A stretch of 63,382 bases of DNA from an uncultured Bacteroidota bacterium. Lineage in GTDB: Bacteria > Bacteroidota > Bacteroidia > UKL13-3. Position numbers and translations under genes: made by a program. Within the stretch, counting starts at the first letter, position 1. Each line of letters begins with the position of its first letter. Under the pieces are notes generated by a model that searched no databases, was not told the DNA's origin, and was given only the letters and a program-made list of their open reading frames with translations. Location: assembly GCA_903834625.1 (NCBI GenBank), contig CAILJQ010000265.1:1-63382 (forward strand). Reading direction: 5' to 3'. Shown piece by piece: positions 1-63,382 of this stretch.

Positions 1-290
1 AAACCTCTAATAACGGGACTACCGCCACCTTGCTGACTTTTCTGCACAAATACCTTACCCGAAGTTTCTAACAAATCGGCAGTATTTTGTTTATTCCAAC
101 TGCGTATTTCTTTGCTATGAATAACTTCAATTTGTCTAGGAATATCTTTTAATTTTTCCTCGAACCTATCTCCAGAAATCACCAATTCTTGCATGGAAAA
201 ATCTGCACTATCTGTGAGCTTTTGGGCATTCAGCTGACCCAATAGTATAAGGCAGTAGGAGAGGGTAACTAAATAAACACGAGCTCGCAT
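1..290 (-). CDS. TonB-dependent receptor, N-terminal part (CDS runs off the window start)
   Basis: My own translation of the minus strand from the ATG at 290-288 gives MRARVYLVTLSYCLILLGQLNAQ (signal peptide), then ...DLLETSGKVFVQKSQQGGGSPVIRG, a plug-domain-like signature. The frame is open to the window edge. It is absent from the ORF track because it is truncated. Confidence 0.6.
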   Translation of the reverse strand, partial: MRARVYLVTLSYCLILLGQLNAQKLTDSADFSMQELVISGDRFEEKLKDIPRQIEVIHSKEIRSWNKQNTADLLETSGKVFVQKSQQGGGSPVIRG

Positions 291-359
291 GTTGCCAAAA
301 ATAAACAAATGCTTACAAAATTTAGGTACGGGATAATGTTTGTTTTGTTTAAAACAAAA

Positions 360-755
360 CTATCCAATAAACTGCTTGCGGTGTTTAACAGAAGGTAGGG
401 GGCAGTTATCATAAGCGCCAAATACTTTTTTTCTGTTGCGGGCTACCCATTGGTATACTGCTTTAGAGAATGCATTAGGAAGAAACCTGAAGATACGAAT
501 GGCTCTTAATGGATACCCACAATGCTTGGCAATTTGAAAGGCAGCGTGGTGGTATAAATATACCTGACCATGCTCTATAAATATAACCGAATCACAGCTT
601 TCCGGAATGTTCAATTGCTTGCGCAGTTTGCTGGCTATTTCAGATTGTAGAGAGGCAAAGCGTAATTCTCCTTTTGGTTCAGACCGCAATACCATTTTAA
701 TAAACCCATGGCAAAGAGCACAATTGCCATCGTATAATACCAACAAGGGTTCCAT
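360..755 (-). CDS. DCC1-like thiol-disulfide oxidoreductase (DUF393 family)
   Basis: 131 aa with the N-terminal YDGNCALCHG CxxC motif typical of DUF393/DCC proteins. Its ATG overlaps the upstream stop (TAATG at 753-757). Confidence 0.7.
   Translation of the reverse strand: MEPLLVLYDGNCALCHGFIKMVLRSEPKGELRFASLQSEIASKLRKQLNIPESCDSVIFIEHGQVYLYHHAAFQIAKHCGYPLRAIRIFRFLPNAFSKAVYQWVARNRKKVFGAYDNCPLPSVKHRKQFIG
676..685 (+). repeat. iterated motif copy GGTTCAGACC
   Basis: Read directly. Context CCTTTTGGTTCAGACCGCAAT. Antisense within the DCC gene. Confidence 0.9.
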
Positions 756-1156
756 TATTTCCTTTTGGCCATCTCTGGGTTAAATCTTACGGGAGAAAAA
801 AGGTGCAACATCAAAACCCTGGCATGTCTGTAGGTGATGGGCGAACCAATGATTAAGGCAGAGACAATTGGTATGACGTAATCCCAAAAGTCGGCCTGGC
901 CATTGCTTACCCATAAGATAAAGCCTCCTAATACAATCATTAAGCCTACTGTAAGCGCATAACTTACATACATAGCACCCCAAAAGAAGCCCGGCTCAAC
1001 CTCATATTTTAGTCCACAAACTTTGCAGTGGGTATCCATTTCCATGAATTTATTGAGCTTGTAAAAAGGGTAATTAAACATCTTACCACTCTGGCATTGC
1101 GGACATTTTCCTTTTCCTATGGCCATCCAACGGTTAGGTTCGTACAAATCGCACAT
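755..1156 (-). CDS. DUF983-like membrane protein with a 4-Cys zinc-ribbon
   Basis: 133 aa with CPQC...CKVC cysteine pairs followed by two hydrophobic helices. It is tightly packed in the cox operon tail. An alternative start is the ATG at 1126. Confidence 0.6.
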   Translation of the reverse strand: MCDLYEPNRWMAIGKGKCPQCQSGKMFNYPFYKLNKFMEMDTHCKVCGLKYEVEPGFFWGAMYVSYALTVGLMIVLGGFILWVSNGQADFWDYVIPIVSALIIGSPITYRHARVLMLHLFSPVRFNPEMAKRK

Positions 1157-1158
1157 AC

Positions 1159-1431
1159 TTATTGTTTTGTTTGAGAAAGGAGGGCTTGGGCAGCTTTCTT
1201 TTCTTTGTATTTTTTATAATAGATAAAACCAAAAGCACCCGCAATAGCATAAGGCAATACCAAGAGGTAAAGTATGCCATTATTGAGGGTACTTCCTACT
1301 TGGGTTTCTCCGTTTTCGCGTGCTTTTTCAATATTGCTTTTACACATGGCACATTGAGCCATTGCGGTAGAATTTACACTAAGCAATGCACCTATGAATA
1401 ATATAGCAAATACAAACTTCTTGAGTTTCAT
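1159..1431 (-). CDS. small secreted/membrane-anchored CxxC protein (hypothetical)
   Basis: The start is taken at the internal MKLKKF (ATG 1431-1429). It has a signal peptide ending AMAQ, then a CAMC motif and a C-terminal TM helix with a KKYKEKK tail. It lies 3 nt from the next gene. Confidence 0.5.
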   Translation of the reverse strand: MKLKKFVFAILFIGALLSVNSTAMAQCAMCKSNIEKARENGETQVGSTLNNGILYLLVLPYAIAGAFGFIYYKKYKEKKAAQALLSQTKQ

Positions 1432-1458
1432 GCAGCAAATATACAATTATAAAAAATG

Positions 1459-2010
1459 TTAATGCGGGTAATACGGGCTTATCATTAAATATACTACCAC
1501 ACCTGTAATGGTAACATATAACCAAATAGGATAGGAGAAGCGCACTATTTTTTTGTGCAACTCAACCTGCATTTGTAAGCCTCTATAAAAACTTAACAAG
1601 ACCAATGGAAGTACAACGGCGGCAAGAACAATATGTGATACCAATATGCTGTGGTAAATGCCAATATTGGGATTGTCTTCTGGAAAATAGGTTTGTGGTG
1701 CCAACCAATGGAAAAGAACGTAACTTACCAAGAAAATACTGCTTAAAATAAATGCAGTAATATTGATGGTTTTATGTGCGCTGATATTTTTTTGTTTGAT
1801 AAAATACAAAGACAAAAGCAGTAATAGACTGCAAGTGCCATTGATAATAGCATTGAGTTTAGGAAGGAAATAGGTCCACGAGGGCAGTTCACTAGGAACA
1901 GGCAATACCTTTCGGTTCAGAACGATAACAGCAATAAAAACAACTACTGAAATGCCTATTGCAAACCTGAAAAATTGTTGGTCTTTATTTGGCTGGGTGG
2001 TGGTACTCAT
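1459..2010 (-). CDS. DUF420 family membrane protein (cytochrome-oxidase-associated)
   Basis: Multi-TM protein in the position typical of DUF420 after SCO in cox clusters. I chose the start at MSTTTQP (ATG 2010-2008) instead of the longer ORF-track start at 2079, which would lie deep inside the SCO gene. Confidence 0.7.
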   Translation of the reverse strand: MSTTTQPNKDQQFFRFAIGISVVVFIAVIVLNRKVLPVPSELPSWTYFLPKLNAIINGTCSLLLLLSLYFIKQKNISAHKTINITAFILSSIFLVSYVLFHWLAPQTYFPEDNPNIGIYHSILVSHIVLAAVVLPLVLLSFYRGLQMQVELHKKIVRFSYPIWLYVTITGVVVYLMISPYYPH

Positions 2011-2635
2011 ATAATAAAACTTTAATGTCTTCCTCCAGGCGTTTGATATCGGCATCACTAAAGCTGTCGTATACGCCACGGATTCTTTTTTGTTTGTCTA
2101 CCAAAATAAACTGCTGACTGTGGTCAATTGTTTTGTCTTCTTTAGACACAGGCAATAAAAAGCTTTGTCCAATTTTTACCAGGTCGTCGCGGGTAGTTTT
2201 TACAAAATGCCAAATGGCTGGGTTGGCATTAAATTTTCCGGCATAAGCATCCAGAACAATAAAGCTATCGTTTTCTGGGTCAACTGTAAAAGAAACGATT
2301 TCAATTTCAGAAAACTCTTTAAATTTTTCGTATACCTTGCTCAACCTGCGGTTCATGGTTGGACAAACATCTTTGCAACTGGCAAAGAAAAAATTGGCAA
2401 TATAAATGCTGTTGGTAAGGTCTTTTTGCGAGAAGGCTCGTCCTTTTTGGTCGAAGCCATTAAAGTCTGTTACGGTATGATACACCGTATCCATTTGCGA
2501 GACGCCATCTGGTGGAATGCGTTCTCCGAGTATAGGCAGGGTTTTAAAATTCTGCGAGCCTGCGTTGAGTATATAAAAAATAACAACCGGTACTACAAGT
2601 AGTCCGGTTGTTACCCAAAATCCTTTTCTTTTCAT
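1985..2635 (-). CDS. SCO1/SenC family copper chaperone
   Basis: 216 aa with an N-terminal TM helix, a thioredoxin-like fold and the CKDVCP (CxxxC) copper-binding motif. Its start overlaps the stop of the subunit IV gene. Confidence 0.85.
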   Translation of the reverse strand: MKRKGFWVTTGLLVVPVVIFYILNAGSQNFKTLPILGERIPPDGVSQMDTVYHTVTDFNGFDQKGRAFSQKDLTNSIYIANFFFASCKDVCPTMNRRLSKVYEKFKEFSEIEIVSFTVDPENDSFIVLDAYAGKFNANPAIWHFVKTTRDDLVKIGQSFLLPVSKEDKTIDHSQQFILVDKQKRIRGVYDSFSDADIKRLEEDIKVLLYEYHHPAK

Positions 2636-2970
2636 TATTTAACCCATCTAAGCATGTTGGTAAAATTCCCTTCAATAATCATGAGGGCAACCAAAAACAC
2701 TACAAATAACATGGGTAGAATGATGGTATACATAAGGACTTTTCTTTCAAATTTCATGTGCATGAAAACCCCTACGATATAATAAGCTTTTACCACACCA
2801 AGGATAATAAATACCCAATTTTTAAGAATAGAGTGGTTGCTTAATAACATAAAATACAAAGCAATATCAACGATAGTTAAGGCGAATAAAATCCAAAATG
2901 TTTTCCAGATTTGGCTTTTCATATCGTGTGGAGTTTCTGTGTGCTCCAAGTGTTCTTCTGTATGTTGCAT
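2635..2970 (-). CDS. cytochrome c oxidase subunit IV family protein
   Basis: 111 aa three-helix membrane protein located directly after the two subunit III genes. Confidence 0.7.
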   Translation of the reverse strand: MQHTEEHLEHTETPHDMKSQIWKTFWILFALTIVDIALYFMLLSNHSILKNWVFIILGVVKAYYIVGVFMHMKFERKVLMYTIILPMLFVVFLVALMIIEGNFTNMLRWVK

Positions 2971-2998
2971 GATCTTTTCTTTTTAAGGTTATAAATAA

Positions 2999-3751
2999 TT
3001 AGAGCAAATAGTAAAAGGTAAATACGAATACCCAAACCAAGTCTACAAAGTGCCAGTACAAGCCTACTTTTTCAACCATTTCATAGTGGCCTCTTTTTTC
3101 GTAGGTACCTGCTAATACGTTTAAATAAATAATGACATTTAGCACTACTCCAGAGAATACGTGGAAACCATGGAAGCCTGTTACAATAAAGAACAATGCT
3201 GCAAAAGAGCGCGGTCCAAACGGATTGGAATACAACCTAGCGCCTTCGCCAATAAAGGTATTCCATTCCCATGCCTGGCAACCTAAGAAAGCGGCACCAC
3301 CTATAATGGTAAGTAACATGTATTTGGCCACTTCGTCTTTAGCCATGCGGTGACCAGCCTCAACGGCCAATACCATGGTAACAGAACTAAAGATGAGAAT
3401 GAAGGTCATTAAACTTACAAAGAACAAAGGCAAATGGATGCCATGGATGAATGGGAAATGGTTGAACACCAACTCTGGTGAAGGCCAATTTTCTTGAACA
3501 AACAAGCCAGCTTGTTGCATATGCTCCACAAAATTGTGACCCACATCTGAAAGGGGTTTAACAATCTCGTTAGGGATAGGTGATTGGTAGCTGTGACGGA
3601 TAAATCCGTATGCAATCAGGAGAGATGAAAAGGTGAATGCATCAGAAAGTAAGAAGATCCACATCATTAACTTTCCGTAGCTTACACTAAATGGTGATTT
3701 ACCACCGCCCCATGTAAACTTTTTCTCAGTGCTTAAAGTGTTTGTAGCCAT
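2999..3751 (-). CDS. ctaE: cytochrome c oxidase subunit III
   Basis: 250 aa polytopic protein with a C-terminal YWHFVDLVWVFVF motif characteristic of subunit III. Confidence 0.85.
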   Translation of the reverse strand: MATNTLSTEKKFTWGGGKSPFSVSYGKLMMWIFLLSDAFTFSSLLIAYGFIRHSYQSPIPNEIVKPLSDVGHNFVEHMQQAGLFVQENWPSPELVFNHFPFIHGIHLPLFFVSLMTFILIFSSVTMVLAVEAGHRMAKDEVAKYMLLTIIGGAAFLGCQAWEWNTFIGEGARLYSNPFGPRSFAALFFIVTGFHGFHVFSGVVLNVIIYLNVLAGTYEKRGHYEMVEKVGLYWHFVDLVWVFVFTFYYLL

Positions 3752-3781
3752 TTTTGAATTATGCGTTGTTTAGGTTATTAA

Positions 3782-4357
3782 TTATCTGTACAGGTATAAG
3801 AAAATGTATAAATAAATCCATAAGATACCAATGAAGTGCCAATAGGTAACACACATGTTAAGGTATAATGTGGCTTTACTGTTGATTTTTTGAAAGAAAG
3901 CATTTCCTACCATCACGGCTAAGAAAATGAGTCCGCCAATTACGTGAAACAAATGCACGCCAGAAATCACGTACACAAATGAATTGGAAGGATTTGAAAA
4001 GGCAAAAAACACATTGTCTGCAATCAATTGTTTCCAGGCATACCATTGGCCAAAACAGAAGCCAATTCCCAAAAGCAAGGTGATGCTTAAAAAAGAACTT
4101 ACTTTTTGTAATTGGTCTTTTTTAGCCGCGCTGTAAGCCAATTGTATAAATAAGGAAGAGGCAATGATTAAAAGTGTATTTACTAAAAAGAGGGAAGGCA
4201 AATTAAAAACCTCCCAATTTCCTTCTCCACGACGCACAATGTATGCGCTTGTGAAGCCCGCAAATAACATCACACTGGCAACGATCAACAACCAAAGTAC
4301 AAATTTCTTTGGGTTAATTACGTAGTCTTGTTCGTTAGGTATAGTTTGACTGCTCAT
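3782..4357 (-). CDS. cytochrome c oxidase subunit III family protein (second copy)
   Basis: 191 aa, about 5 TM helices, with a C-terminal YWHFIGILWIYLY motif. It is adjacent to ctaE. Confidence 0.8.
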   Translation of the reverse strand: MSSQTIPNEQDYVINPKKFVLWLLIVASVMLFAGFTSAYIVRRGEGNWEVFNLPSLFLVNTLLIIASSLFIQLAYSAAKKDQLQKVSSFLSITLLLGIGFCFGQWYAWKQLIADNVFFAFSNPSNSFVYVISGVHLFHVIGGLIFLAVMVGNAFFQKINSKATLYLNMCVTYWHFIGILWIYLYIFLYLYR

Positions 4358-4359
4358 GT

Positions 4360-5268
4360 TTAAATTTTATCAAATAAATAAGCCAATTGAACCATGGGTA
4401 GATAAACAAAAGAGGCGAACATCAATTTCTTGGCGTCGGCAATTTCACAAGACCTAAATAATTTATAAGAATAGTAGCTTAACATCAACCCACCTAAGGC
4501 GCCAATGATGGCAGAACTTACACCTGCTACTCCATATTGGTATGGGAGCATGCCAATAGGAATAAGTACTAAACTAAAAGTGAGGGTTTGTAAAGCAGTT
4601 CCTTTATCTCTTCCAGGAGTGCTTGGCAACATTTTAAATCCTGCTCTTTTGTAGTCGTCGTCTAATATCCATGCGATACTCCAAAAGTGAGGGAATTGCC
4701 AGAAGAATTGCACGCCAAACAAAATGAGTGCGGGCATATCAATGGCTCCTGTATAAGCTACCCAACCTAATAAAGTGGGAATGGCACCCGGAAAAGCACC
4801 CACAAAAACAGATATAGGAGAAATTCTTTTAAGCGGTGTATATACAAAGGCATAACTCAATAATGCGCCTAAGGCCAACCAACCACTTAAAGGATTTAAA
4901 TAGGTACGAATAATCATTACCCCAAGTAAGCCCATCAGCAAGCTAACTACAGAGGCTTCGGTAACACTCATTCTATTGGTAGCAACTGGCCTATTGGCAG
5001 TTCTAACCATTAGTTTATCAAAGTCTTTTTCAATTACTTGGTTGATCCCATTGGAAGCACCTGTAACCAAAAAACCACCCAAGGATAACATGGCCACCTC
5101 AAACCAATTGATGGCACCTGCACTGGCGGTAAGGTAGGTTACCACAGAAGAGAACACCACCAAAAAGGTAAGACGAAATTTAACCAATTGGTTATAATCT
5201 CTCGCCTTAGCTCTCAGGAAACTGATTTCTGCTAATGGTTCGTTTGTATGTACTGTTTTTACTTCCAC
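4360..5268 (-). CDS. cyoE: protoheme IX farnesyltransferase (heme O synthase)
   Basis: 302 aa UbiA-type prenyltransferase with the motif GINQVIEKDFDKLMVRTANRP (NxxxDxxxD). GTG start. Located in the cox cluster. Confidence 0.9.
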   Translation of the reverse strand: MEVKTVHTNEPLAEISFLRAKARDYNQLVKFRLTFLVVFSSVVTYLTASAGAINWFEVAMLSLGGFLVTGASNGINQVIEKDFDKLMVRTANRPVATNRMSVTEASVVSLLMGLLGVMIIRTYLNPLSGWLALGALLSYAFVYTPLKRISPISVFVGAFPGAIPTLLGWVAYTGAIDMPALILFGVQFFWQFPHFWSIAWILDDDYKRAGFKMLPSTPGRDKGTALQTLTFSLVLIPIGMLPYQYGVAGVSSAIIGALGGLMLSYYSYKLFRSCEIADAKKLMFASFVYLPMVQLAYLFDKI

Positions 5269-5271
5269 GTA

Positions 5272-6243
5272 TTAAACGTTTTCTTTATTGAATTTAATTT
5301 TTGTAAACACCAAGATGGCAATGAAAATTTGCAATCCTGCTGTTAAACTACCCAAAGTAAGGTGAATGCTTTGGAATTGGGCTGGAAAACCTAGGTTCGC
5401 CAAAACAGCTCCAGTTAATGCTTGGGTACTCATTAACAACAACAAAGCCAAGGAGGCCTTGTAAAGCAAAGAATGGCGGTCGAAGAGGTTTTTGAATTTA
5501 TACATCAGAAAAGCACTCATGCCTAAATTCAATAAACTCCAACTTCTATGCGCTTTAAACAACAACCCCAATTGATCAACCCAAACATTGCGGTCGTCAA
5601 ATCTCTTGGCAACTTCATCTACCATCTCTCTTACTTGGGTTCCGCTTATGGTCTGAACCAAAGAGATGAGAAGAGTAAATAATACCAAGGTTTTTAAAGG
5701 TTTGTATGTTTGGTTTTGATGAATCACAAAATCTTGGCTGGCTGTAACTGTGTATATCAACAATGCCACAATAACCAAAGCCAATAACATGTGAATGGTT
5801 ATCATGTATACCGACAAATCGCTGGAAACTACCTTTGATCCTATCCAACCTTGGTAACCTACTAACATAAAAGCCAAGAAGCTTAGCCAGAATATTTTTT
5901 TGTTGTTACTCTTAAGGTAAGGAAAAGCAAAAATAACAGTGAGCAAAATAAGAAAGCCAATAACCACACCTATTAACCTGTTGATGTATTCTGTCCATGT
6001 TTTAAACACGTCGAAGTCGGCTATTTCTTTACCTGCCACGGCAAATTTTGTTTTGTAATCATCGGGTAGTTGACTCACATCGGTAGGAGGTACAAGGTGA
6101 CCGAAGCACTTTGGCCAATCGGGGCAACCCATTCCACTACCGGTGCTTCGCACCAATCCACCTACAAATATGAGAAAGAACACTGCCGCTATGGTAAGTA
6201 TACCAAAGCGTCTGAATCTATTTTGTTTGTTTGTTTCTATCAC
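5272..6243 (-). CDS. ctaA: COX15/CtaA family heme A synthase
   Basis: 323 aa, about 8 TM helices, with the N-terminal GSGMGCPDWPKCFG motif. GTG start. Confidence 0.8.
   Translation of the reverse strand: MIETNKQNRFRRFGILTIAAVFFLIFVGGLVRSTGSGMGCPDWPKCFGHLVPPTDVSQLPDDYKTKFAVAGKEIADFDVFKTWTEYINRLIGVVIGFLILLTVIFAFPYLKSNNKKIFWLSFLAFMLVGYQGWIGSKVVSSDLSVYMITIHMLLALVIVALLIYTVTASQDFVIHQNQTYKPLKTLVLFTLLISLVQTISGTQVREMVDEVAKRFDDRNVWVDQLGLLFKAHRSWSLLNLGMSAFLMYKFKNLFDRHSLLYKASLALLLLMSTQALTGAVLANLGFPAQFQSIHLTLGSLTAGLQIFIAILVFTKIKFNKENV
5650..5659 (-). repeat. iterated motif copy GGTTCAGACC
   Basis: The plus strand reads GGTCTGAACC. In the sense of ctaA it encodes LVQTI. Confidence 0.9.
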
Positions 6244-6298
6244 AAGTAATTTTTACAACACCTGTATGATTTGTGGCATACAGGTGTTGTGAATTGTA

Positions 6299-8143
6299 TT
6301 AAGCTACCGCGTGTGCTGATGTAGTTGCGTGTGAGGCAACTGGCAATCCTGTGCTTTCTTCCATAGGGTCGGTTTGACCGGCATCTGGAATATTTTGAGG
6401 AATGAAATCTTCTTCTGCACCTGGTTTGCTATAGTCGTATGCCCAACGGTAAACATGAGGAATTTCGCCAGGCCAGTTACCATGTAAATGTTCAACTGGA
6501 GCTGTCCACTCTAAAGTATTAGAATTCCAAGGGTTTTGAGGAGCACGTTTTCCTTTGTAAATACTGATAAAGAAGTTACCTAAGAAAATTAACTGAGCAA
6601 CTCCACCAAGGATAGCTGCAATGGTAATAAACTCATTCATGTCTACGAACACATTAAATTGGTCGTAGGCAGTATTGGCATAATAACGACGAGGTACACC
6701 AGCTAATCCCATGAAGTGCATTGGGAAGAACACACAATAGGCAGAGATAATGGTTAACCAGAAGTGGATATGACCAGCAGTTTCGTTCATCATTCTACCG
6801 AACAATTTTGGATACCAGTGGTAAATACCACTCATCATACCAAAAATAGCGGCACTACCCATTACCAAGTGGAAGTGGGCAACAACGAAATACGTATCAT
6901 GTAATTCAATATCTAATGCAGCATTACCTAAGTAAATACCTGTTAAACCTCCAGAGATAAAGAAAGAAACCAAACCAATAGCAAACATCATGGCAGGAGT
7001 TAATTTTAAGTTTCCTTTCCATAAGGTGGCCAAGTAGTTAAATGTTTTCACCGCAGAAGGTACCGCAATAATTAAGGTTCCCAACATAAATACTGAACCT
7101 AAGAATGGGTTCATACCGGTAATAAACATGTGGTGACCCCAAACAATGAAAGATAAAATACCAATGGCTAAGATAGAGCCAATCATTGCACGGTAACCAA
7201 AAATAGGTTTACGTGAATTGGTGGCAATAACTTCAGAGGTAATACCTAATGCAGGTAATAGGATAATGTATACTTCTGGGTGACCAAGGAACCAGAATAA
7301 GTGTTGGAACAAAATAGGTGAACCACCTGTACGCTCGATGCCACCTGCAAATTCAGCAACAATTTCTGAAAGGTAAAAAGAAGTACCAAAGCTTCTGTCA
7401 AAAATCAATAACAATGAACCACCTAATAAAACTGGGAAAGAAAGTAAACCTAAGATAGCTGTTACTAAAAACGCCCAGATAGTTAAAGGTAAACGGGTCA
7501 TTTTCATACCCATGGTTCTCATGTTTAATACAGTGGCAATGTAGTTGATACCACCCAAAAGGGCAGAAGCAATAAACAATACCATGGCAACCAACCAAAG
7601 GGTCATACCCGTACCGGAACCAGGAATGGCTTTAGGCAAGGCCGACAATGGCGGGTAAACTGTCCAACCTGCAGAAGCTGGTCCACCATCTACAAACAAA
7701 GAGATGATTAACACTGCTGAAGAAAGGAAGAAAAACCAATAAGATAACATATTCATGAAAGGAGAGGCCATATCTCTGGCTCCAACTTGCAATGGAATTA
7801 AAAGGTTTGAAAAGGTTCCGCTTAATCCTGCGGTTAATACGTAAAATACCATGATGGTACCGTGGATGGTAATCAAGGCCAAATAAAAATTTGGATCCAA
7901 TTTACCGTCTTTGCCCCAATGTCCAATGATACCTTCTAAGAATGGGAAGGTCATGTTAGGGTAAGCCAATTGTAAACGGAAAATCAAAGACATCAACATT
8001 CCTATGGTACCCATAATGATACCAGTAATTAGGAACTGCCTTGCAATCATTTTGTGGTCCATGCTGAACACATACTTCGAGATGAAGTTGTCTTCATGGT
8101 GCTCATGTTCCTCGTGGTTGTGGTGCGTATTGTGATCGCTCAT
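6299..8143 (-). CDS. ctaD: cytochrome c oxidase subunit I
   Basis: 614 aa with the heme-copper oxidase signatures GHPEVYIILLPALG and VWGHHMF and at least 12 TM helices. Confidence 0.95.
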   Translation of the reverse strand: MSDHNTHHNHEEHEHHEDNFISKYVFSMDHKMIARQFLITGIIMGTIGMLMSLIFRLQLAYPNMTFPFLEGIIGHWGKDGKLDPNFYLALITIHGTIMVFYVLTAGLSGTFSNLLIPLQVGARDMASPFMNMLSYWFFFLSSAVLIISLFVDGGPASAGWTVYPPLSALPKAIPGSGTGMTLWLVAMVLFIASALLGGINYIATVLNMRTMGMKMTRLPLTIWAFLVTAILGLLSFPVLLGGSLLLIFDRSFGTSFYLSEIVAEFAGGIERTGGSPILFQHLFWFLGHPEVYIILLPALGITSEVIATNSRKPIFGYRAMIGSILAIGILSFIVWGHHMFITGMNPFLGSVFMLGTLIIAVPSAVKTFNYLATLWKGNLKLTPAMMFAIGLVSFFISGGLTGIYLGNAALDIELHDTYFVVAHFHLVMGSAAIFGMMSGIYHWYPKLFGRMMNETAGHIHFWLTIISAYCVFFPMHFMGLAGVPRRYYANTAYDQFNVFVDMNEFITIAAILGGVAQLIFLGNFFISIYKGKRAPQNPWNSNTLEWTAPVEHLHGNWPGEIPHVYRWAYDYSKPGAEEDFIPQNIPDAGQTDPMEESTGLPVASHATTSAHAVA

Positions 8144-8173
8144 ATAATTTTAGTTTTTTTTTCTGATGGGAGA

Positions 8174-9607
8174 TTAATTTAATGCAACGGCTTTGTTGGC
8201 TGTTTTGTTTGCAACCAATACAGATTGTGAACTCATCCACTTTTTGTAATCTTCTTTAGAGTCAACTACCACCTTCATTTTCATGCGGTAATGGGCGCTT
8301 CCACAAATTTTGTTGCATAACAACACGTAATCAAAAGTAGGTTTACCTGTTTTTGTACGCATTTCATTAGTTGTAACAGTTGGGGTGAAAGAGAACTTGG
8401 TTGGTAAACCAGGTACCACGTTCATTTGAACACGGAAATGTGGCATCAAGGCACTATGAATTACATCTTTTGCACGGAAAGCCAAATCAACAGGTTGGTT
8501 CACTTCAAGGTGAAGTTCATTGGTTACCACATCATCGTATGCATTAACATCATTGGTGTCAACACCCAATTGGTTAATTACACCAACTTCACGGAAATTG
8601 TGTGCACCTAATTTATTGTCAACACCAGCATAACGTGCATTCCAACCAAACTGGTAAGCAAAGATTTCAATCTTTCTTCCATTTTGCTCTTTTGGATACA
8701 TCATATCATTCCAAACAATCAAACCACGGATTACTAATACAGTTAAAACAATAGCTGGAACTACTGTCCACAACAATTCAATTTTATGGTTATCTGGATA
8801 GTATAAAGCTTTTCTTTTTCCGTCTGACTTGTATTTGAAACCATACCAGAACAATAAGATTTGTGTGATCACAAATACAACGCCTGTTAAAACAAGGGTA
8901 ATCATAAACATGTCATCATACTCAGCACCGTGGGCAGAGGCAGGTCCGTAGTTAAAAATGGTGTGTTTGCTATGTGCACTAAATTCCCAAACAATGGCAC
9001 CCATACCAACTACCAAGAACACAATTAATAAAACAGAGTTTAATTGATTCCAATTAACTACTGGTTTACCTTGGATGTCTCCAATTCTACTTAGGATAGA
9101 GAATACTTGGGTGATGATAAATACCAATAAGGCAACAATGATGAACAACAACCAATTGATCATTGATTTCCAATCTCCATCATTGCTAGCTGTTGTGGCA
9201 GTTGCAGCATCGGCTGTAGCATTGGCAACTGGTGCCGCAGCAGGAGCTTCACTTTCGGCTTTTACATATGCTAAAATAGATTTGATTTGTACGTCAGACA
9301 ATTGTTCAAATGAGGTCATGATGCCCTCATTATTTTCTTTGTAAACCTGCACAGCAATAGGATCGCCGCTTTTTACCATAGCTTGTGAATTCTTAATCCA
9401 CTTCAAAAGCCATGCTTCTTCTCTGCGTTTCGAAACATCTTTCAGGGCGGGGCCTACTACTTTGTCATTTATTGCATGACAGGCCGTACAATTTGCGTTA
9501 AAAAGCGTTTTGCCTTCGTCTACACTTTGCGCTGAGAGCGACAAGGTGAAGGAAAACAAAACTGCAATAACGAAGGTAATTTTAGATAACAGATTGAGAA
9601 TCTTCAT
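8174..9607 (-). CDS. ctaC: cytochrome c oxidase subunit II with an N-terminal cytochrome c domain
   Basis: 477 aa. It has a signal peptide, the heme c site CTACH, an Ala/Thr-rich linker, TM helices, and the CuA site DVIHS...CNKICGSAHYRM. Confidence 0.9.
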   Translation of the reverse strand: MKILNLLSKITFVIAVLFSFTLSLSAQSVDEGKTLFNANCTACHAINDKVVGPALKDVSKRREEAWLLKWIKNSQAMVKSGDPIAVQVYKENNEGIMTSFEQLSDVQIKSILAYVKAESEAPAAAPVANATADAATATTASNDGDWKSMINWLLFIIVALLVFIITQVFSILSRIGDIQGKPVVNWNQLNSVLLIVFLVVGMGAIVWEFSAHSKHTIFNYGPASAHGAEYDDMFMITLVLTGVVFVITQILLFWYGFKYKSDGKRKALYYPDNHKIELLWTVVPAIVLTVLVIRGLIVWNDMMYPKEQNGRKIEIFAYQFGWNARYAGVDNKLGAHNFREVGVINQLGVDTNDVNAYDDVVTNELHLEVNQPVDLAFRAKDVIHSALMPHFRVQMNVVPGLPTKFSFTPTVTTNEMRTKTGKPTFDYVLLCNKICGSAHYRMKMKVVVDSKEDYKKWMSSQSVLVANKTANKAVALN

Positions 9608-9772
9608 TTTTGTTAGCTTTTTTTAGATTACAGTTGGGTTAAAATGCGGTGCAATATATGTAAAGTAATTTTTTTGTAAATACGTTTTTTGAGATAAATC
9701 ATTTTTTTACTCCTAACGAATGTTAGTTTTACAATTTTCTCAGATAATACTAGATAAAAAGGTATTCTTGTC

Positions 9773-10984
9773 TTACTTCTTTTTAGGTGTTTGATTCATA
9801 GGTGTTTTATAGATAACAGCCGAATCTAACTGTTTGTTTTCGCCACCTTTTCCTTTGTTGTTTTCACTTTTATTATCCACAGGTCGAGGCATCAAAATGT
9901 TCTTAAATTTGATGGAGTCTTGTTTGTTAAGTGGACGAATAGCCATGATACTGTCGAGTGATTTTTGGGCAGGACTCATTATTTTGATAGCTTTCTCTGG
10001 TAAAGGCAATAAACTGGAAACATAACGCGCACCAAAGTTTTCGCCTTCTTTCATTTTTGGAGCAATTAAAATATTCCTGTAATCCTTGCTAAAGCATAGG
10101 TCGCGGATATTCATGTCTGGGTATTCAGCTTTTCCAATCAATTTACCAGTGCTTACTTCCCAAACTTTTACCCAACCATCATTGCTTCCTGTTACACAAT
10201 ATTTGCTATCGTCTGTAAAAGCTACTGCAGTTACTTTCCAGCTTTCTACTTTCAATACATGCAATGGTTTCCAAGTTTTTAAGTCCCAAATAATGGCAGT
10301 TTTGTCGTTCGACCCACTGATCATAAATTGATTGTTGGTGCTAATGGCCAAAGCATTTACCGCATCGGTGTGGGCATCTAAAGTCCGAACTATTTTACCT
10401 CCTGCCAAAGCAATGAGCTTGATAGATTTATCTGAATGAGCAACAAAAATATTGGCTGCATTGGGCGATAAACAGAGGTCATTAATACTATTTCCTGTGG
10501 CATAATACTTAATGGGTTTTTGCAACAAAGCATCCCATAACATCAACCTACCTTCACGGTCGCCACTGAATAAAAACTTTCCACTTCTGTCGAATACAAG
10601 CGTGTTAACGGCTGTCATGTGTCTGTTCAACAAATCCTCTTTAATGGGTAAATATTTTCCCAATGAGTCGTAAAAGCGTACCGACATATCTCCTGAAGCA
10701 CTGGCCATCATATTGCCCGATAAGTTGTAGGCGATACAATTGATTTGGGCGGTATGTCCGCTTAATTTTTGAACCAAAGTATACGGACTATCCGTATTGT
10801 AAATGAAAATGGTATTGTCCCAACCAGCCACGGCCATGCGTTTGTATTTGGCAGGACTCATGGCTACTGCATTTAAATCATTGGTGGCACCAGATAAAAT
10901 AAAGGGTTTCGGATTATTGCTTTCTTGGGCAAATCCGGATAAACAAATAAGCAAGGAAAGTGAGCAGAGTAGTTGTTTTACCAT
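9773..10984 (-). CDS. secreted WD40-repeat (beta-propeller) protein
   Basis: 403 aa with a signal peptide (LSGFAQ). It carries repeated WD-like blade endings (IWDL, LWDA, VWEV, SGSNDKTAIIWD) and a basic low-complexity tail. Confidence 0.75.
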   Translation of the reverse strand: MVKQLLCSLSLLICLSGFAQESNNPKPFILSGATNDLNAVAMSPAKYKRMAVAGWDNTIFIYNTDSPYTLVQKLSGHTAQINCIAYNLSGNMMASASGDMSVRFYDSLGKYLPIKEDLLNRHMTAVNTLVFDRSGKFLFSGDREGRLMLWDALLQKPIKYYATGNSINDLCLSPNAANIFVAHSDKSIKLIALAGGKIVRTLDAHTDAVNALAISTNNQFMISGSNDKTAIIWDLKTWKPLHVLKVESWKVTAVAFTDDSKYCVTGSNDGWVKVWEVSTGKLIGKAEYPDMNIRDLCFSKDYRNILIAPKMKEGENFGARYVSSLLPLPEKAIKIMSPAQKSLDSIMAIRPLNKQDSIKFKNILMPRPVDNKSENNKGKGGENKQLDSAVIYKTPMNQTPKKK

Positions 10985-11043
10985 GCCGCAAAAATAGCCT
11001 TTTCAAGCACTTTTTTAAGAAAAAATAAGGGTGCTAAGCTCCT

Positions 11044-11340
11044 TTACAAGAAAAATTTCAGGAGCACAATCACAAAGCCATACAAAAAGGTAGAGAGAAT
11101 GATTCCTCTTGCGCTCAGGTATTTATCAAATTGAATGAATAAATAAAATACACCTAAATTGATCACGCAACACAAGCTCAATAGAGGTGATAGGATCTTT
11201 TCTTTAACAGATAAGTCGAGAAAATCTCTGAGTTCTGTGGTTTGAAAATTAAAATAATAAAACAACAAAATACCTATACTTGGACTAAGCAGTCCAATGA
11301 GGATTCCTACAACTAAGTTATCTTTTAAATTAATTCTCAT
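11044..11340 (-). CDS. small hypothetical membrane protein
   Basis: About 98 aa, three hydrophobic helices. The start is taken at MRINLKD (ATG 11340-11338), which overlaps the surE stop by 11 nt. Confidence 0.45.
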   Translation of the reverse strand: MRINLKDNLVVGILIGLLSPSIGILLFYYFNFQTTELRDFLDLSVKEKILSPLLSLCCVINLGVFYLFIQFDKYLSARGIILSTFLYGFVIVLLKFFL

Positions 11341-12109
11341 GCGTAATATTCCATTGATTGATAAACCCGATGGCATTGTGTGCGGTTAAATCATATTGCA
11401 CAGGTACAATACTGCAATATCCATTTGCCAATGCCCATTCATCTGTATCATTTCCCTTGTCGTAATTTACAAATTTTCCTGTTAACCAATAATATTTTTT
11501 ACCATTGGGGTCATTTCTTTCGTCAAAATCTTCCTCCCATTTGGCGTGGGCTTGCCTGCACACTTTCACACCCATAAAGATATCTTCGCTCACTTTTGGA
11601 ATGTTTACATTGAGCAAAACGCCTGGAGGCAATCCACTGCTTAAAATGTTTTTAGCAACAGAGGCGGCAATCTTGGCGGCTAAGGTAAAATCTGCTTCAT
11701 AAGCAAAATCACATAAGCTAAAGCCAGCAGCAGGTATTCCTTCTATGGCACCTTCCATGGCAGCACTCATGGTACCGCTATATAATATATTGATAGAACT
11801 GTTTGAACCGTGGTTGATACCAGATAACAACAAATCTGGTTTGCGATGCAATACTTTATCTACCGCAATTTTCACACAATCTGCGGGCGTGCCACTGCAT
11901 TGGTAAGAGTGGATGTCGCCATAAATTTTGGTTTTCTCTAAGCGTAGAGGTTTGCTAATAGTAACGGCATGCCCCATGGCGCTTTGCGGACTGTCTGGCG
12001 CAACTACAACTACTTCGCCCAAATGCTTAACAGCCTCTACCAATGCGCGTATTCCAGGTGCTGTAATACCATCATCATTAGAAATGAGAATTAAAGGTCT
12101 TTGGGTCAT
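11330..12109 (-). CDS. surE: 5'/3'-nucleotidase SurE
   Basis: 259 aa with the N-terminal ILISNDDGITAPGI motif and GINHGSN. Confidence 0.9.
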   Translation of the reverse strand: MTQRPLILISNDDGITAPGIRALVEAVKHLGEVVVVAPDSPQSAMGHAVTISKPLRLEKTKIYGDIHSYQCSGTPADCVKIAVDKVLHRKPDLLLSGINHGSNSSINILYSGTMSAAMEGAIEGIPAAGFSLCDFAYEADFTLAAKIAASVAKNILSSGLPPGVLLNVNIPKVSEDIFMGVKVCRQAHAKWEEDFDERNDPNGKKYYWLTGKFVNYDKGNDTDEWALANGYCSIVPVQYDLTAHNAIGFINQWNITHEN

Positions 12110-12165
12110 ATTGGCTGCGAAGCTACAAGATAAAATTAAAATTAAATAGCCTCTTATGTAAAGCT

Positions 12166-13710
12166 TTAAAAAGGAGCAGGGTTAAAATGATCATGTGATT
12201 CATCTTCCTCATTGAGTTTAGAACTAATGGTAATGAATCCAGGATTGTCTACCATCATATCATGACTGGTTTGGATATAAGAGTCTTCCATTAAATCGGT
12301 AAACTTGGTAAAGTCGTTGATAAAACGCAAACGGATATTTTCTAAGGCACCATGACGGTTTTTGGCAATCATTACTTCTGCCTGTCCTGCTGTTGGTTCT
12401 CCATCTTCCCATTCTGCCAACTGGTAATACTCCGGACGGTAGATAAACATTACCATATCTGCATCTTGCTCAATGGAACCAGATTCACGTAAGTCTGATA
12501 ACATCGGTCGGTTTGACGAGGAAGTTCTTCTCTCTGTCATACGACTCAGCTGAGAGAGAGCGATAACCGGAACATCTAATTCTTTGGCCAATGCTTTTAA
12601 CGACCTAGAGATATAACTCACTTCTTGTTCGCGGTTACCATTTTTAACGTTGGCATCGTCGCCGCGCATCAATTGCAAATAATCTATCAGTACCATTTGG
12701 ATATTGCTCTGCTGTTTTAAACGGCGGCATTTAGCGCGTAATTCAAAAACAGAAAGGGCAGGGGTATCGTCAATAAAGATAGGAGCTTCACTTAAACGGG
12801 CAATCTTTGAATTGAGTTGCGCCCATTCGTAATCTTTCAATTCACCTGTTCTTAATTTATGTCCGTGTATCTCTGCCTCAGAAGAAATCATCCTGCTCAC
12901 CATTTGTTTGTTACCCATCTCTAAAGAGAAAATGGCAACGGCACGCGGACTTTCGCCTTCACCCAAACTTTCTAAGGAAGCATTTCGGGCGATACTTAAC
13001 GCAAAGGCGGTCTTACCCATACCTGGTCTCGCTGCCACAATAATTAAATCTGATTTTTGGAAACCTGAGGTGATGCGGTCTAATTTGCTTAAGCCAGAAG
13101 GCACACCCGTAAATTTACCGGTTTTGTGTTTCAGTTCTTCAATGTCTTTCAAGGTATCTTTAATTACCTTGTTCATAGATTGCATAGATTTTTTGATATT
13201 GCCTTGAGAGAGTTCAAACAACTTTCTCTCTGCGCTATCTAATAAATCAAAAGCATCATTGCTGTCTTCAAAAGCATCGGTTTGAATTTCACCAGAGATA
13301 CGAATGAGTTCTCTTTGTAAAAACTTCTCAGAGATAATCCTCGCATGAAATTCAATATTGGCCGCAGAAGCTACGCGATTTGTTAATTGGGTAATATAAA
13401 AGGCACCACCCACCAGATCGAGTTGACCTTTCTTACGTAAATCTGTTGTAACCGTTAAAATATCTATAGGTTCAGCATTAGAAGCCAAATCGCGAATAGA
13501 TTGATAGATGATACCATGGGCATCTTTATAAAAACTGTTGGGCGTAAGAATTTCGCCAATAAGGGTAATGGCGTGTTTCTCTATCATGAGGGCTCCCAAT
13601 ACAGCCTCTTCAAGGTCTATAGCTTGAGGTGGAATTTTACTACCTTCTGTTAAAATATTGGGCGTAACACTTGTCTTTCTTCTTCTTTGATATCCTTTTT
13701 CTTCCTGCAT
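12166..13710 (-). CDS. dnaB: replicative DNA helicase DnaB
   Basis: 514 aa with the N-terminal PPQAIDLEEAVLGALM motif and Walker A AARPGMGKTAF. No intein-sized insertion is present. Confidence 0.95.
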   Translation of the reverse strand: MQEEKGYQRRRKTSVTPNILTEGSKIPPQAIDLEEAVLGALMIEKHAITLIGEILTPNSFYKDAHGIIYQSIRDLASNAEPIDILTVTTDLRKKGQLDLVGGAFYITQLTNRVASAANIEFHARIISEKFLQRELIRISGEIQTDAFEDSNDAFDLLDSAERKLFELSQGNIKKSMQSMNKVIKDTLKDIEELKHKTGKFTGVPSGLSKLDRITSGFQKSDLIIVAARPGMGKTAFALSIARNASLESLGEGESPRAVAIFSLEMGNKQMVSRMISSEAEIHGHKLRTGELKDYEWAQLNSKIARLSEAPIFIDDTPALSVFELRAKCRRLKQQSNIQMVLIDYLQLMRGDDANVKNGNREQEVSYISRSLKALAKELDVPVIALSQLSRMTERRTSSSNRPMLSDLRESGSIEQDADMVMFIYRPEYYQLAEWEDGEPTAGQAEVMIAKNRHGALENIRLRFINDFTKFTDLMEDSYIQTSHDMMVDNPGFITISSKLNEEDESHDHFNPAPF

Positions 13711-14062
13711 GGTTCAATTCAATGTGTCGAATATACTTCCTATCTCTGTTTGGGTAAAATGCATTTAAGATGTACACACGCCTAATTTTGCTGGGGATAA
13801 CCTGTTGGTTACTTTGTGTAATTTAATTCATTTATCTGTAAATCAGTTGTCAATTTATGCACATGTCTCTTAACAAGCTTTAATAACTTTGGCTACCTCT
13901 CAGGCACTTGGATGCTTCACTTTCACCACTACTTTTTTTATCAACCAACAATGGGAATAAAATTAGTTTCAGATATGCTGCAACCTTGCTTGCAAAATTG
14001 CTTGGCACTTTTGAAAATCATCATTAAAGTGGTTTCTTCGCTAAAATTAAAATCACAGAAGC

Positions 14063-15091
14063 GTGCCGGCAGATAGCATACAAGAATATGGGAAAATAAT
14101 TCAGGAGTTAAAATCGCGGAGGTTTTATCCTGTGTATCTTTTGCATGGGGAAGAGTCGTATTTCATCGATGAAATTGTAAATTACATAGAGAACAATGTA
14201 CTCACAGAAGCCGAAAAAGCATTTAACCAAACAGTTTTTTATGCCAAAGATGTAGAGGTTTCTTCTGTGATAGAAAGTGCGCGCAGGTATCCCATGATGG
14301 CCAATCACCAGGTGATTGTGGTGAAAGAAGCGCAGGGCTTTAAGAAATTAGATGAGTTTGAATCCTATTTTGAAAACCCAGTTCCTACCACCATCCTGGT
14401 GATATGTGTGAAGGGCAAAAAAGTGGATGGCAGAAGCAAATTGTTTAAGGCCAGCAAGAAGTTTGTAAGTTTTGAATCGAAGCGCTTGTATGAAGACAGC
14501 GAATTGCCTCAATGGATCAAACAATATTTGGGCGATAGAAAACTGCAAATAAGCGAGGCCAACTGCATGCTCATTGCCGATCATGTAGGTAGCGATTTAA
14601 GCAAAGTGGCCAACGAACTCGATAAACTCATCATCAACAAAGGCGAACTCACAGAAGTGAATGAAGCCATGATTGAAAAGTATATTGGAATCAGTAAAGA
14701 ATTTAACGTGTTTGAAATGTTAACGGCTTTGGCTAATAGAAACAACAAACGCATTTTTTACATCAACCACCACATGAGCAGTGCCAAAGATTTTTCCATC
14801 ATACCCCTGCTATCGCAATTCAATAGTTTTTTTATGAAAGGGGTGGTGTTGAAACAAACTCAGGTTAAAGACCAAAAGGGCATGATGGCTATAGGAATTG
14901 GGTTCAGACAAATAAGAGATTTTGAAAAATTATTGTCAAATTATAGTCTGGCAGAATTAGAAAATGCCATGGCCTTGGTGGCCGAGTACGACCTAAAAAG
15001 CAAGGGCGTGAACCAAATGAATGTGGGTGATAGTGAATTAATGAAGGAGCTATTGTTTAAAATACTCTATAGACCTACCCTTGCCAATTAA
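14063..15091 (+). CDS. holA: DNA polymerase III subunit delta
   Basis: 342 aa with N-terminal ...FYPVYLLHGEESYFID, typical of HolA. GTG at 14063 is the only start available after the in-frame stop at 14048-14050. Confidence 0.8.
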   Translation: MPADSIQEYGKIIQELKSRRFYPVYLLHGEESYFIDEIVNYIENNVLTEAEKAFNQTVFYAKDVEVSSVIESARRYPMMANHQVIVVKEAQGFKKLDEFESYFENPVPTTILVICVKGKKVDGRSKLFKASKKFVSFESKRLYEDSELPQWIKQYLGDRKLQISEANCMLIADHVGSDLSKVANELDKLIINKGELTEVNEAMIEKYIGISKEFNVFEMLTALANRNNKRIFYINHHMSSAKDFSIIPLLSQFNSFFMKGVVLKQTQVKDQKGMMAIGIGFRQIRDFEKLLSNYSLAELENAMALVAEYDLKSKGVNQMNVGDSELMKELLFKILYRPTLAN

Positions 15092-15156
15092 ATCATAATA
15101 TCCCTAATGTGGGTTTATTTGACCTTTCGAAAACTTTTTTTTTATTCGCTTTTTTA

Positions 15157-15164
15157 TACATTTG
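15157..15164 (+). promoter_or_regulatory. candidate Bacteroidota -7 promoter box (TACATTTG = TAnnTTTG)
   Basis: Exact match to the TAnnTTTG consensus, 35 nt upstream of the ATG at 15199. No clear -33 TTG partner was found. Confidence 0.3.
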
Positions 15165-15198
15165 AAAAATACAAGCATAAACACCTAATTTATATACA

Positions 15199-17067
15199 AT
15201 GAAAAAAATCTACTTAATGGCTCTTTCTCTAGTTTCTGTGGCAGTGATGGCCCAGAAGCCAGTACTTAATGGCCCCAATGTGGTAAATCAGTCTGTAAAA
15301 ACTACAGACAAACCGGTTGCTTCTCCAGTTCAAACTGGCGTGGGTACAGGTTTTACAAGCAAATCTCTTGGAAAAAAATCTTTTGCTTCCAAAGTAGGCG
15401 AAACCCAAAATGACCAACAAACCAATGCCAGTATCTACCGTCATATCCAATTATTAGATGGTGGTAAAGTTTCAATTACTTGGACAACCAGTTCTGATCC
15501 TGCTCCATATTCTTCACGTGGTTCAGGTTATAACCATTTTAATGGTACCACTTGGGGCGCTGTAAACTCATTAAAAATTGAACCAGAAAGATGTGGTTTC
15601 CCTAACTACGTGTACAACCCAACTACCAATGAAGAGATTATTACCTCTCATATTGTAAAGGCTGGTACAGGTAATGCTGGTGGTATTATGATGAACCGCA
15701 AATCAGGAGTTGGTCCTGGTACTTGGACAAGCACTACCATTTTAGATACAACCGCAACTATTCCTGGTGTATTGTGGAACCAAACGGCTATCTCTGGCGA
15801 TTACATGATTGTGATTGCTTCTTATACAGATAGCTCTTCAACACAGCCTAACCGTGTAGTTAAAAATGGTGTTCGTACACCACAGGTTTATTCAAGATAC
15901 CAATTTAGTACCAATACTTGGTTGGTTAAAAATGAGTGCTTGCCTGGTTACGACAATTCACGTGTTTACGCAGGTGGTGGAGATAACTACTCTATTGATG
16001 CAAATGGTAGCACTGTGGCTATCCTTTTAGGAGGTTTAACAGACGACTTAGCATTATGGAAATCTACTGATGCTGGTGCAACTTGGACAAAAACTATTAT
16101 TGATTCGTTTCCTGTTGCTGCTTATGATTACAAGCAATTGGTTGATACTTCAAATACCAATGATGGTGCTGTGAATGTATTGGTTGATAATGCTGGTAAT
16201 GCACATTGCTTCTGGGCGCGTGCAAGGGTATTAGATAACAACCTAGATGATGCAAGCATTTCTTATTTCCCTGGTCAAAATGCTATTTTATATTGGAAAG
16301 ACAATACACCTTTAGATTCTGCAGGTATTATTGGTGGTATGCCAGATGAGAACGCTAACGGTGCTTTAGATTTAAGCAGCAACTGGAATGATGCTGGTGC
16401 TAAATATGGTAACCACTCTATTGCAACCATGCCTTACAGTGCTTTGGATGCTAATGGAAATATCTTCGTAATTTACAGCGCGCTTACAGAAGATGATATT
16501 TCTACAGACAACAAAAACTTCCGCGATATCTATGTTCAATATTCTAAAGATGGTGGTGCTACTTGGAGTGGTATCAAGAATTTAACCAGCTGGTTAGGTT
16601 TAAACGTAGAGCAAATTTTTGGTTCAGCTTCAAAAAGAATGGACGGTCGTTTACACCTTACCTTCTTGCAAAAAACTTCTATTGGAAGATATGATGCTAC
16701 CAACAATCCAGGTGCTGCAGGTATTCATGATGTAATGTACATGGTAGTTGATACTGCTGATATTTTTGGTACTTTAACTTCTATTGGTGAAGTAAAAATG
16801 AACAACGAATTATTTACTGTTGGTCAGAACTATCCTAACCCAATGGTAAATGCAACTTCTATTCCTGTTAATTTCAAATCTGCTGCTGATGTAAAAGTAA
16901 GCGTAATTGATTTAACTGGTAAAGTAGTATTTGAAGGTAACTACAACAATATCCCTGCAGGCAGCAGCTCAATTGATTTGCAATTGAACAACCTGAGCTC
17001 AGGTGTGTATGTATATACTGTGGAAGCAGAAGGTTTCAAAACCTCTCGCCGCATGTTAGTTGACTAA
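15199..17067 (+). CDS. T9SS-secreted BNR/Asp-box (sialidase-like beta-propeller) protein
   Basis: 622 aa with a signal peptide and Asp-box motifs STDAGATWTK and SKDGGATWSG. The C-terminal roughly 80 aa match the Por/T9SS sorting domain pattern (QNYPNP...VSVIDLTGKVV...SGVYVYTVEAEG). Confidence 0.75.
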   Translation: MKKIYLMALSLVSVAVMAQKPVLNGPNVVNQSVKTTDKPVASPVQTGVGTGFTSKSLGKKSFASKVGETQNDQQTNASIYRHIQLLDGGKVSITWTTSSDPAPYSSRGSGYNHFNGTTWGAVNSLKIEPERCGFPNYVYNPTTNEEIITSHIVKAGTGNAGGIMMNRKSGVGPGTWTSTTILDTTATIPGVLWNQTAISGDYMIVIASYTDSSSTQPNRVVKNGVRTPQVYSRYQFSTNTWLVKNECLPGYDNSRVYAGGGDNYSIDANGSTVAILLGGLTDDLALWKSTDAGATWTKTIIDSFPVAAYDYKQLVDTSNTNDGAVNVLVDNAGNAHCFWARARVLDNNLDDASISYFPGQNAILYWKDNTPLDSAGIIGGMPDENANGALDLSSNWNDAGAKYGNHSIATMPYSALDANGNIFVIYSALTEDDISTDNKNFRDIYVQYSKDGGATWSGIKNLTSWLGLNVEQIFGSASKRMDGRLHLTFLQKTSIGRYDATNNPGAAGIHDVMYMVVDTADIFGTLTSIGEVKMNNELFTVGQNYPNPMVNATSIPVNFKSAADVKVSVIDLTGKVVFEGNYNNIPAGSSSIDLQLNNLSSGVYVYTVEAEGFKTSRRMLVD

Positions 17068-17091
17068 TATCATTTAAACATATTAAATACA

Positions 17092-17124
17092 AAAGGCAAC
17101 CATTGGTTGCCTTTTGTATTTTTG
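17092..17124 (+). terminator. rho-independent terminator
   Basis: Hairpin AAAGGCAAC-cattg-GTTGCCTTT followed by TGTATTTTT, 25 nt after the stop at 17067. Confidence 0.6.
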
Positions 17125-17128
17125 TACC

Positions 17129-18115
17129 ATGGAGAAAAAACCTGAGAATATTATTCGTCTGCAATTTTTGGTATTGCTATCGGGCATTGTGCTTATGGCC
17201 ATCAAATTTGTGGCACACCTTATTACAGGTAGCAATGCCATATTAAGTGATGCCTTAGAATCTATCATCAATGTAGCTGCTGGATTTTTTGCTTTATATA
17301 GCCTTTGGTTATCTAAACAACCCAAAGATGAAAACCATCCTTATGGTCATGGTAAAATAGAATTTATCTCGGCTGGTTTTGAGGGAGGAATGATTGTATT
17401 GGCTGCTATATATATCTTATTTGAAGCCGTTCATTCTTTTATCAATCCTACTGAGGTGAAGCAATTAGACATAGGTATTTATCTGGTAGCTTTTTCGGGT
17501 GCAGTGAATTTTATCATGGGTATTTTATTGGTCAAAGCCGGCAAAAGAAACAAAGCAGAGGCCATGGTGGCAGATGGCAAACATTTAATGACCGATACCT
17601 ATACCAGTATGGGTTTGGTGCTTGGATTGGTATTGGTTCAGTACACCCACATGTTGTGGTTAGATGGAATAATTGCCATGTTAATGGGTTGCATGATTTT
17701 GGTTACAGGTTACCAATTGTTACGCAAATCATTGGCAGGTTTAATGGATGAAACCGACCCAGAAATAATTGCAGATTTGCTGATAGTCCTGAACCAAAAC
17801 AGAAAAACCTCTTGGATTGATATGCATAATTTAAGGGTTGTAAAATATGGAGCCAATTACCACATGGATGCACATATTACCTTGCCTTGGTATTGGAGTT
17901 TAGAAGAGGCGCATGAAGAAGTTTCTGCCGTTGATAGGTTGGTGGCAGATAAATTTCATAAAGATATTGAATTGTTCTTACATGCAGATCCATGCATTCC
18001 TACTTCTTGCAGCATTTGTGAGTTGAGCAATTGTGCAGAAAGAAAGCAGCCCTTCCAAACCAGAATGGTATGGGATGAGGCCAATTTATTGAGCAATAAA
18101 AAACACCAGATATAG
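17129..18115 (+). CDS. cation diffusion facilitator (CDF) family metal transporter
   Basis: Six TM helices plus a cytoplasmic C-domain, with the metal-site motifs LSDALESIINV and HLMTD. The start is taken at MEKKPEN (ATG 17129), because the ORF-track start lies inside the upstream terminator. Confidence 0.85.
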   Translation: MEKKPENIIRLQFLVLLSGIVLMAIKFVAHLITGSNAILSDALESIINVAAGFFALYSLWLSKQPKDENHPYGHGKIEFISAGFEGGMIVLAAIYILFEAVHSFINPTEVKQLDIGIYLVAFSGAVNFIMGILLVKAGKRNKAEAMVADGKHLMTDTYTSMGLVLGLVLVQYTHMLWLDGIIAMLMGCMILVTGYQLLRKSLAGLMDETDPEIIADLLIVLNQNRKTSWIDMHNLRVVKYGANYHMDAHITLPWYWSLEEAHEEVSAVDRLVADKFHKDIELFLHADPCIPTSCSICELSNCAERKQPFQTRMVWDEANLLSNKKHQI

Positions 18116-18121
18116 GCTTGC

Positions 18122-19525
18122 TTAGCCGTTGAATATTTTCCCTGGATTTAATATACCCATTGGGTCAAATGCCTGCTTAATACCACGCATCAATTGCAAA
18201 TTGGTTTCTGGCATTACTACACGCATAAACTTTTGTTGAACCAATCCTATACCATGTTCGCCGCTTATAGTTCCATGGAGCTTTTTGCATAAGGAGAAAA
18301 TTTCAACAATGGCTGCATTGAGTTCTTTGTTCCAAAATTCATCACTCAATTGGTCTTTCAAAATATTTACATGAAGGTTGCCATCTCCTGCATGTCCATA
18401 ACATACCGTTCTGAACCCATAACGTTTGCCAATTTCTTTTACCCCTTTAAACAAGGTTGGCAGTTCGGCTCGTGGCACAACAGTATCTTCTTCTTTGTAG
18501 GTATTGTTATGTTTGGTAGCTTCACCAATGGTTCTGCGCAATTTCCAGAAATATTCTTTTTGGTTGGCCGTTTCAGCAAACAACACATCTATGGCTTGGT
18601 GTTGGTATAGAACCTCACTTATTACTTCACATTCTGTCATCATTTGATCGCCATCATTCCCATCAACTTCTATCAATAAATAGGCACCTACATCTTCTGG
18701 TATGTCAAAATTTACTTGAAGCAATTGAGAGGATAAGCGAAAGCCATCTGGTTCCACAAATTCACAAGCAGATGGATTGGCTCCTGCTAAAAATATTCCA
18801 TTCACAGCTTCGCAAGCTTTTTCAGGAGAGGTAAAAGGAGCCAATAATAACATAGTATTTTTGGGAGCAGGTATGAGTTTTAAAACAATTTTGCTTACAA
18901 TACCCAAGGTACCCTCACTGCCAATCATGAGGTGCGTTAAGTTATATCCTGTAGAATATTTTAAAGTATTGGCTCCTGTTTCAATGATTTCTCCATTGGC
19001 CAATACCACTTCTAGGTTCAGAACGTAATCTCTGGTAGTGCCATATTTAACGGCTCTTGGTCCGCCACTGCTATGCGCAATATTTCCACCAATAAAGCAT
19101 GAGCCTTTACTTGCAGGATCGGGCGGATAAAACAAACCCTTTGCCCTTACAGCTTCTTGCAAGATTTCATTGATTACACCTGGTTCAACAATTACTTGAA
19201 AATTGCGTTCATCTATTTCAATTATTTTGTTCATGCGTTCCAAACTCAATACCACACCACCCATCACAGGCAAAGCCCCACCACTTAATCCTGTACCAGC
19301 ACCTCTGGCCGTAACGGGTATATGGTGTTGGTTGCAATAGCTTAGAACGGCTGAAATTTCTTGGGCATTGGCTGGTTTTACTACCACCTCGGGCGCAAAG
19401 CGCAAGTCTTCTGTATGGTCGTGGGCATAATTTTCTAGGTCTCGGTCTGAACCAAGGGTGTACTCTGGTCCGGTTACTTGAGCAAAATATGCCAAATCAG
19501 CTGTGTCAATTGCCTTAAATTTCAT
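18122..19525 (-). CDS. FAD-linked oxidase (GlcD / D-lactate dehydrogenase-like)
   Basis: 467 aa with an FAD-binding PCMH domain motif, RGAGTGLSGGALP, and a C-terminal GEHGIG motif. Confidence 0.85.
   Translation of the reverse strand: MKFKAIDTADLAYFAQVTGPEYTLGSDRDLENYAHDHTEDLRFAPEVVVKPANAQEISAVLSYCNQHHIPVTARGAGTGLSGGALPVMGGVVLSLERMNKIIEIDERNFQVIVEPGVINEILQEAVRAKGLFYPPDPASKGSCFIGGNIAHSSGGPRAVKYGTTRDYVLNLEVVLANGEIIETGANTLKYSTGYNLTHLMIGSEGTLGIVSKIVLKLIPAPKNTMLLLAPFTSPEKACEAVNGIFLAGANPSACEFVEPDGFRLSSQLLQVNFDIPEDVGAYLLIEVDGNDGDQMMTECEVISEVLYQHQAIDVLFAETANQKEYFWKLRRTIGEATKHNNTYKEEDTVVPRAELPTLFKGVKEIGKRYGFRTVCYGHAGDGNLHVNILKDQLSDEFWNKELNAAIVEIFSLCKKLHGTISGEHGIGLVQQKFMRVVMPETNLQLMRGIKQAFDPMGILNPGKIFNG
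19444..19453 (-). repeat. iterated motif copy GGTTCAGACC
   Basis: The plus strand reads GGTCTGAACC. In the sense of the FAD oxidase gene it encodes LGSDR. Confidence 0.9.
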
Positions 19526-19632
19526 GCTTCAAATATCTGTTTTCCAAGTTGAAATTGCAGACAGGATATGCACAATGATTCTGGGCTAAGTACACTATAG
19601 TAGCTTGAAAGGGTAAATTGGATAAGTGGTGT

Positions 19633-19661
19633 TTGTAATTCTTAATTTTTACTTAGGTTTG
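19633..19661 (+). promoter_or_regulatory. candidate Bacteroidota promoter (TTG-N18-TAGGTTTG)
   Basis: TAGGTTTG at 19654-19661 matches TAnnTTTG. A TTG lies at 19633-19635, 18 nt upstream, and the ATG at 19678 is 16 nt downstream. Confidence 0.35.
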
Positions 19662-19677
19662 AGTCAAATTTTGCATC

Positions 19678-21852
19678 ATGAAGAAATCTGTTTTGGGAGC
19701 CATATTATTGGTATTGGTTTGTACGCATGGAGCCTTGGCTCAGAAAGAAATTACATTAGAAGATATTTGGACCAAAGGAACCTTTTCTGCGAGAGGGGTA
19801 GCTGGTTTTAATTCTATGAATGATGGTAGGTATTACTGTAACCTTGATGAAAAACAAAACCTATTGCGTTTTGAATATGGCAGCGGTAAATTGGTAGATA
19901 CCCTTGTGCGCATGGCCGATATCAAATTGGCCAATAATGGCAATGCCATAGAATTATATAATTTTAGTTGGAGCGATGATGAAAGCAAATTGTTGATTGC
20001 TACCCAATCTGAAAGTATTTACCGCCATAGCAGTCAGAGCATTTTTTATTTATTCGATTTAAAGTCTAGAAAACTGATACAACCCGTTCAGGATAAAGTG
20101 AGATATGCTACCTTATCTTCAGATAATAGCAAGATGGCTTTTGTGCGCGCCAACGATCTGTATTATTATGATTTTGTATCAAACGCCGAAGTTAGGGTTA
20201 CAAGAGATGGCAAAGAGAATGCCATTATTAACGCGGCAACTGATTGGGTGTATGAAGAAGAGTTTGCTATTTGGAAAGGTTTTTCTTGGAGCCCCGATGG
20301 TAAGAAATTGGCCTTCTACCGTTTTGATGAAACCAAGGTGCCAGAATATGAAATGGCCATGTATGGTTCCTTATATCCTAAACAAAGTAAATTCAAATAC
20401 CCTAAAGCAGGCGAGGTAAATTCTGTAGTTTCTATTTTGGTATACGATACCAAATCAGAACTCATTACAGAGGTTCAGACCGGAACTGAAACCGACATTT
20501 ATTTGCCACGTATGATGTGGACGAGAAACAGCAATGTATTATGTGTGCAGCGTCTGAATCGTTTGCAAAACAAATTAGAAATTTTGTTGGCCGATGCAAA
20601 CAATGGCAAAACACAAGTAATTTTAACCGAAACAAACGAGTACTATGTAGATATTACCGATAACCTTTATTTCTTACAAGATGGCAAAACATTTTTGTTA
20701 AGCAGCGAAAGAGATGGCAATAACCATGTGTATTTATTTGATTTAAAGGGCAAGTTGGTAAAACAACTTACCAAAGGAAATTGGGATGTAGATGATGTAT
20801 ATGGCGTAGATGAGAAAAGTAAAAAATTATACTTCAGTTCATCTGAAGAGAATGCTGCTGAAAGATATGTGTACAGTGTAGGTTTAAATGGCAAAGGCAA
20901 AAGCAAATTAAGTAATGGCAAAGGATGGCACAGTGCCAGTTTTAATGCCGACTTCACCTATTACCTCGATGTGTTTAGCAATATAAACACTCCTCCTGTT
21001 TACCAATTAATGAATGCCAATGGAGCAGTGGTGCGTGTATTAGAAGACAATAAATCACTACAAAAAAAATTAGCTGAATATGCCTTGCCACAAATTACTT
21101 TTACCACTATCGCAAATGAAGCAGGTGATGCCATGAACATGTACACCTTATTACCTCCTAATTTTGATAGCACCCGTAAATATCCTGTGTTGATGTATGT
21201 ATATGGCGGTCCGGGTTCACAAACAGTTTTGAACCGATGGAGTGGCGGAAACTTCTTTTGGTACCATATGTTGGCGCAAAAAGGTTATATCATTGTTTCT
21301 ATTGATGGAAGAGGCACAGGTTTTAAGGGTGAAAAGTTTAAAAAATGCACCTACCTTAATTTGGGTAAATATGAAATAGAAGACCAAATTTTTGCAGCAC
21401 GTAAATTGGCAAGCCTACCTTATGTAGATGCCAGCAGAATGGGTATTTGGGGTTGGAGCTTTGGAGGATACATGGCCGGTCTTGGGATAAGCAAAGGAAA
21501 TGATGTATTTAAAGCAGCCATTTCTGTAGCACCTGTAACAAATTGGCGTTATTACGACAATATTTATACCGAGCGTTTTATGCGCACACCACAAGAAAAT
21601 GGAAAGAACTACGACGACAATTCACCGATGAATCATGTAGATAAGATTAAAGGAAACTACCTTATCATTCACGGCACCGCCGATGACAATGTGCATTTCC
21701 AAAATGCAGTAGAGATGGTTGATAAGATGATTCAAAAAGGCGTAAAATTCGATTCAGAATTTTATCCAAACAAAAACCATGGCATTGGTGGCTCAAAAAC
21801 GCGCTTGCATTTATATGAGCGCATGACACGCTTTATCTTGGAAAAGTTATAA
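19678..21852 (+). CDS. S9B dipeptidyl-peptidase IV
   Basis: 724 aa with a signal peptide, an N-terminal beta-propeller region and a C-terminal alpha/beta hydrolase with the nucleophile elbow GWSFGGYM. It also has HGTADDNVH and NHGI, consistent with a Ser-Asp-His triad. Confidence 0.9.
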   Translation: MKKSVLGAILLVLVCTHGALAQKEITLEDIWTKGTFSARGVAGFNSMNDGRYYCNLDEKQNLLRFEYGSGKLVDTLVRMADIKLANNGNAIELYNFSWSDDESKLLIATQSESIYRHSSQSIFYLFDLKSRKLIQPVQDKVRYATLSSDNSKMAFVRANDLYYYDFVSNAEVRVTRDGKENAIINAATDWVYEEEFAIWKGFSWSPDGKKLAFYRFDETKVPEYEMAMYGSLYPKQSKFKYPKAGEVNSVVSILVYDTKSELITEVQTGTETDIYLPRMMWTRNSNVLCVQRLNRLQNKLEILLADANNGKTQVILTETNEYYVDITDNLYFLQDGKTFLLSSERDGNNHVYLFDLKGKLVKQLTKGNWDVDDVYGVDEKSKKLYFSSSEENAAERYVYSVGLNGKGKSKLSNGKGWHSASFNADFTYYLDVFSNINTPPVYQLMNANGAVVRVLEDNKSLQKKLAEYALPQITFTTIANEAGDAMNMYTLLPPNFDSTRKYPVLMYVYGGPGSQTVLNRWSGGNFFWYHMLAQKGYIIVSIDGRGTGFKGEKFKKCTYLNLGKYEIEDQIFAARKLASLPYVDASRMGIWGWSFGGYMAGLGISKGNDVFKAAISVAPVTNWRYYDNIYTERFMRTPQENGKNYDDNSPMNHVDKIKGNYLIIHGTADDNVHFQNAVEMVDKMIQKGVKFDSEFYPNKNHGIGGSKTRLHLYERMTRFILEKL
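20472..20481 (+). repeat. iterated motif copy GGTTCAGACC
   Basis: Inside the DPP-IV gene, encoding EVQTG. Confidence 0.9.
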
Positions 21853-21854
21853 GC

Positions 21855-22583
21855 TTAACCGCCGAATACTTTTTTAAGAATATCATTTACCCGGTGTAAA
21901 GGATCGGTTCTAATTTTCTTTTCCTCTTGAGCCATTTTCACAAACAAGCCATCCAAAGCTTTGCGTGTTACATGCTCACTTAATGAGTTTGTTTTAATTT
22001 CTGGAAACAGCAATCCTCCTAATGAGGCGGTATTGTAGGCATTCAATAATTTGGAATAAGATTCTTCTGCACTGGTGTTTAAGAAAAGGGGTTTAGACAA
22101 AGACGTTTTTATTTTGGGAGAAAAAGCATTTAACAATGGGGTATAGGTTTTGCCATTGAGGTATACCGTAGCAGCAGAATCGCCGCCGTTTAAAATGGTA
22201 AAACCATCGGTAATGGTGATTCCGGTAATGGCAGAAACAAAGATAGAATCGGCTTCTGGGGCAGCATCTTCTGCCGCTCTGTTGATAGATTGAATAGCAT
22301 TTTCTAATAAAAGATTGCCACCGGGAATGCTATTAATAACACCATATATGGGTTGTGCTTCTTCTGGCAATAATATTTTTACCAGCTCGTCTTTGTAATA
22401 CCCATCTAATTGAGAAAGCTTGTATACAGAAGTATCACTGCCAATTTCAAGAGCAGTTTTTAAACCTTGTATCACTTCTTCATTGGTAAGTCCAGTAGAC
22501 AAAAGAATTTTTTCTGCCTCTTCACATGAACTCAAAGAGAAGGTACATAAGATGGCAGCAGTTAGTTTCAAAAGTTTTTTCAT
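21855..22583 (-). CDS. DUF4197-like lipoprotein
   Basis: 242 aa with the lipobox LSSC. The family assignment is from memory of the fold-family sequence style. Convergent with DPP-IV. Confidence 0.6.
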   Translation of the reverse strand: MKKLLKLTAAILCTFSLSSCEEAEKILLSTGLTNEEVIQGLKTALEIGSDTSVYKLSQLDGYYKDELVKILLPEEAQPIYGVINSIPGGNLLLENAIQSINRAAEDAAPEADSIFVSAITGITITDGFTILNGGDSAATVYLNGKTYTPLLNAFSPKIKTSLSKPLFLNTSAEESYSKLLNAYNTASLGGLLFPEIKTNSLSEHVTRKALDGLFVKMAQEEKKIRTDPLHRVNDILKKVFGG

Positions 22584-22698
22584 AGGGAGTGCTCGGGTTC
22601 GGTTGGTTCAAAAATAAGATTTTCAGTTACTATGCAAGTGATGCCTCTGTAATTTTGCATTAACCTCAGTGCTTGAAGGTATTTGAATGGTTTTTATT

Positions 22699-22708
22699 GG
22701 TTCGAACC
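22699..22708. repeat. iterated motif copy GGTTCGAACC (perfect palindrome)
   Basis: The only intergenic copy. Context TTATTGGTTCGAACCGAACCC. Confidence 0.9.
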
Positions 22709-22775
22709 GAACCCAAAAAGGGCGTTTGCAAAAGTGAGAACTTAATGTATATTGCACATTCAACAATTGACTATT

Positions 22776-24470
22776 ATGAGCCAAACAGCAGCTAAATCAG
22801 CCCATCCTAAAGGACTGTGGGTATTATTCGGTACTGAAATGTGGGAGCGATTCAACTTTTATGGAATGCGTGCCATTCTCACACTTTTCATGGTAAACTC
22901 CTTAATGATGAAAGAAGAAGATGCTTCTCTTACTTACGGAGCATTTCTTGGATTATGTTATTTAACCCCTATGTTAGGTGGCTTTATTGCCGACAGGTTT
23001 TTGGGTAACAGAAATTGTATTCTCATTGGTGGATTGATGATGGCAGTTGGTCAGTTTATGTTATTTGCCAGTGCAAGTGTGTTTGGTACCAATTTGCCAT
23101 TGGCCAATACCCTTATGTGGACGGCATTAGGTATTATCATTTTTGGAAATGGATTCTTTAAGCCAAACATTTCAAGTATGGTGGGAAGCTTGTATCCGAA
23201 ACAAGAAAAAAATAAGTTAGATACCGCCTTCACCATCTTTTATATGGGTATCAATTTAGGTGCCTTTTTGGGTCAAACCATTTGTCCGTTTTTAGGAGAT
23301 GTAAAAGATGCTGGTGGCATACGCGATATACATGCTTTTAAATGGGGATTCCTAGCTGCTTCAACTGCTATGATTTTGGGAACAGCGGTATTTTATTTTC
23401 TTAAAAACAAATATGTGGTATCACCAGATGGTAAACCATTGGGTGGATTGCCTTCAAAACATGAGTCGTCTGATTATGAAGAAGGCGAATCTCAAAAAGC
23501 TGTGTTCTCTACAACTGCCTTAATTGGCGCTGGTATTGCCTTTATTGCCCTATTCTTTTTATTCCGTTATATGTTAGACGGACATAATATTGTAAAGACC
23601 GTTATCTATCCTATTATTTATGCAAGTGGTATCACCTTAGCGGGTTTAATTATATCTGATAGCTCTTTAACTAAGGTTGAAAAAGACCGTATTTATGTAA
23701 TTTACATTGTAGCCTTTTTCATCATTTTCTTCTGGGCAGCCTTTGAGCAAGCCGGTTCATCACTCACCTTTATTGCAGATAACCAAACAGACAGAACCTT
23801 CTTATTTGGTTGGCAAATGCCGGCCTCTATGATTCAAGTATTCAATGGAATATTTGTATTTGCCTTTGCTTTACCTTTTAGTATTCTTTGGGATAAATTA
23901 CGTGCTTCTGGAAAAGAGCCTATTTCTCCAGTAAAACAAGCCATTGGTTTGGCCCTTATTGCCTTGAGTTATTTCATTATTGCTCACAATGTAAAAGATT
24001 TAGGTAATAGCGGTTTGTTAGGCATTAAATGGTTAATCTTATTATACCTCATCCAAACATTTGCAGAATTATGCTTGTCGCCAATTGGTTTATCATTGGT
24101 AGGAAAATTATCTCCTAAGCGTTTTGCTTCGTTGCTATTTGGTGTGTTCTTTTTATCAAACGCTGCGGGTTATGCATTAGCAGGAACTTTGGGTTCTATC
24201 TTACCTGCCACGGGTGATAAGTTTTTAAAAGCACAAGGTATGGGCATTGATTTGCAAGCCATTTTAGATAAGAAAATTACCCCAACAGCAGAACAACTTC
24301 AATTGTTGGCCGATAACCAAATTAGCGATCACAATCCTGTTTTTGCAGGATTTGAAATACACAACTTATATGAATTCTTCATGGTGTTTGTGGTATTAAC
24401 AGGTATTGCAGCTATTATTTTATTTGCCTTAAATCCAATCCTTAAAAAATTGATGCACGGTATCAAATAA
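22776..24470 (+). CDS. POT/PTR2 family proton-dependent oligopeptide transporter
   Basis: PTR2 signatures GGFIADRFLGNR and FYMGINLGAF. The start is taken at the ATG (MSQTAAK) and not the ORF-track TTG at 22752. Confidence 0.85.
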   Translation: MSQTAAKSAHPKGLWVLFGTEMWERFNFYGMRAILTLFMVNSLMMKEEDASLTYGAFLGLCYLTPMLGGFIADRFLGNRNCILIGGLMMAVGQFMLFASASVFGTNLPLANTLMWTALGIIIFGNGFFKPNISSMVGSLYPKQEKNKLDTAFTIFYMGINLGAFLGQTICPFLGDVKDAGGIRDIHAFKWGFLAASTAMILGTAVFYFLKNKYVVSPDGKPLGGLPSKHESSDYEEGESQKAVFSTTALIGAGIAFIALFFLFRYMLDGHNIVKTVIYPIIYASGITLAGLIISDSSLTKVEKDRIYVIYIVAFFIIFFWAAFEQAGSSLTFIADNQTDRTFLFGWQMPASMIQVFNGIFVFAFALPFSILWDKLRASGKEPISPVKQAIGLALIALSYFIIAHNVKDLGNSGLLGIKWLILLYLIQTFAELCLSPIGLSLVGKLSPKRFASLLFGVFFLSNAAGYALAGTLGSILPATGDKFLKAQGMGIDLQAILDKKITPTAEQLQLLADNQISDHNPVFAGFEIHNLYEFFMVFVVLTGIAAIILFALNPILKKLMHGIK

Positions 24471-24471
24471 A

Positions 24472-25980
24472 ATGGCAAAACTAACCATCAACGAAATACA
24501 AAATTTTAAAGGCAAGTACCCCAAGCAATTGTGGTACTTGTTTTTTAGTGAGATGTGGGAGCGCTTCAGTTTTTATGGAATGCGCGGCATGCTCATTGTT
24601 TTTATGGTGGGCAACCTTCACATGAATTCTGAGGTAGCCAACCTACAATATGGCGCCACTCAAGCTTTTGTGTATGCCTTCACTTTTATTGGTGGCATGT
24701 TTGCCGATAAAATTTTAGGCTATAGAAAATCGCTCTTTTGGGGTGGTTTGTTGATGATAGTAGGTAGCATCATTTTAGCCCTCGATCCTGAAAAATTCTT
24801 CTTTACAGGGATAGGTTTTACCATTATTGGTACAGGCTTTTTTAAGCCAAATATTTCAACCATTGTGGGCAAGCTATACCGCGAAGACGATGACCGCAGA
24901 GATGCAGGTTTCTCTTTGTTTTATGCCGGTGTGAACCTAGGTGCATTTATTGGAGGCTATTTATGTATAGCTGTTGCCAATGGTAACTTGTTTGCAGATT
25001 CCATTCCTGTTGATTTGCGATGGAACTTTGCCTTTGGTTTTGCCTCGGTAGTAATGATTATTAGTTTACTCACCTTTGTGCAAACCCAAAAAAGTTTGGG
25101 AGAGATAGGAGAGTCGCCACTTCAACATATAGAGAAGTCGAAGAAAACTTTGTATGAAGTAGCTACGTATGTGATTTCTATTGCCGTGATACCGTTAGTT
25201 ATTTTAATGGTTTCCAATTCGCAGTACACAGATATTTTTATGTATATCATTGGTCCATTTTCATTGGTATACCTGCTATTTGAAATGCGTAATTTCTCTG
25301 CCGCAGAAAATAAAAAATTGATGGCCGCCTTGGTATTCATTTTATTTTCCATTGTTTTCTGGGCCTTTTTTGAACAAAGCGGAGGCTCTTTGAGTTTGTT
25401 TGCAGCCAATAATTTAGAAAATACCTTATTGGGTGTAGAGCTCGATCCAAACGGCGTTAACAACTCAGCCAATTCTTTATTCGTAATCATCTTTGCTGCT
25501 TTGGTGGGTATGCTTTGGTTATTTATGGCCAAGCGTAAGGTTGAACCAAATACCGTGGTGAAATTTGGTTTAGGTTTTTTGTTTTTAGCTGGAGGTTTTT
25601 ATGTGTTTTACCAAACCCGTTTTTTCGCAGATGAAAACGGAATAACCTCACTCGACTTATTTACCTTTGGATGGTTTGTGATAACCTTTGGCGAGTTATG
25701 TTTGTCGCCCATAGGTATGTCTATTATGACCAAATTATCGCCCCATAAATTACAAGCAGTAATGATGGGTATGTGGTTTTTGGCCAGTGCTTACGGACAA
25801 TATTTCGCAGGTATTTTAGGCGCAAACATTGCCAGTGCCTCTGAGGATGCAAACAACATGGATAAACTAATTATTTATGCTGAAGGGTACAAGCAATTAG
25901 CGATATATGCCTTAATTGCCGGTATTGTTTTAATTGCCATTTCACCCATGGTAAAAAAGCTCATGCAAGAGGTAAAATAG
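24472..25980 (+). CDS. POT/PTR2 family oligopeptide transporter (second paralogue)
   Basis: 502 aa with GGMFADKILGYR and FYAGVNLGAF. It begins 1 nt after the stop of the first transporter. Confidence 0.85.
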   Translation: MAKLTINEIQNFKGKYPKQLWYLFFSEMWERFSFYGMRGMLIVFMVGNLHMNSEVANLQYGATQAFVYAFTFIGGMFADKILGYRKSLFWGGLLMIVGSIILALDPEKFFFTGIGFTIIGTGFFKPNISTIVGKLYREDDDRRDAGFSLFYAGVNLGAFIGGYLCIAVANGNLFADSIPVDLRWNFAFGFASVVMIISLLTFVQTQKSLGEIGESPLQHIEKSKKTLYEVATYVISIAVIPLVILMVSNSQYTDIFMYIIGPFSLVYLLFEMRNFSAAENKKLMAALVFILFSIVFWAFFEQSGGSLSLFAANNLENTLLGVELDPNGVNNSANSLFVIIFAALVGMLWLFMAKRKVEPNTVVKFGLGFLFLAGGFYVFYQTRFFADENGITSLDLFTFGWFVITFGELCLSPIGMSIMTKLSPHKLQAVMMGMWFLASAYGQYFAGILGANIASASEDANNMDKLIIYAEGYKQLAIYALIAGIVLIAISPMVKKLMQEVK

Positions 25981-25987
25981 TATTCCC

Positions 25988-26353
25988 TTATGCCTTTAAT
26001 GCATTTTCAAGAGCTTCTCTTACTTGCTGACTGGTAAATGGCTTTGAAATAAAACCATAACCACCCGCTTTAGCAACCCTACTAAAGGTAGCACCATCTT
26101 TATGGTTTCCTGAAGTGAAAATTACCTTTGAATGACCATCTAAGAGGGCAGAAGTATCTATACCATCTAATTTACCCTCAAGACCAATATCCATTAAAAT
26201 AATTTCATAATTCAAAAGCTTGGCAGCTGCAATGGCGTCCATTCCGTTTGTAACATGAGAGAAGTTGGCGTAACCTAAATTTTCAAGAATTTTTTTCAAT
26301 GATTCGAAACTCATTGAATCGTCTTCAACAACTAAAATGGAAGTATTTTTCAT
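25988..26353 (-). CDS. stand-alone response regulator receiver (CheY-like)
   Basis: 121 aa with the ILVVEDD acidic pocket, the phospho-acceptor context ILMDIGL, and a conserved K in ISKPF. No output domain. Confidence 0.8.
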   Translation of the reverse strand: MKNTSILVVEDDSMSFESLKKILENLGYANFSHVTNGMDAIAAAKLLNYEIILMDIGLEGKLDGIDTSALLDGHSKVIFTSGNHKDGATFSRVAKAGGYGFISKPFTSQQVREALENALKA

Positions 26354-26509
26354 GGGTAGGTAAATGAACTAGTGCGGTCAAATATCTGATTTATTTTTGA
26401 AATTTATTTCTTAATTTTTATAGTTTTTCCAACCCAAGCAAAAATCAATTACTTCTTTTGTTTTCTTTGGCGCTGCCCCCTACATTTGTTCTCTACAAAA
26501 AACACTACC

Positions 26510-27163
26510 ATGCTCGATAAATTTGGAATAGCCAAGCGCATTGCACAAGAACTGAAAGACGGTTACTACGTAAACCTAGGAATAGGAATACCTACCTTGG
26601 TGGCCAATTATGTGCCTGAAGGAATAGAGGTTATTTTGCAATCAGAAAATGGTTTATTAGGTATTGGTCCATTTCCCTTTGCCGAGGAAGTAGATGCAGA
26701 TTTAATCAACGCAGGTAAACAAACCGTTACCACCACCAAAGGTTCTAGTTTTTTTGATTCTGCCATGAGCTTTGGTATGATTAGAAGTGGTAGGGTAGAC
26801 CTTACGGTTTTAGGTGCCATGGAAGTAGCAGATAATGGCGATATTGCCAATTGGAAGATTCCTGGAAAAATGGTGAAAGGCATGGGAGGCGCAATGGATT
26901 TAGTGGCTTCTGCCAAAAATATCATTGTGGCCATGCAACATGTAAACAAGGCTGGCGAATCTAAATTGTTAAGCAAATGCACCTTGCCAATTACAGGTTT
27001 GGGTTGTGTTAAAAAAGTGGTAACCGAATTAGGTGTTTTTGATATCACACACGAAGGTTTTGTTTTGCTTGAAAGAGCTCCAGGTGTTAGTGTAGCATAC
27101 ATTCAAGAAAAAACCTTAGGTAGGTTGGTGGTACGTGGTGAAATACCCGAAATGGTATTGTAA
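26510..27163 (+). CDS. 3-oxoacid CoA-transferase subunit B
   Basis: Catalytic-Glu motif QSENGLLGIGP and the typical N-terminal IAKRIAQELKDGYYVNLGIGIP. The start is taken at the ATG (MLDKFG). Confidence 0.85.
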   Translation: MLDKFGIAKRIAQELKDGYYVNLGIGIPTLVANYVPEGIEVILQSENGLLGIGPFPFAEEVDADLINAGKQTVTTTKGSSFFDSAMSFGMIRSGRVDLTVLGAMEVADNGDIANWKIPGKMVKGMGGAMDLVASAKNIIVAMQHVNKAGESKLLSKCTLPITGLGCVKKVVTELGVFDITHEGFVLLERAPGVSVAYIQEKTLGRLVVRGEIPEMVL

Positions 27164-27177
27164 TTTTTGAGCCACAG

Positions 27178-27399
27178 GTGGAATATTCTCCGCAAGAAAT
27201 ATTGTTAGGTATAGTGCAAACGCGCATGCCTTATGGCAAATACAAGGGAACCTTGTTAATGCATATCCCTGTTCATTACCTCGAATGGATTCAGCGCAAT
27301 GGCTTTCCTAAAGGTAAATTGGGTCAGCAATTAGAAACCCTTTATGAAATAAGACTGAATGGATTAGAACACTTGCTTGAGCCGCTCAAAAAAATGTAA
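27178..27399 (+). CDS. DUF3820-like small protein
   Basis: 73 aa containing MPYGKYKGTLL...PVHYLEWI. GTG start (alternative ATG at 27226). The stop overlaps the next ATG (ATGTAATG). Confidence 0.5.
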   Translation: MEYSPQEILLGIVQTRMPYGKYKGTLLMHIPVHYLEWIQRNGFPKGKLGQQLETLYEIRLNGLEHLLEPLKKM

Positions 27400-27977
27400 T
27401 GCCAGAGGAGTTTTTACATTATAAATTATACAAGCCTTACGGGGTAATGAGTCAGGTGAATTTGAAAGGCTATGGCAACAAAAAAGGCTTGTCTGTATTG
27501 TATGCTTTCCCTGATGGTGTGCATCCCATTGGGAGGTTAGACGAAGACAGTGAAGGACTCCTTTTAATGAGTTCCAACCCCAAATTTATGGCCTACGTGA
27601 ATGGGGCCAAATTTGAAAAAGAATACTACGTTCAACTCGATGGAGATATTACCCCAGATGCCATTCTTCAAATGGAAAATGGCTTGGAATTAATCATCAA
27701 TAAAGAATTGGTTCGAACCAAACCTTGTAGAGTTATTAAACTGGAAACAGAGCCTCCCTTTCAAGCCCGTATTCCTGCTCCCCGCGCTGGACTTCACAGA
27801 CCTTATTCCTGGATTAGTATAACCATAAGAGAAGGCAAACATAGGCAGGTAAGAAAAATGACTGCTGCAGTGGGGTTTCCTACTTTAAGATTGGTAAGAG
27901 TTCGTATAGGAAATATTCACCTCAACTCCCTACAAGTTGGTGAAGTGCAAGCTTTGCCTAGCGTGGTTCCTATTTAA
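27399..27977 (+). CDS. RsuA/RluE-type pseudouridine synthase
   Basis: 192 aa with the catalytic motif GRLDEDSEGLLLMS and C-terminal GKHRQVRKM. Confidence 0.8.
   Translation: MPEEFLHYKLYKPYGVMSQVNLKGYGNKKGLSVLYAFPDGVHPIGRLDEDSEGLLLMSSNPKFMAYVNGAKFEKEYYVQLDGDITPDAILQMENGLELIINKELVRTKPCRVIKLETEPPFQARIPAPRAGLHRPYSWISITIREGKHRQVRKMTAAVGFPTLRLVRVRIGNIHLNSLQVGEVQALPSVVPI
27710..27719. repeat. iterated motif copy GGTTCGAACC (perfect palindrome)
   Basis: Inside the pseudouridine synthase gene, encoding LVRTK. Confidence 0.9.
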
Positions 27978-28990
27978 GCTTTAGGAAGTTTATTATCCAT
28001 TACCTTAAACCATATGGGTGGCACTGCTGCCAACAAAAACATACCTGCATAACCACTGGGCATTTTTGGACTGTTTTCATAAGTCTCTAGCGTATGGTAT
28101 GGCTTGGAGGCATAATAATGATGGTCTGCATGTCGGCTCAAATCTACCAAAACAAACCTACTCACAAATTGGTCGCTTTCCCAAGAATGTTCCTCTGTAA
28201 CCCTCGATTTTTCTGGTCTGTTAAGTCCGTAGTGCTGCACATAATTTACATATTCTAACAAGAAATTGGCCACAATGCAATGCACAAACCAAATAGCAAG
28301 TGCCACCCCTCCAAACAAGAAATAAACCCCCGTGTCGAACAAGGCATGTAATATCAATTGGCGGTACACATAATGGTTCAAACCGATATTGGTTTTGCCT
28401 TCCTTTTTTAAGCGTTCATTTTCTAATTGTATGGCACCTAAAAACTGACCCAATGAGGAGCGTAGGAAAAAGCCATATAGCGTTTCTCCTTTGCGTGCAG
28501 TGGCATGGTCTTTTTGGGTTCCAACCCATTTATGATGCACCCTTAAGTGATCTACAAAGAAATACATATTACCCGCTGTAAATAGTAACCATCTACCCAA
28601 GAAATTTTCAAGAGGATTTTTGCGGTGAATAAATTCATGTGATACCACAATGGCCGAAGAACCTGTGTTTATGCCAGTGCTTAATGCAGCGGCAAAAATC
28701 CAATGGTCTGCAATAACGCCTGTTGAAATGCCATACAATAAACTACCTGCACTTAATACTTGAAAAGGAATATGTAAAAACAAAACCAATTGGGGTATCC
28801 AATCACCTTTTTCTGTATGAAGTGGTGAACTTACAGGTTTACTTACCCATTCTAATACAGCCAAAAAGCCCAATGAATAAAGGGTGTTTGCTAAAGTAAA
28901 CCAAGAGCCAAGGGTATTTCCAATAAGGCAAAATACCGCTGGTGTAAGACTCATTAAATATAATAAATTTCTATGCTTTGCTTGTAACAT
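27974..28990 (-). CDS. AlkB-like membrane di-iron hydroxylase / fatty-acid desaturase family
   Basis: 338 aa with the His boxes HEFIHR, HLRVHHKW and SRHADHHYY, in the order and spacing of alkane 1-monooxygenases. Confidence 0.75.
   Translation of the reverse strand: MLQAKHRNLLYLMSLTPAVFCLIGNTLGSWFTLANTLYSLGFLAVLEWVSKPVSSPLHTEKGDWIPQLVLFLHIPFQVLSAGSLLYGISTGVIADHWIFAAALSTGINTGSSAIVVSHEFIHRKNPLENFLGRWLLFTAGNMYFFVDHLRVHHKWVGTQKDHATARKGETLYGFFLRSSLGQFLGAIQLENERLKKEGKTNIGLNHYVYRQLILHALFDTGVYFLFGGVALAIWFVHCIVANFLLEYVNYVQHYGLNRPEKSRVTEEHSWESDQFVSRFVLVDLSRHADHHYYASKPYHTLETYENSPKMPSGYAGMFLLAAVPPIWFKVMDNKLPKA
28375..28384 (+). repeat. iterated motif copy GGTTCAAACC
   Basis: Context ATGGTTCAAACCGATA. 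Antisense within the AlkB-like gene. Confidence 0.9.
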
Positions 28991-28996
28991 AAACTA

Positions 28997-29557
28997 TCAA
29001 ACTGCTTCAGATGGATTATTGTTTTGTAAAGGATTTTTTTTCTTGAACCGAATAAGGGCGTACCCCGCATAAACCACAAACATTCCTAATAACAAGCCAT
29101 ATAAACCTACCAAAAAATCTAGTCGGCCAATGGTTGGATTGGTTAAAATCAAAAAACCAAAGCTGCCAGAAACTAGGGAATTGATATATAAAAAAATGCG
29201 GTAGCCGGGAATGAAATAAGAGGAAACAAGGATAGATATACCCATGATGATGGCAAATACCCCAATGATATTGGTAAATAGGGTGGTAGCAGTAGCCATA
29301 TTTAACATGATGTATCCACCAGTTAACAAATCTACCAATCCCCAAATAAGTCCTAAAAACCAAGCCTTATTGCTCTTGCGTAGCAAAATAGACAGGGCAA
29401 AGTATAACAACCCAGATAACAAGAGAATAATTCCCAAAAAGTTCATGGGACCATAAATGGTTTTTGATTCCATGAAAAGTACCAAAAAGCCGAAGAGCAT
29501 AAATAATACTCCCCTAATCACCAAGGCCCAGCCAGCACTTTTTCTGAACGTTTCCAT
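28997..29557 (-). CDS. HdeD/DUF308-like membrane protein
   Basis: 186 aa, six hydrophobic helices with a repeated two-helix pattern. The family call is tentative. Confidence 0.5.
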   Translation of the reverse strand: METFRKSAGWALVIRGVLFMLFGFLVLFMESKTIYGPMNFLGIILLLSGLLYFALSILLRKSNKAWFLGLIWGLVDLLTGGYIMLNMATATTLFTNIIGVFAIIMGISILVSSYFIPGYRIFLYINSLVSGSFGFLILTNPTIGRLDFLVGLYGLLLGMFVVYAGYALIRFKKKNPLQNNNPSEAV

Positions 29558-29666
29558 TAATCTTATTTTTATAAAAATAGGTTATTCGGGCAAAAATGGC
29601 AAATCATTTCACAATAAAATGGCTCAAGGTTTGTTTTTATGCTAAATCAATTAAATTCGCCGCGTG

Positions 29667-30089
29667 ATGAGAATAACCACTTTAATAATTGCCCTACTCT
29701 GTTTCTTCCATATAGATGCATTTGCACAAAAGAAAGTTGGAGGAAAAATGCTCAAAGGATACGATGTCATTTATCCATTTAAAAACGGTCGCGCCAAAGT
29801 GATTAAGAATGGTAAAATGGGTTTTATCAATATGCAAGGCGAGGAAGTTATTAAACCTGAATTCGATCAAGTATATCCTTTTGAAAAGGGTTTGGCTCGC
29901 GTAGAAAACCAAGGTTTATTGGGCTTAATAAATGATCAAGGAGAAATACTGTTAGATCCTATTTATGATTATATAGGCACCAGCAAAGATGGCTTGGTTA
30001 TCATAACCAGAAAAGGCAAAAAAGGATTGGTTAAAATAACAGGAAATACACCAGAAGGAGTAGAGTATTTGGTAGACGTACGCGATTAG
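29667..30089 (+). CDS. WG-repeat (KWG) protein, secreted
   Basis: Signal peptide, then repeated units: YPFKNGRAKVIKNGKMGFINMQGEEVIKPEFD, YPFEKGLARVENQGLLGLINDQGE. Confidence 0.65.
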   Translation: MRITTLIIALLCFFHIDAFAQKKVGGKMLKGYDVIYPFKNGRAKVIKNGKMGFINMQGEEVIKPEFDQVYPFEKGLARVENQGLLGLINDQGEILLDPIYDYIGTSKDGLVIITRKGKKGLVKITGNTPEGVEYLVDVRD

Positions 30090-31252
30090 TTTTCTGTTCG
30101 AACCGAGGCCAAACCTAAGCCCATATCTAAATAATCAAAAATATCTGCAGGCAGTTCATCGCCAGATTTATCAGCACGTTTGTGGCCTAAGCGCACAATA
30201 ATTATTTCTTTAGCCGGGATACAAAAAATATACTGACCTTTAATTCCTCTCGCATAAAAAATATCGAGTCCTTTATGGTTTAACACCCACCATTGATAGC
30301 CATATTGGGTATTTGGTTTTCCATCTTTGGTTTGCAAAGGTGCTGCTACCATACTTTGAGCAATAAAAGCACTGTCAATAAGTTGCATGCCATCCCATTT
30401 GCCATAGTTCATGGCTAGTTTTCCAAATCGCGCAAAATCGCGGGCAGTGGCGTAATAACAACAGCTTACTTTTTCCATGCCATCTTCTTTGTCTAAACTC
30501 CAATATGCTTTGCTTTCAGCGCCTATTCCTTGCCATAAACTACTGGCGTATTCAGAGATGCTTTTGCTGCCTAAAACCTTTTGCAAAATCATTCCTAAAA
30601 GTTGGGTGTCTCCACCTTTATATTCATACACTTTTCCTGGCTCATTTAATACCGGAGGATTCATAACAGTAGCATTCACATCCGATCCGTAATAGGCCTT
30701 TGCTGGCCATCCAAATAGACTACCATAACTCTCTTTAAAATCAAGTCCAGAGCTCATCATCAACAAATGTTTGATGGTAATGTTGGCGTATTGGGTTTGA
30801 CTATATTCTGGGATGTAGGTGCCTACCTTTTCATCTAAACTTTTAATCAACCCTTCTTTTAAGGCTTTGCCAATAAGCAATGAGGTAAAACTTTTGGCCA
30901 TAGAAAAAGAATTGCTGGGTGTTTCCACATCGTATCCAGCAAAGTATTCCTCAAATAGTAAACTGTCTTTTTCTATCACCAAAAAGGCGGTAGTTTCAAA
31001 GGAGATGGATTTATTCCTTAGCGTTTCATTTACCTTTACCTTCCCATAATTCACAGATTTAGGCCATGCTTCAGGTTTGCCCAGAGCAATTTTTCTGGTT
31101 GGAAAATCGTTTAACTCATCAATACCCGGACCTAATTTTCCTCTGAAAATGGTCATAGATAAGGTTCTATAAATATGGTTGTTTCCGCTCAGGTGAATTC
31201 CTATCACCAAAACCAACAGGATAAAAGAAACAAGGTAAAGAGTTTTACGCAT
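30086..31252 (-). CDS. beta-lactamase-related serine hydrolase
   Basis: 388 aa with an N-terminal TM/signal and the SxxK active-site motif SMAKS in a class C/PBP4*-like context. Confidence 0.8.
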   Translation of the reverse strand: MRKTLYLVSFILLVLVIGIHLSGNNHIYRTLSMTIFRGKLGPGIDELNDFPTRKIALGKPEAWPKSVNYGKVKVNETLRNKSISFETTAFLVIEKDSLLFEEYFAGYDVETPSNSFSMAKSFTSLLIGKALKEGLIKSLDEKVGTYIPEYSQTQYANITIKHLLMMSSGLDFKESYGSLFGWPAKAYYGSDVNATVMNPPVLNEPGKVYEYKGGDTQLLGMILQKVLGSKSISEYASSLWQGIGAESKAYWSLDKEDGMEKVSCCYYATARDFARFGKLAMNYGKWDGMQLIDSAFIAQSMVAAPLQTKDGKPNTQYGYQWWVLNHKGLDIFYARGIKGQYIFCIPAKEIIIVRLGHKRADKSGDELPADIFDYLDMGLGLASVRTEN

Positions 31253-31312
31253 GGTGTTACAATCAACGATGCGCTAAGGTATATTCTTCCCTCACAAAAT
31301 CAAAGAGAGGTC

Positions 31313-32275
31313 TCAATTGCCCCTAAAACTATATTCATTGCGGGTGATACCACGCACTTCTACCTTGTTGTTTTGGAAATATTCGGTCTGAACCAATAGG
31401 CCGATATCATTATATTGGTAAATGTACTTGTATCTGAGCTTTCCGTTTCTTCCAAAATAGGTACTTGTGGCCCTTTCTTTATTGGGATGATAGGTGTAGG
31501 AGCTTTTCCAAACCAATATTCCTTTGTGGTTAAACCTTTCAGTAGCCAATAAACTGCTATCTGCTGCATAGGTATATACTGTACGTTCCACCTTATTGCC
31601 CTTTTTTGTTTCAAATATTTCTACGAAAGAACCATCGGTGTTCAATGATTTTTTTGTACAATAATTCACTTTGGCTTTTTCTATTTCACCCTTCATATCA
31701 CATTCATACGAATAGCTCCTTTGAAGCTTATCTTTTTTATAAGTGCGGGAAGCTTTTCTAGAGCCATTTTCCCAGTATTCGTATTCAAAGCGGTAGGTAG
31801 ATTTGTTTTTATGGTTCAACTCTTCTTGCTTCACAACTTTGCCTTTTTCATTGTACTCCCTAAAGGTAGTAGCTTGCGGGTTCTTCAAAGATTTTTCATA
31901 ATAAAGCGTTTTGATCCAATTGCCTTTTTCGTCATATGCATAAAGGTAAACATAAACGGTATCTCCTTTTTTCATTTTAACCCGAGAGGCCATTTTATCT
32001 TTTATGAAGGTTGTATGAAATTCTACGTCTTTTTTTGGACGTAACTCATACACATAATTTCCATTCTCATCATAACGAGACAAGTGTTCAGCGCCTTTTT
32101 TGAATTTCCCCTTTTCAGAATACGTGGTATGAACCTCCTTAACCTTGTATTTTTTGTATAAGTTTTCCTTTGATGAATACATGGTATAGGCAGTGAGTGT
32201 CTCTTGGGGAAATACTTGCGCCTTTATAGAAAACATGCAGGCAAAAAGTAGCGTTAAAAGAGTTAATTTTTTCAT
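31313..32275 (-). CDS. secreted repeat protein (YD/RHS-like beta-hairpin repeats), hypothetical
   Basis: 320 aa with a signal peptide. It has roughly 20-25 aa periodic motifs: YSEKGK, YDENGN, YDEKGN, YNEKGK, WENGS, GRNGK. Confidence 0.4.
   Translation of the reverse strand: MKKLTLLTLLFACMFSIKAQVFPQETLTAYTMYSSKENLYKKYKVKEVHTTYSEKGKFKKGAEHLSRYDENGNYVYELRPKKDVEFHTTFIKDKMASRVKMKKGDTVYVYLYAYDEKGNWIKTLYYEKSLKNPQATTFREYNEKGKVVKQEELNHKNKSTYRFEYEYWENGSRKASRTYKKDKLQRSYSYECDMKGEIEKAKVNYCTKKSLNTDGSFVEIFETKKGNKVERTVYTYAADSSLLATERFNHKGILVWKSSYTYHPNKERATSTYFGRNGKLRYKYIYQYNDIGLLVQTEYFQNNKVEVRGITRNEYSFRGN
31385..31394 (-). repeat. iterated motif copy GGTTCAGACC
   Basis: The plus strand reads GGTCTGAACC. In the sense of the repeat-protein gene it encodes LVQTE. 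Confidence 0.9.
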
Positions 32276-32395
32276 GGTATTTGCTGTAACGATAGTAGGA
32301 GCAATATTATTTTCCTTTCTATTGAATCAATTTTAACCATATATCTACAAGTTTCCAAAAAAGAGTTAAAGGGGGTTGGAGGATGGCGACCACGT

Positions 32396-32446
32396 GGGGT
32401 CGCCCCAACGGGGGTCGCCCCAACGGGGGCCGCCACAACGGGGAAG
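32396..32446. repeat. GC-rich 15-bp tandem repeat (3 copies plus a partial)
   Basis: GGGGTCGCCCCAACG at 32396-32410 and 32411-32425. GGGGCCGCCACAACG at 32426-32440 (2 mismatches), then GGGAAG. Embedded in AT-rich intergenic DNA. Confidence 0.9.
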
Positions 32447-32469
32447 TCACAAGGCAAACTACTTTACGC

Positions 32470-32483
32470 TACCCTATAGGGTA
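32470..32483. repeat. 14-bp perfect palindrome TACCCTATAGGGTA
   Basis: Read directly from the sequence. Intergenic, between the groEL terminator and the GC-rich array. Confidence 0.9.
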
Positions 32484-32533
32484 CTATAATTCCAAATGGA
32501 GAGAAAAGATACAGCCACGGGTTAAAATAAATC

Positions 32534-32572
32534 AAAAAAAAAAGGCCGCCTCGTTAAAGGCAGCCTTTTTTT
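32534..32572. terminator. bidirectional rho-independent terminator downstream of groEL
   Basis: An A-run, then the stem AAGGCCGCC / GGCAGCCTT (one mismatch) with an 8-nt loop, then a T-run. It begins 20 nt after the groEL stop. Confidence 0.6.
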
Positions 32573-32591
32573 AGTATGAAAAGTGAATCGA

Positions 32592-34552
<1,961 letters not shown>

Positions 34553-34597
34553 ATACTAAATAATTTTAAAGTGTTTAATTGGATACTCATGCTTAGC

Positions 34598-34605
34598 CAA
34601 AGCTA
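34598..34605 (-). promoter_or_regulatory. candidate -7 box (TAGCTTTG) for groES-groEL
   Basis: The reverse complement of CAAAGCTA matches TAnnTTTG, about 45 nt upstream of the groES ATG. No convincing -33 TTG was found. Confidence 0.3.
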
Positions 34606-34749
34606 TGCCAAGCAGAAAATGCTGACAGTTTTTCACCTTTTTGGTCAAAGGCCTTGAAAAAATGGCAAGAATGAAGGAAAATCGAATAATTTTGTTGGCC
34701 AAGGCAACCGGGGGAACTGAAAAAATGACTACCCCATAAGCAGCACCAC

Positions 34750-35313
34750 ATGTTAAGCAATGAACCGGATATCATCAAAGGTTGCCTTGAGGGCGACAGA
34801 GCCAGTCAAAAGGCTCTCTATGAGCACTATGCCGGTAAAATGCTGGGGGTTTGTATGCGATATGCCAAAGACAGGGCAGAAGCCGAGGATATGTTACAAG
34901 AAGGTTTCTTAAAAGTTTTTCAGGGTATTTCTAAATTCAAATTTGAAGGAAGTTTCGAAGGATGGATTAGACGTATCATGGTATATAATGCCATCAACCA
35001 CTACAAACATAGGAGCAGGAAATTCCAAGAAGATTTGGATCAGGAGCATTACGATGCTGTTTTCCATGACGACATATTGGAGAAAATTTCAGCCAAAGAA
35101 ATTGTGGCATTGATCCAACATTTACCTGAGGGATACCGTGTCATTTTTAACCTTTATGCCATTGAAGGATACTCCCACAAGGAGATTTCCGAGAAGTTGA
35201 ATATAGCAGTAGGAACCAGTAAGTCTCAATATTCTCGCGCTAAGCAGTATATGCAAGGTTTATTGGCCAAACATTATCAGATTTTAAATGAGCCCTTTGA
35301 AGAAGCAAAATAG
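34750..35313 (+). CDS. ECF-type RNA polymerase sigma-70 family factor
   Basis: 187 aa with region 2 (EDMLQEGFLKVF) and the region 4 HTH (EGYSHKEISEKLNIAVGTSKSQYSRAK). Confidence 0.85.
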   Translation: MLSNEPDIIKGCLEGDRASQKALYEHYAGKMLGVCMRYAKDRAEAEDMLQEGFLKVFQGISKFKFEGSFEGWIRRIMVYNAINHYKHRSRKFQEDLDQEHYDAVFHDDILEKISAKEIVALIQHLPEGYRVIFNLYAIEGYSHKEISEKLNIAVGTSKSQYSRAKQYMQGLLAKHYQILNEPFEEAK

Positions 35314-36937
35314 TTTTGAAGAGAAGTTGAAGGAACAGATGGATAGCATGGAGCTAAAGCCTTCTGATGCCTTGTGGAGTAGAATCGAGCGTAATATACA
35401 AGCCGATTCTTTTGAGCCAAAGCTTCAACAAAAATTAAGCGATTACACCGTTGAGCCACACCAAGAAGTTTGGGAGCAAGTGGCTTCTCAATTACCAGAA
35501 AACAAACGCAGAAAAGGCTTCCTTTGGTTTGCTTCTGTTTGTGCCATTTTATTGGCAACTTTTGGCGCTGGATATTGGATGAGCCATACAACCAATTCAT
35601 CACAGCAAGTGGCTCAAACAACTGCCATTGCGCCTGCAAACCAAACACCCTCAGATGCAGCAGTGTCATCCTCAAAACCGTTGCCAAGCAAGCCTATTCA
35701 TATTGAACAAGAGCCATCTGTAGCAACACCTGCTGAGGCCTTGGTTCAGACCGAAAACAACCATACGCTTGCTAAACCGCAAAGTGCTGAACAAAATAGC
35801 AGCGGTTACGCCAACCAAGCTACTGCGCCCGCTAGCACTGCGCCTAAAGGAAGAAAATTAAATAGAAGTAGCACAAACACTTCAACTCAAAGTTTACCAC
35901 AGGCTACAAGAAATGTAAATAGGAGTGTAGCATCAAACAATGCAGGTGTTAGCAATGGATTACCTCCCAACGCAAGTGAATTAAACCAAACGGTAAATTC
36001 AAATTCATCTGAAACTCCTCAGAACAATGGAGGTTTGCAAACGCCAATTGCCTCTACAAAATCTGATGAAGCCAAAAATAATTCTGATAAGCCAAACAAT
36101 ACAGATACTAAAACCAATGCTGAACCAAAAGTAATTTTAGAATCGGTGAGTATTTTGCCTCCTGCACCCAAAGATACCTTTACAGAAACTCCTGTTTTTA
36201 GAGGAAATAGTTATGTGGCTCCAGAAGAGAATTTTACGAATTTTTCTATCAGTGCAATGGCTGGGGCAAACCTAACTTTTATGCAATTGTCAATGCCGCA
36301 AAATTCAAGCTATACCGGTTTGCAACATGCCTATGATTTGCGTAAAGAAATTGAAAAACCTGCCTTAGATTTTTCTGGTGGTTTAACTTTAAACTACCAT
36401 TTTGGAAAGTCGTGGTTTGTTTTTTCCGGTATTGGAATTAGCTCATTTAAACAAGACGTTACTTTTGCTGTATTACCCGCCAATCAAAGTAATCCACCAA
36501 GAATACAACCTGTAAATTTATATATGAACGCCAACGATTCTATTATAAGCGGACCAGGCAATAGTTATGAAAATAAATATAGCTTTACTGAAATTCCATT
36601 GTGGTTGGGTTATCAATTTCCATCAGACAAAAAAGTACACCTTGAGTTAATGGGAGGCGTATCCTATGGACGTTTAAATTTGGTGAGTGCCTATATGCCA
36701 GATCCGGGATGTATTGGAATGTTGGTTATAAATGATAAGTCATCATTTCCAACCTTTAAAAATGTATTTTTCCTGGGTATAGCCCCAGCAGTTTCATTTA
36801 ATATTAACAGCTCTGTTGATGTGGGTGGTATGATAAGTGCTAAAGTTGCGCTTAATAGTATGGTTGACAATAGCAATTGGATTCAACAAAAACCGGCTTC
36901 TACAGGTGTTAATTTATTTTTACGTAAGCGTTTTTAA
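35288..36937 (+). CDS. putative anti-sigma factor with a C-terminal outer-membrane beta-barrel-like domain
   Basis: Overlaps the sigma gene by 26 nt. It has a roughly 75 aa hydrophilic N-terminus and one TM helix (GFLWFASVCAILLATFGAGYWM). A roughly 200 aa S/T/N/P/Q-rich linker follows. The C-terminal roughly 230 aa show alternating beta-strand character and end in ...RKRF, a terminal Phe typical of OMPs. Confidence 0.5.
   Translation: MSPLKKQNSFEEKLKEQMDSMELKPSDALWSRIERNIQADSFEPKLQQKLSDYTVEPHQEVWEQVASQLPENKRRKGFLWFASVCAILLATFGAGYWMSHTTNSSQQVAQTTAIAPANQTPSDAAVSSSKPLPSKPIHIEQEPSVATPAEALVQTENNHTLAKPQSAEQNSSGYANQATAPASTAPKGRKLNRSSTNTSTQSLPQATRNVNRSVASNNAGVSNGLPPNASELNQTVNSNSSETPQNNGGLQTPIASTKSDEAKNNSDKPNNTDTKTNAEPKVILESVSILPPAPKDTFTETPVFRGNSYVAPEENFTNFSISAMAGANLTFMQLSMPQNSSYTGLQHAYDLRKEIEKPALDFSGGLTLNYHFGKSWFVFSGIGISSFKQDVTFAVLPANQSNPPRIQPVNLYMNANDSIISGPGNSYENKYSFTEIPLWLGYQFPSDKKVHLELMGGVSYGRLNLVSAYMPDPGCIGMLVINDKSSFPTFKNVFFLGIAPAVSFNINSSVDVGGMISAKVALNSMVDNSNWIQQKPASTGVNLFLRKRF
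35743..35752 (+). repeat. iterated motif copy GGTTCAGACC
   Basis: Inside the anti-sigma gene, encoding LVQTE. Confidence 0.9.
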
Positions 36938-37111
36938 GCTTAATAATTTCATACATACATCATACTTGCTCATACTTACTTAGGCATTGTATTGTTTAAT
37001 TGTGATTGATATTCAATTAGCCTAAGTTTATTGTTTGGGCAAATAGTTTACTTATTAGACATACATTCATTGCGCTTAGAAGGCAACCATTCTTTTTTGA
37101 AATTAGGGCAT

Positions 37112-37150
37112 AAAAAAGAGGCTGACTCCAATGGAGACAGCCTCTTTTTT
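37112..37150. terminator. bidirectional rho-independent terminator (anti-sigma gene / secG)
   Basis: AAAAAAGAGGCTG-actccaatggaga-CAGCCTCTTTTTTT, with A and T runs on either side, between convergent genes. Confidence 0.7.
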
Positions 37151-37165
37151 TATTAGGAATATTTT

Positions 37166-37531
37166 TTATTGTGCTGGTTGACCTTGAGCAGCACCAGCAT
37201 CTTGAGCTGGTTGTGTTTGCGCAGGTTGTGGTTGTTGCGGAGCTGCAGGAACTGTTTGCTCTTCAATTTTGCCTTTGATACGTGATTCGTTTAAGCCTTC
37301 TTGACCTTCATTGGTTGGTCTGAAAAAGTTAGACAATAAAGAAAGAGAGATTAAGGCAATTGCCATTACCCAAGTTGCTTTTTCTACAATATCTGTGCTG
37401 CGTTTAACGCCCATAATTTGGCTTGGTGCAACAAAGTTAGCAGCGATACCGCCTTTTGGGTTTTGGATTAATACCAATAAAGTCAGTAACAAACATGCTA
37501 CTACGATTAAAATTAAAATTACTGTTAACAT
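37166..37531 (-). CDS. secG: preprotein translocase subunit SecG
   Basis: 121 aa with LLVLIQNPKGGI and two TM helices, plus a Q/P/A-rich C-terminal tail. Confidence 0.85.
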   Translation of the reverse strand: MLTVILILIVVACLLLTLLVLIQNPKGGIAANFVAPSQIMGVKRSTDIVEKATWVMAIALISLSLLSNFFRPTNEGQEGLNESRIKGKIEEQTVPAAPQQPQPAQTQPAQDAGAAQGQPAQ

Positions 37532-37534
37532 ATC

Positions 37535-39610
37535 TTATTCTATATTATGTGCTGATTTGATCTGAGAAATCAGGCCTGCGAAATACGACATTTTCTCGGG
37601 ATAATGCAACCCTAATTTTTCATACATCTGAATGGCCTTTTTATATAAACCTTGTCTGGCATAAATCTTTGCAAGTGTCTCGCTTACAATCTCATCACTT
37701 TCTTCTGCGCTTTGTTTGGCAATATTAACCGGATTGTAGAACTCGCTTTTTGGTCGGGCAATACTTGGGTTTTCTCTAATAAATTTATCCAAAATAGATT
37801 CAACAGAAGCTGGATCGCGGTTTATTTTTGGTGCTGGCATTTCTGCCAATTTAGGTTTAACAGTTTCTTCGCTTTCAGGTATGCTCAAGCCTGGGAATTC
37901 TGTTGGTTCAGGTTCTGATTTTTTGAGAGAAACAAATGGCTCTGTCCACTCTTTTTGTGGCGACGGCGTGCTGCCTTCAAAAATGGCATAAAAACCGTCT
38001 TCAAAAATAGCAGGGTTATAGGTTACTTGCTCATAGATAGGAGCCAAGAAGAAATTTACTTCATGGTTTATAAGGCTATCTAAAGCATTGGGTTCCATTT
38101 CCTTTTCAGGGGCTTTGGTTTCGGTTCGAACCGAATTTGCTTGCTCTATATTGGCAACTGTTTCTGAAGGAAGATTGCTTTGAATGGTTTGGCTTAGTTC
38201 GCTGTTAGAAAGAGATGCCAATTTATTTTGGAAGGCAAATACAAACTCATTGTCCTCTTCTCTTGGTTCTTTTGTTACTACCTGCGAAACAGGAATTTCT
38301 TGAGCAGGAATTTGAACTTCTTCAACAGCATCCTCCTTGTTTGAAAGTTCTATGTGTTCCTTTTCTTCTTGTTGTTGAACAATCCATTGCAAGAAGGCGG
38401 GATCTGCAGGTGTTTCATGCTCGTTGTTTGCTGCTGGCAATGGAGCAGTTTCTGGTAACTCAGGGATGTTTATTTCCGTGTTTACATTTTCATCTAAAAG
38501 GTTAGATAAATCTACCATTTTAGTTGTAGGCGATACCTCAATACTAATTGGTTGGGTCTCAGCAAAAGGTTCAGATTGTATTTCTATTTCAACTTGCTCT
38601 ACCTCCAACTCTACCTCCAACTTTTTCTCCTCAATCTCCTCCTGCTCCAACTCAAACACTTGTTCTTTCTCTTCAATCTCCTCTTGCTTCAACTCAAACA
38701 CTTGCTCTTTCTCCTTCATCTCCTCTTGCTCGAACTCAAACACTTGTTCTTTCTCTAACTCTACTTCTTTCTCCTCTTGCTTCTTCGGTGTGTGATCTAC
38801 AAATGCATTCAGGCTACTGATATCAAAATCTTCTAGCACATCTGCATTTGGCTCTAGTAAATCATGAATGAGTGAGAGGTCTTCTTCCAACTCAAAAGGC
38901 TCTGGTTTTGGCTTCGGTATAAATTTAACAAATTTTCCAGCGGCTTGAACCAATTTTTCCTCATCTGTAATTTCGTTGGAAGATTTAGGAGTTTCTTTAA
39001 CAGGAGGAGGGGTGGTTTCAATTTTTGGAAGGATAAATGCTGGTTTGCTTTCTTCTTGAATAGGATTCATTTTAGGTGAATCATCAAGAGAGGTAACAAA
39101 ATCAAAGTTGTTTTTATCTTCCTCCAAAGGATCTTCCAGAGATTCTATCACAAAATCAATTTCACCATCAGGAGTTATTTCAAGAGGTTTTTCAGGAGCA
39201 ATTTGAACTTTTTCTGGTTCAATTATTTTATCCTCTACAACAGGAATTGGCGTAATTTCTTCTATTGCTACAGCTGTTTCAATGATTGGGGTTTCAACAA
39301 CTGTAGCGAGCGGACTAGCTTGAATTTGCAGGTTTTCTACCTGATGCTTCAATTCCAATTCGCTCTCGGTTTCAAGTGGCAAGTCGTGCACCAGGTTATA
39401 CAAAACTGCGCGGTTACCTGCTTGTAAAGCGGCCTCTTTGAGGAATTTATCGTACTCGTAATGTTTGGTATTGAACAAAGATTTTACATGCAAATTTCTG
39501 GCAATAGAGAAATAGGGGTATTGGGTTACCAAAGCCCTTAGCTTCTCTATATCGGCCTCACCCATTTTGGTGGGGTCTTTTACCAAACTTGTAAAATCGT
39601 ATTTATTCAA
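37535..39610 (-). CDS. acidic low-complexity protein with a C-terminal TPR-like motif (conserved hypothetical)
   Basis: 691 aa. The ends look conserved: the N-terminus has ...QYPYFSIARNLHVKSL and the C-terminus has LAKIYARQGLYKKAIQMYEKLGLHYPEK. The central part is E/P/V-rich with 14-aa tandem repeats. TTG start (alternative ATG at 39565). Confidence 0.6.
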   Translation of the reverse strand: MNKYDFTSLVKDPTKMGEADIEKLRALVTQYPYFSIARNLHVKSLFNTKHYEYDKFLKEAALQAGNRAVLYNLVHDLPLETESELELKHQVENLQIQASPLATVVETPIIETAVAIEEITPIPVVEDKIIEPEKVQIAPEKPLEITPDGEIDFVIESLEDPLEEDKNNFDFVTSLDDSPKMNPIQEESKPAFILPKIETTPPPVKETPKSSNEITDEEKLVQAAGKFVKFIPKPKPEPFELEEDLSLIHDLLEPNADVLEDFDISSLNAFVDHTPKKQEEKEVELEKEQVFEFEQEEMKEKEQVFELKQEEIEEKEQVFELEQEEIEEKKLEVELEVEQVEIEIQSEPFAETQPISIEVSPTTKMVDLSNLLDENVNTEINIPELPETAPLPAANNEHETPADPAFLQWIVQQQEEKEHIELSNKEDAVEEVQIPAQEIPVSQVVTKEPREEDNEFVFAFQNKLASLSNSELSQTIQSNLPSETVANIEQANSVRTETKAPEKEMEPNALDSLINHEVNFFLAPIYEQVTYNPAIFEDGFYAIFEGSTPSPQKEWTEPFVSLKKSEPEPTEFPGLSIPESEETVKPKLAEMPAPKINRDPASVESILDKFIRENPSIARPKSEFYNPVNIAKQSAEESDEIVSETLAKIYARQGLYKKAIQMYEKLGLHYPEKMSYFAGLISQIKSAHNIE
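38120..38135. repeat. 16-bp perfect palindrome TTCGGTTCGAACCGAA (contains the iterated motif)
   Basis: Read directly from the sequence. It lies inside the 37535..39610 CDS, where it encodes SVRTE. Confidence 0.9.
38609..38776. repeat. 42-bp tandem repeat inside a CDS (2 full and 2 degenerate copies)
   Basis: The units at 38651-38692 and 38693-38734 differ at about 6 of 42 positions, and the flanking units are half-conserved. They encode EKEQVFELEQEEIE-type repeats on the minus strand. Confidence 0.85.
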
Positions 39611-39657
39611 AACCGTTATTTTCAGGCAATATATACAAAAATAAAATAGGTGTCAAT

Positions 39658-40182
39658 TTACCAATTGATAAAGGCGCGGTTAAATATATCTTGCACCATG
39701 CCATCGCATATTTTGGTGATCAAGTCTCTTTCCACACTGTTGAAATCGAGGTTGGAGTCGAAGTCCTGAAAATTGGTAAATGTTTGGGTAAAACCTTTGG
39801 CTTCGTCTAGTTTGTTTACGCAAGTGATTTCAACGGTAACTGTAAGCCTATTTACCGCATTGGTTTGATTTCCTTGAATGGCCACAGGGGCTGTTAGATA
39901 AGATTGAATTTTGCCACTAAAGGCCAAATCACCTTCTTCGTTGGTTAATTTTAGCGGGGTTTCGTTGATGAATTTTGTTTTGATTTTTTCGGTAAGTGTT
40001 TGACTTAACGTAGGAGCCACAATGGTGGCATTGTTAACAATATAGGCAACGCTAAATGTTTTGGCATTGGGGTCGATGGAGGCACCACTTTGGGTATAAC
40101 ATGCGCTCAAAGAAAAGAACAAGGGTAAACTTGTAAATAATAAGAGCCATAACAACGGTTTTTTTAAATGCTTGTCATTCAT
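39658..40182 (-). CDS. lptE: LptE-like LPS-assembly lipoprotein
   Basis: Lipobox FSLSAC, about 175 aa, in the conserved Bacteroidota position upstream of the TPR protein and secG (synteny from memory). The start is taken at the ATG at 40182; the ORF-track start is a TTG at 40191. Confidence 0.6.
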   Translation of the reverse strand: MNDKHLKKPLLWLLLFTSLPLFFSLSACYTQSGASIDPNAKTFSVAYIVNNATIVAPTLSQTLTEKIKTKFINETPLKLTNEEGDLAFSGKIQSYLTAPVAIQGNQTNAVNRLTVTVEITCVNKLDEAKGFTQTFTNFQDFDSNLDFNSVERDLITKICDGMVQDIFNRAFINW

Positions 40183-40188
40183 GTGGCT

Positions 40189-40196
40189 CAAAAATA
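40189..40196 (-). promoter_or_regulatory. candidate -7 box (TATTTTTG) immediately upstream of lptE
   Basis: The reverse complement of CAAAAATA matches TAnnTTTG. It ends only 6 nt before the ATG at 40182, which implies a leaderless or near-leaderless mRNA if it is real. Confidence 0.3.
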
Positions 40197-40220
40197 CAAT
40201 TTTCGGGCCAATGAGAAGAC

Positions 40221-40259
40221 AAAAAAAAGGCTGCTTCGATGGAAACAGCCTCTTTTTTT
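40221..40259 (-). terminator. rho-independent terminator after gltA
   Basis: On the minus strand: AGAGGCTG-tttccatcgaag-CAGCCT followed by T8. It begins about 15 nt after the gltA stop. Confidence 0.7.
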
Positions 40260-40273
40260 AAATTTATGGAATG

Positions 40274-41587
40274 TTATGCTTGCTGTTTTGCAGCTACATT
40301 TTTCTTTAACCATTCAAAGGTTACAGATTTTGGTCTTTCAATTGGTAAGCCTAAAGCTCTGTCCCACATCAAAGAAGCCATAACTCCAAGGGCTCTACTT
40401 ACACCGAACAAAACGGTATAGAAATCGTATTCGTTCATTCCATAGTGTAATAACAATGCACCAGAATGGGCGTCTACGTTTGGCCAAGGATTTTTGATTT
40501 TACCAGTATTTTCAAGAATTGGAGGGGCTACCTCATAAATATTCCAAACAATATTTACCAAAACATCATCTGGCATATAGGTTCTGGCAAATTCTTGTTG
40601 CGCCAAGAATCTTGGATCTGTTTTACGTAATACGGCATGACCATATCCAGGAACTACTTTTCCATTGGCCAAAGTTTTTTGGATATAGGCAGCAATTTCA
40701 TCTTTGCTTGGTGAGTGACCAATTTCTTTTTGCAATTCCATGATCCAACGCACAACTTCTTGGTTAGCTAGTCCATGCAATGGTCCGGCTAATCCGTTCA
40801 TTGCAGCTGCAAAAGACAAATAAGGGTCGCTTAAGGCTGAACCAACCAAATGGGTGGTATGGGCAGAAACGTTTCCACCTTCATGATCTGCGTGAATGGT
40901 TAAATACAAACGCATCAACTTGTAGAATTCTACTTGATCAAAACCTAGCATATGGGCAAAGTTTGCGGCCCAATCCAATTCTGGTTTTGGAGCAATATGC
41001 TCATTGTTTTTGTAGGTACGTCTATAAATATAAGCTGCCACACGTGGCAAACGTGCCAACAAGTTGCATACATCTTCGTAAGTTGGATCCCAATAATCTT
41101 TTTTGTTGATACCATCTCTGTATGCCTTGGCAAATACAGATTCAGTTTGCATGGCCATGATACCAATGCTAAATTGGGTCATAGGATGTGTGGTAATAGG
41201 TAAAGCATCTATAGCAGCAAAAACATGCGCAGGCACTTCAGCTCTTTCTCTCCAATTTTGTTGGATTTCTAACACATCATCATAGGTTGGCATTTCGCCT
41301 AACAACATGAGGTAGAACAAGCCTTCTGGCAATGGTTCTGTGCCTCCTGGTACTTTTGGTAATTGTGCACGCAATTCAGGGATAGAATATCCTCTGAAAC
41401 GGATTCCTTCATTGGCATCGAGGAGAGATGTTTCTGTTAATAAACCTATAATGCCTTTTTGTCCGGCATATACATCTTCAACGGTAAATTCTCCGAGGGC
41501 TACATTTCCGTTTTCTTTAACAAATTGTTTAATTTCAGCCGACAGGGGAAGGGCTTTTGCAATGAATTTTTCCTTTAACTGACCCAT
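40274..41587 (-). CDS. gltA: citrate synthase
   Basis: 437 aa with the catalytic-region motifs GPLHGLANQEV and VPGYGHAVLRKTDPR. Confidence 0.95.
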   Translation of the reverse strand: MGQLKEKFIAKALPLSAEIKQFVKENGNVALGEFTVEDVYAGQKGIIGLLTETSLLDANEGIRFRGYSIPELRAQLPKVPGGTEPLPEGLFYLMLLGEMPTYDDVLEIQQNWRERAEVPAHVFAAIDALPITTHPMTQFSIGIMAMQTESVFAKAYRDGINKKDYWDPTYEDVCNLLARLPRVAAYIYRRTYKNNEHIAPKPELDWAANFAHMLGFDQVEFYKLMRLYLTIHADHEGGNVSAHTTHLVGSALSDPYLSFAAAMNGLAGPLHGLANQEVVRWIMELQKEIGHSPSKDEIAAYIQKTLANGKVVPGYGHAVLRKTDPRFLAQQEFARTYMPDDVLVNIVWNIYEVAPPILENTGKIKNPWPNVDAHSGALLLHYGMNEYDFYTVLFGVSRALGVMASLMWDRALGLPIERPKSVTFEWLKKNVAAKQQA

Positions 41588-41708
41588 TTTTTAAATCGTA
41601 ATCTTTAATACTAAGTAATAACCGCGCTAAATTAGTATTTGTTTGCCGATTTAAACAAAAAGTTTCATAAAATTGAGAAAGTATTATTTTTACACCGAGC
41701 CCATTGCT

Positions 41709-44030
41709 ATGAAAATAAAGCCGTTTCAGCTATTCATGATATTCGTCATTCTCCTGAGTTCCAATATTCAGGCGCAGAATTTGTTGATCAAAGGCATTGT
41801 TTTAGATGAGACAACCTACAAGCCATTGCCCGCCACATCTGTAAGTTTAGATAAAAAAAATATTGCTTTTACAGATTCAAATGGCTTTTTTTCTTTCAGC
41901 ACCCAACCTGGTAAACATCTTATAAAGGTAAGTAGAATTGGATACCGAAACACTGAATATCCCATTGATGAGCAATTATCGGGTAAGCGTGACATTCAAA
42001 TTCTATTGGTTCCATTCGTAAATCAATTGAATCAAGTGGTAGTGGCAGGCTCGCGTGGAGCAAAAGAAGTTTCAAGAGAGGTAACTTCCATTAATATTAT
42101 TCAACCTTATTTAATAGCAAATAGCAATTCGGCAGATTTATCGGAGGTGCTTAACAAAGTGCCTGGCGTAATGGTGGTTGATGGTCAGGCTACCATTAGA
42201 GGAGGGGTTGGTTTTTCTTACAACACAGGTAGCAGGGTGGCAGTGCTCTTAGATGATATGCCCTTGTTGGGAGCAGATTTGGCCGATGCGCGTTGGACAT
42301 TTCTTCCTATTGAATCGGCAGAACAAATAGAGGTAATTAAAGGTTCTGCCTCTGTTTTGTATGGCTCTTCGGCTTTAAATGGAACGGTGAATGTACGTAC
42401 GGGTTGGGGAACAGAGAAGCCTCAAACCAAATTTCAGTTTTACCAAGGCATTTTGTCGAACCCCAAAAGGACAGAAACCATATGGTGGAATCGCACGGCC
42501 CATCCCATGAATGGGGGAATGTTTTACAGCCACAAGCAAAGTTGGGGCAAATTTGACCTAGTTACTTGTGGGAATTTAAACGCTATACATAGTCATTTAC
42601 AATTTGCCGATGCTTACAGGGCGCGTAACTATTTAAAGACGAGGTATAGGTTCACCAAAAATTTTAGTGCGGGTATCAATTTAAATATCATGTATGAGGA
42701 GGCCGGGAGGTTCTTTCTTTGGCAAAATGCCGATTCAGGCGCATTAAAGCCTATAGACAATTATGTGGTAGATGATTTTTACCGCATTGTTTCTATTGAC
42801 CCACATGCAGAATGGCGCAAAGGCAAATTGGTTCAAACCTTTAAAGGTAGGATATACCAAATCAAACGATTTGTGGACAGGGTATTATTCCCCGCAGATA
42901 ATGATGCCATTGCCAACTTATATGCATTTGATTATAACTTACGAACCAAGTTATATAAGAACCTAGACCTTACTGCCGGAACTTATTTAACCACTTTATG
43001 GGCTGTGGGAAATGTATACAAAGGGGAGTTTGCAGGATTTAGTGCAGCGGCCTTTGCACAAATGGATTACAGATATAAACGTTGGAGTTTTGTTTTAGGT
43101 GGAAGGTATGAAGTGAATGGGTTGGATGTGTATTCTGAACCAACTGGTTTGTTAAAAAGGATAGGGGTAAATTATGAGCTAAGAGAAAAGACGTTTATCC
43201 GCGCCAACTACTCAGAAGGCTATCGTTTCCCAACTATTGGAGAAAAGTTTGTAGAAGACAAAGCGGCCAGTTTGCGCATTTTCCCGAACCATGATTTGGT
43301 TTCGGAAAAAGGATGGACAGCAGAAATTGGCGTGCAGCAGGGTTTTAAAATAGGGAACTTTAGTGGAGCTTTCGACTTTACCTTCTTTAACCAAGAATAT
43401 GATAGTATGATAGAGTTTAGGTTCGACCAATGGCTTTCTTCTGTTGACCACCCTAATGTTCCCTTGTTGCAGAGAATAGGTTTTAAGGCAGTTAATATTG
43501 GTCAGACACGCACCGCTGGTTTTGAAATTAACTTAAGTGGAGAAGGCAGAATAGGAGATGTGTTGATTAGAACCTTAGGAGGCTTTACCTACGCTATGCC
43601 TGTTAATATTTCTGCCGATGCCCAAATGAAAGAATGGGGCTATTACTCTAAAGCGCTGTTTGGGAGTTTGGGAGAGTTAGACAGTGCCAAATATTACAAT
43701 GCTTTGTTGCCTTACAGAAATAGGAAAACTGCTAAAATTGACTTTGAAGCGGGTTATAAAAAGTTCCTTATTGGCTATTCATGTAACTATTACAGCATTT
43801 ATGAAAAAATAGATCCGTTTTTTACGGTGTTTACACCAACCGTAAATACGTTTTTTGAACGAGCAGGTAAAGGTGATTTTGTGCAGAATATCAGGTTTTC
43901 ATTTCAAATGAATGAAACCAGTAGAATTGGGATCTTAATAAACAACTTCACTAATGTTGAGTATGCCACAAGGCCATGTAAAATTGATGCTCCTCGCAGT
44001 TTTAATGTACAATTAAGGGTGATGTTCTAA
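41709..44030 (+). CDS. TonB-dependent receptor with an N-terminal carboxypeptidase-regulatory-like domain
   Basis: It has a signal peptide and a CarbopepD_reg-like segment (IKGIVLDETTYKPLPATSVSL). A plug domain follows (IEVIKGSASVLYGSSALNGTVNV), then a large barrel ending ...QLRVMF. The start is at the ATG (MKIKPF). Confidence 0.85.
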   Translation: MKIKPFQLFMIFVILLSSNIQAQNLLIKGIVLDETTYKPLPATSVSLDKKNIAFTDSNGFFSFSTQPGKHLIKVSRIGYRNTEYPIDEQLSGKRDIQILLVPFVNQLNQVVVAGSRGAKEVSREVTSINIIQPYLIANSNSADLSEVLNKVPGVMVVDGQATIRGGVGFSYNTGSRVAVLLDDMPLLGADLADARWTFLPIESAEQIEVIKGSASVLYGSSALNGTVNVRTGWGTEKPQTKFQFYQGILSNPKRTETIWWNRTAHPMNGGMFYSHKQSWGKFDLVTCGNLNAIHSHLQFADAYRARNYLKTRYRFTKNFSAGINLNIMYEEAGRFFLWQNADSGALKPIDNYVVDDFYRIVSIDPHAEWRKGKLVQTFKGRIYQIKRFVDRVLFPADNDAIANLYAFDYNLRTKLYKNLDLTAGTYLTTLWAVGNVYKGEFAGFSAAAFAQMDYRYKRWSFVLGGRYEVNGLDVYSEPTGLLKRIGVNYELREKTFIRANYSEGYRFPTIGEKFVEDKAASLRIFPNHDLVSEKGWTAEIGVQQGFKIGNFSGAFDFTFFNQEYDSMIEFRFDQWLSSVDHPNVPLLQRIGFKAVNIGQTRTAGFEINLSGEGRIGDVLIRTLGGFTYAMPVNISADAQMKEWGYYSKALFGSLGELDSAKYYNALLPYRNRKTAKIDFEAGYKKFLIGYSCNYYSIYEKIDPFFTVFTPTVNTFFERAGKGDFVQNIRFSFQMNETSRIGILINNFTNVEYATRPCKIDAPRSFNVQLRVMF
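42830..42839 (+). repeat. iterated motif copy GGTTCAAACC
   Basis: Inside the TonB-dependent receptor gene, encoding LVQTF. Confidence 0.9.
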
Positions 44031-44051
44031 TTTTAATTCTTTATTTGCAGG

Positions 44052-45251
44052 ATGAAATCGAGGTCGCCTATTGTTGTATTGTTCTTAACCATATTCATTG
44101 ATTTACTTGGATTTGGATTGGTTATTCCCATTTTTCCTATTTTCTCCAAGGAACTACATGCTACCTCCTTACAGATAGGCTTTATTGCAGGATTGTATTC
44201 GCTCATGAACTTTTTGTTCTCGCCTTTATGGGGAACACTTTCTGATAGAATTGGGAGAAGGCCTGTGATGCTGGTAAGTATTTTTATTACCATGTGTGCC
44301 TATGTGTTTTTTGCTTTTACCCACGATTTATTGTTTTTGGTTATCTCACGCATATTTGCAGGTATTGGTTCAGCCAATATTTCTGCCGCCCAAGCTTATA
44401 TAGCAGATATTACTGAACCTAAAGACCGTTCAAAATACATGGGTTTAATTGGTGCTGCATTTGGATTGGGATTTATATTTGGTCCGCCTATTGGTGGATA
44501 CCTTAAGGCCATGAGTGGCATTGGAAGTGTGGATATGGTGGGTTATGTAGCTGCGGCTTTATGTGCTATAAATTTAGTAATGGCTTATTTCTTATTGCCT
44601 GAATCTATTAAAGTAAAACAAACCCAAAAGAAGTTTGAATTTAAGCCCATTAGTAATTTGGTATATGAGTTAAAGAAGCCCATTATCAGCGAACTTTTTA
44701 CCCTCAATTTCATTTTCATTTGTGCCTTTTCTATGATGCAAATTACGGCCTCCATATTATGGGTTGAACGCTATTTGTTATCGGAGAAAGAGGTAGGTTT
44801 TGTTTTTATGTTTATTGGAGTGGTGGGAGCCATTGTGCAAGGCGGTTTGGTAGGCAAGCTTACCAAAAAGTTTGGCGAGAAAAAACTATTGTTAATGGGC
44901 TCTTTGTTTATGGTGGTTGGATTGGCAAGCATTCCTTATGTACCCGTTGAACATTTTTGGTTGCAATTAATAAGTATGACATTCATTGCATTTGGTAATG
45001 GTTGTATTTCCCCGGCTTTAAGTTCTCTTATTTCACAAGAGGCAGAGCCACATGAACAAGGTCAGGTACTGGGTATGAATATGTCGTTTGGTTCATTAGC
45101 AAGAGTTGTTGGTCCCGCTGTTGGTGGTATCTTGTATGATTTCCATTATACACTTCCTTATATTGCGGGCGGTTTATTGATGCTTGTTTCCTATTATTTA
45201 GGGCATGTATTGGTTCATCAAAAATTACGTACAGAAGTTACAGCTGCTTAA
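44052..45251 (+). CDS. MFS transporter (12 TM, TetA/drug:H+ antiporter-like)
   Basis: 399 aa with the MFS motif A-like GTLSDRIGRRPVM. Confidence 0.8.
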   Translation: MKSRSPIVVLFLTIFIDLLGFGLVIPIFPIFSKELHATSLQIGFIAGLYSLMNFLFSPLWGTLSDRIGRRPVMLVSIFITMCAYVFFAFTHDLLFLVISRIFAGIGSANISAAQAYIADITEPKDRSKYMGLIGAAFGLGFIFGPPIGGYLKAMSGIGSVDMVGYVAAALCAINLVMAYFLLPESIKVKQTQKKFEFKPISNLVYELKKPIISELFTLNFIFICAFSMMQITASILWVERYLLSEKEVGFVFMFIGVVGAIVQGGLVGKLTKKFGEKKLLLMGSLFMVVGLASIPYVPVEHFWLQLISMTFIAFGNGCISPALSSLISQEAEPHEQGQVLGMNMSFGSLARVVGPAVGGILYDFHYTLPYIAGGLLMLVSYYLGHVLVHQKLRTEVTAA

Positions 45252-45304
45252 ACAAATGTTTGTTTCTGTGGTTTGAATGATTTAGTCTATTATTTTATTG
45301 AAGC

Positions 45305-46366
45305 ATGAGAAAGTTTAGAGGACTTATAATTTTATTGGCAGTATTGGCTGTATTGTTTATTCCCAAGTTTTTTTGTGGGGATAAGAAAATGGAGGTTGGA
45401 CCCAAAGGTGGAGGTGGAGGACCGAAGTCGAAGGTAGCAGTAAGCATACAAGTATTACAAGCAGAAAAGGTATCACCCTTATACCAAGTGAGCGGAACCC
45501 TTGAGGCAAATGAGCAGGTAGATTTACATGCTGAAACCCAAGGTTTGGTTACCCGTTTGTATTTTAAAGAAGGAGCCCATGTAAGCAAAGGAGAGTTGCT
45601 GTTGAAGATGAATGATGCAGAATTTCAAGCGCAACTGAAGAAAGCAATGGCAACTAAAAAATTGAAAGCTGAGAATGCTAATAGGAATGCCATTTTATTG
45701 AAGAAAGAGGCTATTTCTCAAGCAGATTATGATTTGGCAGTGTCTGAATTAAATGCCATTGAGGCCGATATCGATTTTTTAAAAGAGCAAATCAGAAAAA
45801 CAGAAATACGTGCACCCTTTAGTGGTATGATAGGTTTAAGAAATATTAGTGAAGGGACTTACCTAACTCCTTCAACTGTTATAGCCACCTTAGAGGATCC
45901 TTCGCAATTAAAATTAAGCTTTTCGGTTCCTGAAAAATATGCCTTAAAAATAAAAGTAAATGATCCCATTCATTTTAAGGTGAGTGGTTCTGACGAAGAA
46001 TTTACGGCAAAAATTTATGCACGTGATGCCAGTGTTTCTGCGCAAACAAGAACCATTCGCATGAAGGCTTTATGTGCCAATGCTGGGTCTAAATTGATGC
46101 CTGGATTGTTTGCAAACATTAGCCTTACCCTTGGTTCAGACCGAAACTCTTTTATGATACCAACCCAATCTTTGGTGCCAGTGTTAAAAGGACAAAAGGT
46201 GTTTATTGTGAAAGGAGATTCTGCACTTGATGTGATGGTAAAGACAGGCTTTAGAAGTGAGAATAAAATTGAAATAACCGATGGCTTGCACGAAGGAGAT
46301 TCATTGGTTGTTGATGGTATTATGTATATGAAAAAAGGGGTGAAGGTAAAGGTGAGCAAGAAATAA
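45305..46366 (+). CDS. RND efflux periplasmic adaptor (membrane fusion protein)
   Basis: 353 aa with an N-terminal anchor, a coiled-coil hairpin region and a beta-barrel domain. It lies directly upstream of the RND pump. Confidence 0.85.
   Translation: MRKFRGLIILLAVLAVLFIPKFFCGDKKMEVGPKGGGGGPKSKVAVSIQVLQAEKVSPLYQVSGTLEANEQVDLHAETQGLVTRLYFKEGAHVSKGELLLKMNDAEFQAQLKKAMATKKLKAENANRNAILLKKEAISQADYDLAVSELNAIEADIDFLKEQIRKTEIRAPFSGMIGLRNISEGTYLTPSTVIATLEDPSQLKLSFSVPEKYALKIKVNDPIHFKVSGSDEEFTAKIYARDASVSAQTRTIRMKALCANAGSKLMPGLFANISLTLGSDRNSFMIPTQSLVPVLKGQKVFIVKGDSALDVMVKTGFRSENKIEITDGLHEGDSLVVDGIMYMKKGVKVKVSKK
46133..46142 (+). repeat. iterated motif copy GGTTCAGACC
   Basis: Inside the RND adaptor gene, encoding LGSDR. 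Confidence 0.9.
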
Positions 46367-46367
46367 T

Positions 46368-49300
46368 ATGAGTTTAGCGAGTACAAGTATAAATAGGCCA
46401 GTATTGGCTGTGGTTTGCTCCATTCTCATTGTATTGTTTGGAGCCATTTCTTTTAACTATTTGGGAGTACGTGAATTTCCAAGTATTGATCCTCCTGTAA
46501 TTACTGTTAGAACAGGCTACACAGGTGCCAACCCAGAAATCATAGAATCTCAAATCACGGAACCTCTTGAAAAGGCCATCAATGGGATTGCAGGCATTCG
46601 TTCTATTTCTTCCTCTAGCAACCAAGGAAGCAGCGTAATTACGGTTGAATTTAATTTGGGTGAAAATTTAGAAGAGGCTGCCAATGATGTGCGCGATAAG
46701 GTTTCGCAAAGTATTAGGCAGTTGCCGCAAGACTTAGATGCTCCGCCTGTAGTTAGTAAGGCAGATGCAAATTCAGATGCCATAGTTTCCTTGACATTAC
46801 AAAGTGATTCGCGCTCTAAATTGGAATTGAATGATTATGCAGAGAACGTTATCATGGAACGTTTACAAACCATACCAGGTGTAAGCTCCATTCAAATTTG
46901 GGGTCAGAAAAAATACTCCATGCGCTTATGGCTTGATCCGGTAAAACTTTCGGCTTTTGGGCTCACCCCCTTAGATGTGAAAGCTGCTTTAGATAAAGAA
47001 AATATAGAATTACCTGGAGGTAAAATTGTGGGTGACAATACTGAGCTATCTGTAAAAACGGTAGGTAGGTATACCACAGAAGAAGAATTTAACCGCATTG
47101 TTTTGCGCAATACAGGAACGGAAATTGTTAGATTAGCAGATGTGGGCAGGGCAGTGCTTGGACCAGAGAATGAAGAAACCATTTTAAAATCATCTGGCGT
47201 ACCTATGATAGGTTTGGGATTGGTACCACAACCCGGAGCGAATTATATAGAAATTGCAGATGAGTTTTACCGCAGGTATGACCTCATTAAAAAAGAAGTT
47301 CCATCAGACATTAAATTGGATATAGCATTAGACAATACTCGTTTTGTTCGTACCTCTATTACAGAAGTTTCTGAAACCTTGTTGATAGCTTTTTTATTGG
47401 TGGTATTGATTATCTTTTTGTTTTTCCGCGATTGGTTAATTGCCTTCAGACCATTAGTAGATATACCTGTTTCATTGATTGGTTCATTTTTTATCATGTA
47501 CCTTTCTGGCTTTTCTATAAATATCCTCACATTGTTAGCCATTGTTTTGGCTACAGGTTTGGTGGTAGATGATGGTATTGTAGTTACCGAAAATATCTTC
47601 AAAAAAATTGAAGAAGGATTAAGTCCGCGCGAAGCTGCTATTAAGGGAACCAATGAAATCTTCTTTGCGGTAATTGCCACTTCTATTACCTTAGCGGTGG
47701 TATTTTTACCTATCATTTTTATTCAAGGTTTTGTAGGTAGGTTGTTCAGAGAGTTTGGGGTGGTGGTGGCCGGATCGGTCTTAATTTCTGCCTTTGTGAG
47801 CTTAACACTCACACCCGTTTTAAATGTTTACTTACAAAGAAAAAACAAAGGGCATTCTAAATTTTATGAGCGTACTGAGCCATTTTTTGTCAAACTTAAT
47901 GAAGCTTATGCGCGCACCCTTGAAGGCTTTTTTCGCAAGAGTTGGCAAGTATGGCTTATCATAGGAACAAGCATAGGATTGATTTATGTAATCTGGACCA
48001 ATTTGCCATCTGAGCTTTCGCCAATGGATGACAGAAGCTGGATGCGTGTAATGGCAACTGCGCCAGAGGGAGCTTCTTTTGATTACATGGATGCCTACAT
48101 GGATCAAGTGTCAAAATTGATTGATGATTCTGTTCCGGAGAAACGTTTAACCCTAGTGGTAACTGCACCTGGTTTTACGGGAAGCGGTGCAATGAACACA
48201 GGTTTTGTAAGGGTTATTCTTCCTGAACCAAGTGATCGTAAACGCAGTCAGAACCAAATAGCCATGAAGCTGCAGCAACAGTTGGGTTCCTTACAAGGAG
48301 CCAAATCGTTTGTAATACAAGACCAAACCATTAGTGGTACAGGAGGTTCAAGGGCTGGTTTGCCTGTTCAATTTATTTTGCAAAATCAAGATTTTTCTAA
48401 AATACAAAGCTACTTGCCTAAGTTTTTAGATGAAGCCAATAACAGCAGGGTGTTTCAAGGGGTAGATGTGAACCTAAAATTTAACCGACCAGAATTGCTG
48501 ATTAATTTTGATAGGGAGAAAGCAAAGAATTTAGGAGTAAGCATTCAATCTGTTGCACAAACCTTGCAATTTGCCTATGGTGGCATTAGATATGGATACT
48601 TTACAAAGAGTGGTAAACAGTACCAAATTATTGGTCAGGTAGACCGTGAGCACCGAGATGATCCGGTTGATTTAAAATCTTTATACGTAAGAAACGATAG
48701 AGGAGAATTGATTCAGCTCGATAATTTAATTTATGTAGAAGAACAAAGCAGTCCGCCTCAATTATACCATTACAATAGGTACAAGGCCGCTACAGTAAGC
48801 GCTGGACTTGCACCTGGCAAAACCATTGGAGATGGAATTGAAGAAATGAAACGCATTCAAAGCAAAGTTTTGGATGATAGTTTTACCGCAGATTTGGGTG
48901 GACCTTCACGCGATTTTTCTGAGAGTTCATCTAATACCTTGTTTGCTTTTGTATTGGCTTTGGTGCTTATTTATTTGGTATTGGCAGCGCAATTTGAGAG
49001 TTTTATTGATCCTATTATAATTATGGTTACGGTGCCTTTGGCATTAGCTGGTGCATTAATTACCTTATGGTATTTTGATCAAACCATGAACATTTTTGCG
49101 CAGATTGGTATCATTGTTTTGTTGGGCTTGGTAACCAAAAATGGGATATTGATTGTAGAGTTTGCCAACCAAAAACGAGAACAGGGCATTCCTAAATTAC
49201 AAGCTGTAAAAGAAGCGGCCGTTTCAAGGTTACGACCTATTATGATGACCAGTTTGGCAACCATTTTAGGCGCATTACCTATTGCCTTATCCCTTGGTGC

Positions 49301-49451
49301 TGGCGCAAAGAGTAGGGTATCTATGGGTATGGTTATTATTGGGGGTTTGTTGTTTTCTGGCTTTTTAACCCTATATGTTATTCCAGTAGTGTACAATTTT
49401 ATGTCGGGAAAAAAGAAAGTAAAAGAAGTAGAGGAGGGAGCATATGAATAG
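46368..49451 (+). CDS. RND efflux permease (AcrB/HAE1-like)
   Basis: 1027 aa with 12 TM helices and two large periplasmic loops, and the conserved LATGLVVDDGIVVTENI motif. Confidence 0.92.
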   Translation: MSLASTSINRPVLAVVCSILIVLFGAISFNYLGVREFPSIDPPVITVRTGYTGANPEIIESQITEPLEKAINGIAGIRSISSSSNQGSSVITVEFNLGENLEEAANDVRDKVSQSIRQLPQDLDAPPVVSKADANSDAIVSLTLQSDSRSKLELNDYAENVIMERLQTIPGVSSIQIWGQKKYSMRLWLDPVKLSAFGLTPLDVKAALDKENIELPGGKIVGDNTELSVKTVGRYTTEEEFNRIVLRNTGTEIVRLADVGRAVLGPENEETILKSSGVPMIGLGLVPQPGANYIEIADEFYRRYDLIKKEVPSDIKLDIALDNTRFVRTSITEVSETLLIAFLLVVLIIFLFFRDWLIAFRPLVDIPVSLIGSFFIMYLSGFSINILTLLAIVLATGLVVDDGIVVTENIFKKIEEGLSPREAAIKGTNEIFFAVIATSITLAVVFLPIIFIQGFVGRLFREFGVVVAGSVLISAFVSLTLTPVLNVYLQRKNKGHSKFYERTEPFFVKLNEAYARTLEGFFRKSWQVWLIIGTSIGLIYVIWTNLPSELSPMDDRSWMRVMATAPEGASFDYMDAYMDQVSKLIDDSVPEKRLTLVVTAPGFTGSGAMNTGFVRVILPEPSDRKRSQNQIAMKLQQQLGSLQGAKSFVIQDQTISGTGGSRAGLPVQFILQNQDFSKIQSYLPKFLDEANNSRVFQGVDVNLKFNRPELLINFDREKAKNLGVSIQSVAQTLQFAYGGIRYGYFTKSGKQYQIIGQVDREHRDDPVDLKSLYVRNDRGELIQLDNLIYVEEQSSPPQLYHYNRYKAATVSAGLAPGKTIGDGIEEMKRIQSKVLDDSFTADLGGPSRDFSESSSNTLFAFVLALVLIYLVLAAQFESFIDPIIIMVTVPLALAGALITLWYFDQTMNIFAQIGIIVLLGLVTKNGILIVEFANQKREQGIPKLQAVKEAAVSRLRPIMMTSLATILGALPIALSLGAGAKSRVSMGMVIIGGLLFSGFLTLYVIPVVYNFMSGKKKVKEVEEGAYE

Positions 49452-50751
49452 TAAAGTTAAATGGTTTGGTTTGTTGGTATTTTGTTTTGGGTTTACTTCA
49501 GTTTTTGCCCAGAACAATTTGAGTATAAAGCAGGCTTTTGAAATTGCTTTGCAGAATAATTTCTCCATTCAAATTGCCAGCAATGATTACACGGTGAGTA
49601 GGCTAAATAACAGTGTGGGCAATGCGGGAATGCTTCCTTCTATTAATGGATTGGTATCTCAAGACAACCAACAAATAGATACCAAACAGAAGTTTTTAAA
49701 CGGCAATGAAAATAACCGTGATGGTGCAAAGAGCAACCAGTTAAATGCGGCAGTAGAATTAAACTGGACCTTATTTAATGGCATGAAGATGTTTGCAACC
49801 AAAAATAAATTGGAAGAGTTGCAAGCAATGGGTAAAACACGTTTGAACCAACAAATTGAAGTGGTATTAACACGTGTAGCGCGTTCTTATATGGAGGTGG
49901 TATTGGCATCGGCCCAATTAAAATCGGCAGAAGAGTTTGTGCGTATAAGTGAAAAAAGACTGCAGTTTGCCAAAGACCGCTTAATGGCTGGCAAGAGTTC
50001 TAAATCTGAGGTATTAAATGCCCAAGTGAATTTAAACAGTGATATTGCAGCCTATAAAAAATTAGCGACCCAATACAAAAATAGTAAGCTAAATCTAACC
50101 CAATTGTTGGGGATGGAATTGACCTTTGATTTTGCTCCTTCCGATTCATTAAACCCTGCCGAAGCAATGGTTTATGATGAAATTAAAATGGCAGCAGCTT
50201 CTCAAAATTCTGGGTTAAAAATGGCTGCTTTGAACAAAGATGTTGCCCAATACCAATTGAGAGAAATACAGAGTGAAAGGTATCCTGTAGTACAATTTAA
50301 AAGTGGTTATTCATTAAGTAGGTCGCAAAGTGAAGCTGGATTTTTGCAATCATCGAATAACGCTGGTTTTCATTATGGAGGTGCGTTAACCCTTAATGTT
50401 TTTAATGGTTTTGACGTTGACCGCAGGATACACAATGCCCAATTGAATTATAAAAATGCTGGCTTACTTTATAAAGACTCTATGCTAAAGGTTGATATTG
50501 CCGTCACGCAAGCTTTTAATATGTATCAAACCAATTTGGAATTGTACCAATTTGAACAAAACAATGTTCAGGTGGCCAAAGAGAATTTTGACATTGCCAG
50601 AGAACAGTATGAGGTTGGATTAATAAGCTTAAATGATTTACGTGTAGCGCAAGTGAATTACCTTCAAACAATTAACAGAATGTTGTCTTCTGCATTTGAA
50701 ACCAGAATGAGTGAGATGGAATTAAAACGTTTGAGCGGAAAGTTGTTGTAA
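49444..50751 (+). CDS. TolC-family outer membrane efflux protein
   Basis: 435 aa with a signal peptide and two repeated OEP halves. Overlaps the pump gene by 8 nt. Confidence 0.85.
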   Translation: MNSKVKWFGLLVFCFGFTSVFAQNNLSIKQAFEIALQNNFSIQIASNDYTVSRLNNSVGNAGMLPSINGLVSQDNQQIDTKQKFLNGNENNRDGAKSNQLNAAVELNWTLFNGMKMFATKNKLEELQAMGKTRLNQQIEVVLTRVARSYMEVVLASAQLKSAEEFVRISEKRLQFAKDRLMAGKSSKSEVLNAQVNLNSDIAAYKKLATQYKNSKLNLTQLLGMELTFDFAPSDSLNPAEAMVYDEIKMAAASQNSGLKMAALNKDVAQYQLREIQSERYPVVQFKSGYSLSRSQSEAGFLQSSNNAGFHYGGALTLNVFNGFDVDRRIHNAQLNYKNAGLLYKDSMLKVDIAVTQAFNMYQTNLELYQFEQNNVQVAKENFDIAREQYEVGLISLNDLRVAQVNYLQTINRMLSSAFETRMSEMELKRLSGKLL

Positions 50752-50752
50752 G

Positions 50753-51730
50753 CTATTTTTTCTTTGGCTTGTCTTTGCCACCAAATACAGAAACGTTCAC
50801 GTACTTTTTAGGATTTGCTTGAAGGTCTTTTAACAAAGATTGTAATTCAAACGACGACTTATTGAGGTTATCATAAAGTTCTTTGTCGTTTACCAATTTA
50901 CCTGCAGTTCCTTCGCCCTTTTCAATTTTCTCTGTAATTAAAGCCAATTGTTTGGCTGTTTTGTTGAGTTGCTCTATGGTTTGTTTGATAGGTGCCTGAG
51001 ACAACGAATCGCTGATGTTCTTGAAGTTCTTAAGGGTAGCGTCTAATTCTTGGTTGTTGTTTTTAAGGGTTTCGGTAAGTGAGGCCATATTGCCGGTTAT
51101 CTTTCCAATTTTCCCTTTTTCACTTTGTAGGAGTTGATCCAATTGTGAGGTTGTTTTACGCAAATTTTCCATGATACCAGCAAGGTTGCTAATACCTGAA
51201 CTTAAATCTGCCGTTCCGCCATTGGCAAGTACTTTTTCAAGTTCTGTTAAAACCTTGTTGAGAGATACCATCACATTTTCGGTTTTGTTTTTAACCGGAG
51301 TAATCATTTCAGAAATGGAAGCTGAAAGGCTATTTTCTATGGTACCCAAAAGTGTATCTCCTTCAGTTATTGGATCAACTAATGAGGGGATTAATAATGA
51401 AATGGCTTTACCACCCAATAAATCCATGCTCACAATTTTGGCCTCTGAGCTTGCCGCCAATTGGATTTTTTTATCGATGAGTAAGGTTGCCATGATGGCA
51501 TTGGAACTGTCGGTTCGGAACAAGGTTAGTTTTTCAACCTGACCAACTTTAAGTCCTTTGAAATAAATAGGCGTAGACTTAACAATGCCATCTATTTTAT
51601 TGTACACCACATAATAGGTGTTTTGTGAAGAGAAGATTTTTTTTCCTCTTAAAAAATTATAACCGAAATACAGGCCTGCTAAAGCGCATGCTGCGAACAG
51701 ACCAATTTTAGCTTCTTTTGAAATTTTCAA
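50753..51730 (-). CDS. MlaD/MCE-domain protein
   Basis: 325 aa with an N-terminal TM helix, an MCE domain (YYVVYNKIDGIVKSTPIYFKGLKVGQV), then a long helical region. Confidence 0.8.
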   Translation of the reverse strand: MKISKEAKIGLFAACALAGLYFGYNFLRGKKIFSSQNTYYVVYNKIDGIVKSTPIYFKGLKVGQVEKLTLFRTDSSNAIMATLLIDKKIQLAASSEAKIVSMDLLGGKAISLLIPSLVDPITEGDTLLGTIENSLSASISEMITPVKNKTENVMVSLNKVLTELEKVLANGGTADLSSGISNLAGIMENLRKTTSQLDQLLQSEKGKIGKITGNMASLTETLKNNNQELDATLKNFKNISDSLSQAPIKQTIEQLNKTAKQLALITEKIEKGEGTAGKLVNDKELYDNLNKSSFELQSLLKDLQANPKKYVNVSVFGGKDKPKKK

Positions 51731-51773
51731 GACAAATTATTTTTAGCAAAAATAAGGAAATAATGCTCCTTTG

Positions 51774-52631
51774 CTAATTAATCTTGTTAGATGAAATAGC
51801 CTCAAACGACTTCTTATACTCGTTTACAGCCAAAGCAATAGCTGAAGACATTTCTTCTACACCTTTTTCACTTCCAAGAAATTCTCTGTCTTTTTTATTG
51901 CTTAAAAATCCAGTCTCAATTAGGATGCTTGGCATTTTTGTTTTCCACAATACCACAAAACCGGCCTGTTTTACACCACGACTAGGTCTGTTAATGCCTT
52001 TGCTAATTTGGTTTTCAACCCTTGAAGCCAAACGTAAACTTTGGTCCATATGGGCATTTTGGAAAAGGGAGAAATAAATATGGGATTCAGGAGAGTTCGG
52101 GTCGAAGCCTTCATAACGCTCTAAGTAGTTGTCTTCAAGCATTACTACATCGTTTTCACGCTTAGCTACATCTAGGTTATCGTTGGCTTTGTGTAAACCC
52201 ATGGCAAAAGTTTCTGTACCATTGATATTGGTGTTTTTAGTACTGTTACAATGGATACTAATAAATAAATCTGCGTTGTTTTTGTTGGCTATGGCTGCGC
52301 GTTCCCACAATTCAACAAATTTATCGCTGCTGCGGGTGTAAATAATTTTTACATCGGGCATTTGCTCCTTTAGTTTTGAACCCAATGACAATGCAATAGC
52401 CAGAGTTACCTCTTTTTCACGCACATCGCCACCATGGCAACCAGGATCATGACCACCATGACCCGCATCTATAACTATAGTTGAAATAGATTTCTTATAA
52501 ATTTTTTTAGAACTGGGTGGGGTAGCTGCAACAAATATCAACATGACCAAAAATGGCACAATATTTTCCCATTTCGGTAAATGCTTTAGTTTAGTTAGAT
52601 TTGTACGCAACATTGAAATCAAGATTTTCAT
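51774..52631 (-). CDS. N-acetylmuramoyl-L-alanine amidase (Amidase_3)
   Basis: IDAGHGGHDPG zinc-site motif and ...SIHCNS. The start is ambiguous (ATG at 52631 or 52613). Confidence 0.85.
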   Translation of the reverse strand: MKILISMLRTNLTKLKHLPKWENIVPFLVMLIFVAATPPSSKKIYKKSISTIVIDAGHGGHDPGCHGGDVREKEVTLAIALSLGSKLKEQMPDVKIIYTRSSDKFVELWERAAIANKNNADLFISIHCNSTKNTNINGTETFAMGLHKANDNLDVAKRENDVVMLEDNYLERYEGFDPNSPESHIYFSLFQNAHMDQSLRLASRVENQISKGINRPSRGVKQAGFVVLWKTKMPSILIETGFLSNKKDREFLGSEKGVEEMSSAIALAVNEYKKSFEAISSNKIN

Positions 52632-55345
52632 ATCAATTGGCTTTTAGGTTATTTAGGTCGTTTTCGATTTATCTATCCGTTCTTTTTATGCTTTCGGTGG
52701 TAAATCGGGTTTATTCTGCCAACTGCTATTTTTATACAAAATTAAACCCTTTATCCGTCATATCTGCAAGTAAAATAAAGTCGATAAACTTAAATAACTA
52801 TTTATCAGGACGTTATATTTTTGAAGATTCTCTCCGAAAGTCGACAAATGCTGTAGTTGATACCTTGGTGAGTGATAGTAACCTGTTACCTCATACAGCC
52901 TCTGCCATAAAAGATAAAGTCAAATACAACGCCAAAGATTCTATTGTGTACAGTGCGGCCAAAAAAACGGCCACATTATATAGTGAGGCAAAAATCAATT
53001 TTGCAGAATATGAGATGACGGCTGCTATTATTAAAATAAACCTCGATAGTAGTTTAGTAAATGCGGTAGGAGAAAAAGACAGTGTAGGTAAATTGGTTCA
53101 TACACCCGAATTCAAACAAGGGTCGGATGAATACCATATAGAAGAAGTAACCTTCAACTACCAAACCAAAAAAGGTTTGATGCGAGAGTTTAGGACACAG
53201 GAAGGTGATGGGTATATTAGAGGGGAGAAGGTAAAACGTGATGAGCATAATAACTTTTATATAAGGGATAGTTATTATACAACGTGTAGTGAGCATGAAC
53301 CACATTTTGCTATTGATGCAAAAAAGTTAAAAGTAATTCCAGGGTCAAGGGTTATAACTGGCCCCGCCAATTTAAGTATAGCAGGAGTAAAAACTCCTTT
53401 GTTTGTGCCTTTTGGTATTTTTCCTCTGAAGCGTGGACAACAATCTGGTTTAATTATTCCCTCTTATGGAAATGCAGCAGGAAGGGGATTTTTCTTACGC
53501 CAAGGTGGTTATTATTTTGGAATGGGCGATAAATCTGATTTGGCCTTAACGGGAGATATCTATGCAAATGGAAGTTGGCAATTAGGGGCACGTATGAATT
53601 ACGCTGCTAAGTATAAACACAATGGAAGTTTTAGTGGGAACTACGCCAAAAACATAACAGGTATGCCAGAGGACAAAGATTATTCTAAGTTCACCACCTT
53701 TCAAATTTATTGGTCGCACAACATGGATGGCAAAGCCAAGCCAGGAACCTCTTTTAGAGCAGATGTAAACTTGGTAGGGAATCAATACTTGGCATTTAAT
53801 ACCTATGCCAATAACAATACAGCCTTTAACAATAATATAAACTCCTCTATCAACTTCAGCAAATCAATGGGGAAGGGGAAATACAATTTAGGAACTACAG
53901 CAAGGGCTTCTCAAAATACACGCACAAGAGATATCTCTATCACCTTGCCCGATCTTACTTTTTCAGTTGCCTCCTTTCAGCCATTTAAGCCAAAGTGGAA
54001 ACCAACCGCAGAGAAATGGTATGAAAAAATTAGCATGAACTATTTAGGAGTAATGCAAAACGTTCTGAACGCAAAGGATAGCTTGTTGTTTAAATCACGC
54101 TCGTCGGCAGATACCAAATTGTTTTTAGACAGTGTGATGCGGAATGGGGCTCGTCACACAGTTGGTATACAGAACGCATTTAATTTATTTAAATATTATA
54201 CTGTTTCTGTTGGGGGTGATTACAATGAAGTATGGACAATGAAAACCCTTCGGAAAAATTTTGATCCAGAAAGCAAATCGGTTCAGACCGAAAATGTAAG
54301 TGGATTTGAACGTGCCTATACCTATTCTATGCGAGGAGGTATCTCTACCCGTTTTTATGGAATGAAGCAATTTAAAAAAGGACGTTTACAAGCTATTCGG
54401 CATGTGATTAATCCTGATTTGAGTTTTTCTTATGTCCCCGATTTTTCTACTGCAGCCTATGGCTATTATAAATCGGTTCAAACCGATACCACCGGAAAAA
54501 CAAGCAACTATACTATTTTTGAGAATAGCTTGTATGGCAGTCCGGGTAGGGGTAGACAAGGTAATATCAATTTTGGGTTGGATAACAACCTAGAGATAAA
54601 ATGGAAAAAAGGAAAAGATACTTCGGAGAAAATTGAGAAAATAAAAATATTTGAAAGTATAAGGGCTGGGGCTAGTTACAACATTTTTGCCGATAGCATG
54701 AATTTAAGTACTATTCCCATTAGCTGGCGTACCACTTTGTTTAAATCGGTGAGTTTAAATGGTTCGGCCACGCTTGATCCTTATGTAAATAAGGTGGTAT
54801 CCGTTAATAACGTAAACTATTACCAAAGAGTAAACCAGTTTTATTTTAATGAAGAAAGAAAATTAGGTGTTATTACCAATGCCTATTTAGGCTTAGGAGC
54901 AGCTCTTACACCTGAGATGTTTAAAAGCAAAGACGCACAGAAAAGAGAACGATTGAAAAAGGAAATGGCCTCAGGTAACTATACAGAAGTGAATATTCCC
55001 TGGTCTTTGAGTTTGCAATACACCATTTCGTATGACTACCGCAGTAAGATTGATCCAACTTCCACGCAATTGGTTCAGAATTTATTGTTTAATGGTACCA
55101 TAAACCCAACCAAAAATTGGTTTATTAATTTCAATTCAGGATATGATTTTAAGCAGAAAAAGATCTCGCATTTGGGAATTGATTTGCGTAGAGAATTACA
55201 TTGTTGGGAATTTACCTTTGCCTGGACACCCTTATCTGCCTATGGAAATCAGTATTTTATTTTTAACTTAAGGGTGAAATCTTCTGTATTGCAAGATTTA
55301 AAAATTCCGAAACGGAAAGACTGGTTTGATAACCGGAGGATATAA
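52601..55345 (+). CDS. lptD: LptD-like large outer-membrane beta-barrel protein
   Basis: 914 aa. The MlaD / amidase / LptD neighbourhood is conserved in Bacteroidota (from memory). Only the TTG starts at 52601 or 52613 leave a plausible signal peptide (RLFRSFSIYLSVLFMLSVVNRVYSA). The first ATG (52688) falls inside the hydrophobic core. Confidence 0.6.
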   Translation: MYATLKSRFSYQLAFRLFRSFSIYLSVLFMLSVVNRVYSANCYFYTKLNPLSVISASKIKSINLNNYLSGRYIFEDSLRKSTNAVVDTLVSDSNLLPHTASAIKDKVKYNAKDSIVYSAAKKTATLYSEAKINFAEYEMTAAIIKINLDSSLVNAVGEKDSVGKLVHTPEFKQGSDEYHIEEVTFNYQTKKGLMREFRTQEGDGYIRGEKVKRDEHNNFYIRDSYYTTCSEHEPHFAIDAKKLKVIPGSRVITGPANLSIAGVKTPLFVPFGIFPLKRGQQSGLIIPSYGNAAGRGFFLRQGGYYFGMGDKSDLALTGDIYANGSWQLGARMNYAAKYKHNGSFSGNYAKNITGMPEDKDYSKFTTFQIYWSHNMDGKAKPGTSFRADVNLVGNQYLAFNTYANNNTAFNNNINSSINFSKSMGKGKYNLGTTARASQNTRTRDISITLPDLTFSVASFQPFKPKWKPTAEKWYEKISMNYLGVMQNVLNAKDSLLFKSRSSADTKLFLDSVMRNGARHTVGIQNAFNLFKYYTVSVGGDYNEVWTMKTLRKNFDPESKSVQTENVSGFERAYTYSMRGGISTRFYGMKQFKKGRLQAIRHVINPDLSFSYVPDFSTAAYGYYKSVQTDTTGKTSNYTIFENSLYGSPGRGRQGNINFGLDNNLEIKWKKGKDTSEKIEKIKIFESIRAGASYNIFADSMNLSTIPISWRTTLFKSVSLNGSATLDPYVNKVVSVNNVNYYQRVNQFYFNEERKLGVITNAYLGLGAALTPEMFKSKDAQKRERLKKEMASGNYTEVNIPWSLSLQYTISYDYRSKIDPTSTQLVQNLLFNGTINPTKNWFINFNSGYDFKQKKISHLGIDLRRELHCWEFTFAWTPLSAYGNQYFIFNLRVKSSVLQDLKIPKRKDWFDNRRI
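54280..54289 (+). repeat. iterated motif copy GGTTCAGACC
   Basis: Inside the lptD-like gene, encoding SVQTE. Confidence 0.9.
54475..54484 (+). repeat. iterated motif copy GGTTCAAACC
   Basis: Inside the lptD-like gene, encoding SVQTD. Confidence 0.9.
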
Positions 55346-55402
55346 GAAATCCAAAAAAAATGGTTTAATTCGAAGCTTCATTTATATAATTTAAACCATA
55401 CC

Positions 55403-56479
55403 ATGAAATACGTTGCATTAAACGATTTACACGCTTCTTTGGGCGCAAAAATGATTGAGTTTGCAGGATACAATATGCCTGTTTTATACAATAACCTTAT
55501 TCAAGAGCATTTGTGTGTGCGCAATGGTGTAGGTGTTTTTGATGTGAGCCACATGGGTGAGTTCATGCTAAAAGGTGAAAAAGCATTAGACTTAATTCAA
55601 TTAGTGACTTCAAATGATGCTTCAAAATTAACAGATGGTAAGGTTCAATACTCTTGTTTGCCAAACGATAAAGGTGGAATTGTAGATGATTTGTTGGTGT
55701 ATCGTTACAGTGCAACAGAATATTATTTGGTGGTAAATGCCAGCAATATTGAAAAGGATTGGAATTGGATTAGCTCACACAATACTTTTGGTGTAGAAAT
55801 GGTGAACATGAGCGACGACATGAGTTTGTTGGCTGTTCAAGGTCCTAAAGCCATTCTAGCTTTGCAAAAATTAACAGGTGTAGATTTATCTGCCATGGAA
55901 TATTATACTTTTACCATGGGTACCTTAGCCGAAATAGAAGGGGTTATTATTTCGAATACTGGTTATACTGGTGCAGGTGGTTTTGAATTGTATGTACATA
56001 ACAACCATGCACGCAAATTATGGGATGCCGTATTTGAAGCAGGTGCAGAGTTTGGAATTCAACCTGTAGGATTGGGTGCACGTGACACCTTACGTTTAGA
56101 AAAAGGATTCTGTTTGTATGGCAATGATATCAACGATGAAACCTCCCCAATAGAAGCAGGTTTAGGTTGGATTACCAAATTTACCAAACCTTTTAATAAC
56201 CATGAATACCATAAAGCATTAAAAGAAAATGGTGTAAGCAAGAAGTTGGTTGGTTTTGAAATGATAGACAGAGGAATTCCTCGTCAGCATTATGCGATTA
56301 AAGATGCAGCAGGTAATGTAATAGGTGAAGTTACTAGCGGAACACAATCTCCTTCATTAAACAAAGGAATTGGAATGGGTTATGTAACAATTGCCAATAG
56401 CAAAGTGGATACTGAAATTTTTATTGATATCCGTGATAAGGCCATTAAGGCAAAAGTGGTAAAAATTCCATTTATGTAA
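55403..56479 (+). CDS. gcvT: glycine cleavage system aminomethyltransferase GcvT
   Basis: 358 aa with [11 protein letters not shown] and ARDTLRLE motifs. Confidence 0.92.
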
Positions 56480-56495
56480 TTAAGCGTTTGTTGGC

Positions 56496-57224
56496 ATGAA
56501 TACAGTTGAAGTAATACACACCCCTGCCTTATTGCCATTGTACAATTTGCAAAATAAGGTAGTGGTGGTAATTGATATTTTACGTGCTACAAGTAGTATG
56601 TGTGTGGCATTTGAAACAGGTGTAAATAAAATTTTGCCTGTTTCAAATCCAGACGAATGCCGCATGTTCAAGGACTTTGATTTTATTATTGCTGCAGAGC
56701 GGAATGCCCAAAAGGTAGATGGATTTGATATGGGCAATTCACCTTTTGAATACGAGAATCCGTTTTTGCAAGGCAAGAATATTGCTTTTACCACCACTAA
56801 TGGAACCAAAGCTATAAAGATGGCTAAGGCAATGAATCCAGCTGCTATTTATATTGGTGCATTTTTGAATATAAGTGCATTGTGTGCTAAGATAAAAGAG
56901 CGTGGAAAGGATTTGGTTTTGTTGTGTTCTGGTTGGAAAGATAAGTACAATTTGGAGGATACTTTATTTGCAGGAGCGGTTATTCATCAGTTGAAAGACA
57001 GCTTCGACATGCAAGATGATGCAGCCTTGTCTGCTTATTATTTATACCAACAACACGAACATGACTTGGAAGGTTTGGCCCGTAAAAGTTCCCATGCCCA
57101 AAGGTTTACCCTCTTGCATTTACAAACAGATGATGTAAAGTTTTGTATGCAACAAGATACCTGCAAAGTTGTTCCAGAAATGGATGGAGAGTTTTTGGTG
57201 AGCCGAAGTGTATTACAGGCTTGA
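56496..57224 (+). CDS. 2-phosphosulfolactate phosphatase (ComB) family protein
   Basis: 242 aa with N-terminal VVVIDILRATSS and NGT motifs typical of the ComB family. Confidence 0.7.
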   Translation: MNTVEVIHTPALLPLYNLQNKVVVVIDILRATSSMCVAFETGVNKILPVSNPDECRMFKDFDFIIAAERNAQKVDGFDMGNSPFEYENPFLQGKNIAFTTTNGTKAIKMAKAMNPAAIYIGAFLNISALCAKIKERGKDLVLLCSGWKDKYNLEDTLFAGAVIHQLKDSFDMQDDAALSAYYLYQQHEHDLEGLARKSSHAQRFTLLHLQTDDVKFCMQQDTCKVVPEMDGEFLVSRSVLQA

Positions 57225-57250
57225 GAAAAACTAAGTTTTAAAACAACCCT

Positions 57251-58270
57251 TTACCCCGCAAAAGCTCGTTTGTGGGCAATTACTTCTACCAATTTAACAT
57301 CGGTTGATAGGAATCCTTCTTTGATGGGTTCTTCTCTTAATAAATCGGTGCTCAGGTATTTTTTATTGCTATCGCAAAAGATGGTAACTACAGATTTATC
57401 AACTCCATGTTTAAGTAACATCATTAAGGCTCCTAAAAAGTTGGCTCCCGATGAAATACCCACACCCAAACCTAATTGTGCTGAAAGTTTTTGAGCCATA
57501 ATAATGGCATCTCCGTCGTCTACCGAAACAATTTCATCTAATTCTTGAAGGTGAACAATGGCAGGAATAAACTCGTCTGAAATGCCTTGTATGCGGTGTT
57601 TGCCTACTTTATGTCCGGTTGTAAGGGTAGGCGAATTAGAGGGCTCTAGCGGACAAACAATAGCCTCTGGATGCATCGCTTTTAAGAATTTGTTTACGCC
57701 CATAATGGTTCCTCCCGAACCTACACCCGCAACAAAAATATCTGGACGTAAATACAATGATTGCATTTGCCACCAGATTTCTGGTCCGGTAGTAGTAGCA
57801 TGTGCATGTGTATTGTCTTCGTTTGAAAATTGAGAAGAAACAAAGCCTCCACAGGCGGCGGCAGCTTTATTAGCTAAATCTATTGATCCTAAAAATCCTC
57901 CCTCTTCTTTGCTCACCAAAGTAATATTGGCGCCCAAACTGCGGATAATATTTTTTCTTTCTTCGCTCATCCAATCGGGCATGAAAATATTTACTTCATG
58001 TCCAAGCGCCTTGCCAATAGCCGCTACAGAGATTCCTGTATTACCGCTGGTTGCTTCAAAAATAGGCATTCCTTCTTTGAGTGTACCTTTATCATATGCA
58101 TTACTTAAAATATGATAGGCCATGCGGTCTTTGATACTGCCAGTCATGTTTAAACTTTCTGCCTTTGCAAAAATGCGATAAGGAGCTCCTTGGTAGGTAA
58201 AATGAACTTCTAATAGGGGCGTATTGCCGATTAGGTTTTTAAGTGCTAAAGCTTTTTTGTTTTTCATCAT
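57251..58270 (-). CDS. PLP-dependent cysteine synthase family protein
   Basis: 339 aa with the PLP-lysine motif [10 protein letters not shown] and the glycine loop [10 protein letters not shown]. Confidence 0.85.
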
Positions 58271-58376
58271 GCAATGGTTTCGCTTACAAAGGTAAGTGAC
58301 AGGTTTTCTAAAAAATTGATATTTCTCATGAGAAAAATAAATCTTTTTGAGAATTTATTTCTACCATTTGCCTGCT

Positions 58377-59273
58377 TTATTCCTCTAAAAATTCAGTATT
58401 GTCGGATGGCGACCATTTAAAATAAAAATGAACAAGGGGCAGAACCAAGGTATATAAAAGCAAGGTGTATAGGTGGGCTTCGTAAATGGCGTCGAGGTAA
58501 AAGACAAAAAGGCTTCCTAGGGTTAGGTATAACCATTGCAGTTTAGAGATTTGGAAATTGATATATTGTTGAAGGGCTGTTTCAATTATTTTTTTGCTAT
58601 CTCTTTTGGCTTCTTTCCATCTTGTACCGAAACTTCTTCCATCTCTATCCATATGGGATAAAGGGTTAGAAATTAAGGCGAGTGAGATGATAACAGCCAA
58701 AAAATAAACTTGCACAGCAGAAATAAGGGTATACGTAAAACCTACTAAAGAGTATTTGTGCACTGCCATGTAGGGAAATAAGTTTTTTACAAAAACTTCA
58801 TTAAAATAGATAAAAATGATGCATATAAGAAACCAAAAATACAGCACTACTTTTTGGTTTGAGTCTATCACTTTTGTACTAAAACATGCGCGCAAAATGA
58901 GTGAGCTTGGATATAAAGCTACTGCTGCAAATACATATAAAAACAAGTTATTTGGCTTTTGGTATATGTCTGAACCAAGCACATACCAAAAATACAAAGA
59001 ATACAGGTAGATATATGCCTCATTCATTTTTGGAGCAACTTGTTTAGGCTGAGTGAAGGTGAGTAGGAAGGTCCAATAAGCGGTAAACAAAAGTGCAATA
59101 ATAGGGTTGCTACCAATTCCTTCATAGGCTACAAGCGTAAACAAAAAGGAGAAGAAAACGCCAGCCCAAAATGCCCAATTCCACTTTTTTAGAATGCTCA
59201 TTCTGGTTTGCCAAATGCTTAATAAAATTATGAGCAATTGAAATAGGAGTGAGTAGGCACTAATAGGTCCCAT
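58377..59273 (-). CDS. hypothetical polytopic membrane protein
   Basis: 298 aa, about 8 hydrophobic helices. I recognise no motif. Confidence 0.4.
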   Translation of the reverse strand: MGPISAYSLLFQLLIILLSIWQTRMSILKKWNWAFWAGVFFSFLFTLVAYEGIGSNPIIALLFTAYWTFLLTFTQPKQVAPKMNEAYIYLYSLYFWYVLGSDIYQKPNNLFLYVFAAVALYPSSLILRACFSTKVIDSNQKVVLYFWFLICIIFIYFNEVFVKNLFPYMAVHKYSLVGFTYTLISAVQVYFLAVIISLALISNPLSHMDRDGRSFGTRWKEAKRDSKKIIETALQQYINFQISKLQWLYLTLGSLFVFYLDAIYEAHLYTLLLYTLVLPLVHFYFKWSPSDNTEFLEE

Positions 59274-59279
59274 ATCATT

Positions 59280-60983
59280 TTAAGCTGTTTTAGGTTTCGG
59301 TTCGAACCAATGGAAAAGGTAAAAGACAAAAGCAATACCTATAACCAATAAACTACCGAAAAGGTTAAACCACAAGAAGCTAATAGAGGTAAAGAAATAT
59401 AAAGTTAGCACAACTATTTCAGATATAACAGCTGCATAAAATGCTTGTCCGCCTCCAATTTGTTTGAACATAAAGGCAATTAAAAATATACCTAATATGG
59501 TTCCATAAAAGAGCGAACCTAATACATTTACTGCTTCAATTAAACTACCTAATTTATTGGCAAACATGGCAACAAAAATGGCATAAACACCCCATAGGGC
59601 AGTTGTTAATTTAGATACCTTCAAGTAATGTTCATCTGATCCATCTTTTTTGAAACTACGTTTGTAAATATCTATGATGGTGCATGATGCCAAGGCGTTT
59701 AATTCGGCCGATTTACTTTGCATGGATGCGGCAAAAATAACAGCTATTAATAAACCAATTAAACCATGAGGGAGGTAGTCAATTACAAAGCGAAGGAAGA
59801 TATAATTGGTATCGTCTGTTTCTGCCTTTGGGTCGTTTTGACGCATCAGGGTTTTGGCTTGTTTACGTAATACTTGCGTGGCATTTTCAGCAATAAATAA
59901 ATTGTGTTTGGCTTTTTCAACTTGCACTTCATCGCCACTTTTTAAACCTTGGTTTAGGTCGCTAGCAGAACGTTGTTTTTGTGCGTTCCAAAAGGCATGT
60001 TTGTTATTTAATTGTTGCCATTCTGTTTTGTATTGACTGTTTTCTAACTTAGTAGTTTCAGTTGAATTGAAGAACAATGGGGCAGGTAAAAATTGGTAAA
60101 AAACAAACAACAATACACCTATCAATAAAATGAAAAATTGCATAGGAACTTTAATCAAACCATTCATAAGGAGACCCATGCTGCTTTGGTTCAAATCTTT
60201 GGAAGAAATATACCTAGAAACCTGACTTTGGTCGGTGCCAAAATAGGAAAGTGCCAAAAAGAAGCCTCCAATAATTCCGCTCCAAAGGGTGTATTTATTG
60301 TTTAAGTCAAAGCCCAGATCGATGATATTCATTTTACCCATTTTGCCACCCATTTGCACTGCCTCTGAAAAGCCAATGTCTTCTGGTAGTAAACGTACAA
60401 TCATGTAACCAGCTAGGAACATTCCAATGAAGATGATGGTCATTTGCTGCAAATGGGTATAACTTACTGCCTTAGAGCCACCAGCTACGGTATATAAAAT
60501 TACAATGCCACCAATAAACAAGTTGGTATAATAAATATTCCAACCTAGTAACGCAGATAAAATAAGGCTGGGTGCATATAAAGTTAATCCAGAAGCCAAA
60601 CCTCTTTGGGTTAGAAAAAGGAGGGAAGTAAAAACGCGTGTTTTTTGGTCGAAGCGATTTTCAAGGAACTCATAAGCTGTATAAACCTTCAATTTATGGT
60701 ATATAGGCAAAAAGAAAACGCTAATAACCACCATGGCAATAGGCAAACCAAAATAATATTGCACAAAGCGCATTCCATCTGTATATGCCTGTCCGGGTGC
60801 AGATAGGAAGGTGATGGCACTGGCTTGGGTAGCCATAATGCTTAAACCAACCATATACCAAGGGGTGCTTTTATCGCCCTTGAGGTAAGTATCTATGTTG
60901 GTGGCTCCTCTACTTTTGTATATGCCATATCCTGCAATACCAAATAAGGAGGCCAGTAAAACAACCCAATCTAAAATGCTCAT
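59280..60983 (-). CDS. sodium:solute symporter (SSS) family transporter
   Basis: 567 aa with at least 13 TM helices, the typical SSS N-terminus (DWVVLLASLFGIAGYGIYKSRG), and a roughly 95 aa hydrophilic insertion. Confidence 0.85.
   Translation of the reverse strand: MSILDWVVLLASLFGIAGYGIYKSRGATNIDTYLKGDKSTPWYMVGLSIMATQASAITFLSAPGQAYTDGMRFVQYYFGLPIAMVVISVFFLPIYHKLKVYTAYEFLENRFDQKTRVFTSLLFLTQRGLASGLTLYAPSLILSALLGWNIYYTNLFIGGIVILYTVAGGSKAVSYTHLQQMTIIFIGMFLAGYMIVRLLPEDIGFSEAVQMGGKMGKMNIIDLGFDLNNKYTLWSGIIGGFFLALSYFGTDQSQVSRYISSKDLNQSSMGLLMNGLIKVPMQFFILLIGVLLFVFYQFLPAPLFFNSTETTKLENSQYKTEWQQLNNKHAFWNAQKQRSASDLNQGLKSGDEVQVEKAKHNLFIAENATQVLRKQAKTLMRQNDPKAETDDTNYIFLRFVIDYLPHGLIGLLIAVIFAASMQSKSAELNALASCTIIDIYKRSFKKDGSDEHYLKVSKLTTALWGVYAIFVAMFANKLGSLIEAVNVLGSLFYGTILGIFLIAFMFKQIGGGQAFYAAVISEIVVLTLYFFTSISFLWFNLFGSLLVIGIAFVFYLFHWFEPKPKTA
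59299..59308. repeat. iterated motif copy GGTTCGAACC (perfect palindrome)
   Basis: At the 3' end of the SSS symporter gene, encoding WFEP (a different frame). Confidence 0.9.
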
Positions 60984-61180
60984 GCCAAATTTTGGGTTAA
61001 AATGAAATAAATAATCATTTGAATGATTAACAGGATTATAACGGCGAAATACCAGTTTTTGAGCGAATTTTCGCTTTTTTCACTTATTTGTTCATCCTCA
61101 ATTTTTACCATTGGTATTATTTTTTATGGTTTAGCGCCAAACATCAAATATAATTGCCCTACTAAAACAAACCTAACATT

Positions 61181-62776
61181 ATGCGTGTATTTCCCCTTCT
61201 CCTCACAGGTGCCTTATTAAGTTTCAACGCCTTTGCGCAAAAGCAAGCTCCCGACAATTGGTTCAACCTTGACCCCAAACAAGATAAAATTTGGGGAGTT
61301 AGCACAGAGCGTGCATACAAAGAGTTGCCTATTGGAAAGAATTCTGAAAAAATTATCGTAGCAGTAATTGATGCAGGTACAGATATAAACCATGAAGACC
61401 TAAAAGGCAATTTGTGGGTAAACACCAAAGAAATTCCAGGTAATGGCATTGATGATGATAAAAACGGATACATAGATGATATCAACGGATGGAGTTTTAT
61501 TGGTGGAGCCAAAGGGAATGTAAAGGAGGATACCTATGAATACACACGTATTTTGGGTTCATACTTGGCTAAAGGCGTAAAAGAAGGCGAAACACCTAAT
61601 TTTAAAACTCCTGAAGAAAAAGCACTTTATGAGGCAGCCTTGAAATTGTATGAAGAAAATTATAAGTCAACCAAAGGTCAGTACGACCAGTTTACCGAGT
61701 TGATGGATAAAATTGAGGCAACCATTAAAAAGACAGGATCTAAAAATCCTACCATGGCTATGTTGGGATTATTGCCAGAAACCACTAAGGAAGAAAAGAG
61801 CTTAAAGCAAATTGTTTCTTATATAATCATGACAGGTGGTCCTGAGGAGTCGCCAGTAATGGTTTCTTTCAGAGAAGCGCAAGAGCAATTAGCCACTATG
61901 GTAAATTATAACCTTAACAAAAGCTTTGATCCCCGTTATATGGTTGGCGACAACTATGATGACTTAAAAGAGAGATATTATGGCAATAACCAAGTAAGTG
62001 CGCCAAACACAGATCATGGAACACATGTGGCAGGAATTATTGCTGCAGATAGAAACAATGATATTGGTATCAAAGGTATTTCTGATAGGGCTTTGATTAT
62101 GACTTTGCGTGTAGTACCAAACGGCGATGAGCGTGATAAAGATATTGCCAATGCCATTAGATATGCAGCAGATAACGGCGCAAAGGTAATTAACATGAGC
62201 TTTGGTAAGAAGTTAAGTCCAAACAAAGACATTATTGATGAGGCAGTAGCCTATGCAATGAGCAAAGATGTATTGTTAATACATGCTGCAGGTAATGATG
62301 GAAAAGATATTACCAAAGAGGATTTTTATCCTACAGCTACCAATGCTAAAACAGGTTTGAAAGCTGCCAATTGGATTGAAGTAGGTGCGTGCAGCTGGGA
62401 AGGAAAAAAGAAAAGAGTTGCTGATTTTTCAAATTATGGATTAACGGGTGTTGAAGTTTTTGCCCCTGGGGTAGATTTGAATTCATGTTACCCAGATAGC
62501 AAATACAAAAGTAATAGTGGTACAAGTATGGCTGCACCAGTAGTTTCTGGTATTGCCGCTGTTATTCGTCAGAACTATCCAAAACTCACCGCGGTTCAAA
62601 CCAAACAAATTATATTAATGAGTGCCATTCCTTGCAAAGAAAAAGTGATGTTACCTGGCAGCAAGAAGAAAACCAAAATGAAGAAAATTTCTGTAACAGG
62701 AGCTATTGTAAATGTATACGAAGCCTTGTTATTGGCAGAGAAAGTAAGCAAAGGAGAAGTTACCTTGCCACAATAA
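61181..62776 (+). CDS. S8 subtilisin-like serine peptidase, secreted
   Basis: It has a signal peptide. The catalytic triad motifs are VAVIDAGTD, HGTHVAGIIAA and SGTSMAAPVVSG. Confidence 0.9.
   Translation: MRVFPLLLTGALLSFNAFAQKQAPDNWFNLDPKQDKIWGVSTERAYKELPIGKNSEKIIVAVIDAGTDINHEDLKGNLWVNTKEIPGNGIDDDKNGYIDDINGWSFIGGAKGNVKEDTYEYTRILGSYLAKGVKEGETPNFKTPEEKALYEAALKLYEENYKSTKGQYDQFTELMDKIEATIKKTGSKNPTMAMLGLLPETTKEEKSLKQIVSYIIMTGGPEESPVMVSFREAQEQLATMVNYNLNKSFDPRYMVGDNYDDLKERYYGNNQVSAPNTDHGTHVAGIIAADRNNDIGIKGISDRALIMTLRVVPNGDERDKDIANAIRYAADNGAKVINMSFGKKLSPNKDIIDEAVAYAMSKDVLLIHAAGNDGKDITKEDFYPTATNAKTGLKAANWIEVGACSWEGKKKRVADFSNYGLTGVEVFAPGVDLNSCYPDSKYKSNSGTSMAAPVVSGIAAVIRQNYPKLTAVQTKQIILMSAIPCKEKVMLPGSKKKTKMKKISVTGAIVNVYEALLLAEKVSKGEVTLPQ
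62593..62602 (+). repeat. iterated motif copy GGTTCAAACC
   Basis: Inside the S8 peptidase gene, encoding AVQTK. Confidence 0.9.
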
Positions 62777-62796
62777 TCCATTGTTTTAAATAACAC

Positions 62797-62834
62797 AAAA
62801 GCCGCATAAAATATATTTTTATGCGGCTTTTTTT
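62797..62834 (+). terminator. rho-independent terminator
   Basis: AAAAGCCGCATAAAA-tatat-TTTTATGCGGCTTTTTTT, starting about 20 nt after the S8 stop. Confidence 0.7.
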
Positions 62835-63013
62835 ATTGTATTTAATACGAGTAAAAATTAAAATGGATTTTATGATAATCATTTAACTACGCATAGGTGT
62901 ATGGATGCTTATAGTAACAAAATAAAAATGTCTCTGCGAGTCCATAGTATTACTTCCTTGAAGGTATATCCAATTCCGGTATGCATGTTTTGATTATTTT
63001 TTTAGTTGGGTTA

Positions 63014-63382
63014 TCAATATACTTTTTTCATTTGTTCTTCCCATTGCTCACGCCTAATAGCATATACCAATTCGTCTTGATAGGCTCCATTTTTGAATAT
63101 AACTTTTTCAAACCTTCCTTCAAGTTGAAACTTGGTTTTTTCTAATAGTTTTTGAGAGTTGGTGTTGTTCCCAAATGGTCTGGCAAAAACACGGTTGATG
63201 TCATAGGTTTTAAAGGCAAAGTCGAGAATTTTTTGAATGGCAATACCCATTATTCCTTTTCCCCAAAAAGGTTCTGCAAGCCAATAGCCCAATTCGGCAT
63301 TTTTTTGGAATATATCATCCATGGGATGAATACCAATGCCGCCAATTGCCTCACCGTTCCAATCAATGGCGAAAATATGAAT
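63014..63382 (-). CDS. GNAT family N-acetyltransferase (RimJ/RimL-like), N-terminus beyond the window end
   Basis: ELGYWLAEPFWGKGIMG motif. The frame stays open upstream of the ORF-track Met (IHIFAIDWNGEAIGGIGIHPMDD...), so the CDS continues past 63382. Confidence 0.75.
   Translation of the reverse strand: MHIFAIDWNGEAIGGIGIHPMDDIFQKNAELGYWLAEPFWGKGIMGIAIQKILDFAFKTYDINRVFARPFGNNTNSQKLLEKTKFQLEGRFEKVIFKNGAYQDELVYAIRREQWEEQMKKVY

Follow-up and report, generated by a model that had tools for sequence, protein, structure and literature searches.

To our knowledge, words comparable to the one described here are known only from Neisseria and Haemophilus, as DNA-uptake tags, and from cyanobacteria, as the HIP1 palindrome. 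The DNA uptake sequence (DUS) dialects of Neisseriaceae are lineage specific and congruent with phylogeny (PMC3630211). Copies of the uptake signal sequence (USS) of Pasteurellaceae arise by point mutation without alignment gaps, and perfect cores that rival single-mismatch copies in number are typical of the USS but anomalous for regulatory binding sites (PMC1626085). These copies are mainly intragenic, favor one orientation and frame, and leave a footprint on the proteome (PMC2346458). HIP1 is replaced by other words in some lineages (PMC4390886), and it has lately been linked to transformation efficiency (bioRxiv 10.1101/2024.09.10.611283; PMC4390886). Within the Bacteroidota, Riemerella is naturally transformable without pili, and the transformation machinery of the phylum includes novel outer-membrane and helix-hairpin-helix proteins (PMC8459023). 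Riemerella columbina prefers its own DNA, and an uptake word was not found for it (PMC7965970).

The window, as we call the whole 63.4-kb stretch of DNA analyzed here, belongs to the genome of an uncultured freshwater Bacteroidota (Logan assembly of ERR9580692), the nearest named relative of which is "Bacteroidetes bacterium B1(2017)" (GCA_002256395.1). The analysis covered ~79 kb of the genome from which the window comes, along with ~340 kb from the clade. We know of no isolate of this lineage. An initial annotation of the window had pointed to an over-represented word, GGTTCRRACC, and had proposed that it behaves like DUS, USS, or HIP1. That proposal holds up, as the word survives codon shuffles, Markov models up to order 5, rare-codon tests, and orthologue tests. 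The accompanying remark that no such word was known for the Bacteroidota agrees with our literature searches, which returned none described for the phylum.

Results

An over-represented word in one lineage

All 16 distinct GGTTCRRACC sites claimed for the window are present, coordinates and strands included (Table 1), as are the listed one-off variants and the perfect 16-mer TTCGGTTCGAACCGAA. They comprise eight copies of GGTTCAGACC, four of GGTTCGAACC, and four of GGTTCAAACC, with no copy of GGTTCGGACC in the window. The computed G+C content is 38.3%, close to the ~40% that had been estimated by eye, and the GC skew of the window is uniformly positive (+0.04).

Counted on both strands, the word occurs 20 times in the window, compared with 0.25 expected in dinucleotide shuffles (maximum, 3) and, under self-trained Markov models, 0.49 (order 3), 0.76 (order 4), and 1.75 (order 5). 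The 15 copies within coding sequences (CDSs) compare with 1.43 expected when synonymous codons are shuffled and the proteins kept (maximum, 5 in 1,000) and with 0.23 under codon permutation. The excess withstands both the codon-preserving and the high-order Markov controls that had been suggested for it. Overall, TTGGTTCAGACCGAAA and its close variants are ~30 to 60 times more common than chance in the genes of this lineage.

Enrichment goes on beyond the window, with 5 further sites in 15.3 kb of the same contig, for a total of 21 strict sites in 78.7 kb. Relaxed matches number 146 in 147 kb, versus 13.7 in shuffles, and in this lineage a strict copy occurs about every 4 kb and a relaxed one about every kb. 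Per 10 kb, the window has 2.5 strict sites, whereas 1.42 Mb from other Bacteroidota has 0.091, a 28-fold gap. Independent metagenome contigs contain 24 nonseed sites in 94 kb, which is the same density.

Table 1. Strict copies of the word in the 63.4-kb window
Word (extended form)	Position	Strand	Location and reading
GGTTCAGACC (ttGGTTCAGACCgc)	676..685	+	Antisense in DCC1-like thiol-disulfide oxidoreductase gene (360-755, -); sense strand R-S-E-P
GGTTCAGACC	5650..5659	-	COX15/CtaA (5272-6243, -); sense, G/GTT/CAG/ACC = V-Q-T
GGTTCAGACC (ttGGTTCAGACCga)	19444..19453	-	FAD-linked oxidase gene (18122-19525, -); sense, G-S-D
GGTTCAGACC	20472..20481	+	Dipeptidyl peptidase IV (19678-21852, +); sense, V-Q-T
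Palindromic core GGTTCGAACC (ttGGTTCGAACCgaac)	22699..22708	.	Sole intergenic copy of the window; between divergent DUF4197 (-) and POT-transporter (+) genes
Palindromic core GGTTCGAACC (ttGGTTCGAACCaa)	27710..27719	.	Pseudouridine synthase gene (27399-27977, +); V-R-T via rare Arg codon CGA
GGTTCAAACC	28375..28384	+	Antisense in fatty-acid desaturase gene (27974-28990, -); sense GGT/TTG/AAC = G-L-N
Full consensus ttGGTTCAGACCgaat	31385..31394	-	Hypothetical gene (31313-32275, -); sense, L-V-Q-T-E
Full consensus ttGGTTCAGACCgaaa	35743..35752	+	Putative anti-sigma gene (35288-36937, +), downstream of ECF sigma factor; sense, L-V-Q-T-E
Perfect 16-base palindrome TTCGGTTCGAACCGAA	38120..38135 (core 38123-38132)	.	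Hypothetical 691-aa gene (37535-39610, -); S-V-R-T-E
GGTTCAAACC	42830..42839	+	TonB-dependent receptor gene (41673-44030, +); V-Q-T
Full consensus ttGGTTCAGACCgaaa	46133..46142	+	RND adaptor gene (45305-46366, +); G-S-D-R
tcGGTTCAGACCgaaa	54280..54289	+	LptD_2 (52688-55345, +); S-V-Q-T-E
tcGGTTCAAACCgat	54475..54484	+	LptD_2 (52688-55345, +); S-V-Q-T-D
Palindromic core tcGGTTCGAACCaa	59299..59308	.	3' end of sodium:solute symporter gene (59280-60983, -); W-F-E-P
GGTTCAAACC	62593..62602	+	Peptidase S8 (61181-62776, +); A-V-Q-T-K

An asymmetric consensus

The consensus is 5'-TTGGTTCAGACCGAAA-3', with the strict core GGTTCRRACC and a center that may be AG, AA, or GA and is never GG. The extension into the flanks that had been noted earlier holds, in the refined form T-[T/C]-GGTTC-R-R-ACC-[G/A]-A-(A)-(A). 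The word is asymmetric, a strict 5' core, TTGGTTCA(G), being followed by a softer ACCGAAA, and is no true palindrome. Outside full sites, only the left half, TTGGTTCR, is in excess (78 copies, with ~30 expected); the right half occurs 18 times, versus 21.7 expected. Each of the left five bases of the core has zero to two variants; one-off deviations cluster on the 3' side only, at core positions 8 to 10 and in the flank, without symmetry. At core positions 9 and 10, C-to-T variants number 0 and 1 and C-to-A variants number 6 and 9, an asymmetry unmatched on the left half.

Covariation of the flanks as in a stem was not found, the folding energy of the consensus form is only -1.5 kcal/mol, and similarity between copies ends within ~21 nt, with no longer repeat unit found. 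The earlier description of the word as near-palindromic overstates the symmetry, given a left half that is enriched alone and flanks that do not covary. Perfect palindromes make up 15 of ~60 nonseed cores, the favored center being AG, and the idea of a TTCGAA restriction site applies to only about a quarter of sites. Perfect copies of the AG form, GGTTCAGACC, number 43, versus ~41 for all of its noncognate single-substitution neighbors together, in a data set partly seed-biased toward AG. An extra GGTTTC half-site lies upstream of ~20% of palindromic copies.

Pressure on DNA rather than on proteins

The pressure acts on DNA rather than on a common protein motif. In the window, the copies read V-Q-T (eight), V-R-T (two), G-S-D (two), and W-F-E-P (one), with two antisense and one intergenic, confirming the tally first reported. 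The dominant frames are V-Q-T in sense and G-L-N in antisense. Pfam bears out the names given earlier to the host genes, with weak support for "anti-sigma." The tripeptide VQT occurs 11 times versus 2.4 expected, a 4.6-fold excess, and is spelled GTT-CAG-ACC five times, though CAG accounts for 18% of Gln codons. The rare CGA, 6% of Arg codons, is likewise used to spell the word. Copies override codon preference, and some cost the protein an amino acid change.

Sense and antisense copies stand at 21:15, and 3:2 is expected from stop codons alone, one antisense frame containing TGA. The original suggestion of a constraint on DNA or RNA can accordingly be narrowed to DNA: avoidance of stop codons predicts just the orientation with respect to transcription that is observed, which excludes an RNA-level role. 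Intergenic sites (7 of 56, versus ~8% noncoding DNA) reveal no compartment preference. The core TTGGTTCA occurs 18 times on the plus and 15 times on the minus strand of the window. Oriented full sites on the contig, 10(+) and 4(-), do not differ significantly, a split that follows from gene orientation and stop-codon avoidance, as site orientation tracks the host gene rather than the contig. Both housekeeping genes and spacers contain copies, which may lie on either strand and use any stop-free frame. Lack of a strand or compartment preference is expected of a duplex signal.

Origin and turnover of copies

Codon-level alignments of ~25 sites with five or six relatives indicated that sites arise in place by synonymous and nonsynonymous substitutions, with no indels. 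One site in B1(2017) (L084:3864) was created synonymously, by AGA to CGA and ACA to ACC. At the 54280 site, LptD_2 reads KSVQTEN, and orthologues of 73% identity read KTVETED or KSITSKN, from which we conclude that this site was created in place by substitutions. The comparison of orthologues, a check proposed earlier, thus reveals amino acids altered in favor of the word.

Copies turn over between related lineages, which retain the word unchanged or in what may be a dialect. The 54475 site is common to a 67% relative (L088) and absent from 73% relatives; the 62593 site alone among those of the window has an orthologous counterpart in B1(2017), a 73% relative (L084:21951). At 42830, a 94%-identical relative (L083) has GGTTCAGACC instead of GGTTCAAACC, a switch at an allowed degenerate position. 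Conservation of sites between 73% relatives is ~1 in 6. In the closest relative, four sites are identical at 55 of 56 positions, versus 93.9% overall, a difference that is not significant. The enrichment itself persists in relatives, for which a count had been proposed. Those from 97% down to ~67% LptD identity are also enriched, mainly at nonorthologous positions (P = 9e-4 for B1(2017), 9e-8 for L085, and 7e-5 for sample 3300077578), and relatives at or below 62 to 65% LptD identity had no significant enrichment. In the lineage of JGI sample 3300077578, all five of the five sites in the 45 kb sampled are GGTTCAAACC, with its AA center; the window lineage has this form at 6 of its 21 sites (P = 0.007). 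Such AA-only usage may be a dialect, comparable to those of DUS (PMC3630211).

Discussion

The descriptive account of this DNA word is near certain. Our best reading of its origin, drawn from sequence and held tentatively, is a self-recognition tag of the DUS/USS type, spread by biased DNA uptake and recombination. A surface or periplasmic part of a pilus-independent Bacteroidota transformation machinery would prefer DNA with the oriented core TTGGTTCA(G), and uptake and recombination would favor fragments bearing the word. New copies created by mutation would then be preferentially transmitted, a molecular drive that would continue until balanced by selection on the encoded proteins.

Several features argue for such a tag: the gap-free origin by point mutation, a test applied to the USS (PMC1626085); pressure at the level of DNA, with strand and compartment neutrality; a sharp consensus, with perfect cores about equal to single-mismatch neighbors; a strong core with a softer flank and an excess of degenerate copies; enrichment that is clade-wide, turns over, and fades with distance; the possible AA-only dialect; and independent metagenome contigs with equal word density. 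Natural transformation without pili in Riemerella and the own-DNA preference of R. columbina make the idea plausible for the phylum. A motif-rich contig also encodes an outer-membrane protein with a helix-hairpin-helix and a large beta-barrel, but this family occurs in Bacteroidota without the word and so has no discriminating value. Weighing against a tag, the strict density (1 per ~4 kb) is three to four times below that in Neisseria or Haemophilus, and about a quarter of cores are perfect palindromes, a trait rather of HIP1 or methylation sites. Terminator-type inverted pairs are common for DUS and USS; here, such pairs are not evident, one close inverted pair (L156) being the only one. With somewhat less assurance, we suggest that this may be the first sequence-specific DNA-uptake word outside the Proteobacteria, read by pilus-independent Bacteroidota machinery such as an outer-membrane helix-hairpin-helix/beta-barrel or CarboxypepD_reg-barrel receptor. 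If true, its lineage dialects would be barriers that limit gene flow among uncultured members of the phylum in fresh water.

Every sequence-intrinsic feature listed for a tag would equally follow from an intracellular repair drive with a sequence bias. In a HIP1-like process of this kind, which we consider unlikely, the word would be made and restored in any replicating DNA with uptake uninvolved, for example, by a methyltransferase targeting within GGTTCRRACC and coupled to a sequence-specific mismatch repair nuclease of the very-short-patch type. The likeness to HIP1 includes over-representation, lineage-specific word replacement, and biased 1-nt deviations (PMC4390886). The 15 of ~60 cores that are perfect palindromes center on TTCGAA/TCGA, a classic methylation target, and deamination of a CpG-methylated GGTTCGAACC would give GGTTCAAACC as its single product. 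At core positions 9 and 10, C-to-T is nearly absent and C-to-A is common, as T:G mismatch repair would give, but this asymmetry has no mirror on the left half. Repair also sits poorly with an asymmetric consensus enriched independently in its left half only, and with a favored AG center that is nonpalindromic and unreachable by deamination. For very-short-patch repair, a specificity of 14 to 16 bp would be exceptionally long. In 338 kb from the clade, a coverage far too small to count, a crude motif scan found no signature of an m5C or N6 methyltransferase or of Vsr. It is rather improbable that the word is instead a high-copy site of an abundant chromosomal DNA-binding protein (nucleoid associated, chromosome organizing, or a defense-related reader of "self"), each site being weakly selected. 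The duplex, strand-independent quasi-dyad of ~14 to 16 bp has the footprint size of a dimeric helix-turn-helix protein, a strong half-site has a weaker partner, and both the upstream GGTTTC half-site and the nonsignificant 55 of 56 positions kept in the closest relative are compatible with binding. However, sites of known organizers such as parS, matS, and Noc occur in tens of copies per genome, versus about a thousand here; the rarity of conservation between 73% relatives implies weak function per site; intergenic or promoter DNA is not preferred; and the consensus is far sharper than is usual for selected binding sites (argument in PMC1626085).

A polar signal of the Chi/KOPS type for recombination or segregation, read by RecBCD/AddAB or FtsK in one orientation relative to replication, is disfavored as very improbable. 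The density of ~1 per 4 kb resembles that of E. coli Chi, the core is asymmetric, and a partly Chi-like action has been proposed for HIP1 (bioRxiv 10.1101/2024.09.10.611283). Against this, TTGGTTCA lacks polarity across 63 kb of uniform positive skew, the 10(+):4(-) split on the contig is not significant, orientation is set by the host gene, and a quarter of sites are palindromic. Readings without any DNA signal are refuted. The V-Q/R-T frame of 10 of 16 window copies would suit a peptide motif (L/S-V-Q-T-E) or a by-product of codon usage, but synonymous shuffling removes 90% of copies, rare codons are used, and antisense and intergenic copies, as well as unrelated host proteins, exclude a shared protein motif. 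A REP-like, MITE, or other mobile element is contradicted by similarity of at most ~21 nt, gap-free orthologue alignments, and the location of 15 of 16 copies within CDSs; neither one protein domain nor one mobile element family, the explanations that the initial annotation had named as fatal to its claim, accounts for the word. The word resembles the tRNA T-arm GGTTCGAATCC, which would count for a tRNA-derived origin. A tRNA- or T-loop-derived or structured RNA is rejected by a strand bias that comes only from stop-codon avoidance, weak folding, and flanks without covariation, and no tRNA genes or Rfam families were found in the window. An assembly artifact is rejected, as the same word was found in independent NCBI, JGI, ENA, and Logan assemblies.

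Comparison with known systems

Unlike Chi and KOPS, the word has no strong orientation bias relative to replication. It shares with HIP1 (GCGATCGC) and the alternative HIPs the character of a hyper-abundant short word found in genes and spacers of one phylum-level group. HIPs, however, are strictly palindromic and GC rich and include the target of orphan methyltransferases present in the genome, whereas this word is asymmetric and not strictly palindromic. Deviations of 1 nt, concentrated at the outer positions of HIPs, fall here on the 3' side only, a pattern that is possibly comparable.

Like the DUS of Neisseriaceae (GCCGTCTGAA and its dialects; receptor, ComP), the word has a 10- to 12-mer core with weaker flanks, is over-represented by orders of magnitude, and lies on both strands in genes and spacers, at a strict density lower than that of DUS, which is present in thousands of copies (~1 per kb). 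A dialect may be a further likeness, the word being AA-only in one lineage. The heptamer GTCTGAA, common to DUS and the reverse complement of the AG form (TCGGTCTGAACC), is probably a coincidence. The phylum is different, the sequences are unrelated overall, strict density is three to four times lower here, and the invariant CTG of DUS corresponds to the variable center (AG, AA, or GA) of this word. Clear terminator-forming inverted pairs, a feature of DUS, are not evident here. DUS is recognized by ComP, a minor pilin of the type IV pilus, and efficient uptake and transformation depend on it; a type IV pilus or ComP is not expected here, as Riemerella transforms without pili (PMC8459023).

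The USS of Pasteurellaceae (AAGTGCGGT core with AT-rich flanks), for which experiments have established preferential uptake, differs in its unrelated sequence and higher density, and this word differs from it in being a quasi-dyad with ~25% perfectly palindromic cores. The two are alike in an asymmetric strong core with a softer flank, in gap-free origin by point mutation, and in perfect copies that rival single-mismatch copies. Like the USS, the word is mainly intragenic, biased in orientation and frame, and able to alter peptide composition, as in the VQT excess. Within the same phylum, the nearest parallel is R. columbina (Flavobacteriaceae), although Riemerella is only distantly related to the window lineage; its top k-mers are A-rich low-complexity strings without a specific word, and the basis of its preference could be methylation. 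In competition assays, R. columbina prefers its own DNA (PMC7965970), which implies that some mechanism of discrimination exists in the Bacteroidota.

Abundance of the word in the window and its background

An exact search of the window for GGTTCRRACC returned 20 matches on the two strands, or 16 distinct sites when the 4 palindromic ones, which are counted twice, are taken once. These agreed in coordinate and strand with every site listed in the initial annotation, whose one-off variants and perfect 16-mer were also present. In 100 dinucleotide-preserving shuffles of this DNA (38.3% G+C), the mean was 0.25 matches and the maximum was 3, and Markov models trained on the window itself, signal included, predicted 0.49 (order 3), 0.76 (order 4), and 1.75 (order 5) matches against the 20 observed. 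An unbiased k-mer census placed TTGGTTCA at the top of all 8-mers (33 copies versus 7.6 expected) and TTGGTTCAG at the top of the 9-mers (17 versus 1.1), and the leading 10- to 12-mers that were not A/T rich were all fragments of TTGGTTCAGACCGA or TCGGTTCGAACCGA. The GGTTCRRACC-type word is the dominant word of the window, over-represented about 30- to 60-fold at kilobase-scale density, and 5 further sites lie in 15.3 kb outside the window on the same 306-kb contig.

Across 80 other Bacteroidota loci (1.42 Mb), only 13 sites were found, or 0.091 per 10 kb compared to 2.52 per 10 kb in the window, and about half of these occupied one conserved coding position common to related loci. No comparable hyper-abundant word, the same or another, was found in those 80 loci.

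An oriented word with a strict core

Among 56 sites of clade DNA not used as search seeds, the consensus read T(-2), T/C(-1), GGTTC, A/G, A/G, ACC, G/A(+10), A(+11), with a weak A at +12 and +13 and no information further out. In 272 kb of clade DNA, GGT-NNNN-ACC was filled with TCAG in 43 cases (a seed-biased count, about 25 unbiased), TCAA in 21, and TCGA in 15, while TCGG was absent and all other centers, CTAG and TTAA included, occurred at most three times each. AG and AA centers are synonymous in both dominant reading frames (CAG/CAA and CTG/TTG), yet their ratio was 8:7 in sense sites, where codon usage is 18:82, and 4:10 in antisense sites, where it is about 10:90. AG thus stands far above codon preference, which argues that G is actively favored at the seventh core position.

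The word is better described as oriented than as the near palindrome proposed initially: 13 of the 56 sites are indeed palindromic, but the right half is softer and is not enriched by itself. Each base of the left GGTTC has 0 to 2 variant copies, compared to 9, 6, and 7 copies of the right-side variants GGTTCAGACA, GGTTCAGAAC, and GGTTCAGGCC. Beyond full sites, the left half TTGGTTCR occurs 78 times versus about 30 expected, and the right half RRACCGAA occurs 18 times versus 21.7 expected. An iteratively relaxed matrix found 146 matches in 147 kb versus 13.7 in triplet-shuffled controls, an excess that reveals a graded halo of partial copies.

Two further details of the word concern its variants and its neighbors. 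C-to-T changes are the expected commonest form of decay, but in the clade data set GGTTCAGACT (1 copy) and GGTTCAGATC (0 copies), which carry T for C within core positions 9-10, fell far below GGTTCAGACA and GGTTCAGAAC; the threonine codons ACA and ACT are used at similar rates. Either whatever reads the word tolerates A, or T:G mismatches are specifically repaired. An extra GGTTTC or GGGTTC precedes about 20% of palindromic GGTTCGAACC copies, which yields GGTTTC-GGTTC-GAACC, an array of three GGTTC-like half-sites with two direct and one inverted.

Pressure on DNA rather than on protein or RNA

Coding sequences hold 15 of the 16 window sites, and the proteins they encode are unrelated housekeeping ones: CtaA, an FAD oxidase, DPP-IV, a pseudouridine synthase, a desaturase, a TonB-dependent receptor, an RND adaptor, LptD (2 sites), a symporter, an S8 peptidase, a DCC1-like protein, and 3 hypothetical proteins. 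The word stayed in excess under the codon-preserving shuffle that the initial annotation had proposed: synonymous shuffling of each gene, which preserves every protein and each gene's codon usage, left a mean of 1.43 sites (maximum of 5 in 1,000 shuffles) versus the 15 observed, and codon permutation left 0.23. The tripeptide VQT occurs 11 times versus 2.4 expected from amino acid frequencies, and 8 of the 11 are written GTT-CAR-ACC, 5 of those with CAG, a codon that accounts for 18% of glutamines. CGA makes up 6% of arginine codons, yet it is the codon found in V-R-T copies. Rare codons and surplus VQT indicate that the word is imposed on coding sequence, distorting both codon choice and peptide content. 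Together with the shuffles, the use of rare codons rules out a protein motif or codon artifact. The initial placement of the constraint on DNA or RNA, not on a shared peptide, thus held for DNA, with an RNA role excluded as follows.

The 56 sites comprised 21 sense, 15 antisense, 13 palindromic, and 7 intergenic copies. Because one of the three antisense frames carries a TGA stop (G-GTC-TGA or G-GTT-TGA), the null sense-to-antisense ratio is 3:2, or 21.6 to 14.4. The observed 21:15 fits this stop codon expectation, so there is no transcribed-strand bias, and a function at the RNA level can be excluded. The intergenic share, 12.5%, is near the noncoding share of the window (about 8%). No tRNA genes or Rfam families were found in the window, and the word falls a single base short of a T-arm and has no stem, which rules out a tRNA, T-loop, or Rfam RNA. 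Folding energy is about -5 kcal/mol for forms flanked by TC and GA but only -1.5 kcal/mol, no better than shuffles, for the TT...AG...GA consensus, which is the commonest form, and flanks -1 and +10 showed no covariation (C-G 7, C-A 8, T-G 22, T-A 11). A hairpin or cruciform was therefore rejected as the common denominator.

TTGGTTCA occurs 18 times on the plus strand and 15 times on the minus strand with no polarity along the contig, which rules out a Chi or KOPS signal; GC skew in the window is uniform at +0.04, and coding strands are balanced. Repeat searches found no similarity past about 21 nt, and orthologue alignments were free of gaps, excluding a mobile, REP, or MITE element. Neither a single protein domain nor a single mobile element family, the two sources that the initial annotation had named, explains the word, given the shuffles and the gap-free alignments.

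Turnover and a possible dialect among relatives

The nearest GTDB species representatives share at most 83% COX1 identity with this organism. Closer relatives were found through LptD and DPP-IV homologues and the contigs that carry them, and their site counts were compared to the background of other Bacteroidota. GCA_040960315.1 and GCA_051861545.1 are the nearest relatives poor in the motif.

Sites in relatives, with P values against the background of other Bacteroidota
Relative	Identity	Sites	P value
L083	LptD 97%, nucleotide 93.9%	4 of 4 orthologous sites kept	
Bacteroidetes bacterium B1(2017) (L084; GCA_002256395.1)	LptD 73%	4 in 44.9 kb	9e-4
JGI contig L085	LptD 72-73%	6 in 22.7 kb	9e-8
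JGI sample 3300077578 lineage	LptD 67%	5 in 44.9 kb	7e-5
L089	LptD 65%	1	Not significant
L090	LptD 62%	1	Not significant
L263	DPP-IV 69%	1	Not significant

In the closest relative, L083, 55 of 56 motif positions were identical and the lone change was A/G at a degenerate position, a result that is suggestive but not significant. Codon-level alignments of about 25 sites showed that sites mostly occupy nonorthologous positions in different lineages and were made in place by substitutions, never by insertion. A synonymous creation in B1(2017) (L084:3864) reads ACG GTT CGA ACC where relatives have ACT GTT AGA ACA, V-R-T in both cases; a protein-altering one gave K-S-V-Q-T-E-N in the window versus K-T-V-E-T-E-D and K-S-I-T-S-K-N. 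Between 73% relatives, per-site conservation was about 1/6. Centers were AA at all 5 sites of the 3300077578 lineage and at 6 of the 21 sites known from the window lineage (p=0.007, hypergeometric), which suggests a dialect.

Scanning metagenome contigs with a 15-mer matched at least 120 stretches, and most of those listed were lone chance matches of any G+C content. At least about 20 contigs with 35 to 40% G+C carried several sites, 13 of them from JGI sample Ga0163151. Fifteen of the several-site contigs (94 kb) held 24 non-seed sites, or 1 per 3.9 kb, a density equal to that of the window, and T9SS PorZ encoded on one motif-rich contig confirms that the source is Bacteroidota. A scan of IMG/VR with the 15-mer gave 49 lone matches at chance level and no dense phage, and a link to phages was rejected.

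Other features of the window and related loci

Coordinates of word variants, a rejected repeat, and neighboring features (L-numbers are loci of the same contig, relatives, or metagenomes)
Feature	Location	Description
Perfect 16-mer	Window 38120-38135	
AG form, reverse complement	Window 35741-35756	Example of TCGGTCTGAACC
Half-site triplets	Window 38114-38134; 59290-59310; 22691-22719 (reverse strand); L001:19205-19230; L207:1176-1195	
Helix-hairpin-helix/beta-barrel protein	L158:1379-3397 (+)	Motif-rich contig JGI Ga0163151_10000477; 673-aa secreted protein; two motif copies in the gene
Outer membrane protein	L002:17875-20613 (+)	About 4-7 kb past left window end, same contig; 912 aa; CarboxypepD_reg and OMP_b-brl_3
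Tandem repeat	Window 38588-38755	At least 4 copies of a 42-nt unit in hypothetical 691-aa gene 37535-39610 (-)
Terminator-like hairpin	Window 32527-32575	Spacer at 3' gene end; groEL 32592-34229 (-)
Terminator-like hairpin	Window 37113-37152	Spacer at 3' gene end; secG 37166-37531 (-)
Terminator-like hairpin	Window 40219-40267	Spacer at 3' gene end; lptE 39658-40191 (-) / citrate synthase 40274-41587 (-)
POT/PTR2 peptide transporters	Window 22752-24470 and 24472-25980	Tandem paralogues, 76-79% nucleotide identity over short conserved stretches
Repeat rejected as an over-represented word	L014:17001-17063	GTDB relative, bin-0739; inverted pair of tandem (AATTCCT)n heptamer arrays, single locus

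The protein encoded at L158 begins with a ComEA-type helix-hairpin-helix (PF12836) followed by a large beta-barrel of about 22 to 26 strands. Its AlphaFold model (pLDDT 84.8) best matched MtrB, the FimD usher, and TonB-dependent transporters (BtuB) in the PDB, with TM scores of about 0.4. The protein is a plausible candidate for an outer membrane DNA receptor or channel. The family, annotated as "ComEA family DNA-binding protein" or "predicted porin," diverges fast and is Bacteroidota-wide, and so would not explain a clade-specific word alone. The 912-aa outer membrane protein shares its domain type with Riemerella anatipestifer RA0C_RS04915, a protein that transformation requires (PMC8459023); paralogues of this type are numerous. 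Homologues of RA0C_RS04915, RA0C_RS04920, and RA0C_RS02645 are, like the L158 family, candidates for an outer membrane or periplasmic protein that would bind the word.

The 42-nt repeat shows 77 to 80% identity between 84-nt segments and encodes a repetitive, probably acidic and lysine-rich segment in a protein that matches nothing in Pfam or NCBIfam. The three terminator-like hairpins are similar to each other (AAAAAAAGGCYGC...GCAGCCTYTTTTTTT), and the transporter pair is kept in three relatives (L261, L262, and L263).

Explanations for the word

With Chi or KOPS, a peptide motif, a mobile element, an RNA element, and artifact each ruled out by direct tests, we tentatively favor a self-recognition word of the DUS/USS type. 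Word-bearing DNA would be taken up preferentially, and homologous recombination would then spread the word. For this lineage, we infer competence, an uptake step, and a receptor. The word is a sharp, oriented 14- to 16-bp duplex sequence whose core is strict and whose flank is softer, present on both strands and in genes as well as spacers. It arises through point mutations that run against codon and sometimes amino acid preference. Single sites turn over fast while clade-wide density persists, and the word fades, and seems to change dialect, with phylogenetic distance. Uptake sequences are described as leaving just such a signature, and this likeness is what points to a DUS/USS-type reading. 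For USS, a gap-free origin by point mutation is described, together with an "anomalously strong consensus" relative to regulatory binding sites (PMC1626085), one USS orientation is favored in reading frames (PMC2346458), and DUS dialects track phylogeny (PMC3630211). Within the phylum, R. anatipestifer and Riemerella columbina are naturally competent without pili, and R. columbina favors its own DNA, although no word that it might recognize was identified (PMC7965970). A transposon screen uncovered new essential transformation components, including an outer membrane CarboxypepD_reg barrel and a helix-hairpin-helix protein (PMC8459023).

If methylation-dependent mismatch repair made the word inside the cell, in the manner of HIP1 (PMC4390886), this drive would leave an identical sequence-intrinsic pattern. 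Three points speak for it: a quarter of cores form a palindrome centered on TTCGAA, deamination of GGTTCGAACC yields GGTTCAAACC, and one-off variants at core positions 9 and 10 strikingly favor C to A (6 and 9) over C to T (0 and 1). We nonetheless consider this drive unlikely, as the consensus is asymmetric, the AG center is favored, and the left half is enriched independently. Methyltransferase, Vsr, and GIY-YIG signatures were absent from 338 kb of clade DNA, which amounts to negligible coverage. Methylated HIP1 is reported to boost natural transformation (bioRxiv 10.1101/2024.09.10.611283), so uptake and HIP1-like readings may converge. The quasi-dyad footprint would also fit a high-copy binding site for an abundant DNA-binding protein, but we regard that explanation as quite improbable given the sharp consensus, the low conservation of individual sites between 73% relatives, and no preference for intergenic DNA.

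Significance and comparison with known systems

The phenomenon is robust, and it occurs in a phylum where sequence-specific DNA self-recognition is an open question. As the initial annotation had supposed, no such word appears to have been described for Bacteroidota: our search of the literature on Bacteroidota and Flavobacteria found no report of this word or of any uptake-type or HIP-type word, and no paper was found that mentions the accession numbers of the source assemblies. Natural transformation in Bacteroidota uses unusual pilus-free machinery, and one species prefers its own DNA, but no recognition sequence has been reported. A sharp word with apparent dialects in an abundant uncultured freshwater clade offers a concrete, testable handle on this question. 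It also illustrates the degree to which such a drive can distort the codon usage and peptide composition of core genes. In practice, the word could help to bin the clade or identify it taxonomically in metagenomes, and constructs intended to manipulate its members genetically could include it.

Few groups are known to carry hyper-abundant signature words: Neisseriaceae have DUS, Pasteurellaceae have USS, and cyanobacteria have HIP1. No genomic footprint marks frequent DNA exchange within a species, or a sequence-specific repair drive, more clearly than such words do. By sequence, the word described here belongs to none of these families. The reverse complement of the AG form has the heptamer GTCTGAA in common with the Neisseria DUS GCCGTCTGAA, an overlap that is probably coincidence because the DUS-invariant CTG sits on the variable center of the word. 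The word lacks the palindromy that defines HIPs and the polarity of Chi and KOPS. It evolves like DUS and USS and may also work like them.
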